The notes under the pieces were generated by a model, which saw only the letters and a program-made list of their open reading frames with translations, ran no database searches and was not told the DNA's origin. Of a DNA stretch of 64,000 bases, positions 1 to 64,000 are shown one piece after another. The stretch is from contig CM126220.1 in assembly GCA_052327205.1 (NCBI GenBank), positions 13,206,001 through 13,270,000 on the forward strand, written 5' to 3'. The first letter of the stretch is position 1. Each line of letters opens with the position of its first letter. This stretch comes from Somniosus microcephalus. Lineage: Eukaryota. The translations under genes and the position numbers were made by a program.

Positions 1-605
1 ATGGTATGCCGGTGGTGGAGGGAGTGAATGATTAAGGCGGGGTGCTGATCAAGCGGACTGCTTTGTCCTGGATGGTGTCGAGCTTCTTGAGTGTTGTTGG
101 AGCTACACTCATCCAGGCAAGTTGAGAGTATTCCATCACACTCCTTACTTGTGCCTTTTGGGGGTGGAAAGGCTTTGGGGTGTCAGGAGGTGAGTCACTC
201 GCCCCAGAACACCCAGCCTCTGACCTGCTCTTATAGCCACAGTATTTATGTGGCTGGTCCAGTTAAGTTTCTCATCAATGGTGACCCCCAGGATGTTGAT
301 GGTGGGGGATTTGGTGATGGTAATGCCATTGAGTGTCAAGGAGAGGTGGTTAGACTCTCTCTTGTTGGAGATGGTCATTTCCTGACACTTGTATGGTGCG
401 AATGTTACCTGCCACTTATCAGCCCAAGCCTGGATGTTGTCCAGATCTTGCTGCATGTGGGCACAGACTGCTTCATTATCTGAAGAGTTACAAATGGAAC
501 TGAACACTGTGCAATCATCAGCGAACATTCCCACTTCTGACCTTATGATGGAGGGAAGATCATTGATGAAGCAGCTGAAGATGGTTGGACCTAGGACACT
601 GCCCT
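1..605 (-). mobile_element. Non-LTR retrotransposon (CR1/L2-group) reverse transcriptase fragment, degenerate
   Basis: Minus strand reads QGSVLGP...FINDLP...MFADDCTVF...QQDLDNIQAWADKWQVTF (ORF 145..534 plus upstream bases), matching RT motifs QG and FADD and the thumb region. Confidence 0.85.
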
Positions 606-880
606 GTGTATAGTACTGTAGTGGCTAAGGTACTGGACTAGCAACTCAGAGGTCATAAATTCAAATCTCACCATGGTAAGTTATTAAAACTGAATTCATG
701 AAATCTGGTGATTTATGGGTTAACGCCAGGAATAAAGTTGATCAAACTTCTGGATGGTCATAAGAATCCAACTGGTTCAGTAATGGCCTTCAGGAACATG
801 TGACCCTTAATGTTGTCTGAAGTGGCCTAGCAAGCTACTATGTTGTGAAGGTGGAAAATAATAAATAGTTGTATCCGCCA
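606..880 (+). mobile_element. Degenerate tRNA-derived SINE (same family as 53215-53582)
   Basis: GTAGTGGCTAAGGTACTGGACTAG...TTCAAATCTCACCA head, then aaatctgg, ctggttcagtaatg and ctgaagtggcc blocks shared with the minus-strand copy at 53.2-53.6 kb. Confidence 0.55.
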
Positions 881-979
881 TGCTAAATTGCAAGGTACAC
901 CAGGTCCCTGAATATGTCAATATCTCCCTGATCTCTTCAGATAGACTAATCAGTTGGAACCAGACTCTGGCAAGTGGGT

Positions 980-1265
980 CAATAGCCAGAGGTCATAGAT
1001 TTAAAATAATTGGCAAAAGAACTAGAGGCGAAATGAGGAGAATTTTTTTTCACACAGAGCGTTGTTAAGATCTGGAACGCACCACCTGACAAGGTGGTGG
1101 AATCAGATTCCATGGGAACTTTCAAAACGCAATTGGACATGTCTTTGAAGAGGACTAATTCGCAGGTTTATGGGGGAAAAGCTGGGGTGTGGGACTAAAT
1201 AGGCCAGCTCTTTGAAAGAGCGGGCACGGGCACGACCGGCCGAATTACCTCCTTCTGTGCTGTAA
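980..1265 (+). mobile_element. CR1 LINE 3' fragment
   Basis: Encodes RGHRFKIIGKRTRGEMRRIFF, the CR1 ORF2 C-terminus, followed by a 3' UTR ending ggccgaattacctccttctgtgctgtaa. Confidence 0.75.
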
Positions 1266-1270
1266 GATTA

Positions 1271-2075
1271 ACATAAGAACATAAGAAATAGGAGCAGGAG
1301 TAGGCCAATCGGCCCCTCGAGCCTGCTCCGCCATTCAATAAGATCATGGCTGATCTGACCCTAACCGCCAAGCTACTATCACAGAACCATCTCCTGAATC
1401 TAACAGAATTAGACACACGAAATAGGAGCAGGATCAGGCTACACGGCCCCTGGGCCCGCTCCGCTACCCACAGGGCCATGACCGATCCGAACCTAGACTC
1501 ATGTCCAAATTTCTGCCTGCTCCCCGTAACCCTTAATTCCCTTTACTTCTAGGAAACTGTCTATTTCTGTTTTAAATTTATTTAATGATGTAGCTTCTAC
1601 AGCTTTTTGGGGCAGCATATTCCATGGACCTACCACCCTCTGAGTGAAGTAGTTCCTCCTCATCTCAGTTTTGAAAGAGCAGCCCCTTATTCTAAGACTA
1701 TGCCCCCTAGTTCTAGTTTCACCCATCATCGGGAACATCCTCACCGCATCCACCCGATCCAACCCCTTCACAATCTTTTATGTTTCAATAAGATCGCCTC
1801 TCATTCTTCTGAACTCCAATGAGTAGAGTCCCAATCTACTCAACCTCTCCTCATATGTCCATCCCCTGATCCCCGGGATTAACCGAGTGAACCTTCTTTG
1901 TACTGACTCGAGAGCAAGTATGTCCTTTCTTAAGTATGGACACCAAAACTGTATGCAGTATTCCAGGTGCGGTCTCACCAATACCTTGTACAACTGAAGC
2001 AATACCTCCCTATTTTTATATTCTATCCCCCTAGCAATGAAAGCCAACATTCCATTGGCCTTCTTAATCACTTGC
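1271..2075 (-). mobile_element. CR1 LINE, 5'-truncated (ORF2 C-terminus, 3' UTR, tandem tail)
   Basis: ORFs 1778..2071 (LYKVLVRPHLEYCIQFW...LESVQRRFTRLIPG...YEERL) and 1499..1771 (TRTRGHSLRIRG...FTQRVV) are joined by a frameshift; TTCTTATGT-type tandem tail at 1271-1287. Confidence 0.92.
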
Positions 2076-2298
2076 TGATTCTAGCTACTTTGTTTTTTCA
2101 TTTGACCGGGTAAAAGGAATTTTAAATATGTATCTCTTAATAGAGCTGCCAATCAAAACCAACAGGGTGTTAGTATTTGAATTGAATGGCTCGGCCGTTC
2201 CCTTGGATATCTGACACAGGAATCATGTTTATATTCTGCGGCTATTGTGCATCAAAATAAGCTGGACAGTTTTCTGGGAGTGCACCTAGTTTTTTTTT

Positions 2299-2396
2299 CT
2301 GAAGAAGGGTTTCGACCTGAAACGTTGACTCTATTTCTCTCTCCACGGATGTTGCCTGGCCTGCTGAGTTTTTCCAGCGTTTTCTGTTGTTATTTC
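2299..2396 (+). mobile_element. Penelope-like terminal repeat half-copy with hammerhead-like core
   Basis: CTGAAGA-A-GGGT-TTCG-ACCT-GAAA-CGTT-GACT followed by the family body ctctctccacggatgttgcctggcctgctgagtttttccagc. Confidence 0.65.
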
Positions 2397-3023
2397 TAGT
2401 TTTTTTTAACCCTGTTTGCACTGTGGAAAAAAAACAATCCCGTGGCAAAATTGACAAGATGCTTCCTTTCTGTCACGGGCACAACCCGAGATCAATTAAT
2501 GGCTAATTGCTCTTTCTGTCAAACGTTTCTCTAAATTGGCAGCTGCTTGGCCCCTTTCCTTAGTGAGAAGTAACATCAGCTCACAATCAAGAGAAATCAG
2601 CAGGAAATAACTGTTGTTCTTTCTCATTTTTTAAAAAACGTTTTTGTTTAAAAAAAATTGCTCTCTTATGAATTGGTATTTTATACATAGCTGGACACGG
2701 GGAGTGCGATGGACATGCTAGGTGCAAGCCTTTATTTATGTATATATGACTTCTTGCAGGCAACTCCAACTCCAGTTGTTGTGGAGAGCTTCGCTGCTTT
2801 AGCGAGAACTACAAACATCTGCATTTAGTTGGCATGCTGGGAACATGATACTGACTTGCATACAGTGTGAAAGAAACTGATTGTGGGATGCAGTTATCAT
2901 TAAAACAACGTTATGTCAGGAATAATAGTGCTCTAATGAAAAGATTTCTGACTTAAGGAGGGGGGGGGCGGGAATTACAAGCATGAATGAGTCTTTTTTA
3001 CACACGACAGGAACAATATTACA

Positions 3024-3152
3024 GCAGCAAAATACTGCGGATGCTGGAAATCCGAAATAACAACAGAAAACGCTGGAAAAACTCAGCAGGCCAGGCAACA
3101 TCCGTGGAGAGCGAGACAGTTAACGTTTCGGGTCGAAGGCCTTCCGTCAGAA
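3024..3152 (-). mobile_element. Penelope-like terminal repeat half-copy
   Basis: Reverse complement of the same family body; degenerate core CTGACGG...CCCGAAACGTTAAC. Confidence 0.65.
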
Positions 3153-3514
3153 TAATATTACTGTGCATTTACACTTTACACTTTACACCGGCTCTTCCAA
3201 TCCTAATCTTTCTTCCGGATTTTGATACCAGTTTGCAGTCTTTTGATTTTCGGACACTTTGACATGACAAATATTAGAAAGATGCCCGTAACCATACTGT
3301 GTGCACTGCGGAAAACCGTGTTTAGACCTGAGGAACTGGGATCTGCAGTTTGGGTGAGAATCCCCTTAACTTCAGGTGTTTCGCTTCCAACATTCTGGGC
3401 GATCTGTATTCAGATCACTAGTGAGCGTCACTGTGTGCACACCAAGTGTAAACTACTTTATTGCAAAATTAAAGTTGGTGTTTTAATGCACCCCTTTACC
3501 GCAGGCAATTGTAA

Positions 3515-3700
3515 ACAGAATTCACCGCACAGAAACCGGCCATTCGGCCCAACTGGTTTGTGCTGTTGTTCATGCTCCACACGAGCCTCCTCCCACCCCT
3601 GTTTATCGAACCCTGTCAGCACATCAAACATTCCTGTCTTCCTCATGTATTTATCTAGCTTCCCCTTAAAGACATCTATGCCATTCGCCTCAACTACTAA
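3515..3700 (-). mobile_element. CR1 LINE 3' tail fragment
   Basis: VVEANGIDVFKGKLDKYMR plus ggccattcggccc terminal hairpin. Confidence 0.7.
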
Positions 3701-4019
3701 AGAGTGATTCCGCCTCCTGAAGATTTTAATTGGCTCCATCCTATAGTTCCCCACCCCCGGTCAGCTTTTGCTATCCAACTATGAAAGCCTCAGCAAATCT
3801 GTCCTATTTCTGCTTAAAATTCTTTTCTGTTGGTTTGGGCTTGCAGGTTTAGAAAAAGGCTGTTTTAGCGCGTTTTCCTCGTTGGTAGAAAGATCCAAAA
3901 TCAGAACAACAAGATTTGTTCCTATTAACAAGTTAAGATGTATGCAAATTATTGGGCCGATCACTGTCCGTACAGATGTGTAAAAGGCAGGTTAACGATG
4001 CAATGTCATTCACCTCAAT

Positions 4020-4317
4020 AGGCCTCTGAGTGAGAAGGTTCTGGGGTTTAAGCCCCACTCCCGAGACTCCAACACAAAATCCAGGCCGACACCTCACTGC
4101 GCTAAACTCAGGTCCTGTCTGCCTTCTCCGGTGGAACTAAAAGATCCCACAGTTCTATTCCAAGAAGAGCCGAGGAATTCTCCCAGGTGTCCTGGCCAAT
4201 ATTTATCACTCAAAACAAAACACCTTAAAAAGATGATCTCATTGCTGTTTGTTTGTGGGAGCTTGCTGTGCGCACTCACTGACCGCTGCGTGTCCCTCAT
4301 TACAACAGTGAACACAT
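4020..4317 (+). mobile_element. Deu-type SINE, internally deleted (left arm of an inverted duplication)
   Basis: ctctgagtgagaaggttctggggtttaagccccactcc head remnant and tgtttgtgggagcttgctgtgcgca 3' block. Confidence 0.7.
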
Positions 4318-4435
4318 TTCCCACTCTATAGGTGGCTGGGAGGCTCCATGGCGGTCCAGCAAGACAAAAGGTGGACAGCCTTGCCTTCGATTACAACTTA
4401 GTTTGTTATTCACAAAGTTACAGTAACAGAGCACG

Positions 4436-4449
4436 CCGCTAGATGGCAG
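4436..4449 (+). promoter_or_regulatory. CTCF-like motif
   Basis: CCGCTAGATGGCAG closely fits the CTCF core CCASYAGRKGGCRS. Confidence 0.4.
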
Positions 4450-5481
4450 GCGTTGGTAATTTTCTAAGAGCCCGCAGTGGTTTAGGTATCTACACATCAT
4501 CGATCTCCTACAGCACAGGTTGTGGTATATTAATACATGTTTCATTTAGAATGTGTCAAGGAGCGGCAACAATTGAGATGCAACTAGGCGTTGTACACCT
4601 TCAAAGAGTGACCGCCCCTATCTTTGATCTGTACCTGGAACATGGTTTATTTCTAGATTTGATCTCAAACTTCCTCCCTCCTTTTATTCCCCAGAGATTG
4701 GATCCGATCTGAAGTTAATTTCAGTGAATCGCCGAGTTCTGTTATAGCTGATCGGAACTCGCTCTATTCTTAAGTGGGCCGCACCTTAAGTTTCAAATAA
4801 TCTCAGGTGCTCTTGTGAAACAACCGTATTGGGGGGAAATGCCCAATCTTTGAAGATCTTGCAGCGGGAGCACTTCGACTTCAACACTAAATCTAAACTC
4901 TGCTCAACTTCCAACTCTCAACAAAAAAAACCCACCAAATACAGCCTCGGCCAAAACCAGGCCACAGAAACATTGTTATTCTCAGTAGCTGGTGTAAGCG
5001 ATGTCACCTCAACTGATTAAAACACTTGGTGAACACAACAGTCAGTGAAACTCACAGATTGTGTGGCCTTTGAGCCCTGCCCTCGGTACTAAATGTTCTA
5101 TTACTGCTTTGTGAAAAACAAAAAAAAATGAACGGAATTCCCAGAGAGATTGATAATTGTTATCGGATTGGATGTTAATGGATTTATTGTATTGAAGTCC
5201 CATATTAGATTTCCGGCAGCTGGTTTGTCTCTTGTAGTTTGCAACATTCCGTTTCCCCGGCCCTCTCACAGACTCTGTATAGTGGTGCACCACAGACCCT
5301 CCATTGCCAATTTTCTAATGAACTTGTTCACATTTGTTTTAAAATGTAATGTTATTGTAACATCTGGTTAGTAATGGCGCCAGTTGCTGAACTGGGTCAT
5401 TGAACGAAATACTTGCATCTATAGAGCGCCTTTCAGGAACTCTCTCCCAAAGTGCTTTACAACCAATTAGGTCCTTTTTGA

Positions 5482-6051
5482 TAGCAAAATACTGCAGATG
5501 CTGGAAATCCGAAATAACAACAGAAAATGCTGGAAAAACTCAGCAGGCCAGGCAACATCCGTGGAGAGAGAAATAGAGTCAACATTTCAGGTCCTGTAGA
5601 AGGGGTTCGGCCTGAAACGGGTTTCGACCTGAAACGTTGATTCTGTTTCTCTCTCCACGGATGTTGCCTGGCCTGCTGAGTTTTTCCAGCATTTTCTGTT
5701 GTTATTTCGGATTTCCAGCATCCGCAGTATTTTGCTATCGTACTAGTGTTTGGTTCACTGCCACACCTCTTCTAGGTATGCCTACCTTGAAGAAGTTCTG
5801 CTCTTCTCTTCGACGGGATCTCCGTTTGGCTCTTCAACCTTGTTCATCTTCATTGCTTTCAGTTTCCCTTCTCGTGTTTGATCAGGTATCTGCCAAGACT
5901 GGGTTTCACAGCCACATCATTTTCCTCAGCAACTGTCTCTGGTTCCGAGGTCCTGACGAAGGGTCTTCGACCTGAGACGTTGACTCTGTTTCTCTCTCCA
6001 CGGATGTTGTCTGGCCTGCTGAGTTTTTCCAGCATTTTCTGTTGTTATTTC
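5482..6051 (+). mobile_element. Penelope-like element remnant: inverted terminal repeat, terminal repeat with ORF start, and a truncated tandem copy
   Basis: Palindrome 5481-5738; ATG at 5778 opens MPTLKKF...FHSHIIFLSNCL; second hammerhead-like core at 5953; flanked by ggtcctttt(t)ga direct repeats. Confidence 0.65.
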
Positions 6052-6063
6052 GGTCCTTTTGAC

Positions 6064-6350
6064 ATGTGTTCACTGTTGTAATGTGGGAAACCCAGCAGTC
6101 AGTGTGCGCACAGCAAGCTGCCACAAACAGCGATGACATCATCTTTTTAAGGTGTTGTTTGGGTGATAATTATTAGCCGGGACACCTGGGAGAATTCCAC
6201 GGCTCTTTGTGGAATAGAACTGTGGGATCTTTTAGTTCCACCGGACAGGGCAGACAGGACCTCAGTTCAGCGCAGTGAGGTGTTGGCCTGGATTTTGTGT
6301 TGGAGTCTCGGGAGTGGGGCTTGAACCCCAGAACCTTCTCACTCAGAGGC
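6064..6350 (-). mobile_element. Deu-type SINE, internally deleted (right arm of the inverted duplication; its tail lies at 5405-5481)
   Basis: Reverse complement of 4020-4317; the tail acttgcatctatagagcgcc is separated from it by the Penelope-like insertion. Confidence 0.7.
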
Positions 6351-6586
6351 CTATTGAGGCAAATGACATTGAATCGTTAACCTGCCTTATACACATCTGT
6401 AAGGACAGTGATCTGCCCAGAGGGACCTCCCATCCTCAGTAAAGATACAGCCCGAGTTCAGGGAACATCAGACTGGAAGGACGAGGCAAAGTGCCTTCAA
6501 GGTGCTTGGTTGTATTGGCCTTGCCGAATTGGAAAGGCTACCTCTTAATTGTACCAGTGTGGTGTCCGAGAAAATGTTGAGGCTTA

Positions 6587-7031
6587 AAGAAAAAAAAGAC
6601 TTGTATTTCTATAGCGCCTTTCACAACATCAGGAAGTCCCAAAGTGCTTTACAGCCAATGATGTACTTTTTGAAGGGTGGTCACTGTTGTAATGTGGGAA
6701 ACGCGGCAGCCAATTTGCGCACAGCAAGCTCCCACAAACAGCAATGTGATAATGACCAGATTTTAGTGTTGTAGGTTGAAGGATAAATATTATCCAGGCC
6801 GTCGGGGAGAACTCCCCTGTTCTTCTTTGAAATAGTGCCATGGGATCTTTTAAGTTCCCCTAAGAGGGAAGAAATTTTATCCGAAAGACAGCACCTCGGA
6901 CAGTGCAGCACTCCCTCAGCGCTGCACTGGAGTGTCAGCCTGGATCGTTGTGCTCAAGTCTCTGGAGTGGGACTATGAACCCACAACCTCCTGACTCAGG
7001 CGAAGAGTGCTACCCACTGAGCCACGGCTGA
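6587..7031 (-). mobile_element. Near full-length tRNA-derived Deu-domain SINE (SacSINE1/AmnSINE1-like)
   Basis: A box TGGCTCAGTGG, B box GGTTCATAGTCC, central gagggagtgctgcactgtccgaggtgc domain and tail aaaggcgctatagaaatacaagtc. Confidence 0.8.
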
Positions 7032-8794
7032 CTAGATTATTACTCTAGATGTGATGGAATTAGTGAAGTGTTGCCCATCAACTAGTCATTGCTAAATACT
7101 GTTGGTATAATAGCCATCACCGTTTTATGTCCATACTTCTGAAATATCGATTTAAAAAATAACGATTGAAGTAATTTAGATCACAGATGTTGAAGGATAC
7201 AGCAACTGGCCCACAGCAGTGAGCGATGGGACAACCTGCCTGTGGGATTAGTCGGACAAGCGCCATTGTGTTGTGTGAATGTTTATAATTGTGACGTAAT
7301 TCCACGTTATTTCACTAAAGATTTAAAAAGCGAGAGCAAAATCGTGCTAGAAAACGCCTCGTGGCAACAGGAGACGCAAATAAATGCAAGAGGGTAAAAT
7401 TGGGAGGTGGTCAGGGATTATTTTATCCTCTTGAAAATAGTGATATAATTAAAATGTTTTCTAAGCAACCGCACTTAAACAAAAGGCAATTTATAAGCTT
7501 TCTTCTCGAGCACAGCTAGGGCTGAGGTTGTTGATTAAAATCTTGCTGTAGTTTCAGTATTGAAGGTCGCGGCCACGCCTAAGGCAATGATATGTCGCTT
7601 GCGTTTAATTTATTGAGCTCTTACCTATTCTAATTACTTTTAGTTCATATCTTCGAGCGGTAAAGCGAGGTTCAAAGAGGCCAACAACAAAAAAAAACAG
7701 GGCAAGCGCAATTGGAAAACAATTATATTGGGGAGCGAATGCCAGCACTTGCCTTTTTAACAGGTCTGACAATGACTTTGCAAAGTGACAGCCAAATTTC
7801 ACTATTGTAAATCTGCATTATAAACTTCCCAACACATCATTCTAAAAGCACTGTTACAAGTAAAATGTATTATCAAAAATCTTCTAAGTATGGATTGAAT
7901 TATTTCAAAATTCTCAATTATCCAATGTTCTCTGAGACATTAATATGCATAAATTATTGTAAGAATCGCCGTATTTACTATCAGAGCTTTCTTTTATTTG
8001 GGTCGTTGGATCGGCGAAATACCTACAGCTTTCCAACCAGTGAATGTAATTCAAAGCAGAATTTTGTCTTTCGGTACAGTGAGATTAAATGGGTGGTTGG
8101 AACAGATATCATTTTTATCTGAATTACCAAAGATAAGCCCCCACGCCGTTTATAAAACTTTGCACAGTTCGATAATAATGGTACCCGGACTTCAAGGTGC
8201 AATTGATAAAATCTCACTTACTCTTGGTTGATTTTTTTAACACACACATCTCTCAGCCACACCTTGCTTTAGCGGTGATTGTTTTTGAACCCAGTGCTAT
8301 CTACGTTCAATGTGTTTTTGTCCCTCTTACAGGCTGTGTTCGGACCGGCACAGCTGAGAAATGAAAAGGAGAACAAACACAGCTGGACTTCAGGAGCGGA
8401 AGAGTTTATGCCGCTCAATGTGACCATCTTCCTGATGGGAGAAAATTGATTCCAACTCCATCTCACGCACAGGGAGCCCGATCCCAATCCCGGCTTTCCG
8501 TCTGCCTTTCCCTTTACAGGAAGGAGCTGGCAGGAGGACAAGAATTTTCCCACTATTCATCAGAACAGGGGGAGGGGGAGGGGGGGATGGAGAAGGCAGG
8601 AGCGGTGCTAAAGTTGCCTCAGCGCCTCACGGTGCAAGAACCCGCAGGAGGAGCAGGTCACCTTACACTTACTGTAAAAACAATCTTCGTTAGACAATGA
8701 AATCAGCTTTAATTTAAGAGATTGCAACTCAATAGCTCAGTAATAGTTTCCCGTTTCCATCATGGTACAGTTTCTTTATTTTTTCTCTCTTTAC

Positions 8795-9165
8795 CTCCGA
8801 CGCTGTCTGTCTCTGCGAGTCTCCGTTTCTATGTATCTGTCACTGTTGCTCTCTCTGTCTCTCCTGCACTCTGTCACTGTCTCTATCTCTGTCTCTCCTG
8901 CACTCTGTCTCTGTTGCTCTCTCTGTCTCTCCTGCACTCTGTCACTGTCTCTATCTCTGTCCCTGGCTATCATTCCCTCTCCCGCTCTCTCTTTCGGTCT
9001 CTCGCTGGCTCCTTTTCTGTCTGTCTCTCTAATCTGTCTCTCCTGCTCTCCCTGTATCCACATAATCTCTCCGCCTCTGTCTCTTTTTCACTCTGTCTCT
9101 CTCTCTCTCTCTCCGTGTCTTTCTGTCTCTCTTGTATTGTCACGCTTTCTCCCTCTCTATGCCCG

Positions 9166-9200
<35 letters not shown>
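8795..9200. repeat. CT-rich low-complexity repeat / microsatellite
   Basis: Repeated ctctgtctctcctgcactctgtcactgt units and (CT)n runs. Confidence 0.9.
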
Positions 9201-9202
<2 letters not shown>

Positions 9203-9753
9203 GTCAGTCTTTGGGAAAGTTTTTTTTAGAATGTAGGGGAAGAAAATCCAGATACTGCTCCACGTTTGTGTGCAGACAATGATTAATGCGGACAGGAGGG
9301 AAGATACTGCACATTGTATAATATATTTCCATTTCTCCTCGCCTTCCTCCCACAGTCTACAGAGTCTGAACCCAAACGTGGCTCCACAGATCGCAACTAC
9401 CCGACCTTGCGATCTACTCTTACCCCCTCAGTAATGTCCTGTATCATTGGCCCTTCACCAAGGCTGGGCGTATATTTAGTTTAAAGTGTTTGGATTGCAA
9501 CCAGTTTCAGATGCCCCGGGTATATCCTCGATTTTAAACAGCGAAAGGTGCGGATTTGCCTCTCTCACAGTCAAAGTCATGTTTGCAAACAGGGATCCGG
9601 TGTACGGCCCCGGGTTCGGGGCGATTTTGAAGACGGAATCACTGAATCGGACAGCAAACAGAATCTTTAAAATATGAATTAATCAAGGTCACATCACTGG
9701 CGATATTAAGTCGAAAGACTGAAGTATTTTTCATATCGATATCTTCAATAAGG

Positions 9754-9880
9754 CGAAAGGTCATCGACCTGAAACGTTAACTCTGTTTCTCTCTCCACAG
9801 ACGCTGCCTGACCTGTTGAGTATTCCCAGCATTTTCTGTTTATATTTCAGATTTCCAGCATCACAGTATTTTGTTTTTGT
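9754..9880 (+). mobile_element. Penelope-like terminal repeat half-copy (second subfamily)
   Basis: gaaaggtcatcgacctgaaacgttaactctg...gacgctgcctgacctgttgagtattcccagc. Confidence 0.6.
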
Positions 9881-10094
9881 CTTCAATACAGGCCTCTGAA
9901 AGGTGCAGAACGGAGACAGCGTGGACAGCACTGGGAGTCCTGTCTATATAATCCCACACACCAATAAACAGGCGGGTCCTGGGCTTGGAATTCAGTGTGA
10001 ATGCTTTTTTTAAAAAAAACATTTAAATAACTCTTTAAGTGTATGTGACAGTGTTCAATAATTAATATGAAAATATCTTCTATTCAGATGTATT

Positions 10095-10690
10095 ATATAG
10101 AACTACATAGCATTTACAGCACAGACACAGGCCATTCGGCCCAACAGCTCTGTGCCAGCGTCAATGCTCCACGGGAACCTCCTCCCACCCTCTTTATCTC
10201 ACCCCATCACCATATCCTTCTATTCCTTTCTCCCTCATGTACTTATCCAGCTTCCCCTTAAATGCATCTGTGCTATTCACCTTAACCTTGTGGTAGTGAG
10301 TTCCACATTCTAACCGCTCCACGGGTAAAGAACCCTCCCAGATCTCTGCGCTCCTCTAACTCTGGCCTCTTGAACATCCCCGATTTTAATCGCTCCACCA
10401 TTGGCGGCCGTGCCTTCAGCCACCTGAGGCCCTGAGCTCTGGAATTCCCTCCCTAAAGCTCTCCGCCTCACTACCCCTCTCTCCTCCTTTAATACGCTCC
10501 TTAACACCTGCCTCTTGCCCTAGCATCTGCTTAACTGGCTCGGTGTCAAATTTAGTTTGATAATTGCTCCTGTGAAGCATCTTGGGACATTTTACTGCGT
10601 TAAAGGCGCTATATAAATGCAAGTTATTGTTGATGTTTCTCCTGAATTCCCTACTGGGTTTATTAGTGACGATCTTATATTTATGGCCCC
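10095..10690 (-). mobile_element. CR1 3' fragment interrupted by an L2 3' end
   Basis: CR1 tail at 10095-10335 resumes near 10632-10690 (RGHKYKIVTNKPSREFRRN). Confidence 0.65.
10336..10631 (+). mobile_element. L2 LINE 3' end
   Basis: ggcggccgtgccttcagc...ctctggaattccctccc (GGRAFS...LWNSLP) and tail aaaggcgctatataaatgcaagttattgttg. Confidence 0.75.
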
Positions 10691-13130
10691 GCATGTATTA
10701 CATTATGTATAATGTTTCTGCTAAATTCCCCTCAAAAAATGCGTCCACCACCACCCCCCCCTGTAATTGACCTCTCTCCCAACTCAGTTCAAGATGAGAA
10801 CGCGGTTCATTGGAAAGGCTTGAAACCGCACAATTCAATTCCATAAAGGCAAGTTGAAATGATTAATATGTCGCGCGTGATTTCCCCCAGCCCTTTGTCA
10901 CATCTAGGAGCGGCGATGTGTTTGTTGTGTTTACAATCCTGGATCCTGGTGAAATGACTGGAAGCAAAAAAAGGTGGAGAGTTGTGGCGACCCTTCCCAA
11001 TTTTGGAGTGTGTGTTTGCACTTTCGGATTAGGTGGTGGGCGAGTTCTGGAGAGACTCAAAGGGTTTTTTGTTCAATTTAGGAATGTCGAAGCATTGGAG
11101 CTGATCGGTGGACTTGCTTGAGTTGAAATCGCTGGTTTGGGCTCTTACACAATAAGCTGAAATCCAATTGCTCAGAAACACCCGGATCCGCAGAGCCACA
11201 GAAACACCAGCAGAGCCTGCACTCACCTCACACAAACCACAAAACATCCGCGCACAGCGGCTCAGAATTGCGTTTTAGGCAGACAGGGAGAATGTCTCAA
11301 CCGGCCTCGGTCCTTCGTGAACACATCTGATTATTTATGTATGAATTTGAGGCTGTAGATGAGAAGGATGAAGAGTGACACTGGGCCCATTTAATAAAAG
11401 CTACAATCTCCAGTGTAGGACCCAACTGTTCTTCAAAAAATTTTTTTTGCCTGATGCCCCTACCCGGGGGGTCCACTCCACGAGTCAATCACTCTTCATG
11501 TGAAAATGAACTCTTTGGTTCGAGACCTCCTTTTTGCTATTTAGAGGCTGCCTTTCTTGAGAGCTTTGCTGCATCTACCCTCGCTAAAGAGATTTGCTAT
11601 CTCTGCCATGCCTCTGTACAAGGTCCCCTCCCCTTTCTCAAACTGCAAACACACCATATCAGGGCGACAGTAAATACTTTATTACGGTTACAGGGGCGAG
11701 GCCAGCAGAACTGGGTCCACTCTTGACATTGAGTGCTCCAGTACTTGTGGTCACCGTACACATTCCTGGCACAACTGATCGTTAATTCAGATCAGTAAAA
11801 CAGGATGTATCTGAACAGAGCTGAAGAAAAATCAGGAACTGGATAGAGTAGATGTATTTGTGCGTTTTATTTATCCACGTCACTTATATGTGTTGCACAT
11901 ATATACATTAATTATTTCGTATAACTATTTAACTTGTCTAGTGTTTAATGAAAGATTACAATAAACTAACTGTTGAAACGAGGCATTAAATATTCTACAT
12001 AAAACACAACATCGCTCTAACTGCAGGCACAAAAAACTGATTAACAGCCTGAAATATATTTTACCAAATGCTGTGTTGAAATTCATTGAACATCAATTAG
12101 TAACCATGTGAGGGCGAAAGTAATTGCCACGAAGGCTGGTTTAATAAAATTGGAACTAAACCTGATCATGTGAGTTTTCAGTGCAGTTTCTTTCTCTCTT
12201 CCAATAGCCATACCAATCCTGCTGAACTCGTTCCCTCATAGTCCACGACTCTCCCCTATTTATAAAAAGGTTGATTTTGCAGGGTTAGCAATATTTGTCA
12301 ACATCGCCCCCCCCTCCCCCCGCCCGTCTCGTTTGCCGAGAAAACCCTATCACAGTTCAAGGAGGAATTTGAGGATTGAGCTACGTTTATCTACCTGCCG
12401 ACCTGCAATAACCCACTATAGGCGTTTACCTCGGCATAATTCGTATGCAAATCGCTGTTGAGAATGATTTGCCCAATTGCGGTTAGCAATTTCGTACAAT
12501 CATTGCATTTTGTTTTCTATTTAGACCGGGAAAGCGGGATTATGAATGGTCATTTGTGTATTGATATGTTTCAAGTGATGTTTTTATATGGTAATCTGGC
12601 CTACATTATTTTGTACTGTTCAATGTAGACGAAATCGATCGTATTCTGATCATTAATTTTGTAAAGAAAATTGTTTTTACATTTCAAAGGCACGATGGAT
12701 CGAATTAATATTTTGCAAACCGTTTATTCGGCAACTATATTCATTTTGCAGTAAGAGAATGTGATCATTTATATCTAATGGGATTAGGGGATGACGGATC
12801 TGTAAAGATTGCGGGGTCGGGGAAGATAAGTCCTAACTAAATAATTCATTAATCAGATTTGTGTTAAGTGATAGAATGTTTTTTTCCCCTTCTCTTTCAG
12901 GGTGGCTGGTGTGAGTTAATGCCCAGTCACCCAGTGTCAGAAGGGATCTCAGCTATTTCCCCCTCTTTACATTCAAAATAAAGCGAGACCAACTCAGCCG
13001 TCCCACAGTGTGACAATGGGGAGAGACTCCGGCTCAATCCTCTCCTGCCTTTGAGCAGCTTGGATTCTTGTTAAAGCAACAGTGTATGACTCTGCAGTTT
13101 CCAGTCTCCTGGCCCCAACTACCTCCTTTT

Positions 13131-13333
13131 CACTAGTACGATAGCAAAATACTGCAGATGCTGGAAATCCGAATTAACAACAGAAAATGCTGGAAAAACT
13201 CAGCAGGCCAGGCAACATCCGTGGAGAGAGAAACAGAGTCAACCTTTCGACCTTGAAACGTCGACTCTGTTTCTCTCTCCACGGATGTTGCCTGGCCTGC
13301 TGAGTTTTTCCAGCATTTTCTGTTGTTAATTCG
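13131..13333. mobile_element. Penelope-like palindromic repeat (71-bp perfect stem)
   Basis: 13170-13240 is the exact reverse complement of 13263-13333. Confidence 0.8.
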
Positions 13334-14407
13334 CCTCTTTTTCACTATGGACGTACAATGTATTAGTGTATGACTTTACAGCGGACCTCCAAGAGGGACA
13401 CCGAAGGAGACCATTCAACCCCTCGGGCCTCTTACGCCATTCAATTAGATTCTGTATCTTAACTTCGTTTACCCGCCTTGGTTCCTGTAATCCTTTTCAA
13501 AAACGGGTTACACATTTCTAAAAGGACCAGCAAGTAAAGGATAGGCTTCCAATGGTACCTCCGGACATTCTGTCACGGCCACCGGGTCCAATTCGCAGAC
13601 CATGGTGGAGCTGGTGGGCCATGTACTGGATCTCATTCCCAAGTATAAGTACACCCCTTCCTGGGGAACCTTAAGCAACACAACTATTCACACTGACTAT
13701 CGAGATGATATACCCACCATAACAACTACCTTCTGGCCGGGTGAGAAAATATTTATCATTGCAGGAAGCAATTGTTTATATAAATCACTTCTTATTTCCG
13801 TAAACGGCATTCCTCGAGTCGGTAGTGGGTATTAAATAAAGGAAGGAGTTAATTTATTATGGGGCATCGGTTACTGAGAAATCAGCGGGGGGCTTTGTGA
13901 TAAACTACTTCATGTTAGTCCCCAGTGTGTAGGTATCACTTTAAATCCGCGTTGGGTGTGAGACTGGGTATGGGGGTCAGTGTTGCTCAATCTTAGCTTC
14001 CAATCTTGTGTGGGTGATTATAAAAAATGCCAGTGCGGTTTTTGGAGTGGAGGATTCGTGTTGCAATACTATCCGATGTGGTGAAGCTTTTTAAAAAAAG
14101 TTTTTTTTAACCCTCAGCCAAGATTTCACATCAGTTCCAATATGCAACCCCTGCCCCTCGCCAATAAATGGGGCGTATTGCTAGTGCTGGTACCAGTAGT
14201 GTGGAGCACACTGAGCTGACTGCCGTGTCTATCACCAGCCCTGTACAATCACCTTCGACCGCCAGCACTCAGTAACTAACTCGCCGAGCTAACAGACTCG
14301 CCCGGCCGCATGCATGCTCAGTGCACCTGGAATCGTGCAACGCGCTTTGAGACGATTCCGAGAGGGTGCTGTCTAAATCCAGGCCTGCTAATATTAATGA
14401 TCATTTT

Positions 14408-14640
14408 AGAGTCATAACGGCACAGAAGGAGGCCATTCGGCCCATCGAGTCCATGCCGGCTCTCTGTAGAGCAATCCAGTCAGTCCCATTCCCCCGCTCT
14501 ATCCCCGTAGCCCTGCAAGTTTATTTCCCTCAAGTGCATATCCAGTCTCCCCTTGAAAACATTGAGTGTCTCCGCTTCCACCACTTCAGTCGGCAGCGAG
14601 TTCCAGGTCCTCGCCCCTCGCTGCGTAAAAAAGTTTTTTT
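14408..14640 (-). mobile_element. CR1 LINE 3' fragment
   Basis: FFTQRGARTWNSLPTEVVEAETLNVFKGRLD (ORF 14480..14713). Confidence 0.75.
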
Positions 14641-15051
14641 TAGTTTTACAGTTGGTTCCAGACCCCGGAAAACTCTGAGGCTGAACATTGATACAGACCC
14701 GCGTCCCGCTCAAATTTCACTTCATTCGTTTGGCGCAGCACCGCCGGTTGCATTTTAGTGATAGTTCTCGAATGAGATCGAAAATTGGAAAGTAAAGCTG
14801 CATTTTTTTTAATTTTGCCTTCAAAGACCCCGGGGTGTAACGAGACGGAATATGTCGCTAAGATTGAACATCGGCCGGACTCCTTGACCCGCAGTCCGCC
14901 ACAAGCTGGGTTATTATTTCTTATTAAAGTCGAGAACGGCCGACTGTTAAGGAAACAATCACTCGGGGTTAGAATTGATTTGTTTTCCTGAAAAATCTTT
15001 TATACTGCGGTTCAAGAGTCTGAAGGCTGCTTTAACACAACGAATTCTAAA

Positions 15052-15252
15052 GAACATTAGGAACAGGAGGAGGCCAGTCGGCTGATCTGTACCTCAAGTC
15101 TATTTACGCGTTTTGCTCCATATCCCTTGATATCCTTTCCCAACAAAAAATCCACTGATCCCGGTCTTGAAAGCTCCAATTGACCCGCAGCTTTTGGGGG
15201 AGAAAGTTCCTGATTTCCACTATCCTTTGTGTGAAGAAGTGCTTCCTGACTT
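15052..15252 (-). mobile_element. CR1 LINE 3' fragment, degenerate
   Basis: aagaacattaggaacaggaggaggcc tail and ccctttgtgtgaagaagtgcttcct-like block. Confidence 0.55.
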
Positions 15253-16169
15253 TGCTTCGTTTTAATTTTTAAGGATTGAAAAGCAGAACTGCACTAAACA
15301 TAATATTTATTTCTGCGAGATTATAATAGCCTATGATTACATTTTCACTAAATTATTCCGTGTCATTAAGTACTAGTCTAAGGGATTTTTTTTAAATGAT
15401 GGAGCAATTCCATTGAATTCATTTCAGTTCTGGTGCCGTGTTCACACTCGGCAATGATTATGTCTTTTCGCTTTTGCCCTGACTGACTTGCTATAAATTT
15501 GCAGCATTTTCTGTTTTTAATCCATTAGATCTAACGCCATTAACAGTTATAATTTCTAACAATTTCCCAGCTCACATTTAAGTAGCCAGACCCTGCACAT
15601 ATTGCATTACATGAAACATGGGGTTGGTAAAATAAATAGTTATACGGTTGTTTTATGTTTTATAATCACAATGGAAGTCAGATAGGATTTTTAGCTGAAT
15701 TGTTTTAATGGGCTTGAAGTATCTGTGCCATTTTCAAGTATCTCTGGGTCAGAGGCAGAGCCCTGGTATGACTTGCTACAGATAGTACAATACTGTGTGT
15801 CTATATCTCGAGCAACCTTTTCCAATGGGTTCAATTTACTGATTCCAGCGTTAATCCTGGGAATCTTTTTGGGCTATGTTTCTAAGGTCGGCTCTCCTGG
15901 ACGTTATCTCCTAACCCCGGCGTTCAAAGCGGATGTCTCCTGTGGAAAGATAACGGCGCCTAACATTGTGCAGACTGTGAGTGGAACGAATAGAGAGGTG
16001 TGTGTGTGTGTGTGTGTGTTGGGGGGGGGGGGGGCGGTGGATGGAGGGGGAGCGGCACTTCAAGCGAGTTTATTTAGTTTCACGGATCCTGATGTCCCCA
16101 TTTTTTTTGTATTAAAAGGTAGGTACAAATAGACTCAAACCAGAAAGAGGTATTTGCTCTCTGACAGGG

Positions 16170-16947
16170 TGGGTTTCTAAAACACTCATTTTATTAACGT
16201 GATTATGAACTTATTATTAAAGACGTCTCCGCTTCCATTCTATTTCTTAAAGCCTGGGATGGTGGCGACAAGGACCAAAGGTCGGTCCATGTGTACGCTT
16301 CCCAATTATTTTTCACACACTCTTGCCATCGAGATGCTAACCGAGCTCATCCACATCGCGCTTTGACTCCATCCAATATTCGTGACTGTCAAACGGTTGT
16401 CAGCTGCCGCGTTCGCACATTTACAGGGAGTTTACACTCGGCAAACGGGGCCGATCCATCACAGTGTCTTGAGTAGGTCTCAGTACAGGGGGGTAGCTGA
16501 AAAATTGTTGTAAACACACATTTTGGGATTTTCCCCCTTAAATGATAATAATTATGCTATTCACTAGAAGAGAAAACGGGACATTTAGTCTTTCTTTAAA
16601 TTTACCAGTTTATATAGAAAATTACAACACACTGGTTCATTTAAAAAAGATACGAAAGCCATTTTACAACAAAGTTTTCACATTAAAACAATATCGACTA
16701 CTAAAAAGTAACGGTTTACCATCTAAATATACAGTATCTACAGGTTAAATATCTACACTTATCTACACTATCCCTGTTCACGGGTGCCATCCTTTAGGTT
16801 ACTGTTACTCCTCCACACAGTCCCTGCGTGTTTTTCTTAATATAATCATTTGCACCATCCATACTGTAAGGAACAATAAATACCAACTTCATTCCGCGAT
16901 AAGATCAGCGTGACCAAACTTTGGCACTATAATTTGAATAGATAATA

Positions 16948-16984
<37 letters not shown>

Positions 16985-18263
16985 ACGGTTTAACATGTCA
17001 CCAAACAACAACGACATGGCATATCGATAAATACCGACTATTTTTTTTGTCTTTCTTCCTGTTTCAGATCACATGCAGAAATTAAGGCATTCTTTGGTGG
17101 ACATCGGAACAGACAAGAAATACAAGCGAATTAATATTCAGACATAAAAATAACGCAATGGAGCCTCGGTTAGGGCTGATTGTCTGTTCGCAACGTGTCT
17201 GTATTTTAAGAGTAACACAGTATGTGAAATACAGCCTCACATCCATTTTCCAAATATAATATTTAGTTGTAATCTGCACACAAAACTAGAGAAATATATA
17301 TATTTTAAATTAGAATATTACAAATGCTTGGATCAGTAGATAGCTTTCAACTTGCATATCTTACAATAATTCATGGAGGGTTCTGAAATGATTTGTTATT
17401 TTTCGTTTTTAATGTAATACTTAATGCACCGGGAATGTGATGTGCTATTCTCACTTTATCTGTCTACATGCCCACCGGTATGAACACACAATCAAACGGC
17501 TGCATTGCCTGAATGATGCAGCCATTGCTAATACAATCGAAGCACACACTCGTTATAAAACACAAACGTGTTAAGCCTTTAACTATAGGTGGCCAATGGG
17601 ATAAGTCCGTGCCATTGCGAAACTGTCGCCAGCGTCCTCGTAATAAACAACATATGGCTTTCTCTCAAAGCTGAAAGTGCAACTCGAATAACCTTTGCCG
17701 TACAAATAAAATAAAATTAAACTCCAGTTGCCGTTATTATCCAGTTATCAGTGCAGTCATGCTCTGAAGCCACTTTGCTCACTTGCCATGCTTTCCATCC
17801 AGCCACGTGGGACCACGCCGCCCTTGGGACCAATGGGAGGCGAGATGTCCCGCCCGCGTCGCTCCCCAATTGGTTGACCCGTAGCCGTCAATCTGCCGCC
17901 ACGCAGCCGCCCATTGGCCGAATGCCGCGCCAGTCAATCAAGCAAAACAGAACAACCAATCACAACTCTAGGATTAAGAACAAACGCGCCTTGGACCCCC
18001 GCCCACTCACAAGCCAATCAGGACTCAAGCCCGCCTTCTCGCTGCACTGCGATTGGTCAGTGGGCTGTCAATCAACCTGCCGGACGGTGTCACTGACCCA
18101 TCAAAGTGAAATGTCCACCAACATGGACCTCCCTTGAACTGCAAACCATGAGAACAGTTCAATTAAAGCAATGAGACAGATAATTCCCCCTTTTTTTGTG
18201 CATCTTCTTTAGTTTGCAGCATTAGTAGTTTTTTAAAAAGTACATAGCAGTATATCCTTGACG
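16170..18263 (-). other. TBX1: Putative TBX1 3' UTR (distal end uncertain)
   Basis: Follows the stop codon and lacks recognisable TEs. A canonical AATAAA on the minus strand is at 16195-16190; a variant TATAAA is at 16614-16609. Confidence 0.45.
16951..16982. repeat. (GT)n microsatellite
   Basis: Perfect GT run. Confidence 0.95.
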
Positions 18264-18628
18264 TTATCTGTGCCCATAGTCATAATTAGTGGGCGCTGCA
18301 CTGGCAGGGTACATGTTTGCAGTTGGGTTCATGTGGTGGTAGCCATGGCTCGCTATGCCGGGCAGCGGGTAAGGGCTGGGCCGGGCTTTGGCACCGATGT
18401 AAGCATCGTGGTAGGAGCGGTACTTGTAGGTGTGGTGGAGGCTGTCCGGCGTCTGCGTGTGGGGGTCCAGTCGCAGTTCGTGAGGAGGGCTGGGCCGGGT
18501 GAGCGGGTGCAGTCCGCCGGGGAGAGCCGGGCTCAGCACCCGGGACATGAGCTGCTGCTGGTGTGGGTGTTCCCCGTGCATGGCTGTCCGGTTAGGATCC
18601 CGGTCATAGTCACCTCTGGCGTCTCCAT
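18264..18628 (-). CDS. TBX1: TBX1 terminal coding exon
   Basis: Acceptor ttatttgcag|AT; DGDARGDYDRDP...SRVLSPAL...LHHTYKY...AKARPSPYPLP...YDYGHR, TAA stop at 18266-18264; resembles the vertebrate TBX1C C-terminus. Confidence 0.93.
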
Positions 18629-18702
18629 CTGCAAATAAAACGTGCCAAGGTTTAGAGATGCACACACTGAATTTCGACTCACAGGACAACAACTTATCAA
18701 AT

Positions 18703-19197
18703 CCTAGGAGCAGGAGTAGGCCATTCTGCCCCTTGAGCCTGTTCCACCATTCAATGAGATCAAGGCTGATCTGCGACCTAACTCCACATACATTGAAACA
18801 TAGAAGATAGGAGCAGGAGTAGGCCATTCGGCCCCTCGAGCCTGCTCCGCCATTCAATGAGATCATGGCTGATCATACCCGCCACTGGCCCATATTCTTT
18901 AATATCTTTGTTTAACAAAAATCTATCAATCTCAGATTTAAAATTAACAATTGATCTAGCATTTGCAGACGAGAGTTCCAAAAGTCTACCACCCTTTGTG
19001 TGTAGAAGTGTTTCCTAATTTCATTCCTGAAAGGTCTGGCTCTAATTTTTAGACTATGCCCCCTAGTCCTAGACTCACCAACCAGCAGAAATAGTTTCTC
19101 TCTATCTACCCTATCTGTTCCCCTTAATATCCTGAAAAACTTCGATCAAATCACCCCTTAACCTTCTAAATTCCAGGGAATGCCACCCTAGTTTGTG
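18703..19197 (-). mobile_element. CR1 LINE 3' fragment with a second CR1 tail in tandem
   Basis: Two taggagcaggagtaggccatt...ggctgatc tails (about 18705 and 18808); FKSEIDRFL ORF2 remnant. Confidence 0.8.
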
Positions 19198-19204
19198 TAT
19201 ATCA

Positions 19205-19570
19205 TGAATTATCAAATTATGAAGGGGTTTGATAGGGTAGACTTGGAAAAGAAGTTTCCATTTGTGGGGAGTCCAAAACTAGGGGCTATAAATAATAGTC
19301 ACTAATAAATCCAATAAGGAATTCAGGAGAAACATCTTTACCGAGAGAGTGGTCAGCATGTGGAACTCGCTACCACAGGGAGTGGTTGAAGCGAATGGCA
19401 TTGATGCATTTAAAGGCGAAGCTAGTTAAACACATGAAGGAGAAAGGAACAGAAGGATATGTGGATAGGGTGTGATGAAGTGAGGTGGGAGGAGGCTCGT
19501 GTGGGTCATAAACACCTGCATAGCCCGATTGGGCCGAATGGCCTGACTCTGTGCTGTAAATTCTATGTAA
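19205..19570 (+). mobile_element. CR1 LINE 3' fragment
   Basis: atgaaggggtttgatagggtagac...aactaggggc...ggccgaatggcctgactctgtgctgtaa. Confidence 0.8.
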
Positions 19571-20514
19571 CCCGCTCCTGTCCTGAACAGTTGGGCAAAA
19601 GATTGGGAATGCTTTCCACACTGTCCCTCGCTTAATATATTGTGATGTAGGCTTAAATGCAAAGCAAAGTTAACACAGAATAGACTTAGCTATAATGCAC
19701 GAACCCTGCATCGCTGGGTCAATGCTGAGACAGCCGACCGTCTGAAAGTTTGCTTCAATAAATCATGCACGTTTAAAAAAAAATCTAAAAACAACCATTA
19801 CTTCTGTACGGCCAGTGTAAAAAGAAATGTAAATGCTTTTTAAATGTGAAGATAATTAATGATGGGACGGGGCTTTCAATGTGGCTCATTGTTGCGGTTG
19901 CTCGGTGGATTGACAAGGTTCCGATCCAGCAGAGCGAACTCAGCCTCTAACCCTTCCTGAGGTGAATAATACAAGGAGCCTATCTATGGGAGCGGGGTGA
20001 AAGCAGGGTATGTGTTGCATTGGCGCCGTATCTGTCCGGCACGCGCCCTGTTGTTGGTCAATACAAGTAGAGGCTGGGACCGCAAAAACCTTTCTCCCTG
20101 TGGTTTTTACTGCAACGAAAAGGCGCAAACAAAGGATCCGAAGAATTTTGCGATAGAATAATTTAGTTAAACTCGTCTTAACTCGAGGACTCCTTACAAT
20201 CTCTCGGGGGGAGTGGAAGGTTGAGATATGCCGCTATGTAATCCTTTAGGTACAAAGGGTATCAATTATTTGACCATTGCATCATTTCTTTTTTGAATGC
20301 TGTGCTCTGGCAAAAAGTTTATTTCCTTTTTAATGTATGATTAGATATAACATTGCTTTGAAGTGGATGTAGGGTGTAAAAGAAAAAAGCTGTTATTGGA
20401 GTAACATCATTCACATGGGCGCCATCAAAAGATCGTGGAGAATCCGGAATTTGCTTTCGCTGCTCTGGTCAATTAGTAAAGAAGATAAAGAAATTATTAT
20501 ATATATAAATGAAA

Positions 20515-20960
20515 ACACTTGCATTTCTATAGCGCCTTTCACGATCTCAGGTCATCCCAAAGCGCTGTACAGCCAATGAAGTACTTTTTGAAGGCTAGTC
20601 ACTGCTGTAATGTAGGAAATGCGGCAGCCAATTTGCGCACAGCAAGCTCCCACAAACAGCAACGTGATGACCGATCAGATAATCTGTTTTTTCAGCGATG
20701 TTGGTTGAGGGATAAATATAGGACCAGGACACCCAGGGAGAACTCCCCTGCTCTTCTTCGAAATAGTGCCAGGGGATCTTTTACAACCACCTGGCAGAGC
20801 AGCTGGTTTAACGTCTCATCCAAAAGACAGCCCCTCCGACAGTGCAGCACTCCCTCAGCACTGCACTGGAGTGTCAGCCTAGATTTTTATGCTCAAGTCT
20901 CTGGAGTGAGACTTGAACCCACAACCTTCAGACTCAGAGGCGAGAGAGTGCGACCACTCT
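20515..20960 (-). mobile_element. Near full-length Deu-domain SINE inside the last TBX1 intron
   Basis: Same head, central domain and tail as 6587-7031; B box GGTTCAAGTCT. Confidence 0.8.
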
Positions 20961-21299
20961 TGTTGAGTAGCGTATTCACTAAAGTGTGTGAGCAATTTAA
21001 TTTGGGCAATCAGAAGTGGCCGTAGAACGGTCCACAGTGGATGTCGACACTTTCGGGTTTTTAGTTTGGCATGTATAATACAGATCTACACATTGTACTT
21101 AGAAGCAGGGTTGTTAAAAGTTATTCCATTATTCCTGTAGCCTTGAATTGAAAATTACTCTTTAATTTTTAGAACCCACTTCACCTTGCATTCTTTAGTC
21201 CAGATGCATTCTCTAAATTCACACTGAACAAGCCAATTGGAGGGGCTAGGAGTCCTTCAAAAATCAGGAGGGAAACGTTATATTTAATTCACATTAAAC

Positions 21300-21520
21300 A
21301 TGAAAGATCCCAGAAGAACAGAGAGAGTTTCCCAGTGTCCTGGCCCCTTAACCAACAACACAAAAACCTATTTAAGGGGTCATTTGTCTCACTTGCTGTT
21401 TGTGGGAGCTTGCTGTGCACAAACTGGTGGCCAGATTTGTCTACATTACTGCACTTGGAAAAAGTAATTCATTTGGCTGCATGAAGAGCTCGGGGATGTC
21501 CTCAGGACGTGCACGACACG
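21300..21520 (+). mobile_element. Deu-type SINE 3' half, degenerate
   Basis: aaagatccca...gtgtcctggcc...gctgtttgtgggagcttgctgtgcac...gatgtcctcagg. Confidence 0.55.
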
Positions 21521-21649
21521 ATATATTCTTATATTTTAAATATATGCATTTAAAGAGTGCCCGAAGTTAGTTTGCCTGAAGGAAACTGCCGTGCTTGGCG
21601 GTGTTGCCTGGTGTATTTGAGACACAGATCGAGGGCCGCGACACTCTAC

Positions 21650-21747
21650 CTTTCTCGCTGCCGTTCTGTTGCGGTGATGACACCGGGTTTCGATTTCTGG
21701 CGAAAGCGCTGATTAACTGTAAAGAGCCCGGTCTGTGATTCCTCGGC
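21650..21747 (-). CDS. TBX1: TBX1 coding exon (post T-box)
   Basis: attttag|G CCG AGG...; [33 protein letters not shown]; donor G|gtagag; 98 nt, phases fit both neighbours. Confidence 0.92.
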
Positions 21748-21954
21748 CTAAAATATGGTACAAAACTGTTCATTCGAGAACATTTATATCAATCCCAGGT
21801 ACTGTGTGTTCTTTTTTTAATAAAATAAAAACATGATGACAATGCGTGCAAAAAATATTTTCTTTAACTTGTCAAATCTCAAACAAACGTTACAAATCTA
21901 GTCTAGTTATCAAATGAAGTTCGCCCGTCCCTTCCACTCAAGAAACAGGCTTAC

Positions 21955-22022
21955 CAGTCTTCGGGATCACAGTCTCTAAATCCTTTTGCGAATGGATTGC
22001 TTGCGATTTTTAATTGTGTTAT
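21955..22022 (-). CDS. TBX1: TBX1 coding exon (T-box C-terminus)
   Basis: ccctcag|ATA...; [23 protein letters not shown]; donor TG|gtaagc; 68 nt, too short for the ORF track. Confidence 0.96.
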
Positions 22023-24050
22023 CTGAGGGGAATTAAAAATAAATACTTATTTTCAATTAGGTTTTGATGTGAAACTGAATGTTGTATACAATTCTGAAGA
22101 AAAGTTTGACGTCTGTAATTTTTTTTTGGATAAGTAAGCACCTCTCTCACGCTGCCTCTTAAATATCTTTTACTCCAAATACTAAAATGTCTTTAGTGGC
22201 ATTCGAGGGCCGCGAACTCGGGTCTAAATAAAAGTGCACATGCACCCAGAGTGATTTTGCCTTTTTAAAAAATCTGCTAGATTGAGTTCCAAATAAAAGG
22301 TAAAATCTCAGGCCAGCCTTTTAAAAACAACACTATAAATAACTGGGTACTTTACAATATTCATTTATATACCGAGACCGCACGCTTAGCCTTTGTAAAT
22401 CAGGCTGATAGATGTGAGTTTGTCACAGCTTATAAAACCTAGGTTGCTAACAATCGGTCACTTTTAATGGCCCCAATAGCCATTTTCTCCTTTGTTTAAA
22501 TGCGCAGAGGAATCACATTACAGCGGCAGATACAGTTGCCTTAAACCTCTTGCATATATAGCAAACTATTAAATACTATCGCTCTCCGGCATAGTGTTGT
22601 CGCGCACAGAAATGATCAGGCGCGAAATTTTATGTTGTTGTTAATTCATGGCTAAAATATGCCCCTGTAAATGTCCGGAATGGTTGTAAAACAAACTTTA
22701 ATCCGTTATTGACAGTTGCAGACGGAAAGGTCAACTGATGGAAACCAGGAGGCATGGCAGTCAGACTTGGGACAGCTGTTCACAGACATCAGGACCATGC
22801 CAACAGTGTTACACATCGGTATTTCATTAAAAAAACCAAACTGAAACAGATTTACAGACACAGCCAGTATTGAGAGATCTCTTCATATTCTAATTCTTTT
22901 ACAGACTAATATTTCAGGGGTTTGGCAAAAAATCATATTGCCATTGAAAGTGGCATCTAGCCCAGTTGGTGTGTGTATGTAACTGAGCCGCACCACCTTT
23001 GATTGACACTTCTTGCTGTGATACTTTCCGTGGAAATAAAAAATCGCCGGGGCCTTGAATGTACACAGATAATTGGGTCCCAGTGGGTTTCAGGAAGTTT
23101 TCTATAGTCATAATTGCAGGTCGGCAGTCCTTGGGGTTGGCTGAATGTGCAACATTATGGATTTGGAGCCTGAGCTCCCTCAGCTATCAGGTTCCGCGCA
23201 GAGGTTTGGGGAATGAGTTGAGCAGATGCACTGGGATGAGGGTACACCTCTCCCCTGATACTCTCCGAAACAGACTTCAACTCAAAAACGGCAACCGGGA
23301 GCTGCCAGTTCAAATCTGCTTCATGCTCCAAGCTCTCTCTAATCAGGGTTCATGCATGCCAAGGAGAGATGTACAACAGATGACAAGATGATTTAGCGCG
23401 AACATCCAAAGGCATGGCACTGGTGACACACATACATACTTCAATTTTATATGCACATAGCGAGACGGAGCATATGAATCCCTTTTCTTTTTGTTTTAAT
23501 GTTTTTTTTATAGCTGTTTCGACACGCCTTACGTTATTTCAATAAATGTAATTTTCCCCTCTGTGAATTTAACTCCTAAAGGGCACCACAGCAGATCTGT
23601 GCCTTTAAGTACTGCATCACAAAGCGATTACAAGTCCCTACTTCAGTCGATTCACTGCAGACGGCGCATGGCCTTTGTTTGGTTAAGATTACCGATTTAT
23701 TTACAGCTATTAAGTCAGTGCCATGCATTACAACATCGCTTATTTAAACATTTATTTACAATTGAATGACCAATATTGCATCCCCTATTGCGCCTGATTC
23801 CCAGTATTTGTAAACCGTTCCCCTTATTACAAAGGTTAATAAATGTACTCAGTTTATCAAAAAAACAACAGTAATTATGATGAAGAGACCAACCCTTTCA
23901 TCAATTTTCAAATAATTCCCCTACATTGTGCCCAAGCCTTGCCTGTAACTGCAGTAAATTAATGATAGTTTCAGGCTTAAAAAAAAATCTTTCCAGATCG
24001 CCATCGATCATTAACAACTTTGATGAATGAAGTATTGCAAATCCCCGTCA

Positions 24051-24583
<533 letters not shown>

Positions 24584-26229
24584 TCAATAAATAAATAAAC
24601 ACGGGCAATTAATTAATTGAGTGGCCAAAAAAAATGAAAGGGACGCAATGAATAAATTGAATTAATTCATAAGGTGAACCAGGTTTCAATGTGTAAGCCA
24701 GTCAGAATTGCCACTGCTCTTGGTTTTTAAAAAAAATGAAAAGCACTTGTCCTGCAAAAAGCGGATTAAAATGCAAAAAAATGAAGCGTGGCTTCATACT
24801 CTCCACTTCATGTTTATGGTGCCATTGTTGAGCACAATTAAACGGTTAAACTGGACAAATTAAGGCGGTTTGGGAAGTGGAACCAACTTATTAGAATCAG
24901 AACCGTAGAGGAGACTCCCTTGGTGCATACAAATGATTTCCTATAAAAGGCGTGCCTAATCTAAATCACTTAAATAAATAAACATCTGAAATGTTCACTG
25001 TGCAGTCTCCTTTAGGCGCGTTCTTGAAATCAATCTTAAGAAACTTCAACACAACTCGGAGGCGGAACTCCCCAACCGCCCCCCTCGCCCCAACATACCT
25101 CTGACCAGCGACTAAAAACCGACAAAAGTCTTTTAATCACCCAGCACCCTATTCTGTTTCCACTAAACAAATCTTGGGATGAAATACCCATAAACTCGCG
25201 GGTTGCCGGACAGTGTAAGAAACTTCTAACCTGTTTCTAACAGACAGAATTATTTTTATGTTGTCACCGGCCAACTTTTACAAGAAAATGTGCCGAATCA
25301 GAGTGTTCTTTGAGAAAGCCAGCCTTCATTCAAATATTTTAATGTTTAAATCGTCAATTTGTAAATCTATTGAACACCTTAGAAGATGATGTAGATTTAA
25401 TTTTTTGAGAAGCTTGTAACAGAGCCTAGGAGACTGGCACCCTCTCTTAAAAAAATGTAGCGACTTAGGAAAATAAGGGGTGCACTCAAAGCATAACTTG
25501 TAAAAATCCACAGCAACATTCCTGGTGGACACCGATGAACGGAGACTGGTATATGGAAGCTGGGGGGTGTCAGTGAAAGCGCCGTGAAAGTTAGCCTCCA
25601 ACCCGCGTGTGGCCAAAGGACACTTGCCTTCCCTTCCATTATTTTGCATCTTAAAACACGGCCACAATAAGCAGTTGTCGCAACTGATCATTGAGACTTT
25701 TCAGCAGCTTTATAGAAGGTCGGTGGTGGACATAACGGAAGCTTTATTTTAACAGCGAAGAGATGGGGAGGGTTGCTAATTATTTTTACTTTGAACCCTT
25801 TTTCAGTGCAGAACTTTACAAGGATAAAATAACAATTGCCCTTTTGCACTATACATGTTCCATGTAGCGCCTTGAACTTATCCGCTCTGATCTTCAACTT
25901 GATACCAATTCAAGCACATTTCACGCGTCTATGTTGCCTATTTTATTTCGGATGAAAACTCAGCACCTTACATACAAGCCGCAACTAAAAGGACGCCATC
26001 CACAGCACACAGTGTTTAATCCACATAAATCCTCCGCTAATGTAGATCAGAACTAATCTGTGTCAATATTTACTGCAGTAGTTCTGACTGAATAACCACT
26101 CAACATTGTAACACATGAATTCAGGTTAGTACATGATGCGCCAAGGAATGTGAGCGAGGACGCGCTGTGTGATTAGATTTAGCAACAAAAAAATAAGGAG
26201 GGCAATTAATAAAGCAAAATTCTGCGTTA

Positions 26230-26405
26230 TCCGGTCATTATCACATTGCTGTTTGTGGGAACTTGCTGCGTGAAAATTGGCTGCCGTGTTTCCTACATTA
26301 CAACAGTGACCGCACTTCAAAAAAAAAGTATTTAATTGGCTGTAAAGCACTTTGAGGCGTCCTGAAGCCATGAAAGGCGCTATATAAATGCAAGTCATTC
26401 TTTCT
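26230..26405 (+). mobile_element. Deu-type SINE 3' tail
   Basis: ggtcattatcacattgctgtttgtggga...aaaggcgctatataaatgcaagtc. Confidence 0.7.
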
Positions 26406-26984
26406 TTAAATGGTGCATTTTAATAATGACTGCGATTATTATATAACTGCAGCTCTATGCTTCGGTTTAGGAACAATCTGAGATAAATACCATAAATCGA
26501 GAAGTTCATTTGCAATTTCATGACGAGACACAGTCTCCAAAACTTAAAGCTGTCTTTTGCAATAGCCCGTTGGTCATGTCCAGGTTAATGCTGATTTAGC
26601 TTCACTTGGACTGGTTAAAACCGAGGGGACAACAATTTAATTCACCCTTTAACTGTAAACCCCGCCCCCCCCCCCAGCTACATGTACAGAGTGGGGGAGT
26701 CCTGGGGTGGGTGGGGCAGTGTGACCTTGAAGATGAAAGAGTGTTTAAATAGGGCGATTGTTTTATATATATTAATAATACAAAAGCGGCATTAAAAGCA
26801 ATTCTGGCAATGTTCTGAAGCGACGTGCATTCTGCGATGTCAGTGGGTATTTTTTTAAATCTCTCGGGTTGTTGTTGCCCTGAGGCACCGTCAGTCTAGA
26901 ACTGCTCCGCCGCCCATGCTGACTGCAGTTGGGGCTTTTGTTTCTCGCTTTAAAAAAATGTTGACAAAGTTTGATTTTACTTGC

Positions 26985-27086
26985 CGGTATCTTTTGTCGT
27001 CGACAGGTACAAAATCCATGAGCAGCATGTAGTCAGCCATGGGATCCATGCCGAAAATCTTCACTTGAAAAGTCGGGAACATTCTC
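26985..27086 (-). CDS. TBX1: TBX1 coding exon (T-box) ending in a GC donor
   Basis: ctcacag|G AGA ATG; [34 protein letters not shown]; donor CG|gcaagt; 102 nt. Confidence 0.95.
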
Positions 27087-28177
27087 CTGTGAGTGGGGGA
27101 GGAAAAAGGAGTGAGGCGATTAAACCGCGCCGTCAATAGTTGGAGAGCATCCTTTAAAGAGAGACAGCACAGGCGGGCTGGTCCCCAGCTCTCCGACATT
27201 CAGCGGGGTCACAGAGGGGAACTTCAGCCCCTTCCCTCTCTTCCTATTCCTGATATCCCTCTCTCTGTAAAGGACCTGGGCAAGTTTTGATATAAGCTAT
27301 AGTGCAAGTTGTTGTTCAAAATACTCAATTCCTACCTGGGGGAAATCCAACTACACATTTCATAAATAGCTGCTTCTATTCATTGCCTGGATTTCTGCCC
27401 CTATCCGGGCGAATCACAATCACCTTTAGAACCGTGTAAAGGGTTGTGCTTTGCTTAACCCTCGCCTCTCCCAAAATATGGGATCCAGCGGGATCGATGC
27501 AAACCCACCTATCTGGTTAGCTACCTCAGGGGCCTGCAGCCTGGCCCCTCTTCTGAAAATTAGGGCAATGCAAGGGATTGCCATAATAATCCCACTATTG
27601 TTGCTATTTTTCTCCCAAAAAAATGACGACGAAAAATTGTGGAAATCAGCTCCATTCAAATAGTCAGCAAGTTCAAATATAATTTTGCGCAGAAATGAGT
27701 TTCACTTTAGTCGGATCCCAGTGTAAAGAGTTAACCACCAAGTTTGGCTGTGGTCATCTGATAAACTATTATTTTTAAAGTGAAATCAAAGAATCATTTT
27801 GTAATAAATACAGAAGATAAGACGAGAGGCTCCATAAAAAGGATCCCAGCAGGTGAATAATTGAAATTAGGAGATTGCAAACTAGGTTACTGCAACTTAA
27901 TATTGAATGAATTATGTATGCGCCTGTCTAGATACAAGAGTTCAGGCAGCTACCTTCCCCGGCGCAAATTCAGTTAGGAATAATTTAAGGATTTTCTATT
28001 CTGGTCTGTACTTTAGATACAAAGAAAATACATCTACACAGGCTGAATGTCATAGGCTATTCTGTGGTCATGTGAGGCTATTTTACAGGAGTTTTCATAA
28101 GACGTTGCCTTGCATCTAATCCTAACCCTAAAGTAGGCCTTTGCAGAATAGAACTGCTCCGCTTAATCGGGCAGAAT

Positions 28178-28500
28178 NNNNNNNNNNNNNNNNNNNNNNN
28201 NNNNNNNNNNNNNNNNNNNNNNNNNNNNNNNNNNNNNNNNNNNNNNNNNNNNNNNNNNNNNNNNNNNNNNNNNNNNNNNNNNNNNNNNNNNNNNNNNNNN
28301 NNNNNNNNNNNNNNNNNNNNNNNNNNNNNNNNNNNNNNNNNNNNTGTGTGAATATNNNNNNNNNNNNNNNNNNNNNNNNNNNNNNNNNNNNNNNNNNNNN
28401 NNNNNNNNNNNNNNNNNNNNNNNNNNNNNNNNNNNNNNNNNNNNNNNNNNNNNNNNNNNNNNNNNNNNNNNNNNNNNNNNNNNNNNNNNNNNNNNNNNNN
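28178..28500. other. Assembly gap / N run with an 11-nt island at 28345-28355
   Basis: N bases. Confidence 1.
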
Positions 28501-28708
28501 TGTGTGTGTGTGTGAGCGTGTGAATATATGTGTGTGAGTGAATATATATGTGTGTGACAGAGTGTGTGAATACGTGTGTGTGTGAGAATAAATATGTGTG
28601 TGACAGTGTGATTGTGTGTGTGTGTGTGTGTGATTGAGTGTGTGAGTGTGTGTGTGAATACATGTGTGTGTGTGAGTGAGTGTGTGTATGTGTGAGTGTG
28701 TATGTGTG
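28501..28708. repeat. Imperfect (TG)n microsatellite
   Basis: TG/TGA/TA-rich tract next to the gap. Confidence 0.9.
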
Positions 28709-28799
28709 CAGGGGCGCAAGTGTTAATAAAGTTGTTTTCTTTCATTTCCCACACCGATTAAAAAACACGAATTTATAATAAACCAATTTTAAATCTGAC

Positions 28800-28899
28800 A
28801 ATAACAACAGAAAATGCTGGAAAAACTCAGCAGGCCAGGCAACATCCGTGGAGAGAGAAACAGAGTCAACGTTTCAGGTCAAAACCTTTTGTCAAGACT
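28800..28899 (-). mobile_element. Penelope-like terminal repeat half-copy in a TBX1 intron
   Basis: Minus strand AGTC-TTGACAA-A-AGGT-TTTG-ACCT-GAAA-CGTT-GACT plus family body. Confidence 0.65.
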
Positions 28900-29843
28900 T
28901 AAATCTGACAATGTTCATTTCCCTCATAAGAAGATATTTATCTGCTCAACAACATTTTATGAAATGAATGAAACGAGGGGCGATTTCAAACCACAGTCAG
29001 ACTCCGGAGAGTGAAATCTTGAGATAAGGGTGTGCAGATCTACAGTTTACTCTGCCGGGTTTTCGATTTCTTTTCCCAGTTAATTGAAGAAAGCGAAATG
29101 GACTTTTTGTCAAAAAGGTTAGTGTCAAAATGAAAGGGGAGGGGCAGCGCCAAGCAGAGTGGGATTAGATGAGCTGGTTGGTGTGCGCACTCCATGGCCG
29201 AATGGCCTGTTTCTTGAGGGTAACATTCTACGATTCTGAGTGGAGGAATGTTGCCCTTGGTCCTTACTTTCCGGCACAGGCTACACAGAAGGACTTGTTT
29301 CCAGGTTTCCATTCCTGTTGAAGGTTATATTCTCCTGCAGCATTCACTTGTTTCTGGAGAAGGAGCATTCTTTTGTTTTTCCTAAACATTTTTTTTGGGG
29401 GGGGGGGCACACAGGGCGTCTGAGCGGACAATAATACACCGAGTTCTCCTGAAGTTTGTAGGAGTTGAGCCGATTAAAGCCGTTCCCTGCGATCTGGTGC
29501 ATTACATTTTAATTTAATTTAGTTGTGATTTGGGCCAGCCGCATTAATTTGACTCAATTTGGAAACGACAAGACGCTCTGTCAGGGCGTTTACTGCATTC
29601 CAGGGACAAGAGTTTGATTTAACCCCAGTTTGATTTCTCCACTGGAGTTTAGAAAAACCCTGAGTTATCTACAGCCCAACACTCCGCATTAGTCTCACAC
29701 GCTGCGCAACATTTACTTCCCAGGATAAAACTCCTCGCCCCGCTTGAATATCTATTCAAAAATTTCTCTAGGACAAGATATTCCGCCGCATTCATTGCTA
29801 CAGATTTATTGAAGAACGGAATATTTTCTGTTCATCAGAAGCA

Positions 29844-30046
29844 NNNNNNNNNNNNNNNNNNNNNNNNNNNNNNNNNNNNNNNNNNNNNNNNNNNNNNNNN
29901 NNNNNNNNNNNNNNNNNNNNNNNNNNNNNNNNNNNNNNNNNNNNNNNNNNNNNNNNNNNNNNNNNNNNNNNNNNNNNNNNNNNNNNNNNNNNNNNNNNNN
30001 NNNNNNNNNNNNNNNNNNNNNNNNNNNNNNNNNNNNNNNNNNNNNN
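29844..30046. other. Assembly gap / N run
   Basis: N bases. Confidence 1.
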
Positions 30047-30564
30047 CACACGGTACACAATAGTGCATCGCCTAAGCGCCGCGTTACCTGTCCAGGTGGC
30101 AACACTACCTGAATGAGACCTATGTTGACTGAACAACCTAGAAGGACAAATGTAGTCCAACTGTCGCGGCTTTGTAAACGAGGAAAACATTCAGAGATTG
30201 GCAGGGTTCTACCTTTGCAAGCTCTAACTTTATCAGTCTGGAAAGTGGCCATTTAAAAAAAAATTAATATATAGCATTTTTTTCTTTAATAAACCTATCG
30301 GCACAGAGCGGAGCGTGGGCCAAGATTCAGTCAGATGTAGACAATACTGTTTTTTTTACAATTGGTTTCTTCATGTTTCATATTTTTCTGCAATCTGACT
30401 TGTCAAATGAAAATTGCAGTTCAGCCATTGAGTAAATGTGCTCCAAGAAAGGTGACTTGTCACCATGTAATAGTCTTCATGGACTAGCTGGAAAGCCTTA
30501 TAACTTGCAGTTCCTTTTAAATAACTTGAGCATAATTGTACTGACGTGTTTTAATATGATGTGA

Positions 30565-30690
30565 TAATATGTATGTATGTGTGTGTACATATATATATAT
30601 ATGTGTGTGTATATATATAAAAATGTGTTATATATATAGAAATAATGTATGTATACATACACATACAAAAGACAAATACATATATATTTG
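30565..30690. repeat. TA/TG microsatellite
   Basis: (TA)n and (TG)n mix. Confidence 0.8.
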
Positions 30691-33277
30691 CATAACTTTA
30701 TGTCTAATTCTATTCAATATTTATAACGACTTTGCGTAAGGCAAATGCATAACGTGTCCTAGTCACACTTACAAATTAATTTGACATTACCATCTAAACT
30801 CGCCTGAAGCAAAGAAATAAATCAGTAACACGCTATTGAGCAGGTTAGTTACCTTTACAAAATTGGGAGACTTGGCAACAAGAAAAGAAATTTCCCATTC
30901 GGTTCTGTTTTCCCAGCACTGTGCCGGCAGAAAAGGGGTTCTGTTTTTGAAGTGTGTGTGTGTGTGTGTGTCGGGAACCGCAGATACACACAGCCAGGTG
31001 GAATTTTAACAACCATTGTCAATCCCATCCGCGTCCAGTGGCCGAATCATTTCAAAACAAACCCACACTCCTCCATTTCTTCAAATGTCTTTTTTGCATT
31101 CTATTTGGGGGGGAGGGGAGAAGAAAGCCAGTCGGCAGCGCACAAAATAAAACACCCGCAATAATTACAAGATGCTGCGATTCTAGTCCAAAAAAACTAC
31201 AAGCATATTTGGCACTTGTTAAACGGATTAGATTGATTTAATGCCAGGTTATAATATAGGCGAGCCCAGGAAAAACCATCAAGGAGCCAGAATCGTTTGA
31301 GTCCGTGCCATCATACTGATTGCTGTTGTAGCAAAGAGCTCAAAGTACAATGGGAGACAAAGTAATGTAACACCCACATTTACTAAAACCTAACACGGAG
31401 TAAATTAGAGCAACTGAGAACCGACTTTTTAAAAAAATCCTAATTTAAAACTTTAGGCTGCTGTGGAGTTGAGGTAAGATAGACACGGGGCACCCATTAA
31501 TCCAATATTAATGTTGCTCGCCCCCCACCTCCCTGGAACCGCCATTTTCTGCCGCACAAGAGGAGTCCAACTATTAAACAAAAACATTGCCCACTGCAGC
31601 TGAAGGAGCCGAGAGGAAAGGTGATGTTCTCCCTGTTTCAGATCATGCCCAAGTGTGCACTTTAAAAAAAAAAAAGCTGAACATTTCTTGGTAATTAATA
31701 CGTTAGATTCACGTTTCATAAACATTCACTAGACTGGAGTTTAAAAAATCACAAGCGGTTTAAGTGAGATCTTAAACTAATTCGATTTGCTGGATTGAAA
31801 CCTACGATTAATTAGGGATTTAAAAAAAAGTAAAACTGCATTACCAGAGCAACCCACACCCCCAATGCAAACTGTAACAGCTGGAATTTAAATTACTATT
31901 TGTTAAGTCTGTCCAGAACTTCATTACGGTTTAAAAAAAAAATTAAAATGTAAATATGAAACTCTCGGTACCTCTGTCTATATGTGGCGAATATCTACAG
32001 ATCCCGAAAGAATCAACAACTCCAGGGGTAACTAACTTGCCAAGTCTTGAAGACGAGAGACCCACAGAATGTAAACAGCCATCAACCAGGTTCTAGTTTG
32101 TTAAGAATGTATAAACATTTTGCAGAACCTCAGACATATTTCACAGGTCTTTGAATGCGAATACTCGGGCAGATTGTAGCCCGTGTTCTGCTCCCTGCAC
32201 ACGCCGAGCCACTGCACACAGGACATTCTGCAGCTTTACAGCTGCCGAGGAGTGCGGGGGTGAGGTTGGAATTGGGTAAATCACGGGCCGTCTGTTTGCC
32301 CGATTTATCTGGAAATAGTGAGCAAACAGAGTCTACACAAAGCGCTCCGGCAATAGAAGCTGGGGGTCAGAGACAGAGCAGAGCTCCGTTTTCTATCTGT
32401 TTTCACCATCTCCCAGGTAGAAGTTACCGCTCATGCGACATCCTCTCTTTAAGAGAAAGAAGTGAAAGAACAAAAAAAAAACACTCCATACCTGCACATC
32501 TGATTAAATGAAAGAAGCCTGACACCTAACTAACCTCCCGGGCTCGAGTTCACCGCGGGGTAATGCGGTTTCTTAAATATCCTGACATCTACAGCTCTCC
32601 CTCTCTCAGCGACCCGGGCAGCCCCTCTCGGCACCGTCCTGATGTTTCTGCACAATATTAATATTCTGCATTATTAATAGGCTATCTGAGTTGTTGACGA
32701 TCATTGAAGAGTGCCAATCTTGTATTTTGGTTCGGTCCCGTTTAAACACACGTTCCTGTGTTCATTCACGGTTTCGGAGAGCGTAAAAAAAAAGCGGCAT
32801 TTAATTTAAAATTTCTGAAATAAATCTAACCTTGGTTTTTAGTGGGCATGCAAGCACCGTAAACCCAATAGGGAATAGCAACTGCGAGGATTATCCCTGG
32901 ATTTAAACGGTGGGAGTCCATGCAAGATTTTTTTTTAAGTTTAAAATAATGCGTTGGAGCGAGGTTAACTTTTAACTGGACTTTGGGTTTGGTATTAAAA
33001 GGTGCCCATACGAAAAGTCTGCACTTTTTTGGCATATTAATAACCCTGCAAAAACCCAGAATGACAATTGTAGACGCCTGTGTTAGCGAGCTCCAACCCA
33101 AAAAGTTTTCCCAAAGAAAAGATAGATGGTAACAAAAAGTTGGCAAAGTTAATTTATGGTTGGACAAAAAAACCCCATCCCTATTGAAAAACTGAGAACG
33201 CCACACACACACACACACACACACACACAATGTAAAATATGGCGGATCTGTATATAAAACGGTTCTGCAATCCTTAC

Positions 33278-33672
33278 CTTCCCGCTTTGGTGACTATCAT
33301 CTCGGTCCCGAGTTGGTTAAACTCGTCCCACAGCGCTTTCATCTCCAGCTGCACCGTGATGTTGGCCACTTTCGGGTTCTTCTTCACCGGCGCTTTGTTG
33401 GACGCGCTGACCGCTGCGCAGTTGGAAGGGCCGGTGTCGGCCTCCGAGCTCGGTGCCGAGCCGCTACTGCCGAAGCTGCTGTAGGTGTGCTGGGCGGCCG
33501 GGCAAGGCTCGTAGTGCGCCTCGTGGCTGTAGGGACCCGGCTCCCCGGGAGAAGGCGAGAGGTGGTAGCCGCCGGATGAGTTCAAACTACTAATGCTGCT
33601 GGCAGTGAAAGCTGCAACATCACAGAAATGAGAGAGTTGCGTTAACCAGGGGCTGGAGATCGCCGAGATCAT
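33278..33672 (-). CDS. TBX1: TBX1 coding exon (MISA start; internal acceptor at 33611 for the upstream-exon isoform)
   Basis: [26 protein letters not shown]...[36 protein letters not shown]; donor AG|gtaagg; internal acceptor gttgcag|CT. Confidence 0.96.
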
Positions 33673-34583
33673 TTCCCAATTTTATTCCTGGCTTTCTTTA
33701 AAAAAAAATTAAATCTTTTTTTTCCCCCCGTTGCTATTTCTTGCTCTCTCTCTCCCTCCCTCGTCCTTCCTTTCTTTCTGTGTCCTTCTGTGCCTCTCCT
33801 CGGCTCTTCAGTGCGAGAGACGAACCCAATGTCACCGTACTCTGCGCCGCGCTACTGCACTCTGGCAACACTCTTCTTGAGAGTTCTTATCTTTCGCGGA
33901 GGGCCTCCCCTCTCCATGAAACCGGTTCCTTTTTTTTCTCTCTATTTAGATAAGGACCTACAGGTAATGTGGATTTCGTCGCATTGGGACGAAGTCCTGA
34001 TGGTCTGATTGACAGAGCAGTGCGCCGGTTTTTTTTTAATGGTCTTTCTGACACCCATTACTTAAAGTGGGGGCTGGGAGAGAGAGAGGGGAGGGGGAGG
34101 TCGCTTACACACACAAAAAAAACCATTTAAACAATGGCGATCCACGTTTACATTGGAAGCCCATTCAGACACTAACAAACACGGATCCAGCATCAATAAA
34201 TAAATGACATCAGGCTGATTTATCAGATGAAACCCCAAACTCCACACATTTAAAACCAGCCGCGGGTTTGGGGGCGCATTTATCATTTTTTTGGTGGGGA
34301 AGGGGCGGGGGGGGGGGGGGACGTTTCCGATACATTTCCCACTGAACATTAAAACAAAAATGACACACACCAGATCCTACTTTCATATATCGCCTAATCG
34401 GTGAATCGATAGCGATTCGCAGCGCTGAGGTTTGGAGCCCCTAGTGTACGCGGCGAACACGTATTTAAATTGCCTGACCTGTGTGTGAGTGGGATTCATC
34501 CTTAATCTACCTATCTGCATTTATATAGCTTGGAAAAAGAAAAAGAAAAAGAAAAAGAAAAAAGCACTTCGGCCGCCACCTAC

Positions 34584-34764
34584 CTTCCATGTCTCTTGTC
34601 ACGGTGCTAAAATGCATCCTACTGCAGGTTAGACTGGGATCGAAGTGCTTGCCGAGGGCAGGACTCTGCAGAATCGCTTCGTTTCCTGGTTGCGGGCCCG
34701 CTGAAATCAGAGAGGCAATACTGAAAGCATTCGCCTTGCGAGAGAGAGCACTGCTTTCGTCCAT
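34584..34764 (-). CDS. TBX1: TBX1 alternative upstream coding exon (MDESS...FSIASLIS...MHFSTVTRDME)
   Basis: Contains MHFSTVTRDME (ATG 34617), the classic human TBX1 N-terminus; phase-1 donor G|gtaggt joins 33611 to give ...DMEAFTASS; in-frame upstream ATG at 34764. Confidence 0.85.
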
Positions 34765-35089
34765 AGGAGAGGAATCTAAAAGCGCTCGAATTTCCCCCTT
34801 CCTTCCTTCTTTCCTCCCCTTACAACACTGCAACCAAACAGAAGAGATCCGAGTTTAACTTTGTGTTTAAGCCACGGATCTCTCAGATTTAAAAAAAAAG
34901 TTACATGGAATGGGGCCTCCGGGTGTTCAATGTCCTACTGTTTTTTTTCATTTTCCCAGGCGAGTTTTTTTTTGGGTGCAAATAGGCGCCGTTATTACCT
35001 CGAGTATGTTGGTCGATTCATTCATTTAAAAGCTGTGTTCATTTTTTTTGCGGGGGTGGGAAAAAAAGTGTGTGTTTGAGTAGCTCCAT

Positions 35090-35460
35090 TCCGCATGTTT
35101 CTCCGCCCGAAGACGCCGCTAAGAGTTGCCGAGCTCCCCCATTCACAGCAGCTTGGGTGATGTCACTCGAAACTTGCAAACCTACCTAAATAAAGCAGCT
35201 ACTGCAAGGAAAATGTCAAAACTGACGGCTCCCTCCCCGCCCTCTCCTCTCCTCTCCCCCCCCAACCCCTCCACCCACTGCTAGAAATGTGCTTTCCATC
35301 TGATGTTTTATTTGAGCAGGTTCCTGTCAATCATAGGGCAAAAAAATTTGAATCGAGCCAGAAGACAGAGAGAGAGAGAGAGCGAGAGAGCAAAAAGAAT
35401 ATACGTCATTGCGGATGTCCGGCTAGCTCCAGTCTGCCGATGCGCACACTAAACTTGAAC
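35090..35460 (-). promoter_or_regulatory. Candidate TBX1 upstream promoter
   Basis: GC boxes (ccgccc near 35103 and 35237), C-rich tract, GA repeat 35365-35390 and CRE-like TACGTCAT at 35402-35409, all just upstream of the first coding exon. Confidence 0.4.
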
Positions 35461-36855
35461 AATTTGCAATGTTTTAACAGTGTAGAGGGTGGGTTGCTTC
35501 GCCTCTCTAATAAAAACGCCAAAACAAATGAATACATTCAGGGTAGCACCTATTAAAAATGCTATTTATGTGCAGCCGGGCGCCGTTCCTGCACACTTGA
35601 GATCAGTTTTAGGATAGGCGATTGTACAATAGCAGACTAACTAATACATATACTTATAATAATAATGTGATACTAATACATTTAGGATATGAAACGTGTC
35701 AAGGCAATGGTTTAGCTACCCATGTATTTAAAAAAAAAAAATCAACGTTAACAAAAAGGAGTATCTTAACTCCAACATTTCAGTGCCGGAATGTGAGGCA
35801 GTTTTTTGCACAGCTCTCACCAAGATCTGCGGTTTCCTGATAGGGTATAAGTTCAATCCCTAGCAATAACAAGGACGGTGTGTGCATGCAGCACTGGGGG
35901 AGAGTACACGTCAGGACTCGATCCGAGCAGTTTCACTTCACCTGCCTGCTCACATGCATCTCTCTCTCTCTCTCCCTCTCCCATTACAGTCAATGCCTAC
36001 ACTAGGTCCCAATTCTGATCAATGCTTCCTTCGGGCGATTTTAGCCCTCCCGGTTAAGATCACGATTGCTTTGCAGTCTTTCTATTACTTACAGTAAAGA
36101 GAGGTGGGGGGTTTGAGGGGAGACATTCCCTTCACAGTGCATCATAACTGTGTATGTCTATCACCGTCAACAATCAACCCGATATTAACAGCGGTATTAA
36201 TATTCGAGATAATCATCAAATTTAATTAAAATAGCGGAGCTGCCAGATTTCGCTGCCTGATGCGCCCAGTGTTATGTTGCTTTTTCTCACTATTTGTACT
36301 GTTTACACTTCCGCAGTAGGTGAATTTCAAACCGATATACTTGTGTTATTATCAAATTAACACGGTCTAAAAATAAGTGTCAATCACCGAGTTGGTTTTT
36401 TTTTGTTATGCAAGTCAGTTGTTTGACTCCGTTTCAATCTGTAAATGTAAAACTAAAATCTTTCAGCCCTGCCCAGAGAAAAGCGACCTCCACGGCGGCA
36501 CCTCGACTTCCTTTTCTGATGGAAAGATATTTAAAGATATTTTAATCATTTATTTTTCAGAGAAGCTAGGCTGGCAGAATTGAGGGAGGCGCAGAACTGG
36601 CTCCCAGACTAATAGATGCTATCTTGTCGCCTGCCTATGCGGTGGAAATGAACACGGTTGACTAAACGGGAAAAAAATGTTAATATCTGAACAAGAGCAA
36701 CTTATATTTACATAGCGTCTTTAACATAATAAAATCAGTCCACTGCTAATCCCAGTGCCATGCTCTCTTCTCATAGCCCACCCGCAAGCTTTAATATCTG
36801 ACCATATGTTTTACATTCACGATGAAATAACTCATTTAGTTTTGTGCTAATACGA

Positions 36856-36950
36856 TAGAAGGGTTTCGACCCGAACCGTTGACTCTATTTCTCTCTCCAC
36901 GGATGTTGCCTGGCCTGCTGAGTTTTTCCAGCATTTTCTGTTGTTATTTA
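36856..36950 (+). mobile_element. Penelope-like terminal repeat half-copy
   Basis: agaagggtttcgacccgaaccgttgactct plus family body. Confidence 0.65.
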
Positions 36951-39900
36951 GTTTTGTGCTAACATTGTTTAAGGACTCGAGGCGCTTTCAGCTTGCATTA
37001 TATGGACAGCCGGACCAATGCAGCACGTTTAACCCCGCAGTCAGAATTCTCCATCTTTTTTTCCTGTTATTTAAGACACCAACAAATTCCACTGTTTTGT
37101 TTTTTAAATTTAGAAACGGTCCGGCGTGTTTATTTACAGATACATTGTAGTAGCTTACTTTCAACAAAAAAAAGACACCAGTCTTAATGAGTTAAAGTGT
37201 ACACTGTAGTTTAAAACAACTCCAACTGTTGGCCCGCGTTGATAAAGGAGACTGTACCCGGCGGCTACTCCTGGAGCGGGACAGTCACTGCCAAGCAGTT
37301 GCAATCATTTAAAACTACGAGGTTTCCATGGCCGAATATCCAGGTGTGAGCCGTTTCCCCCTATCCCCGGGTCCTGGGCTTCGAAGCAGAGATTGATTGG
37401 TTTCCATAATGTAGACATATTTTAAGATCACTTTGTGAAAAAAGGTCCCATTTGCTTTAATCACCGGTTGGTAGATTGTCATCGTGGCCGCTACTCCCCA
37501 CAATCCCTCCATCGAGATTTATTCGGATATTAAGAAAAGGGCGTTAAATCTGCGCGAGGCCTGACTGAAGTATTTACTCCTTAAAGTAGCTGAAAGCAAA
37601 ACTCTACAGATAAGAAAGACAAGGTGATTCATGTTCTGTCTGTGTGTAATGTACGAGCCAAAGTCGACGCTTTGAATCATTGCCACGTCGGAAGTGTCTT
37701 TTTTTCTGACTCTCTGCAGGCGTTAAAAGATAAAATGCATTGACCGGGTAACGAGGAACTGTTTAACCAGTCTTTTTTTTGCGGGATGCCCCAGGGAGCT
37801 AGACGCAACTGGGCCAGGGCAGAGCTGGGGCGGGATAGTCAATGTGACTGTCCCGGTATGGCAACTATTGCCCAGCGAGGTTAAGGACTTGAACCAGAAA
37901 CTCATGAACTTGTCATTATTTAACATTTAAAGAAACCGAGCAATTTTTGAGTAGTTCTAGCAAGTTTATCTCTCTCTTTGGGTCTGAGTCTATCCTTTCG
38001 TTTAAACCAACACTGTAACTACACTACATTCAACCCCTCAATGTATAGATTAGTTGGTTGAAAACAACATGGGAAAGCTCCAATCAAAAAAAAAATCTTT
38101 AAACACAATTTTGTTGGAAAAGCAATACCTTTAAATAAGTAAAATATACTCTAAAGGCTGCTGACTGTTTCACTCTCAATCAAGGTCGATCAGTTTAGAC
38201 ATTGCCAGAAATGATTAATGAAACCCTTTCTTAATTTAGAAGCAGTGAGATTATTGTTCGGAATAAAACAATACTTACATTGCAATTGGTGATAAACAAA
38301 CATGTCTTTCGGTACAGTTTCTGTACCAACCTCTCTTGAAATTCCCCAAGGTTTGTGCTCAGGGATGTTCTTTAAATGTTGTTTTTTTTTTGCTGTCCTT
38401 TTTATTGGCCGGGCGGGTATCTCTGGTTCCACTCAATGACGCATCAATTTTACCTTAACCACAAGGTTTTAATTGAATCATTAACGATCAGTTTAATGGC
38501 ATGTGCATTCTATCTTAATCTTACACATTTCCAGCAGATCCAATGGGCGTGCAGGTTAAGCAATCGCCGTTTCCTCGGGCCTCCGCAATATAACCAAACA
38601 CAAGCAACGCACTAAAAAGCATCTGAAAAATATCCATTTCGTACACTTAATATGTATTTCAAGACAAAGCTACATTATTAAATACAGCTGGCATTCTATA
38701 TGCCCATTGTAAATGGCCCAGCATTGCTGAGCGCGTGTTCTTCCTTTGGAACCTACATGCAATCTGTCTAAATTTGTCCAAATGTAAACCCTGCGCTGTC
38801 TACAAACGCACGCACCGAATAGGAACTCCCATTGTTGACACGGGACCTTTATAAATGAATTCTTCAAACTGAAAACCGAGCTTGATTAATGGACCAGTGC
38901 TTTTTTTTTTACTGTCATGTGGAAACTGGGAGCCCTCAAAACCGCTCAAATAAACAGGGGCTTTAACGTGAAAAGGTGACTTTGTAACGTTCATTTATCA
39001 TAAAGGGGAATTGCACAGAATCGGAGGAGGGTGGCTGCAGCATCGGCGGTGGGATCCTTCCTATTACCTGTTCAGACTCTGTTATTATAAGCATAATGCA
39101 GTTTGCGCGGGGTCCCTAATAGGATTAGACAAGAGTTAAAGCCTCACCTTCTCTCCCTTTAGACAGAAACCGAGTTAAAGGTCCTCTTGCTATCAGAAAC
39201 ACACGGGATCGGTCTGGTTAAGCTTATATTTGACCCTTAAACAATGCCTGTCAAATCTGACAGCCCATATCAGGATCTGGACTCTACTTTATTTAGCTGA
39301 AGGCCGTGCAGATATTTTAAAAGTTTACATTCAAACTCACGGGCAAGTCTGAGCACAACAGGTCGGAATCGCCAATCCTGCTTGTTTCTCCCAAGTGCGC
39401 GCAGACAGACGGCTCTCTCGGCCTCACACACCCCGTAACGGACATCAGATGCCAATGAAATTGAGCCATGCTGGAAACTAACCGGCGATAATCGAACTCC
39501 GGATTAACCCGTGGCTGCATCGACTGTGTGTGTGTATGTGTGTGTGTGTTTTTTCCAAACAGGGAGCCTGCCAAACAGAGCTAACTTGTTTAATGACTGC
39601 GGTGTTTAACTCGTGTGCAGCATTGAGCAGGTCCATTTGAAACGTCCCGATCATTTCTCCTTGCAACCCCCAAGTGATCGCTTGCCACTTTCAGCTTGAC
39701 TTTATGTCCCGCACAACGTTTAGCGTCAAACGGCCCGCCATCGCCCTAGTAACCGGTTAACATATTATTGTAACGATATTCAAAAGGTCCACACTGCTTT
39801 ATCATTTGGACACCAGCTGGGGAAATATCGGAACGTTTACGAGACTGCGACACTTACTTGGGAGGGGGTTAAACACTTGCAGGTTTCCGTTCTCTTTCTG

Positions 39901-40417
39901 TAAAGTTTGTGATCAAGCCCTTTTTGTTTTCAATGAGCAGACGACAGATGCTCAATTTCACTCTCTTACTGACACCGCACTCTGCTTTCATGCGATTTCG
40001 GGACGTTTCTTCATTGTTTTCTCAAATGCACCGCAAACTTCCATCTACGGGTAAGATCGTCTGCTCTTGCAGCTGAATGTTCAGATCCAGACTGCGGACG
40101 CCCCCCCCCCCACCCCCTCCTTTACACACCCTCACACTTCACTTAGGGCTGTATTCTGATCCAATATAGAGATGGAGAATGGAATTGTCATCGGAAGAAA
40201 TTTAGCATTTCTTTCGCTCTCTCTGGTGATTTATTCACTCGAGTCATCTCTCCCAGTTAAGTGAAAGCATTAAGTAGCGACCCAGAAGGGTGGTTGTAAC
40301 TTACAGAGTTCTGTCATGATTAGCAAGAATCATACATTCTTGACTCCCTTAACACTGGAGAACAACATGTCAAATATTTACACATTCGTTCAGTTATGTC
40401 CGCCCTCTCTCTTTCGT

Positions 40418-40450
<33 letters not shown>

Positions 40451-41996
40451 GTCTTTCCAGATTTTGTAAGCAACTTGCTGCTCGCCTTCCTTTGACACTG
40501 GGTTATCCGCACCAGGTGTTCGCGTTTACCTTGGATCCAATCGCCCTAACAATTTATGCCTTAAATGTTATTTTTTTCCACCCTCCCAAGGGCCATCTGT
40601 TTTTCTCTCTTTTATGAAACCCGAATGTACAGATAGTCGACTGACAGGATGAAATATGAATCGACGCGACAAGTACTGAAAGCGTCAAATTCCGCACTGT
40701 TACTTATTTAAAACAAGCCGCAAAAGGCGAGACCGCCTACAGATGTTTTAAAGACGGAAGTGTACAGCGAGGAGAGAGAGAGAGAGAGTTAGGAAAAGTA
40801 AAATAAATGACATGGAACTGCGCTTGCTCCTACAGGCCGCCGGGAACGTGGCAATGAGTGTCCCAACATATATAGTTAGTAACAGTCCGTTTACTCTTTA
40901 TTATCAGTCACATTTGCAGTCGCGTATTTAGCAAAATGGAGAATTCGACATCCAACTTGGGCTTTAAAAAAAAATTGGACTGGCGGATTTTAAAAGAGAG
41001 GACAAGAGGCCAAGGGAACGAACAAAAAAAAGTTGAAATAGTATTAATACGCATTTTTAAACCGTTTTCTCAAATTGCCAGTCAATACCCGCTACATACG
41101 CCCTGGGTGATCTTTGCATCAAGGAAGAAAAATGGCTCTGCAAGTTTGGTAAGAGTGTTTCCCATGTCTATCTGTGTCCTGACTCTTCTACACACCAAAT
41201 GTTCCCTTTACAGCCAGGCAGAGAATTGCAACTGATTTTGCTGATCATTACACGAACATTTGTGCAATTGCATTTTTTAAACTAGAGGGGACTATAAAGG
41301 ATTGTAAAGTGCCGTTCTTCACCAGGATATGTCATGAACTGCTCATTATAGAAGCTTGATGAGCTACATATATATATATCGATTTTATGCCATTGATTTT
41401 TCTACCTAACGTCCTTAATATCGCTGACTACTTCTCACAACTCTCCACTTGATAGTCCATGAAACGTTTACATTGCGAATCCTGGGGCTTGGGATTGTGT
41501 GCTTGGGGCATATTTAAATGTACACTTGGTCTTATCAACAACAACAACTTGCATTTATATAGCGCCTTTAACGTAGTAAAACGTCCCAAGGCGCTAAATG
41601 CATGTAATTTATCCTGACACTAAATGCATTATGGCAGATGTAAGGTGGTCAAAGGCGACCTGATAACAATCTAACACATGTAGAGCGGAGCGATAGACAG
41701 CGCTGACAGGTAGTGCAGCTGATGTGTTTACCTATTAAAGAAAGGTGCAATTTCCCTTCCCTTAAAAGAGAGGGGGGGGGGGAATCAAGATTTAAAAATA
41801 ACTTTCCAGGCACAGGAATCATCCGACTAGATCATTTACCTCACTTTATGAACTGCAGTGTGAAATCGGAAGAGTTCCGATTCCAGGTGTCTGGCGGGCA
41901 TGGCATCGGTGTTAAGGGATATTTAACATAGATGGGAAACAGTAAAACAAATTATTTTAAAAACTGCTCTTTTAATGAAGTCTTTCCATTAACACA

Positions 41997-42216
41997 ATAG
42001 CAAAATACTGCGGATACTGGAAATCTGAAATAACAACAGAAAAGGCTGGAAACACTCAGCAGGTCAGGCAGCATCGGTGGAGAGAGAAACAGCGTTTCAA
42101 GCTTCTATAATGAGCTCTTCATGAAACACCCTGTTGAAGAAACGTTAGCTCTGTTTCTCTCTCCACGGATGCTGCCTGACCTGCTGAGTGTTTCCAGCCT
42201 TTTCTGTTGTTATTTC
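41997..42216. mobile_element. Penelope-like palindromic repeat (second subfamily)
   Basis: Inverted arms share the variant aaggctggaaacactcagcaggtcaggcagcatc. Confidence 0.7.
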
Positions 42217-42302
42217 TTTCCATGTACAGGCGTGTAGAGAAACAGCGAGGTGGGGGTGTTAGAATGCAAAAGAGAATCAGGATCGCGTGATGTGCCTTTA
42301 TT

Positions 42303-42644
42303 AAAAGAAAGACCTGCATTTATAGAGCGCCTTTCACGACCATCGGACGTCTCAACGCACTTTACAGCCAATGAAGTACTTTTATTGAAGTGGAGTCAAT
42401 GTGGGAAACGTGGCAGACAATTTGCGCACAGCAAGCTCCCACAAACAGCAATGTGATAATGACCGGATAATCTGCTTTTAGTGATGTTGATTGAGGGATA
42501 AATATTGGCCAAGGACACCGGGGAGAACTCCCGCTGCTCTTCTTCGAAATAGTGCCCTGGGATCGTTTACGTCCACCTGAGAGAGCAGACAGGGCCTCGG
42601 TTTAACGTCTCACCCAAAAAACGGCACCTCCGACAGTGCAGCAC
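42303..42644 (-). mobile_element. Deu-domain SINE, 5'-truncated
   Basis: Tail at 42305-42340 and central gcacctccgacagtgcagcac at 42625-42644. Confidence 0.8.
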
Positions 42645-43076
42645 AGCAAACTTTCAAGAAGTCTCCTTGGGAGGAGATTGTAAGAAAATCAGAGCTTTGA
42701 ATATTAAACCACACCAAGTATTTGACAGGCGAACGCTTCTCCACTCTAGTCCGTCCAGACTTGCTCATTATTTCTGGTTATATATAAACGCAGCATCAAT
42801 ACATTTTAGATGTGGCTGTACGTTGCATATAAACTAAGTTAAAACGGGTATAGTGTAGGTAACACTGAGAAAAATAAATGGCGAGCGTACCGGTGCGTCT
42901 TACTGTCAGTTCGGGGGTGGGGGGTCAGTCGTTCATTGTTCTTGTTTGATTCGTTCTTGAAGAGCTGCCGATTTCTTCGTTTCCACACCGCATAACCGCG
43001 CTGGAATTTCCTTTACATTTCAAGTCACTGAAACATAGTAAATAAATCCCCGCCAGCTTTGCTAAAATCACTTCTA

Positions 43077-43163
43077 AACAACAGAAAACGCTGCAAACAC
43101 TCAGAGCGGGTCAGGCAGCATCCGCGGAGAGACGTTTCAGGTCGATGACCCTTCGTCAGAACT
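43077..43163 (-). mobile_element. Penelope-like terminal repeat half-copy with intact hammerhead core nucleotides
   Basis: Minus strand AGTT-CTGACGA-A-GGGTC-ATC-GACCT-GAAA-CG-TC. Confidence 0.65.
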
Positions 43164-46100
43164 ACCATTATATATCTATTTCGCTGACCATCGCGTCAAC
43201 GAAAAGCGGTAACGATGCCGATTGCGCGGTTGTCTATTTTTATTTCTGCTGAAGTAGCTTCCCACACAATATCAGAGCCGCTGACTGCATTGTGCACAAT
43301 CCGTGCAAATAACACAATCAAATAGCGTCGATTCGAACATTGCCCACTCACAGTCAACAAGTGGTGGATGGGCACGAAATCAATATTGTGGGGTTTCAAG
43401 GCGCAATAATGAATTTGGGGCCGACTACGATTAATTACATTTTTAAAAATGTTTACCATTATATCTATTCAAAATAACACCTCCATGGTTGGTTTGTTTC
43501 GAAATCTCTCGGTGTGTGTTTCGTCGTTGGCTCCGCAGTTAGACAAAACAAGATGCCTCACATGCGTTCATTTACTATCACTAACAACAACAAAAAGCCC
43601 GCCCACATCTTCTGTGTGTCAGATGCTAAATATCTGCCATGCTTCTTTGGAAATTGTCGAATCCCCTCTCCCACAATTTGCAAATTTCCAAGCCCGTTTC
43701 AAACACAAGGTTCAGCTTATACCAACCCGGAAAGAAGACCCGAAAACCATTCCACACGAACAAGGCGCCTACAACCCAGGGAGCTGAAATATTATCACCA
43801 AACATGGAAACTTTCATAACGGATACATTACGATATTATTTGTAATCATAGAATCCTACAGCGCAGAAGGAGGCCATTTGGCCCGTCGGGTGTGTGCCTG
43901 CCTCGCAATAACGCTATTAAAGTTAGAATCATACCGATGTTTTGCTTCAGTTGAAAGCTCACTGGAATTTAATTTTGTTGTAAAGACTGATAGTAGGGCA
44001 AGCGCTCCACTTTTTTTTGATCATAAAGACAGGGGCGTTCATAACAATTATCACAGAGACTTCCTGTAACCAGCACAATAATTCATTGTCTAGGATTTAT
44101 TTTTGTTATAAACGTAGCGCCGCCACCCGTCTTTGTTTTCGGTCCCATTGTGTGTCTGTTGAAGATGGCTGGGTTAACAAATACCCTTTTCTGTGGCGTG
44201 TAGCCCTTGCCATTGAGTCGCACTTCCTAATTAAGCAGGTGTGTAGATACACGCGATTTGCTACAGTTAATGTGCCTTTCATTAAGTGTTTGTTGTGCCT
44301 TAACATTTTAATAGTCTAATCAACAGCACCACTCCAAACTTTTCTTTACCATTCACGTGTCCACTATCAAGAGTGATTCATGAGCTTTTGAGTTTCCTGA
44401 AGAGACTGATAGTTAAAGCAGATAACGAGCATCAGCAATCACCCGAAAGGCGACCTGACCTAAAATAAACTCAATTTAACTCCACAAGTTTGGCATAAAG
44501 AAGACAAACACGAGTGGTGGGAGGGGGCGGTGAATTAGTCCGGTCAAATGAATTCGCCTAATTGGCAATCTGATTAAGTACCGATCTGTTGATGCGATAT
44601 TTCGATCAGGGTGGAAGAGAAGGTGAGACAGAATCAAAGTTAATGTGAGTGCATTGCCCAGCGTGCAATTGTGGCTTTTAAAAGCCAACTAGTCGCTAAA
44701 TCAACAGAAGGTAGACAATTGGGAAAAAAAGCTTTGCTGCGGTAAATCTTTCCTCGCCCGAATTTACCAGGCAGATCGTTCCATCTCACGTACCAGGTTA
44801 GGATGTTAATCCTTCGCGCCTGCTTTCAGAGTACAAAAGAACGGTGGAATCTTTTTAAGAGAACTTCTGGGGGGAAATGGAAGGGATCCTTTATGGCCAT
44901 TCAGAGTGTCTTTCAGCATCAAGTCACCTGGAAATATAAATGACCACTAGAAAAGGTTATTGGTGGTCCTTGAGAGTTTAAGATTTCCAGAAGCTTCCAT
45001 AAGCAAACTTGAAACAAACGAATGGTAGATTTTTCTGTATGTGCAGTATTCTATCTGTCAGTGAGTGTGTATTTATATATCCAGCAAATATCAACTGAGA
45101 ACTGTTAACGATCTCTACGTCTCCACATTGGAATAATTTATGTTACATTGCCTCGTTCTTTACTGTATTCTTTACTTTAATGTGATTATTTAAGAGTATT
45201 TTTATATTTGCAGTTAATATTTCACACGCTGCGTTGTGTTAGGCGCCGTTGCTCCGTTCCACATCATACCTGCCAAAAATAACGAAATAGGGGAATCCAA
45301 TGCTTTAACCTTCTGATTGTATTTGTAATTAAGGGCCATTTTCTTTGTAATGCCTGCACACATCAACATGCAATCGCAAGCAAGAATACACTGGCACCAT
45401 ATAAATAATTATTCTCTAAGGAATCCATCGATGATAACTAAATTTAAAAAATCAATGTTTAACCTCTGAAGTCGATAGTTATGCATAATTAACTGTAAGT
45501 ATGTGTGTGTGAGAGAGATTTTGTGTTTTACTAGATTATTCCAGAACCGCAATGCGAAACTGGTTGCTGACTCTGTGTTATCCTGCATAAATTAATGGTT
45601 AACTAGGTACTAAATCTTAAATAAACAAGGTGCGATTATAAAAAATATCAAGTTGTCCTAACTATTAACAGTATATAGTGTTGGAAAAATAACTTTCGAA
45701 TTTCTTTCAAAATGCTTCATTGTATCCAATTAATACACGCGGACTTAACTCTATACAAAATTTAATGCAGCATCTATTAATATGACTGCTGAAAACAGAA
45801 TTGTATTTGCTAACGTGCTACTTGTAAATTAATATTTGTTTTGGAAGAAGCCATGTATTTTCGCAGCTTTCTGGCTCCCAATTTGTAAGCCCAGTTTTCA
45901 GTGCCACCTCTCATTATTCCACATTTACTAGAGCAAACAGCTACTTTAAAGCCTCATTTCTTTATTCTTGTCCTAAAACTAAAGACAAATTATTAACGGC
46001 GCAAAACGTGGCTTCAACAGGAACATTGCAGAATCTCCACTAAGAAAAGCATTTTCCAGATATACGAAGATATTTTAAAAAATGTTTGATAATGCGGTTT

Positions 46101-48827
46101 GATAAATACATCGAGCCTCCCTTAATTTGTAACTTTGGGAATTTGCAGCCCAGTAAAATGACGCATAATGTGAAAGAGAAGGTTTTCCCATTGATGAATC
46201 GACACACACATTAACAGAACACATTAACAACAGGAACGGTGCAGGCACACCAACAAAAACACCAACTCGATTGTAAAACATGATTGCAACAATTGCAATT
46301 TATAAGGAAAAGCCAATCAAAGTCAAAGTGAAATTCAATTCAAATGAAGGAAAGATGCACATTTTTAATACTAATTGTCCCTCTCTCCACGTTATATATA
46401 CTTATAATAAATAGCCACCAATGTATGTACAGGTATTTGAGGTGAAAGGAGAATGTGCAACTTTCGGAGAGGGAAATTCAATAAAAGGTGCGAATGTTCT
46501 AATTATTTGGACGATTTACGACGTTTTTGTCTTTGGAATCAACCTTTATTTTTCGCCTCAAGTAAAATCCGCCATTTCAAATCTCGCTCGATTATTCCGA
46601 TATGTTTTACCCTGCAGAGATGTCCTTTATCCAGCTAGAAATTGAGAGGGCTCCCTCCGTGACCAGTAATTACTTCGGCTGTTGCTAACTTTATTAGGTT
46701 ACGAGTCCACGGTTTTAAATACCTTCTATTTTAAATGCATTTTTAATGGCGGGGATGATCTGTATATTGTGTATCGGCTGCCGTGCTAATTTAATCTTCA
46801 TTAACATTGTTACATTTTACGCGTTTGCACATTTCTTATTTTCGCTGTTTGTCTTGCAGAGTTAGCAGCGTAAACGTCATCTTAACTCAAAGAACACAAA
46901 ACTGCACAGCAACCATTGAAAGATGTGCGACAAACGATTATTTCTGGCTACCTGCCTCAGACCGCTGTGCCGATGTGTTTCAGGCATTTGGGAGGTCGAT
47001 CTACCTAATCCGCCCCTTCATTATAGACAAAATATAACCAAACGTTTTCTCTAAAGCAAATTTAAATTTGCTAGACCCAACTTTGCCAACTATTAAGACA
47101 ATACAAATTCCAGTCCTAGATTATGTGGCTTTCAATTACAGAAGTTTTGTTTAATACCCTATTGATCCTTACGGCCATACACTTGATTTCATCTTAATTC
47201 AAAGCATTAATAAGCCAGCTACAGTCATCCATTTTATAGATGAAATGACACTGCGGTTTACCAACTTAGTCTGAAATTCCTCTCGCCCCCCATTTTAGCG
47301 CAGGTATTAAGTCCGGGGAGAGCATTTCACGCGAACACTTCAAGGGTTCGCAGGCGGCATAATTACAGCGTATTTCCGTCCCTTTCACAGCTCCTCGTTA
47401 ACTAGGTGTAAAAATGTAACCAAAAAGGCATAATAGAGATCAAACGCTGAAGTATAAGTCGATTTAAATCGAATTTTGTGGTTTAACAGACGCCCCGCTT
47501 AACGAAACGACACAGACTCGATACTGGAATCGTATCCAAATAAAACCAGCAACAGTCAGATTAATTAAAACTGATCGGAAGCTACAGTAAATAGTTTATA
47601 ACTATCCTATTCAAATCTAACTCAAACCCCCAGGATGTATTGGAATATTCGCGGAGCATTTAATTAGAATTAGACCGTTAGTATTTTTTTGTTTATTAAC
47701 ACATTGAGTCAGCAATCTTTTAATCGTGGTATTACCTAGCACTTCGAGCTGTTTTGTTTTAAAGCTGGATAACAGGAATGACTACTCACCTTTAAAATAC
47801 TCGTATTATTATTAATAATAATTGAAACCTTTAAAAATAATAGAGCAGTGCTCAGTGTTATCACACTGTTCTCAATGGTAAACAGGAGTCTCGTCCTTTC
47901 CTATCACCCGGGCAGTAACTGTTCCTTAAGTCTAGACTTTCATTGCCGTTTATTTGGGGAAGTGTTTTGTATCATTTAAATGTTCTGCCCTGAACACTGG
48001 TAGAATTCAATCTGACTCTCAGCCAGACAGTCTGGGAACCACCAGAGTGGAGGAGCCCAGGAAAGCTGATCTGTTCCCGGCTGGGATTTGGAGACTGGGA
48101 TACACTGACACTTTAAAAAATATATATCCAGGGCACAGCGCAACCGTTTCTGCGTGTGCTAAATTTATAACCAGTAAATGAAAAAAATGTTAGAACGCAT
48201 ATCTATTTCGAGCTATGCTCCTCGGCATCAATGTGAGAAGTTATTGGACATTACGCAGGGCGGGAGGGCTGGAGAGCGTTAGAGATATATGTCATATCCA
48301 ATAATGTAATAGACGGTTCCCTTTCCCTGCACCTCAGGCTGTATTCAGGATTTGATTATCAGAATATCCCATAATTTCTTGTATTCTCCGGATGTTTATA
48401 TTATAACTCACATTTTGTTGAAGACTCAACTCAAACTCACAGAGAACTGCTGGATACTGAAAGGAGCCAACGGCGTTGGGGCCGTGTGTATTGTGCTCGA
48501 AAAATCAACAGTAGGCGATTACAGCAAATACTTTCAAACCACATTTTTTAATTAGGCATTAGAGGCTCCTCCGGCTATGTCTGCTCACTGTTTAAGCACA
48601 CACCTTTTTATAGAGGGCACGCAGTTCCTATCTTTTCCAAGAATTCTGCCAATAACTCACAAAGAATCGCCTTGTTGTAGGGACCTGTGAGCACTGTACT
48701 AGATTGAGTCTAACGCCCTGAAATGTCTACTGAAAATGTATTAAGTGCGAGTTTGATATGCTTCATGGAGCAGCAGATAACGCGGGCATTGATTTAACCA
48801 TTGATGTGCTCATTTTTATTGATAGAT

Positions 48828-49202
48828 ACCATTTATATAGGAATTAACGGAGTAAAACATCCCAAGGTGGTTCACATGAGCATAATCAGACAAAATTGAC
48901 ACCGACCCAAAGAAGGAGACGTTAGGACAGGTGACCAAAAGTTTATTCAAAGAGGTAGGTTTTAAGGCGGATCTTAAATGAGGAAAGAACCGAGCATTGA
49001 GGGAGAGCTGAGGGCCTGGACGGCTGAAGAGGCAGCAGCCAGCGGAGGGCTGAAAGAAATGGGGGATGCACAAGAGGTCAGAATTGGAACAAGCAGAGAT
49101 CTCGGAGGGTTGTATGGCTGGAAGAGGTCACAGAGATAAGGATCGGCCAGGCTATGGAGGGATTTGAACAGGAGGATGAGAAGTTTAAAATCGATGCGTT
49201 GT
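48828..49202 (-). mobile_element. L2 LINE 3' fragment
   Basis: QRIDFKLLILLFKSLHSLADPYLCDLFQPYNPPRSL, typical of the L2 ORF2 C-terminus. Confidence 0.8.
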
Positions 49203-49807
49203 GTAGTCTGGAGTAGGGGTGTGTTGATCCCCACTGCTCCTTTTTTTTTATCCTTTTGACTTGAGTGCCGAATTAGGTCAATAGACAACCTCCATTTTCA
49301 CTGCGGCCAGCAAAGGTCCAAAGTGGAACGAGCATCTCATAGACCCGTTAATATTGGACGGCCAATGTGTTAACTGGTGAACTCAGCTGACTGGACCAGT
49401 AGACATTTCCGACAAGCCCCCTTACACTCCAACTCCTACCAACTACTTCACTTGGATTTTCACGGATGGTTGGTCGCATTTGACTTGGAGTCTTCAGTTT
49501 ATTAAAAGAAAATTACGGTGATCATCACTTCCTGGTGGAATGTATTTAAAATGTGGTGATATAAACATCCGATTAACACAAAGGCCTCATTATCAGCGAT
49601 GGATTTCCCCCTGTTTTCAGTGTTAGTTGGGAGCAGGTTGGCGAGAAACACCAAAGGATGGGAAGTTCTTGCCTGTAAGCCACACATCTCCCTGGTGCGT
49701 CCCTTACAACCAATACACGGCCCTTCAGCTCAATAAAAGGAGCATTGCTTTAATTGGGAGCGAATTTTCTAATTGACCCACATTTGGATTATTCGAGAAA
49801 CTTGGAT

Positions 49808-50230
49808 CTTCTCCCCTCTGAGTCAGAAGGTTGTAGGTTCAAGTCCCGCTCCAGAGATTTGAGCCTATATTCTAGGCTGACACTCCAGTGCAGTACTGAT
49901 GGAGTGCTGCACTGTCCGAGGTGCCGTCTTTAGGATAAAATGCTAAACCGAGGTCCCGTCTGCCCTCTTAGGTGAACACAAGAGATCCAATTGCATTATT
50001 TCGAAGCAGAGCTGGGGGTGTTCTCTCCGGTGTCATGGCCAATATTTATCCCTCAACTAACATCACTAAATAAAACAGAGTATCTAGTTATTAGGGCATT
50101 GCTGTGCGTGGGAGCTTGTTATGCACAGATTGGCTGCTGCGTTTCCTACATGACAACAGTGACTACACTTCAAAAATACTTTGGGACTCCTGAGGTCGCG
50201 AAAGGCGCTATATAAATGCAAGTCTTTCTG
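49808..50230 (+). mobile_element. Deu-domain SINE
   Basis: B box GGTTCAAGTCC, gtgcagtactgatggagtgctgcactgtccgaggtgccgtc, tail aaaggcgctatataaatgcaagtc. Confidence 0.8.
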
Positions 50231-51266
50231 TCTTTGTTTGGTTCTTTCTTTCAAAAAACAAATGCTTGGACTCTACTTTTCAATGGCCCAGAATGATTAA
50301 TCAGTGTTTTCAGAAGAATTTGATCCCTGTCCCAACTCACATCTCCTACAAAGTACTGATATTAACCGTCATGTTCTACATCAGCAAAGACACCCCAGCA
50401 ACACTTACTAGTTTATCCACAATCCAAGATTTTGGAACCTGTTATTGTGGATCACTCATGGTGATAATACTCCCAAAGTATAAAAAAAATACAACTAGTT
50501 ATACCATAAGCTTTATTGTAAATGAAAGATTAAGCAAATCAAAGTGAAATTCCTCAAATAGGTTTTGATTTGAGGAATGAACTCGTGTTCCTTCAGTACC
50601 AGAGCATGCTTCTTGCGCAGTGCAGGGATAGACTGAGCAGCTGATTAAAATATTTTTATTGTCATCACTTCCCCGGGTCTCTAATCATCAGCATTTCACA
50701 ATTGCTGGACCCGGATACTGATCGCTAACCTCTAGCAGACTGATCGTTCCACGCTTGCTGTATCTTTCATCGCCCAGCTTGTTGATACAGTAGCGAAAAC
50801 CGGCGATAAGGAATAATAATAAACATCAATCAATTCACAACCTCCACCTTTATCATTTGATATGTATAAATTTTGAGACCTTTCGATTTCCTAACCGTGC
50901 CCCACCGCCTTGAGGGCGTGTTATCTGTGTGCATTACACGTGCAACATTGGAGAAAACCCGACAGACCAGGCTCCTCAAAGTCATGTTAAAGACACTGCA
51001 CAGCTCTATTTATCATTGGAAAGGAATACAGAGCCGTGCATTCATATAGCGCCTTATCAGGCCCCCAAACACCTGTTCACATCAATTGAGAATCGATGGT
51101 TAGTGATTGCAACTCAAACTGGCTGTTGAGGAAGGATTGTTACAACAACAGAAAATCATTCAGAAAAATCATTCAAATTTTGGAAAGAAATAACGGGCAT
51201 GAAACACATCAATGAGCTTGTTACCCATTACTGAGTGCAATGCGTGTATTCCTTAGAGTTGAGAGG

Positions 51267-51449
51267 CGAAATAACAACAGAAGACGCTGGAAAAACTCAG
51301 CAGGCCAGGCAACATCCGTGGAGGAAAAGGGTTTTGTCCCGAAACATTGACTCTATTTCTCTCTCCACGGATGTTGCCTGGCCTGCTGAGTTTTTCCAGC
51401 ATTTTCTGTTGTTATTTCGGATTTCCAGCATCCGCAGTATTTTGCTATC
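51267..51449. mobile_element. Penelope-like palindromic repeat
   Basis: cgaaataacaacagaagacgctgg...ccgtggag mirrored by ctccacgg...ttctgttgttatttcg. Confidence 0.75.
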
Positions 51450-51454
51450 TTAAA

Positions 51455-51838
51455 GGTTGAGAGGAGATTTGATAGAGGTGTTCAAAATCATAAGGGGTCT
51501 AGGCAGAATGGATAGAGAGAAACTGTTCCCATTGGCGGAAGGGTCGAGAACCAGAGGACACGGATTTAAGGTGATTGGCAAAAGAACCAAAGGCGACATG
51601 AGGAAAAACTTTTTTTTTAACGCAGCGAGTGGTTAGGATCTGGAATGCACTGCCTGAAAGGATGGTGGAGGCAGACTCAATCGTGGCTTTCAAAAGGGAA
51701 TTGGATAAGCACCTGAAGGAAAAAAAGTGCAGGGCTGCAGGGAAAGGGCGGGGGAGTGGGACTAGCTGAAGTGCTGTTGGAGAGAGCTCGACGGGCCGAA
51801 TGGCCTCCCTCTCTGCTGTAACCATTCTGATTCTATGT
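51455..51838 (+). mobile_element. CR1 LINE 3' fragment
   Basis: aggagatttgatagaggtgttcaaaatcat (RGDLIEVFKI), agaggacacggatttaagg and terminal gggccgaatggcc hairpin. Confidence 0.8.
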
Positions 51839-53214
51839 CTATATAGGGGCAATCAGACCCAGGAAAACGTTCCACTTTGATGATATTTATGTGCAAAAAT
51901 ATAGTGGGTCCATATACATTACAATATCGTGCTTATACCTTACTTTCTAATACATTGTTTTAATTACAATAGATTATATCCGTCCTCCCTGTATTCAACT
52001 TTGATTTGTAGGTTTGCAAATTTCCTCAATTTTTTTGGCGGGAGCAGTGACTTGTGTAACTTGACCATCGCTTCCGGTCTCACTGATACACGTTGCGTCA
52101 CCAGTTTAGTTTCAAGGATTGTTAAACTTGTTTTATTAATAAACAAAGGGATGCTTCCGGATGTTTGGGTTATAAAATAATTGGGGGGTGGGGAAGTCAC
52201 TGGTTTGTAAATATATGGAATAAACTTACCACCAATTGCGGTGATTTTTTTGACTGGTTCAAAGAGAAGCTGCACAGGTTGCTGATCTAGAAGGGAGGAG
52301 AAGCGCACAGGGAAGCGGAGGAATTGTCTTGTTAAGATCCACACGCTCGTATGTTTCAGAATACACACTAAACCCCAGGAGAGAGTTTAAAAAACCCCGA
52401 GCTCTACCCTACCCCGGAAAAAAGTTTCCCTCGGCTTGATTTTAAACGACTCGCTTCACCTCTGGTAGGAAAACCAAACCTCAGATGCATATTTTTAGTC
52501 ACATTTTAGAAACGAAATACCCGGAAGCATCCCTCGTGGTTAATAATAGAACAAGGTTAACAGTCCTTGACACCCACACTGGTGAGACCGGGCGGTGTGC
52601 ATCAGCCTTTGGACAGGCAGCGGGGATCAGATTACCCCGATACTTTCTCTGGGTGATTTTACTAACTATATGGGGACCGGATAGGGTCGGCAATTCCACC
52701 AATCCCACCCAGGCAGCAGATTGCAACGGCTGCAACCCGTACACGCCACTTGTTTTGACAGAATTCAGGCGGACAATTCGTATTAAAGAAAAGCACTTTT
52801 TATATTAGTTGCAGAGTGTTCCAACTTACGCTTCTAACAGCCTTAACCATCCGGCACCTTGTCCTTATTAGTTATTTCACCTTCAAGTAAAATTAAGGAA
52901 CTTGGTACCGATATATATATATTGTCTTTCTCCTCGTTCACGCAATATGGAAACGAACTGGTGTCAAATTGCCTCCAATCCAAGGGAACTGTTTGATTTA
53001 TAAACTGTTGTTTTATATTGAATCAGTTTTGTTGATAATGCGAGGCAATGTTTTATTCTTGTCAAGGAACAGAATAGAAAAGCAGACCCAGTTAGTGAGG
53101 AAAACTTGCTCGTTTATTACAACGCGAGTTGGCAAATTCTGGTCTCTGAGGTAATCAGAATGGTTCCAATCTGCTGATATGAATAGCCCATAATATACCC
53201 CAATACAACTGGAA

Positions 53215-53582
53215 CTTAAAAAAATTCATTCACAGGATGTGGGCGTCGCTGGTAAGGCCGGCATTTATTACCCATCCCGAATTGCCCATGAGAAGGTGGT
53301 GGTGAGCCACCATTTCAGGGGGTAGTTAAGAGTCAAGCACATTGCTGTGGGGTCTGGAGTCACTTATAGGCCAGGCCGGGTAAGGGCAGCAGATTGCCTT
53401 CCCTAAAGGACATTAGTGAACCAGGTGGGGGTTTTATGACAATCATGGTCACCATTACTGGTACTAGCTTTTTAAAATTCCAGATGTATTTAATTAATAT
53501 TCCCCAACTATCTGTGGTGGGAGTTGAACTCATGGCGCTGGATCATTAGTCCAGTAACATAACCACTATGCTACCGTACCCC
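53215..53582 (-). mobile_element. Near full-length tRNA-derived SINE (possibly MetaSINE-type central domain)
   Basis: Head GGTAGCATAGTGGTTATGTTACTGGACT...GAGTTCAACTCCC, central ctggttcactaatgtcctttagggaagg...gactccagaccccacagcaatgt, A-rich end. Superfamily name is from recall only. Confidence 0.7.
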
Positions 53583-53609
53583 TCAACTAGGACCAAGTCT
53601 GATATTTTT

Positions 53610-53770
53610 TGGATATTCAAGGCAGAAAATCGATAGATTTTTGGATAGGAAGGGCACCAAGAGATATGGGGATAGTGTGGGAAGGTGGAGTTGAGGTAGA
53701 AGATCAGCCAAGATCTTATTGAATGGCGGAGCAGGCTCGAATGGCCTACTCCTGCTCCTAATTCTTATGT
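53610..53770 (+). mobile_element. CR1 LINE 3' tail
   Basis: gatcagccaagatcttattgaatggcggagcaggctcg...ctcctaattcttatgt. Confidence 0.75.
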
Positions 53771-54243
53771 AGCTTCATTGCTTTGAGTTGTTCTCACAGT
53801 TTCACTCAACATATCTTGAATGCCATTCGTTTTGTAAAAATCCAAAGAGACCCACCAGCTCTTGTTTTCCTCGTGCTATTTTCTGCATCGGTTTCCCTAA
53901 TAAAGTGAATATAAATATAACGGGCCCAGTGCAACACAGCACTCAAAACGATCCTCGCACCCAACTTTGAACTGTTGGATGGCGAAAGGTTGAAATTTGA
54001 GGATCTGTTTTTAACAATATTTCTATGACCCAAGTTGCTGAATTTATTTTTTGGGGGCGGGGTGATTTAAGAGACAAAGGAGAAAGAACTCGCATTTACT
54101 CAGTTTTTATCACATTGCTCAGAAATGTCCCAAAGGCTTTACTTATTTTGAAGTGTTATGTATGGGAAAGCGCAATCGGCACACACAGCTCGTTGGCCTG
54201 TTTTGATGCTATTATTTGGTGGGTGGATATTAACAATATAGTG

Positions 54244-55062
54244 TCAGCTGTGACTCAGTGGGTAGCACTTTCATCTTCTGAGTCAAGAGGTTTGTGGATT
54301 CAAGCCCCACTCCAGTGACTTGAGCACAAAAATCTAGGCTGATACTCCAGTGCGGTGCTGAGGGAGTGCTGCACTGTTGGTGGAGCGGTCTTTCGGATGA
54401 AACATTAAAATGCCCTCTCAGGTGGATGCATAAGATCCCATAGAAGGCAGGAATAGGCCATTCGGCCCCTCAAGCCTGCTCCACCATTCAATGAGATCAT
54501 GGCTGATCATCCAAATTCAGTACCCTGTCCCTGCCTTCTCCCCATATCCCTTTAGCCTTAAGAAATATATCCAACTCCTTCTTGAATATATTTAATGAAT
54601 TGGCCTCTACTGCCTTCTGTGGTAGAGAATTCCACAGGTTCACCACTCTCTGGGTGAAGAAATTCCTCCTTATCTCTGTCCTAAATGGCTTACCCCTTAT
54701 CCTTAGACTGTAACCCCTGGTTCTGGACTCCCCGACCATCGCGAACACCCTTCCTGTGTCTAGTCCTGTTAGAATTTTATAAGTTTCAATGAGATCCCCT
54801 CTCACTCTTCTAAACTCCAGCGAGTACAAGCCCAATCGACCCATGGCACTATTTCGATAGAAGAATGGGGTGTTCTCTCCAGTGTCCTGGCCAATGTTTA
54901 TCACTCAACCAGCATTGCTGTTTGTGGGAGCTTGCTGTGCACTGATTGCCTGCCGCGTTTCCTACATTACAACGGTGACTAGTCTTCAAAACGTACTTCA
55001 TTGACTGTAAAGTGTTTTGGGACGTCCTGAGGTCGTGGAAGGCGCTATATAAATGCAAGTGG
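54244..55062 (+). mobile_element. Deu-domain SINE split by a CR1 insertion
   Basis: 5' half 54244-54441 (A and B boxes, central domain); 3' half 54840-55062. Confidence 0.8.
54442..54839 (-). mobile_element. CR1 LINE 3' fragment nested in the SINE
   Basis: RLGLYSLEFRRVRGDLIETYKIL...RNFFTQRVVNLWNSLP (ORF 54497..54904). Confidence 0.9.
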
Positions 55063-55771
55063 TTCTCTTTTACATAGATCAGTGGCACTACTGGACAATT
55101 CTCACGGCAAATTATTTGGGGACATTTATTCTGCACTTTCCTACATTGTTCTCTATACCCAAGTTCATGCCTGAAAGCTCATTTCGAGACAAAGGCAGTG
55201 ACATTATAAATGCAGGTATATACTGAATTTCAGCTTGAACGGGATGGGCACTCTGGTAAGTACCCGCTGGGTAGGGATGGGGAGTCGGTGCCCTGCAGTT
55301 GAATAGGGGACGAGGAGTTTCCAAACACACACACACACACACACGGTTTGTGAATGTCTGATTGTGCTGTGCTAACCTTCATCGAAATGAAGATATCTAT
55401 TTAAATAAGAAACAGAATTACTCCGAAGCCAATTTACCAAGAAATTCAAGATGGATCCGAATAGGGTTTGACATCGAAACTTGGGAAACAATTGCAATCT
55501 AGAAAATGTCAAACAGTCACCAGAAAATCACTTGGAAAAGGCTGGAGCCCAGCTTGAAACAAACAGCAGGAAAAGCTACACTCGCCTTTTCGAATCTTTA
55601 GTGAGGTGGGGATAAACATTTCGATCGAATTTAACATTTTGCTGGTCATTAAAGATCGATTGCGGATGGAAAAATCTTATTGAGAAATGCCCTTTGCTGG
55701 GCCACCTTCAGAATTCAATCCAAATAATAATTGTTTCTACAGTCAGAGACCTTACAACAAGAAGACCCCCC

Positions 55772-56586
55772 GTGACCCATCCCACTGCCCCCTACCCAGT
55801 GCCCCCACCCAGTGCCCCCCACATAGTGACCCCACCCACTGCCCCCCACCCAGTGTTCCACGCACCCAACATCCTGCACCCAGTGTTCCACCCACCCAGT
55901 GCCTCACACCCAGTGCCCCCACCCAGTGCCCCCACCCAGTGCCCCACACCCACTGCCCCCTCCCCAGTGTTCCACCCACCCAGTGCCCCACACCCAGTGC
56001 CCCACCCAGTGCCCCACACCCAATGCCCCCACCCAGTGTTCCACCCAGTGCCCCACCCAGTGCCCCACACCCAGTGCCCCCACCCAGTGCCCCCACCCAG
56101 TGCCCCACACGCAGTGCCCCACCCAGTGCCCCCCACCCAGTGCCCCCACCCAGTGTCCCCCACCCAGTGCCCCACACCCAGTGTCCCCACCCAGTGCCCC
56201 CACCCAGTACCCCCCAGTGCCCCCACCCAGTGACCCCACCCAGTGTCCCACACCCAGTGTCCCCCACCCAGTGCCCCCAAACAGTGCCCCCACCCAGTGC
56301 CCCCACCCAGTGCCCCACACCCAGTGCCCCACACCCAGTGCCCCCACCCAGTGCCCCCACCCAGTGTCCCACACCCAGTGCCCCCACCCAGTGCCCCCAC
56401 CCAGTGTTCCACCCACCCAGTGCCCCCACCCAGTGCCCCACACCCAGTGCCTCCACCCAGTGCCCCCCTCCCAGTACCCCCCCAGTGCCCCCACCCAGTG
56501 ACCCCACCCAGTGTCCCACACCCAGTGTCCTCTCCACCCTGTGACCCCCACACCCTCTGACCCCACACCCTCTGACCCCACACCCC
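55772..56586. repeat. C-rich minisatellite, unit about CACCCAGTGCCCC(A/C)
   Basis: Dozens of 12-15 bp variants of acccagtgcccc; explains the stacked Pro/Gly-rich ORFs. Confidence 0.95.
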
Positions 56587-56859
56587 GACGGGTGATGTCC
56601 GCTCACAAAATCATTGTGGAAAAAACATTTCAGATAAAAATATTTCCCCCCCCCAGGAAGTAACAAAGATTCAGTGGACAAAGGGTCAAGTGGCGAAGAG
56701 TGAAGCGAATGGCGCATCAATTACTTTAAGCATAAAAATCCCAATCTGTTAAATAGACTGAGATAGGCGCAGGTTTGGAATGTAGAAACATAAAAGAAAG
56801 ACTTGCATTTATATCGCACCTTTCACGACCTCAGGACGTCCCAAAGCGCTTAACGATAT

Positions 56860-57053
56860 ACTATACTGTTATGTATATATATTTTTTTTACTATATACTG
56901 TACTGTAATGTATATATTTTTTACTATATACTGTACTGTAATGTATATATTTTTTACTATATACTGTACTGTAATGTATATATTTTTTACTATATACTGT
57001 ACTGTAATGTATATATTTTTTACTATATACTGTACTGTAATGTATATATTTTT
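56860..57053. repeat. AT-rich 33-bp tandem repeat, about 5-6 copies
   Basis: Unit tactatatactgtactgtaatgtatatattttt; 11-aa periodicity (FYYILYCNVYI) in the ORF track; follows a SINE tail at about 56795-56850. Confidence 0.92.
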
Positions 57054-58240
57054 GAAATCTCTTTAACATGATTCTCGTCCATGAAAGCAAATCATTTCTA
57101 CAAATCAGTTTTTTGATTGTTTTCCATGCAGCATTCCAGGAAAATACCGAACACATCAAATATGTTAACGTTAACGACCAAGACGGCGCTCAAAGAATCA
57201 TACAGAAACATCAGATTTCACATCAGTTGTAAACAGAAAGGAGATTTAGCAAAAGAAAGGCCTGTTCGGGTTTCACTCCGTCCATAATATAGACCCTCTC
57301 CAAAAAGAAAAGACCCAAATATACAGTGGTGAGAAGCGGGACGGTGAAATCCTCCCACGCCAATAATAAGGGACTCCGGGTTGAGTTGAGCCTGTTTGGG
57401 TCTGGATTTCTATGGGAGGCGGGGAGTCTCTCAGCAACATATTAATGTCCCCATTTTATTTATAGACTGTTACCAAAGTCACCAATGACTCTTGTCATCA
57501 CCCAGAGAGCCCTGTCTGTGCCTCGCACAATAATTCGAGGATATCCTCTCCCAGTCAGTTCCCATCCTGATGTTTACCGAATACTTTCACAATGAACCGA
57601 TAATAACAACATTAAAACCAGAGAAGTAACAGGGATGCAATGATATCAAAATCAAATTACGAGTTTTATGGAAACTAGCTGATGGATATTTTGTTTGCAG
57701 TCCAGGAACAGGTTGCAATATTTCAATAAATATGCTAAAGATAAATATACTAAAAGCTAATCGTCAGCACCGAGTCTGATTTAAGTTTCTGTCTTCTGGG
57801 GTGAAATATCCAAGGGATATCTTTTAGTTTGATTGTAATTTCTCTGCTAGGATGTTCTCTGCCGGGACCCGTTTCACCAGCGAACTCTGGTAGAGAGGAG
57901 CTTCAGAATAAGCAGTACTGAGCGGCCGGAGGCTGCAGACACCAGCCCCAAAGAGCAGTCTAAATGCCGGGCCAGCAAACGCTGGGCGCTGGGCGCCGTC
58001 TCCTCCTGGTTAACCCAACAACATCCCAACAACTCCACTTAAATCAGATGGAGTGATCACGCAGGCGGGGGTCAAAGGGTGGGGAACATCTAACTCTCTT
58101 TTTATGGCTCTTAAGAGCTAAATGTGCATTTTCCCGAAGAGTTAGATTAAAATGAGGGGGAACAATCCCGTTTATTGCGGTGCTAAATAGATTGGATAAC
58201 ATGGAATGAATTGAAATTAACTGTTTGACTTTAGTAATTA

Positions 58241-58384
58241 TATCAGTTTCAAATCTTGCACTTTTTATTTAGAAGTAATTTTACACATTTATCAATTTCA
58301 ACTCTTGCACTTTTTACCAAGGGTGTTATTTTACACAGTTATCAATTTCAGCTGTTGCATTTTATAATAAGGCGGTTATTTCAC
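58241..58384. repeat. Diverged ~49-bp triple tandem repeat
   Basis: Three units beginning tatca(g/a)tttca...ttgca near 58241, 58290 and 58340. Confidence 0.7.
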
Positions 58385-60647
58385 GTTTACCCTCGAATTA
58401 CGATGTTTAGAGAAGGAGTGTGAATGTTGATTGTGGTAATCCGCCTCTTTGACAAGTAATGTCTACAGTGCACCTCGCTCGTAATGAATAAATATATCAA
58501 GTACAGCCAGGCAGCCTTGGTCGCAAACACTGGGAACCCTGTGGAAATATTGAGAGTCCAGCTTCCTAACCCTCCAAGCTGCGCTTTCTCTTTTTAAGAT
58601 GCTGCAGGACTCGCTGTTGCCTGGCACGTTCTGGCTGTATGTGAATTGGGAATGCGTTAAGACAAGTGGCTATTGAAGCCGAATGCTCAGGGCATTGAAG
58701 AGGAATTAGAAGAAAAAAAGAGGAATTAGATAAGCACTTTGAAGGGGCAAGATCTTGATGGGCAGGGAAACCAGGTTAGAACGCGTGGCTCCGGCGTGGA
58801 GCTATCACAGTCACAGTAGAGTGAATAGTGTCTTTCACTCCTGTAATTCCAGCCATTTCGGATTTGCATCATTGGTGATTTAAAAAAAAAACTCTTGTTA
58901 TTTTACCTGGATAACTTGAGCGGCATGAACGGGAATTGTGAGATGTATTAAGGGGGAATGGGCGACTTTTCAATCGGTAAAAAAAAAAGAAATTAAAGCA
59001 GTTTAGGAACTTCTAACAGGAAGCCACATTCTCGTGAAATGTAACATGGAAAGATAATCATGGCACTTTCAGTATATAAAGGTAAAAATAAAAAAACGCC
59101 TTTTGCTTGTGGGCAGAGGTAATTGTGCAGCTCACTATTCCGTCTCGCTGGCGGTTTAAGCGCGGGTTGCCTTAATAAATGGACCTCAAAGTTCACAGTC
59201 CATGTGACGTCCTGGCTCATGCTGTGTTGAAATTGTCACCTTATATATGTAGAAAGTTAAAAAAACCTCGACAGCGCACGAAATGCCTTGTGAGGTTTTA
59301 AAGCTGTTCTCACTTATCCGCTCTGCCGCACACCAGAATCCCGTGTGACGCAGTGTCAAATCTAAGGCAATGCCTGTTATTTTTGTAGCCACTTTTACCA
59401 GACTCCAATTTTGGTCGCTCCTCAGTAACCATTCATTGTCTGCAACGCATTTCTCCCGTCCGAACGGTTTTATTTAACAGAATTACAAATATCAATGTAG
59501 GTAGATGTAAAAAAAGGCTTTCGTTCGATTTTTAGCATTATTTCCATTTATTGCATAGAATATAGTACAATAATCACTGATAGTGTTATGTGCCGTTTTT
59601 TTTTAAAGGATCTATTGCTCATTCACATCCCAACGGTGCTGGATTCACCCCCCCCCCCCGCCTATGTCACGTCACCAAATCCTAAACTGAACGAAAGTTT
59701 AATTATTTTTTTTACCATTCTAAAGAAAACCGATAATCACATTTGCTCTCAGAGCCCCGCTGTGCCTCTAACATCCGCACAAGCCAGTGTGGTTCTGCTA
59801 ACCTGCCAGGGAATGGCCAGCCAGTCTCCTTGCTGCCTGACCGGCCGTGTATTCCCAGCTTTTTCTCTTTTTATTCCAGATTTCCAGCATCCGCAGTATT
59901 TTGTTTTAAGACCCGTCTCAAATTGTCCCTTGAGACCCCCCGGGTACAGATGTTTCTAAAAAAGTTTCATACCAGTCTTTCTACCGCCTTCTCCCCCCAC
60001 CCTCCCCCGCCCCCCAATCAAACCCGGGTTACCAGCACCAACATTTCGGCTAGACCTTTGCTGATAAATGGGGTTCCTGTCCCCAGCTAACGCGAGGGAA
60101 AGACGGCTCCCAGCCCCCTGCTATCTGATCCCCCCGCTGTCTCCCTCGGGGAAAGAGCGAAAGTCGCTGCTTTTCCAACCAAGTGTTCAATTAAATAAAT
60201 TCAATGCGATGCTCAATGGCTATTTTGTGACGATCCTCCCCTCCGTTTATTTCAAGGCTGCAAAAAATGTTATTCACTACCCCCCCCCCCTCCCCCCCCC
60301 AACCACCTCCCTTCTAAAGGCAGTGAACAGTCAGGGTGTACAGTACAGCAGAGCGGCATCCTGGAGTAGACAGACCTTGTCAACTCAGAACAGCTGAGTG
60401 ATAGCTTCCTTTGCCCCGATGGAAGGGGCAGTGTAGTGTCGCCCAGTATAAAAGGGTAGGGCACTCTGGGCCAACTGAATTCTTGTTTAGCACATTTCAG
60501 CAACTGGGGTACTTAAACAGTTTAGTGTGATAAGCAAGAGCCGTATAAATCATCGCATCGACAGCACACCTAAAATCAATGCTAGATATTGTTTGGAGTT
60601 GGAGTGAGATAACGAGGCAAGGAATAGTTAGCTTCACATGCTCAGAC

Positions 60648-60960
60648 AAAACTGTTTCCAGTGGCAGGAGGGCCAGTAACCAGAGGACACAGGTTTAAGA
60701 TAATTGGCAATAAGAACCAGCGATTTTTGTTTTAACGCAGCGAGTTGTTGTGATCTGGATTGCACTGCCTGAAAGGGCGGTGGAAGCAGATTCAATGGTG
60801 ACTTTCAAAAGGGAATTGGAGAAATATTTGAAAAGGAAATATTTGCAGGGTTGTGGGGGAAAGAGCAGGGGTGGGGGGGGGAGTGGGTCTAATTGGAGAG
60901 CTCGTTCAAAGAGCCGGCACAGGCGCGATGGGCCGAATGACCTCCTTCGGTGCTGTGAGA
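60648..60960 (+). mobile_element. CR1 LINE 3' fragment
   Basis: agaggacacaggtttaagataattggc; W.ALPERAVEADSMVTFKRELEKYL. Confidence 0.8.
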
Positions 60961-61361
60961 GGCTATCACTCGGACTTTGAGGCATCTTAAATAAGATTTA
61001 GAGGCCCAACCTTTACTGTATCGCAGACTTTTGCGGCGATGCTGCTTGTAACTGACAGTCGGTGTGAGTATATGAGCAATTATAGGGCGTAGAACTGCGA
61101 CCTTTATAAAAATTGTCTATTATCCGGAGAAATGCACAATTGGCTGCCAACTATCAAGGTCCACAGTTTTATATAATTTAAAAACTGTCTTTTTTTAAAT
61201 GCTGGAACTCTATTCACACATATATAACTTGCATAATTAGCGAGTTAATAAACAGAACAACATGCCTACCCATTCCTGCCCGCCTGTGGAATATTGAAAT
61301 ATTATTCTGCATGTTGCAAATTATCATTTCTTCAAGTTCACTAACTTTCTATCAGTGGTGA

Positions 61362-61478
61362 TGTCATAGAGTCATAGAGTTATACAGCACAGAAAGAGGT
61401 CCATCGGCCCATCGTGTCCGCGCCGGCCATCAAGCCCTGTCTACTCTAATGCCATTTTCCAGCACTTGGTCCGTAGCT
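61362..61478 (-). mobile_element. CR1 3' tail
   Basis: gtcatagagtcatagagt tandem tail plus ccatcggccc hairpin. Confidence 0.6.
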
Positions 61479-61949
61479 GTCATTCGGACATCGCTTGACA
61501 CAGTTGCCATATTATGTCAGGGCATCTGGCGGCGGTGCCACTGTTCCCTCACCACTTGCTGCCCCAGAGGCTTCGCTTTGCTGGAAGTTGCACCATGCAG
61601 TAGTCCAATTGAATATAGTGGCCAATGCCAATTATTAATAGTTTTCACGAAAAATAGGCAGAATCTCAGAATCCAATCTCTAAAACATCCCAGAATATCC
61701 CATGTAATGGAAATGCAATCTGACTCATTGAGTCACCATAAACCAGTGGGATAATTCGAAACACACAGAGCCGTGAGCCCCGAATGACTGATAACAATCC
61801 AAGGATTGCACCTAATAAACAGGGACTCCGTCCCTTTATTCAGCCTCGTGACCCATTTCGCACAAATATGTTGGGTTTGGGAATTGGAGAGAATCGTTTT
61901 CTATCTCCATAGTTGGGGTATCATCAGTTATGAAACTCTTGTGTTATCC

Positions 61950-62150
61950 CCGGCCCATATTTATCCCTCAATCAACATCACTAAAAAACAGATGATCTGG
62001 TCATTATCACATCGCTGTTTGTGGGAGCTTGCTGTGCGCGAATTGGCTGCCGCGTTTCCTACGTTACACTTCAAAAAGTACTTCATTGACTGTAAAGCGC
62101 TTTGGGACGTCCTGAGGTCGTGAGAGGCGCTGGAGAAATGCAAATCTTTC
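61950..62150 (+). mobile_element. Deu-type SINE 3' half
   Basis: atttatccctcaatcaacatcact...gctgtttgtgggagcttgctgtgcgc...ttgggacgtcctgaggtcgtga. Confidence 0.75.
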
Positions 62151-64000
62151 TTTCTTACTCATTCTGTACATGCAGTGAATAGCATAGATATAACAACTAG
62201 CTGGGTCAGACTTGCACGTTGTAAAAAAAATTAATACCTCACTGAAATAAATCATTATTTAAAACCTCTTCCTGAAAATGATCACAATTCCATTTTCGTG
62301 GTTCGCTACGAAGGAAAACATTACAATTGGGAAGTTTGAACAATTCTCAAATAGTGCAGCCGGCACAAATGAGCTCAATAATCATTAGTCGCGGATCAAG
62401 TTTAAATTTGGAGCTCTGACACTGTTTACACTTATAATTCATGAGTCACTTCCTGCTCCCAAATTTAATTTGCGCTCGTAATATAAATTGCCATGGAATT
62501 ATTTTAAATTTCTCCTTGCTGACTCATTCTCGGGCACAGCCTGTGAACTGAAATGAATTAACAGTGAACCAAACTAAATAAAGTTAAGTGCTGGCGGGAC
62601 AGCAGCTGCTGGGAAGGGTGTTAAGTGCATGAGCAAAGGTGCATTCGTGAAGACATTTCCTTCCCGACCTTTTGACACCTGCCGCTTGAGTGTAGCTGAA
62701 ATCATTCAGTCATTTCTCATTGAGCAAGTTCAATTTCTAGTTTAGGGACGGCAATAAACCCGCCACCCCAGAGAGTCTGACTTTATATTATTCATTAAAT
62801 ATAGGAAAATAAACCACGGAGTTGGACATTAAATCCAACACACGAACGCAGTTAAATCAATCACTATTACTGCCTAGACTCAACTATAACATTCACATGC
62901 ACGTCACAATCCTACAAACCTAATCAGCCTTGGGATAAATAATTAAAAATAATATTTAACTTTCAACATTAACCTACACTCAGGAGATTTTTTAAAAAGC
63001 GCAGTTGATCCTCGGTGATATAAACAATGATTAGGCCGTCACCCTCATATTAGTTCCTCTGAGAATGATTACAGATTTAATAAAAATATCAAATTACTTT
63101 AAAAGAAAGAATAATTAACACACAAAAAAACCTCCATCATTTGTGGATTAGCGAACTCGCCTCCCTGGTGGCGATATTTAACGCCTCTCCTGCAGCACCA
63201 TCTCTACATGGCCACGGCGTTTACTGTACAATGAATGATGATGCTAAATTTGTACCAACTACTTGTTGAGATCAGTGCACCGGTCCGACCGCTATTTTCG
63301 GTCCCATTCTCAGGAATAATCGCTTACTTTGTTCGGCGGATCACAAGTACTATGCCGGGGAGTATCAAACCTCTCTCTCAGTTTTGAAGCCACATTGCAA
63401 ATGTCTAACCCACCCCCCCCCCCACAAAAAATAATAATTCGAGGGAGTCAGAAACATACGCCCCTGAACTTGTTAAAAAGTTCTCAGAATTTCCTGAATC
63501 GCTTGAAATTCACAACCACGGTTTTGCATATTTTAAGAATTAAAATAGATGGTCAGACTTTTCTTAAATTGCCACGAGGAACTAGGAGCCGGGTTGGAAA
63601 ACCGAAGCTTCTCTCTGTGTGGTGATGGATTTAAAGGATTTTTTTCTCTCCAGGTTTCGGAACCTTTAGTGTTTAGATGTGTAAAACGGATGTTCTGTGT
63701 AGAACTGGAGAAGAATCCTTAGCAGGGTAATTGGAGAAAGGCAGAGCGACACAACTAACACGAGATTCTTCAAACAAACCAACCCACCATTACTTTGTGG
63801 AGCTCTTTTTGTTCTGGACTGCTGACACCGTCCTCAACACAATGGACAAGTTGTTCTTTATTAATTCGTTAGTGCAATAATGCGCAGTTCCACTAGCATG
63901 CAGATACTCCACATCCCAACAGTAGACTGGCGTTGCTACAATCTGTTATAAATATTTCCCGGAAGAGAATTGTGCAAATGTAATGCACGGCTTTGAGGAT

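Follow-up and report, generated by a model that had tools for sequence, protein, structure and literature searches.

A dispersed repeat of Somniosus microcephalus as a probable terminal-repeat stub of a Penelope-like element with a predicted minimal hammerhead motif

Analysis of the 64-kb stretch of Somniosus microcephalus DNA (contig CM126220.1, positions 13,206,001 to 13,270,000; the window) revealed 16 repeat arms at 12 loci, which represent 11 insertions because the arms at 5480-6053 count as one event. The repeat makes up about 3% of the window, was present at every locus listed in a previous reading made from the letters alone (the sequence-only reading), and left an additional 22-nt trace at 15498-15519 (E 0.002). 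Long arms differ from short arms in carrying a tail of about 35 nt, which is optional, and four of the insertions are head-to-head arm pairs in which the tail occurs at only one end of each. Target-site duplications (TSDs) of 9-17 bp were identified at nine of the 11 insertions, with search windows positioned after inspection by eye, and each outscored 99% of 388 random interval pairs. ARAGORN detected no tRNAs in the window, and identity as a tRNA-headed SINE was dropped. The sequence-only reading had mentioned neither the inverted pairs and target duplications nor the tail or the start of the ORF described below.

The short arm at 2298..2396 (+) carries an intact core from C3 (2299), lacks the 5' strand of stem I and is flanked by a 12-bp TSD (2286-2297 / 2396-2407). 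The long arm with tail at 3023..3149 (-) is damaged in the core and in stem II and is bounded by a 12-bp TSD with one mismatch (3011-3022 / 3150-3161), while the long arm at 9751..9879 (+) is of the older AACT type, has a decayed first box and is flanked by a 9-bp TSD (9742-9750 / 9880-9888). As the sequence-only reading had placed it, the 28.8 kb copy, a short arm at 28803..28899 (-), lies in sense within a TBX1 intron; its hammerhead occupies 28899-28864 and its TSD is 14 bp long (28789-28802 / 28899-28912). The short arm at 36851..36945 (+) has lost the first box, is damaged in GAAA, is flanked by a 17-bp TSD and is preceded by an 8-nt inverted tail piece seen by eye. No TSD was found at two insertions, namely the older arm at 43077..43163 (-), which has an AGTT head with core and stem II intact and a 13-nt deletion that takes out H17 and stem I', and the old fragment at 59831..59907 (+), which is without a hammerhead.

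Head-to-head pairs were found at 13134..13333 (long (-) and short (+), junction within the hammerhead, 12-bp TSD), at 41990..42214 (long (-) and short (+), hammerhead largely lost, 9-bp TSD) and at 51267..51455 (short (-) and long (+), 9-bp TSD at 51258-51266 / 51456-51464). The composite insertion at about 5479-6052 sits inside another repeat, which it interrupts, and is flanked by a TSD of about 12 bp (5467-5478 / 6049-6060). Its left end is an inverted long arm at 5479..5593 (-), followed by a direct arm at 5594..5777 (+) in which the hammerhead is damaged and partly duplicated and which runs on through tail and leader to an ATG. Next comes the beginning of an ORF (N-terminal domain, 5778..5948, +), which breaks off after 57 codons and is followed by a short direct arm at 5949..6052 (+) with head GGTC, core CTGACGA and GAAA changed to GAGA.

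The ORF start, whose ATG lies 139 nt after the predicted cut, showed 80% identity to a horn-shark protein and 44% identity over 57 aa (E 5e-7) to P0038, a full RT and GIY-YIG relative with an RVT_1 match (E 1e-9) and the motifs DKG, YIDD and CX4CX2C. The GIY-YIG match of P0038 was weak (20.8 bits, under the Pfam cut-off of 22.6), and P0038, a distantly related protein, is not the master copy of this shark. An exhaustive protein search found 41 proteins; the 27 with an N-terminal domain match were kept, and P0001 and 13 others, mostly matches to the unrelated parts of P0001, were left out. A profile of these 27 relatives gave E 2e-17 for the ORF-start piece (next best 0.17), a score that is not independent because the members were found through the window's own ORF fragment. 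Comparison of P0038 with the window by tblastn returned the N-terminal piece only, weak when taken alone (E 0.14), and no RT or endonuclease sequence was found in the window. The Pfam scan gave no family in 11 of 12 proteins, and none of 1323 candidates scored in a word-index comparison of P0001 with longer proteins. The sequence-only reading had taken the repeat for the terminal repeat of a Penelope-like element (PLE), and a copy joined to the start of an RT/GIY-YIG-type ORF bears this out; the core, the stem I pairing and the linked ORF start on which that identification had been staked were all found.

The arms were compared with a descriptor of the minimal hammerhead that comprised the core, stem II, the 15.2/16.2 pairing and UH, and in which a U3-A8 core was allowed. 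Without stem I, 3 of the 16 arms passed against a mean of 0.1 in 100 resampled windows; with a stem I of at least 3 bp, one of 16 passed against a mean of 0.0 in the same number of resampled windows. The intact cores claimed at 2299 and 43159 were both confirmed (CUGANGA and GAAA). The opinion that no copy is fully intact does not hold if the known U3-A8 core is allowed, because the arm at 28895 (-) then passes the full descriptor. The Rfam scan of the window at gathering thresholds gave no matches, which is not evidence against a motif without helix III, and motif pattern scans of viral, metagenome and prokaryotic genome contigs gave none either. All three passing arms carry an extra nucleotide between A9 and 10.1, and most arms that retain the site show the palindrome ACGT (15.2-16.2), no loop 3, and then T.

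Stem I comprises 4 bp in the 28.8 kb arm and 4 bp including one G-U in the 5953 arm. The perfect stem I reported at 28864-28899 is exact as AGTC/GACT, but its fourth base comes from the target duplication, which begins at 28899; at 2299 and 3149 likewise, the bases before the core that had been read as heads belong to the target duplication and not to the element. The family cleavage triplet is GTT, and the GTC triplet read at 43 kb is a product of the 13-nt deletion by which stem I' was lost as well. In the window, a GTC head is accompanied by a GACT tail in both arms that have it (n=2), while the majority head and tail in contigs from other organisms (runs X1, X2 and X12) are AGTT/AACT. The AGTT/AACT combination proposed as a covariation is the majority form in these three other organisms; its linkage on a single molecule was not seen; alternative stem pairs do occur, with head-tail linkage resting on two window arms and the majority lines. 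The 10.1-11.1 pair is G-C in three arms, G-U in four and A-U in two, so that pairing is kept and identity varies. The CTGA(T/C)GA box was also present in loose-end lines of runs X1 and X12. Nearly all copies are damaged, and the TBX1-intron variant alone retains every predicted part.

These features agree with the minimal hammerheads of PLE terminal repeats, published in 2014 as mostly solo copies that sometimes occupy opposite strands (Cervera and De la Pena 2014, PMC4209133). Shared with the motifs described in the portions of that work considered here are CUGANGA with an extra base, stems of 4-5 bp, GAAA, a palindromic 15.2/16.2 without loop 3, UH, a U-rich leader, mostly solo copies with some on opposite strands, and a known U3-A8 variant. 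The shark motif differs in its variable 10.1-11.1 pair, where the published one has a conserved G10.1-C11.1, and its stem II falls short of the 7-8 bp found in schistosome motifs (PMC4209133). The rows of Fig. S3 and Table S1 covered include no cartilaginous fish (PMC4209133). The insertions also resemble EN+ PLEs of the Neptune and Nematis type, for which head-to-head arms with a tail at one end have been described (PMC8557442, PMC3846280), in having an inverted 5'-truncated copy at one end, an optional tail of 30-40 bp, similar TSD lengths and an ORF N-terminus related to a protein with RT, CX2-5CxxC linker and GIY-YIG; unlike full elements, the window holds terminal stubs and 57 codons only (PMC8557442, PMC3846280). 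The linker was seen only in the relative P0038, and Nematis shares it with Neptune; the clade is likely Neptune, as inferred from this distant relative. The repeats are thus very probably retrotransposed pLTR stubs of an EN-bearing PLE, likely Neptune, and their 5' end is the minimal type I hammerhead motif of that element, for which cleavage is predicted.

Analysis of the arm ends revealed that 12 of the 16 arms span the predicted cut, and the template was therefore likely uncut RNA. The 3' ends are bimodal, lying 65-79 nt (eight arms) or 96-112 nt (seven arms) after the cut, while the 3' side of one arm runs into the ORF; in runs X1, X2 and X15 these two ends were found again, as piles of loose ends at 5707/5708 and 5736-5742. 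All five TSD-bounded single arms start between 3 nt before and 6 nt after C3. The arms of inverted pairs stop variously within the motif, from C3+6 to C3+43. In other organisms, a plurality of contigs (agreement 0.41-0.55) contain element sequence that reaches upstream of C3 by about 10-14 nt or more, so that no single base marks the 5' edge.

A copying scheme consistent with these ends would begin with nicking of mostly AT-rich DNA by the GIY-YIG endonuclease with a stagger of 9-17 nt. The RT would then start at either of two internal leader sites, giving a short end or a long end with the tail, which would be present because of these internal starts, and would copy only 100-150 nt, stopping close to the hammerhead's 5' edge. 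At this edge the RNA would likely begin, or a fold would halt the RT; priming at both nicks would give head-to-head pairs. In the living element the hammerhead would likely trim tandem transcripts slowly, aided by a partner motif or by the element's protein. The anole PLE Poseidon_Ac provides a parallel: in vitro its RT starts internally and works mainly on uncut RNA (Frangieh et al. 2024, PMC11167929). As in the shark family, in the part of that study considered, the hammerhead of Poseidon_Ac sits where pLTR and ORF meet, its two 3' ends differ by the tail, its targets are mostly rich in AT and its template is uncut. In the shark family the predicted cut precedes the ATG by 139 nt, and in Poseidon_Ac the cut follows the start codon by 26 nt; the RT starts lie before the ATG in the former, inside the ORF in the latter (PMC11167929).

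For the copying step only, within the PLE explanation, a somewhat less favoured but quite possible account is that the shortness reflects RT stalling at the folded hammerhead, or ordinary heavy 5' truncation of long transcripts, and not run-off at the 5' end of the RNA. The variable stops of inverted-pair arms inside the motif, the element sequence upstream of the core in other organisms and the predicted formation of stems I and II (probability 0.8-0.93) are consistent with it. Against it, the five TSD-bounded single arms all end within 9 nt at the outer edge of the motif and none further upstream, and transcription starts inside pLTRs have been published (PMC6765202, PMC8557442).

The 28.8 kb copy has a U3-A8 core, a 4-bp stem I, a 4-bp stem II, GAAA, the palindrome ACGU and a GUU triplet, with the predicted cut between 28868 and 28867. 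Compared with the window majority it shows no differences over 72 nt downstream and four structure-compatible differences within the motif. These differences, its sense orientation in the intron and its passing of the descriptor would fit a copy that the host has retained as a functional U3-A8 ribozyme within the TBX1 pre-mRNA, and such cores are natural and active in vitro (PMC3088659; PMC4209133). The paired change had a chance of about 1% among about six arms, a post hoc estimate from nine young arms, in which the change rates were 13/612 outside CpG and 3/36 at CpG. Retention by the host is nevertheless very unlikely: the arm is a young one whose TSD is still perfect, nothing points to conservation, CpG-type changes account for two of the four, the 5' junctions of other arms are likewise mutation-rich, and a variant master element could account for the changes with no host role. 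In the published work covered, a minimal hammerhead monomer failed to cleave in vitro, and no intact partner was found on the same strand in the window. Folding with ViennaRNA gave -11.7 kcal/mol for the double hammerhead, whereas two monomers came to -14.0 and the dimer minimum to -20.5, so that the dimer fold is disfavoured in the model. Hammerhead dimer cleavage has reportedly been described by Lünse et al. It is highly improbable, though conceivable, that the TBX1-intron hammerhead, either paired through ACGU with one of the very numerous other nuclear Penelope hammerhead RNAs or brought into its fold by the element's protein, cleaves the TBX1 pre-mRNA; if this were true, shark developmental genes would carry transposon-gated self-cleavage sites.

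The short repeats with type I hammerheads are also like the animal non-LTR retrozymes (Cervera and de la Pena 2020, PMC7229834), and direct hammerhead remnants 343 nt apart (n=2) fall within the animal retrozyme sizes given in the portion considered. There is, however, little chance that the repeat is a non-autonomous retrozyme that spreads via small circular RNAs, with the hammerhead-to-hammerhead stretch of about 343 nt at 5.6-6.0 kb as its monomer. Both hammerheads of this stretch are damaged, and its spacer, which occurs once in the window, consists of the PLE ORF start up to a break after codon 57. The contigs of run X12 carry the ORF on past 5946/5948, and none of the 32 pieces, among those listed, bridges 5948-5953. 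Known retrozymes form circular RNAs and are tandem arrays of non-coding monomers that carry canonical hammerheads, while the shark family is dispersed, of minimal type and tied to a PLE ORF (PMC7229834); the retrozyme monomer was dropped because the repeat is dispersed and minimal and the spacer is coding.

That the likeness to a hammerhead is a chance result of stitching decayed copies, as the single arm with a variant core passing the full descriptor and the empty Rfam scan might suggest, was rejected as scarcely credible, since core and stem II occur together in three single arms against 0.1 expected, stem pairs exist in alternative forms, and the extra base, the palindrome and the U-rich leader agree with the published consensus.

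The dispersed PLE stubs are likely for the most part dead, neutral relics and, as host biology, probably neutral repeat debris; apart from the TBX1-intron variant, the repeat and its motif are largely ordinary. PLE minimal hammerheads in cartilaginous fish were not found in print in a search of the open-access literature, and the present family would extend these motifs to this group. Internal RT initiation and an uncut template have so far been shown in vitro for one lizard element, and the fixed stub ends would provide genomic support for both from a second PLE clade. The stub ends also predict the start position of the element RNA, and their abundance would make the role of the hammerhead in PLEs testable.

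Self-comparison of the window revealed the repeat at every locus named in the sequence-only reading, and anchoring on its conserved block gave 12 loci with 16 copies, here called arms. That reading had taken the family for a ribozyme-bearing Penelope terminal repeat, and the Penelope assignment is borne out by a copy joined to the start of an ORF. The stretch ~5479-6052 is a single insertion in which an inverted long arm is followed by a direct arm with a run-on of ~200 bp and then by a short direct arm, and the run-on carries 57 codons from an ATG at 5778. This piece showed 80% identity to a Heterodontus francisci protein, and 41 matches came up when that protein served as query in an exhaustive search, shark source names being found on five of the eight looked up. 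One relative, P0038 (924 aa), has RVT_1 above the cut-off, a GIY-YIG match slightly under it and the motifs DKG, YIDD and CX4CX2C; the window piece is 44% identical to its first domain over 57 residues (E 5e-7). With a profile of 27 relatives, which had been found via the piece itself, the sole match among the six frames was the ORF piece (E 2e-17), and no RT or endonuclease was found in the window. The CX4CX2C linker of P0038 suggests that the Penelope-like element (PLE) may belong to the Neptune or Nematis clade. Three shark proteins, P0001, P0004 and P0009, are labelled 'uncharacterized' or 'mucin-2-like' and carry the Penelope N-terminal domain at their start or within; they are likely gene models made on transposon remnants.

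The minimal type I hammerhead of PLEs has been a known class since 2014 (PMC4209133), and the literature searched, which left aside subscription journals, Dfam and Repbase, yielded no shark PLE hammerhead. Rfam at gathering thresholds gave no match in the window. A descriptor was built from the motif as given in PMC4209133 (core, optional extra base, stem II, GAAA, 15.2/16.2 pairing, UH), accepting also the U3-A8 core reported there. Without stem I it was passed by three of the 16 arms (2299, 28895 and 43159; mean 0.1 in 100 resampled windows) and with stem I by one (28895; mean 0.0 in 100); the motif therefore exceeds chance. Nearly all hammerhead copies are damaged: the 2299 arm has target DNA in place of the stem I head, a 13-nt deletion in the 43159 arm created a GTC triplet and removed stem I', and the 5953 arm reads GAGA instead of GAAA.

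Direct repeats of 9-17 bp flank nine of the 11 insertions, and each outscores 99% of 388 random interval pairs, the search windows having been set after inspection by eye; no flanking duplication was found at 43077 and 59831. The AT content of the duplications is 67-83% in seven and 44-50% in two. Four insertions are arranged head to head, with the junction inside or just before the hammerhead. The 3' ends lie 65-79 nt (8 arms, short end) or 96-112 nt (7 arms, long end) past the predicted cut, and in the head-to-head insertions the long end is confined to one side. Both the inverted arms and the one-sided long end are shared with published PLEs, whose hallmarks include a truncated copy in inverted orientation as well as an optional tail of 30-40 bp at one end (PMC8557442 and PMC3846280). 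By eye, the 8 nt before one arm (36851-36858) match the end of the tail in reverse complement, as would be left of a head-to-head pair reduced to 8 nt on one side. An 18-bp direct repeat, also seen by eye (43163-43180 and 43455-43472, ~290 bp apart), begins where the 43 kb arm has its 5' edge and could be the trace of a later insertion or duplication.

Another abundant repeat, 350-450 bp long, which we take to resemble a shark Deu-domain SINE, has copies 70-90% alike; self-comparison placed them at 6057-6420, 6575-7042, 20499-20955, 26227-26411, 42302-42644, 49810-50235, 54231-55079 and 61949-62158. The composite Penelope insertion at 5479-6052 lies within one copy. Two inverted copies (3953-4320 and 6061-6419), 1.9 kb apart and 90% alike, are far more similar to each other than to the remaining copies. 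An RT-like ORF fragment and LINE/SINE-type 3' ends (145-624 on the minus strand, 1271-1842, 18687-19115 and 54424-54904), presumably from a LINE of the CR1/L2 type or from its SINE partner, have no relation to the Penelope ORF. The window also holds a satellite of 13-14 bp C-rich units (55760-56600) and a 33-bp tandem repeat of ~6 copies (56842-57086).

Pattern scans of four collections of viral, metagenome and prokaryotic genome contigs gave no match, and segments of the stretch occur in public runs from at least nine organisms (20 of 24 rows). Four runs (X1, X2, X12 and X15; 4,674 to 74,805 contigs each) were aligned to 5600-6060. Depth, which does not equal copy number, drops more than 20-fold past the tail; in X1, X2 and X15 loose ends pile up at the short as well as the long 3' end and, among those listed, only at the long end in X12, where they extend the ORF beyond the window's break. 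In X1, X2 and X12 the loose-end lines upstream of the core finish in AGTT, with an agreement of 0.41-0.55, and A makes up 75%, 83% and 86% of depth, respectively, at the opening base of stem I', and 37% in X15, shares taken from 40 of 97 difference rows listed and possibly skewed by two-place reads. AGTT/AACT is therefore the main form in X1, X2 and X12, whereas the two window arms whose head is GTC carry GACT. These forms lend support to the covariation suspected earlier in stem I, with head and tail compared across majority lines and two window arms and not in single molecules.

The predicted cut is spanned by at least 5 nt in 12 of the 16 arms, and the five single arms with duplications start from 3 nt before to 6 nt after C3, the first base of the core, which argues for uncut RNA as the likely template, with copies that would stop at the hammerhead's outer edge. 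For an anole PLE (PMC11167929), the tail is set by two internal sites at which the RT initiates, the hammerhead cleaves only with protein, and insertion does not need cleavage; published minimal hammerheads did not cleave as monomers (PMC4209133) and, according to a review, cleaved weakly as dimers. The stubs would be short cDNAs running from two internal RT sites to near the RNA 5' end, priming at one nick giving a single arm and at both nicks a head-to-head pair. We lean slightly towards run-off at the RNA 5' end as what sets the cDNA end; RT stalling or plain truncation is a possible but less likely cause.

The 28.8 kb copy was placed correctly in sense within TBX1 (18264-34854, minus strand; exon motifs at ~34764, 33348, 27085, 24559-24131, 21998 and 18284; best PDB match TBX1), in the intron that separates the ~33.3 kb exon from the one at ~27.1 kb. 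This arm, the only one to pass the full descriptor, has a U3-A8 core, of a kind that is natural and active in vitro (PMC3088659), and its minimum-energy fold, at -7.0 kcal/mol, consists of stems I and II with pair probabilities of 0.8-0.93. A double-hammerhead dimer is predicted to be disfavoured (-11.7 vs -14.0 and -20.5 kcal/mol), and no intact partner hammerhead was found on its strand in the window. Relative to the window majority, the arm has 0 differences over 72 nt and four in the motif; with rates from nine young arms (13/612 non-CpG, 3/36 CpG), the paired change has a chance of ~1%, estimated post hoc. Host selection could be invoked for these motif changes, but they would be explained at least as well by a variant form of the master element or by error-prone joining at the 5' end. 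The arm at 51324-51345 resembles the 28.8 kb arm in its TTTG loop and in a run of A ahead of stem II, which hints weakly that the A8 variant may form a subfamily.

Follow-up and report, generated by a model that had tools for sequence, protein, structure and literature searches.

In the 64,000-nucleotide stretch of Somniosus microcephalus DNA analysed here (the window), the 49 codons lying directly before the usual start of TBX1 probably represent the ancestral N-terminus of the protein, with a predicted TLE-binding eh1 motif that would work on a regulated isoform. The segment (M1-R49, 34618..34764, minus strand) is conserved over residues 1-21 and followed by a variable linker, and whether the motif is included likely depends on alternative splice acceptors that flank it.

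The TBX1 locus and its first coding exon

The gene lies on the minus strand, as do all the parts of it described here, and is identified as shark-type TBX1 because the closest database protein to the exon is a sawshark TBX1 model (90% identity across the exon). Misidentification as TBX10, TBX15, TBX18, TBX20 or TBX22 was ruled out by the named database matches, which are to TBX1, and by the T-box tree described below. The ATG at 34764-34762 reads MDESSALSRKANAFSIASLISAG and opens 49 stop-free codons that run into the in-frame ATG at 34617. This is the canonical start, M50 (MHFSTVTRDME), from which the exon continues (34584..34617) to a phase-1 donor after 34584 (G/gtaggt). An eight-exon model beginning at ATG 34764 gives a single open frame of 491 aa. 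Its seven remaining coding exons (18264..33611; exons at 33611-33278, 27086-26985, 24557-24386, 24260-24105, 22022-21955, 21747-21650 and 18628-18264) stay in the open frame and hold the T-box domain, which in the closest relative, P0001, is found at residues 150-335 (PF00907). The introns of the model end in AG throughout and start with GT except for one GC donor; this intron, after the third coding exon (26985/26984), starts gcaagt and is thus of the GC-AG kind, and the frame of the model is open only with the GC donor. Two eh1-less forms have lengths obtained by arithmetic: 442 aa from the start at 34617, and 451 aa from an intronic ATG at 33672 (MISAISSPW..., 33612..33672, within an open reading frame at 33274-33681) that reads into exon 2. 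The intronic start is also present in mouse NP_035662 and in other records.

Positions 34570-35355 are matched without a single difference or gap by a contig from a run labelled as a second organism, and assembly error is therefore ruled out as the source of ATG 34764 and its frame. Elsewhere in the window, runs of N at about 28180-28500 and 29840-30050 fall within TBX1 intron 2, a tandem repeat that is GC-skewed and contains long frames of low complexity occupies 55600-56700, and the frame at 145-624 resembles what we take to be a LINE reverse-transcriptase fragment.

An eh1-type motif shared from cnidarians to mammals

The eh1 consensus FxIxxI/L has an invariant aromatic residue and aliphatic positions. 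The motif in the window spans L7-I20 (34705..34746), with the eh1-type core FSIASLI (F14-I20) at 34725-34705 and F14 at 34725. The core pattern FS[IV]xx[LI][ILMV] is matched twice in the window, which has 127,996 codon positions over six frames, and 0.0008 matches would be expected per 49 codons. A 15-column profile was built from 22 non-TBX1 rows picked by an eh1-like pattern, only three of which are tied to a name. It scores the window at 38.7 bits, amphioxus at 38.7, mouse isoform 4 at 32.9, Nematostella at 29.2 and human model X4 at 28.9; the window, mouse and human values fall inside the leave-one-out range of the paralogues themselves (26.4-46.5 bits). The original prediction, which placed the motif with the eh1 of TBX15/18/20, is borne out by this paralogue-only profile, as is its statement that canonical TBX1 proteins lack eh1, since the M50 form (-9.7) and mouse isoforms 1 and 2 score negative, with eh1-less forms falling below -9; together with a TBX10, a Drosophila record and a shark splice form, all of these lie at or below -5.9. 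At residues 14-20 the motif stands outside the DNA-binding domain, which begins at about residue 150. Beside the core, two residues of the window differ from the consensus, A6 and R9, where the consensus has P at both. A Pfam search with the 60-aa exon found no family, and a search of solved structures gave one match at chance level (E 0.25). An out-of-frame ATG also lies inside the motif at 34730 and opens a frame of 7 codons that stops at 34709; the fish-type locus L001 has the codons from which this ATG arises, and the mammal-type locus L002 lacks them.

Residues 1-21 are almost invariant from sharks to mammals. An exon-only protein search gave 52 matches among 72 candidates, of which 48 have the full motif, two are partial records beginning inside it and two are splice forms without it. 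Of the 8000 candidates scored with a profile of 12 N-termini, 99 matched; gar, teleosts and many placentals came in at this step, and 40 of 49 new records have the motif. Most of the vertebrate records are gene models and protein searches select open frames, so these counts describe a biased sample of species. NP_ accessions denote curated records and XP_ accessions predicted ones. Mouse isoform 4 (NP_001360867, 529 aa), rat isoform 1 (NP_001402633, 530 aa) and human model X4 (XP_016884417, 448 aa) all have F at residue 14 and the usual start at 51, and mouse isoforms 1-3 are without the motif; similar mammalian isoforms, which had been proposed, thus exist, two of them as NP_ records. Among 85 distinct vertebrate segments (from 120 records), the pattern used for selection itself sets M1, D/E2, F14, I/V16 and L19, and the free columns P6, L7, S8, P9, A11, A13, S15, A17 and S18 are conserved at 0.94-1.0, compared with only 0.27-0.66 in columns 23-30. 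The length of the segment ranges from 44 to 77 residues through in-frame variation of the linker.

A third protein search gave 140 matches among 7999 scored; the matches listed, at least 120, add amphioxus, Nematostella, Acropora, abalone and sea urchin, and the motif is in all 53 new records among those listed. Of the 251 pattern matches in a metagenome scan, 20 were confirmed: Tbx1 loci of fish type (one), mammal type (one) and cnidarian type (17), and a different T-box gene (L006), which was left out of the Tbx1 counts since its motif matches but another T-box gene fits better. Cnidarian exon 1 has an MD start, F at 14 and an ME-G/gt end, as in the shark, and contains no later Met-HFS start. 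This donor is found in 15 of the 20 related loci, with the joined form in three and one that ends at the junction. L005 has an 82-nt GT-AG intron after ME-G that is absent from L003, L004 and L013.

A T-box tree was built from 53 selected rows, with fragments excluded, vertebrate TBX1 rows taken for having the motif, and P0001 standing in for the window. In this tree the Tbx1/10 clade has support of 100/98 and holds eh1-bearing cnidarian, echinoderm (sea star) and mollusc proteins. The TBX20-type and TBX15/18-type clades are separate from it and have the motif too. Each of the three subfamily clades has an eh1 start, as does cnidarian Tbx1, and such a start is therefore taken as ancestral. The motif in other vertebrates and in invertebrates rules out a gain specific to the shark lineage. 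The 49 codons would accordingly be the original TBX1 N-terminus and not an add-on, with the canonical proteins as shortened forms. The original prediction had described an in-frame extension giving TBX1 a motif; its in-frame ATG, 49 codons and motif stand, but the segment is better described as an ancestral first exon, common to cnidarian Tbx1/10 down to the intron position. The records of nine protostome rows of the tree, including Drosophila, and of five TBX10-type rows show no motif, and in these lineages, flies and TBX10, eh1 may be dispensable or lost, or may be missing from annotation.

Several invertebrate records stand out in their own right. Corals have apparently two Tbx1/10-type genes (L020 and P0445-P0449 versus L003, P0410 and P0413), both with an eh1 start. 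In the sea star, model isoform P0338 differs from P0207 and P0339 in that the entire eh1 exon is replaced by another first exon, and eh1-less Tbx1 isoforms may thus extend beyond vertebrates. The invertebrate Tbx1 record P0218 begins only with the final residues of exon 1 (MKDME) and may be a similarly shortened annotation.

Isoforms with and without the motif

An internal splice acceptor lies within codon 22 (34700..34702), where the AG ends at 34701, the exon resumes at 34700 and the pyrimidine tract overlaps the last codons of the motif; its pyrimidine fraction (0.70) is the highest of 12 YAG sites listed. An AG at the same nucleotide is present in L002 and absent in L001. The linker is kept and the motif absent in 23 records from sharks, frogs, caecilians, birds and placentals. 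By identical suffix, their identity to the full forms starts exactly at residue 22/23 in 10 of the 23; by local alignment it starts there in 11, at residue 20 in nine and at 13-19 in three, and in none after 23. The human canonical exon would also use the codon-22 acceptor, as three placental models and L002 suggest.

Upstream of the eh1 ATG, a pyrimidine-rich candidate acceptor (ttgcag ending at 34828) and a 63-nt leader occupy 34765..34828. Once translated, the leader resembles the 21 residues found before the eh1 Met of P0187 and P0190, and use of this acceptor, which we infer here, would retain the motif. Two Scyliorhinus models (P0006 and P0190) have their 28 first residues in common and then diverge, one resuming 21 residues before the eh1 Met and the other at residue 22. 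Because they resume at different points, and because the candidate acceptor at 34828 matches, motif inclusion is likely decided by alternative acceptors on either side of the motif. A stretch at 37435..37518 resembles the first exon common to the Scyliorhinus isoforms with and without eh1 (score 57, next best 26), and no donor for it was located in the window.

The coding 3' part of a putative alternative upstream exon lies at 38279..38303 (ATG 38303, 8 codons and 1 nt, donor gtaagt). It is the best match in the window to the N-termini of the shark isoforms P0186 and P0007 (scores 40 and 44, next best 22), and when joined to 34700 its frame stays open, predicting a 478-aa eh1-less TBX1. The original prediction had choice of start or promoter switch TBX1 between forms of 491, 442 and 451 aa; this is likely not the only means, since the splice acceptor behind the motif would give the further 478-aa form, which that prediction did not include. 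At the level of translation, position -3 of M1 is C in the window, L001 and L002 (a weak start context), -3 of M50 is a purine in all three, and the codon preceding M1 is Pro in 32 of 33 read-through records.

Other first exons are seen among the records. The eh1-less isoforms of shark (38303-38279) and frog (P0140, P0148, P0151 and P0093) have an upstream M-F/Y start some 8 codons before a phase-1 join, and the two upstream exons are possibly one homologous exon. A further type of isoform (P0004, P0014, P0019, P0024 and others) has its first exon joined to a longer exon 2; in the window, no AG for this was found at the matching place near 33664.

A predicted direct repressor form of TBX1

The eh1-type motif likely docks on the WD40 domain of Groucho/TLE, which would make the 491-aa isoform a direct repressor. 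Transcripts that retain ATG 34764, from a nearby promoter or by splicing to the acceptor at 34828, would encode this form, whereas upstream exons spliced to the codon-22 acceptor would remove the ATG and the motif exactly, giving the 478-aa form from the upstream start or the 442-aa form from M50. Leaky scanning may be possible, given the weak context of M1 and the purine at -3 of M50, and the intronic start would yield the 451-aa form. The ratio of these forms would set the balance of TBX1 between repressor and activator.

The closest known parallel is the N-terminal eh1 of TBX20 (F18/S19), which binds TLE1/3 and has the same pattern, LSx[KR]AxAFSIxxL[IM], N-terminal to the T-box. The fish TBX20 record P0272 aligns to the window motif free of gaps, the aligned F being residue 18. 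According to PMC10629681, F18 was mutated to break Tbx20-TLE binding, and both the binding and its need in vivo were shown for mouse Tbx20. TBX1 differs in that its motif is followed by a splice acceptor and two downstream starts, so that the eh1-less isoforms are the canonical ones, and in that TLE binding of its motif is predicted only. TBX15, TBX18, TBX22 and C. elegans MLS-1 share an N-terminal FS[IV] core; the FSI of MLS-1 is required for UNC-37 binding according to PMC3154951, and PMC6071992 attributes about half of TBX18 repression to eh1, with eh1-dependent TLE binding. TBX15/18-type proteins form a clade separate from that of TBX1, with FSVE in their vertebrate rows where TBX1 has FSIA. 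Recruitment of Groucho to Tbx1 through Ripply3, as described in PMC6176997 and PMC3154951, has the same end result, Tbx1 as a TLE-dependent repressor. However, that route needs an adaptor reported as restricted to pharyngeal endoderm in the mouse, and the eh1 isoform would need none.

It might be supposed that the stretch is 5' untranslated or intronic and conserved as a splice acceptor or cis-element, with its frame incidental, which we regard as very improbable. The last codons of the motif are indeed the pyrimidine tract of an acceptor, and over codons 7-19 the window is identical to the fish-type L001 in 11 of 13 codons, more than the protein needs, which suggests that part of the conservation comes from a signal in the nucleotides, for splicing or otherwise. 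Over the same codons, however, the cnidarian-type L020 has none identical, 11 synonymous and two changed, and the mammal-type L002 five identical, five synonymous and three changed. This mainly synonymous divergence, which includes a switch of serine codon family, points to selection at the protein level. The Met is fixed 13 residues before F and linker length changes stay in frame; the motif is kept in L001, where the codon-22 AG is missing; and exon 1 of cnidarian Tbx1 has no later Met-HFS start. Two bird-type proteins with the eh1 start (577 and 584 aa) are encoded on contigs of 1860 and 2283 nt, which leave no room for introns, and L003 contains an intron-less 442-aa frame; from length and the missing introns we infer that spliced RNA with the eh1 start exists in bird- and cnidarian-type animals. 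Two RNA runs with the species label of the window (X4 and X5) placed 9 and 15 reads with no joints and left the segment and most of exon 2 uncovered, so that the gene is unsampled in them.

A peptide that is made and conserved for another partner or purpose (another cofactor, a degron or translational control), and not for TLE-mediated repression, is also improbable, if slightly less so. The conservation spans 20 residues, wider than the 7-residue core, and PMC13308096 reports that eh1 motifs also send factors to TLE-dependent degradation (its T-box reporters being TBX3, 15, 18, 20 and 22), so the main effect could be turnover. The same wide pattern nevertheless flanks the eh1 of TBX20- and TBX15-type proteins, for which TLE binding has been reported. 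Of somewhat greater weight, yet still unlikely, is the view that the motif functions in non-mammalian and invertebrate Tbx1 while in mammals the long isoform is rare or confined to certain stages, with little bearing on 22q11.2. The canonical TBX1c from one promoter is predominant in human myoblasts and HUVEC according to PMC3669123, and the eh1 form may therefore be minor in these cells. The human long form was also found only as the model record XP_016884417, and the mammalian motif scores lower (28.9 in human, 32.9 in mouse). Against this, both scores are inside the paralogue range, residues 1-20 are nearly invariant across placental records while the linker drifts, and the long form has NP_ records in mouse and rat. 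The reading of the 49 codons as an ancestral N-terminus with a TLE-binding eh1 motif is hence preferred.

The sequence itself is already in databases: the RefSeq long isoforms (NP_001360867, NP_001402633, XP_016884417 and shark models such as P0001) have the orthologous N-terminus under record names that carry neither motif nor function. Two papers state that TBX1 is without eh1, among them PMC1310626, according to which human TBX1, TBX10 and org-1 seem to have no EH1. A literature search by title, start of abstract and selected passages, with most subscription journals outside its range, found no paper assigning eh1 to TBX1. The meaning of this N-terminus thus appears to be unrecognised in the literature searched, and appears to contradict published statements.

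A broader proposal is put forward tentatively, at a little under even confidence. A direct Groucho/TLE-binding N-terminus of TBX1 would have been kept since before the cnidarian-bilaterian split and be toggled in jawed vertebrates through an acceptor in the last codons of the motif, with the long isoform as an adaptor-free repressor in pharyngeal mesoderm. Work with canonical cDNAs would then have used shortened proteins, and 22q11-like disease could arise from coding variants in these 50 codons, which at present count as 5' untranslated or intronic. In 22q11.2 deletion syndrome TBX1, the DiGeorge-syndrome gene, is the main gene, and with an eh1 isoform conserved from corals to humans, some 150 nt of 'untranslated' sequence would have to be treated as coding when variants are interpreted.
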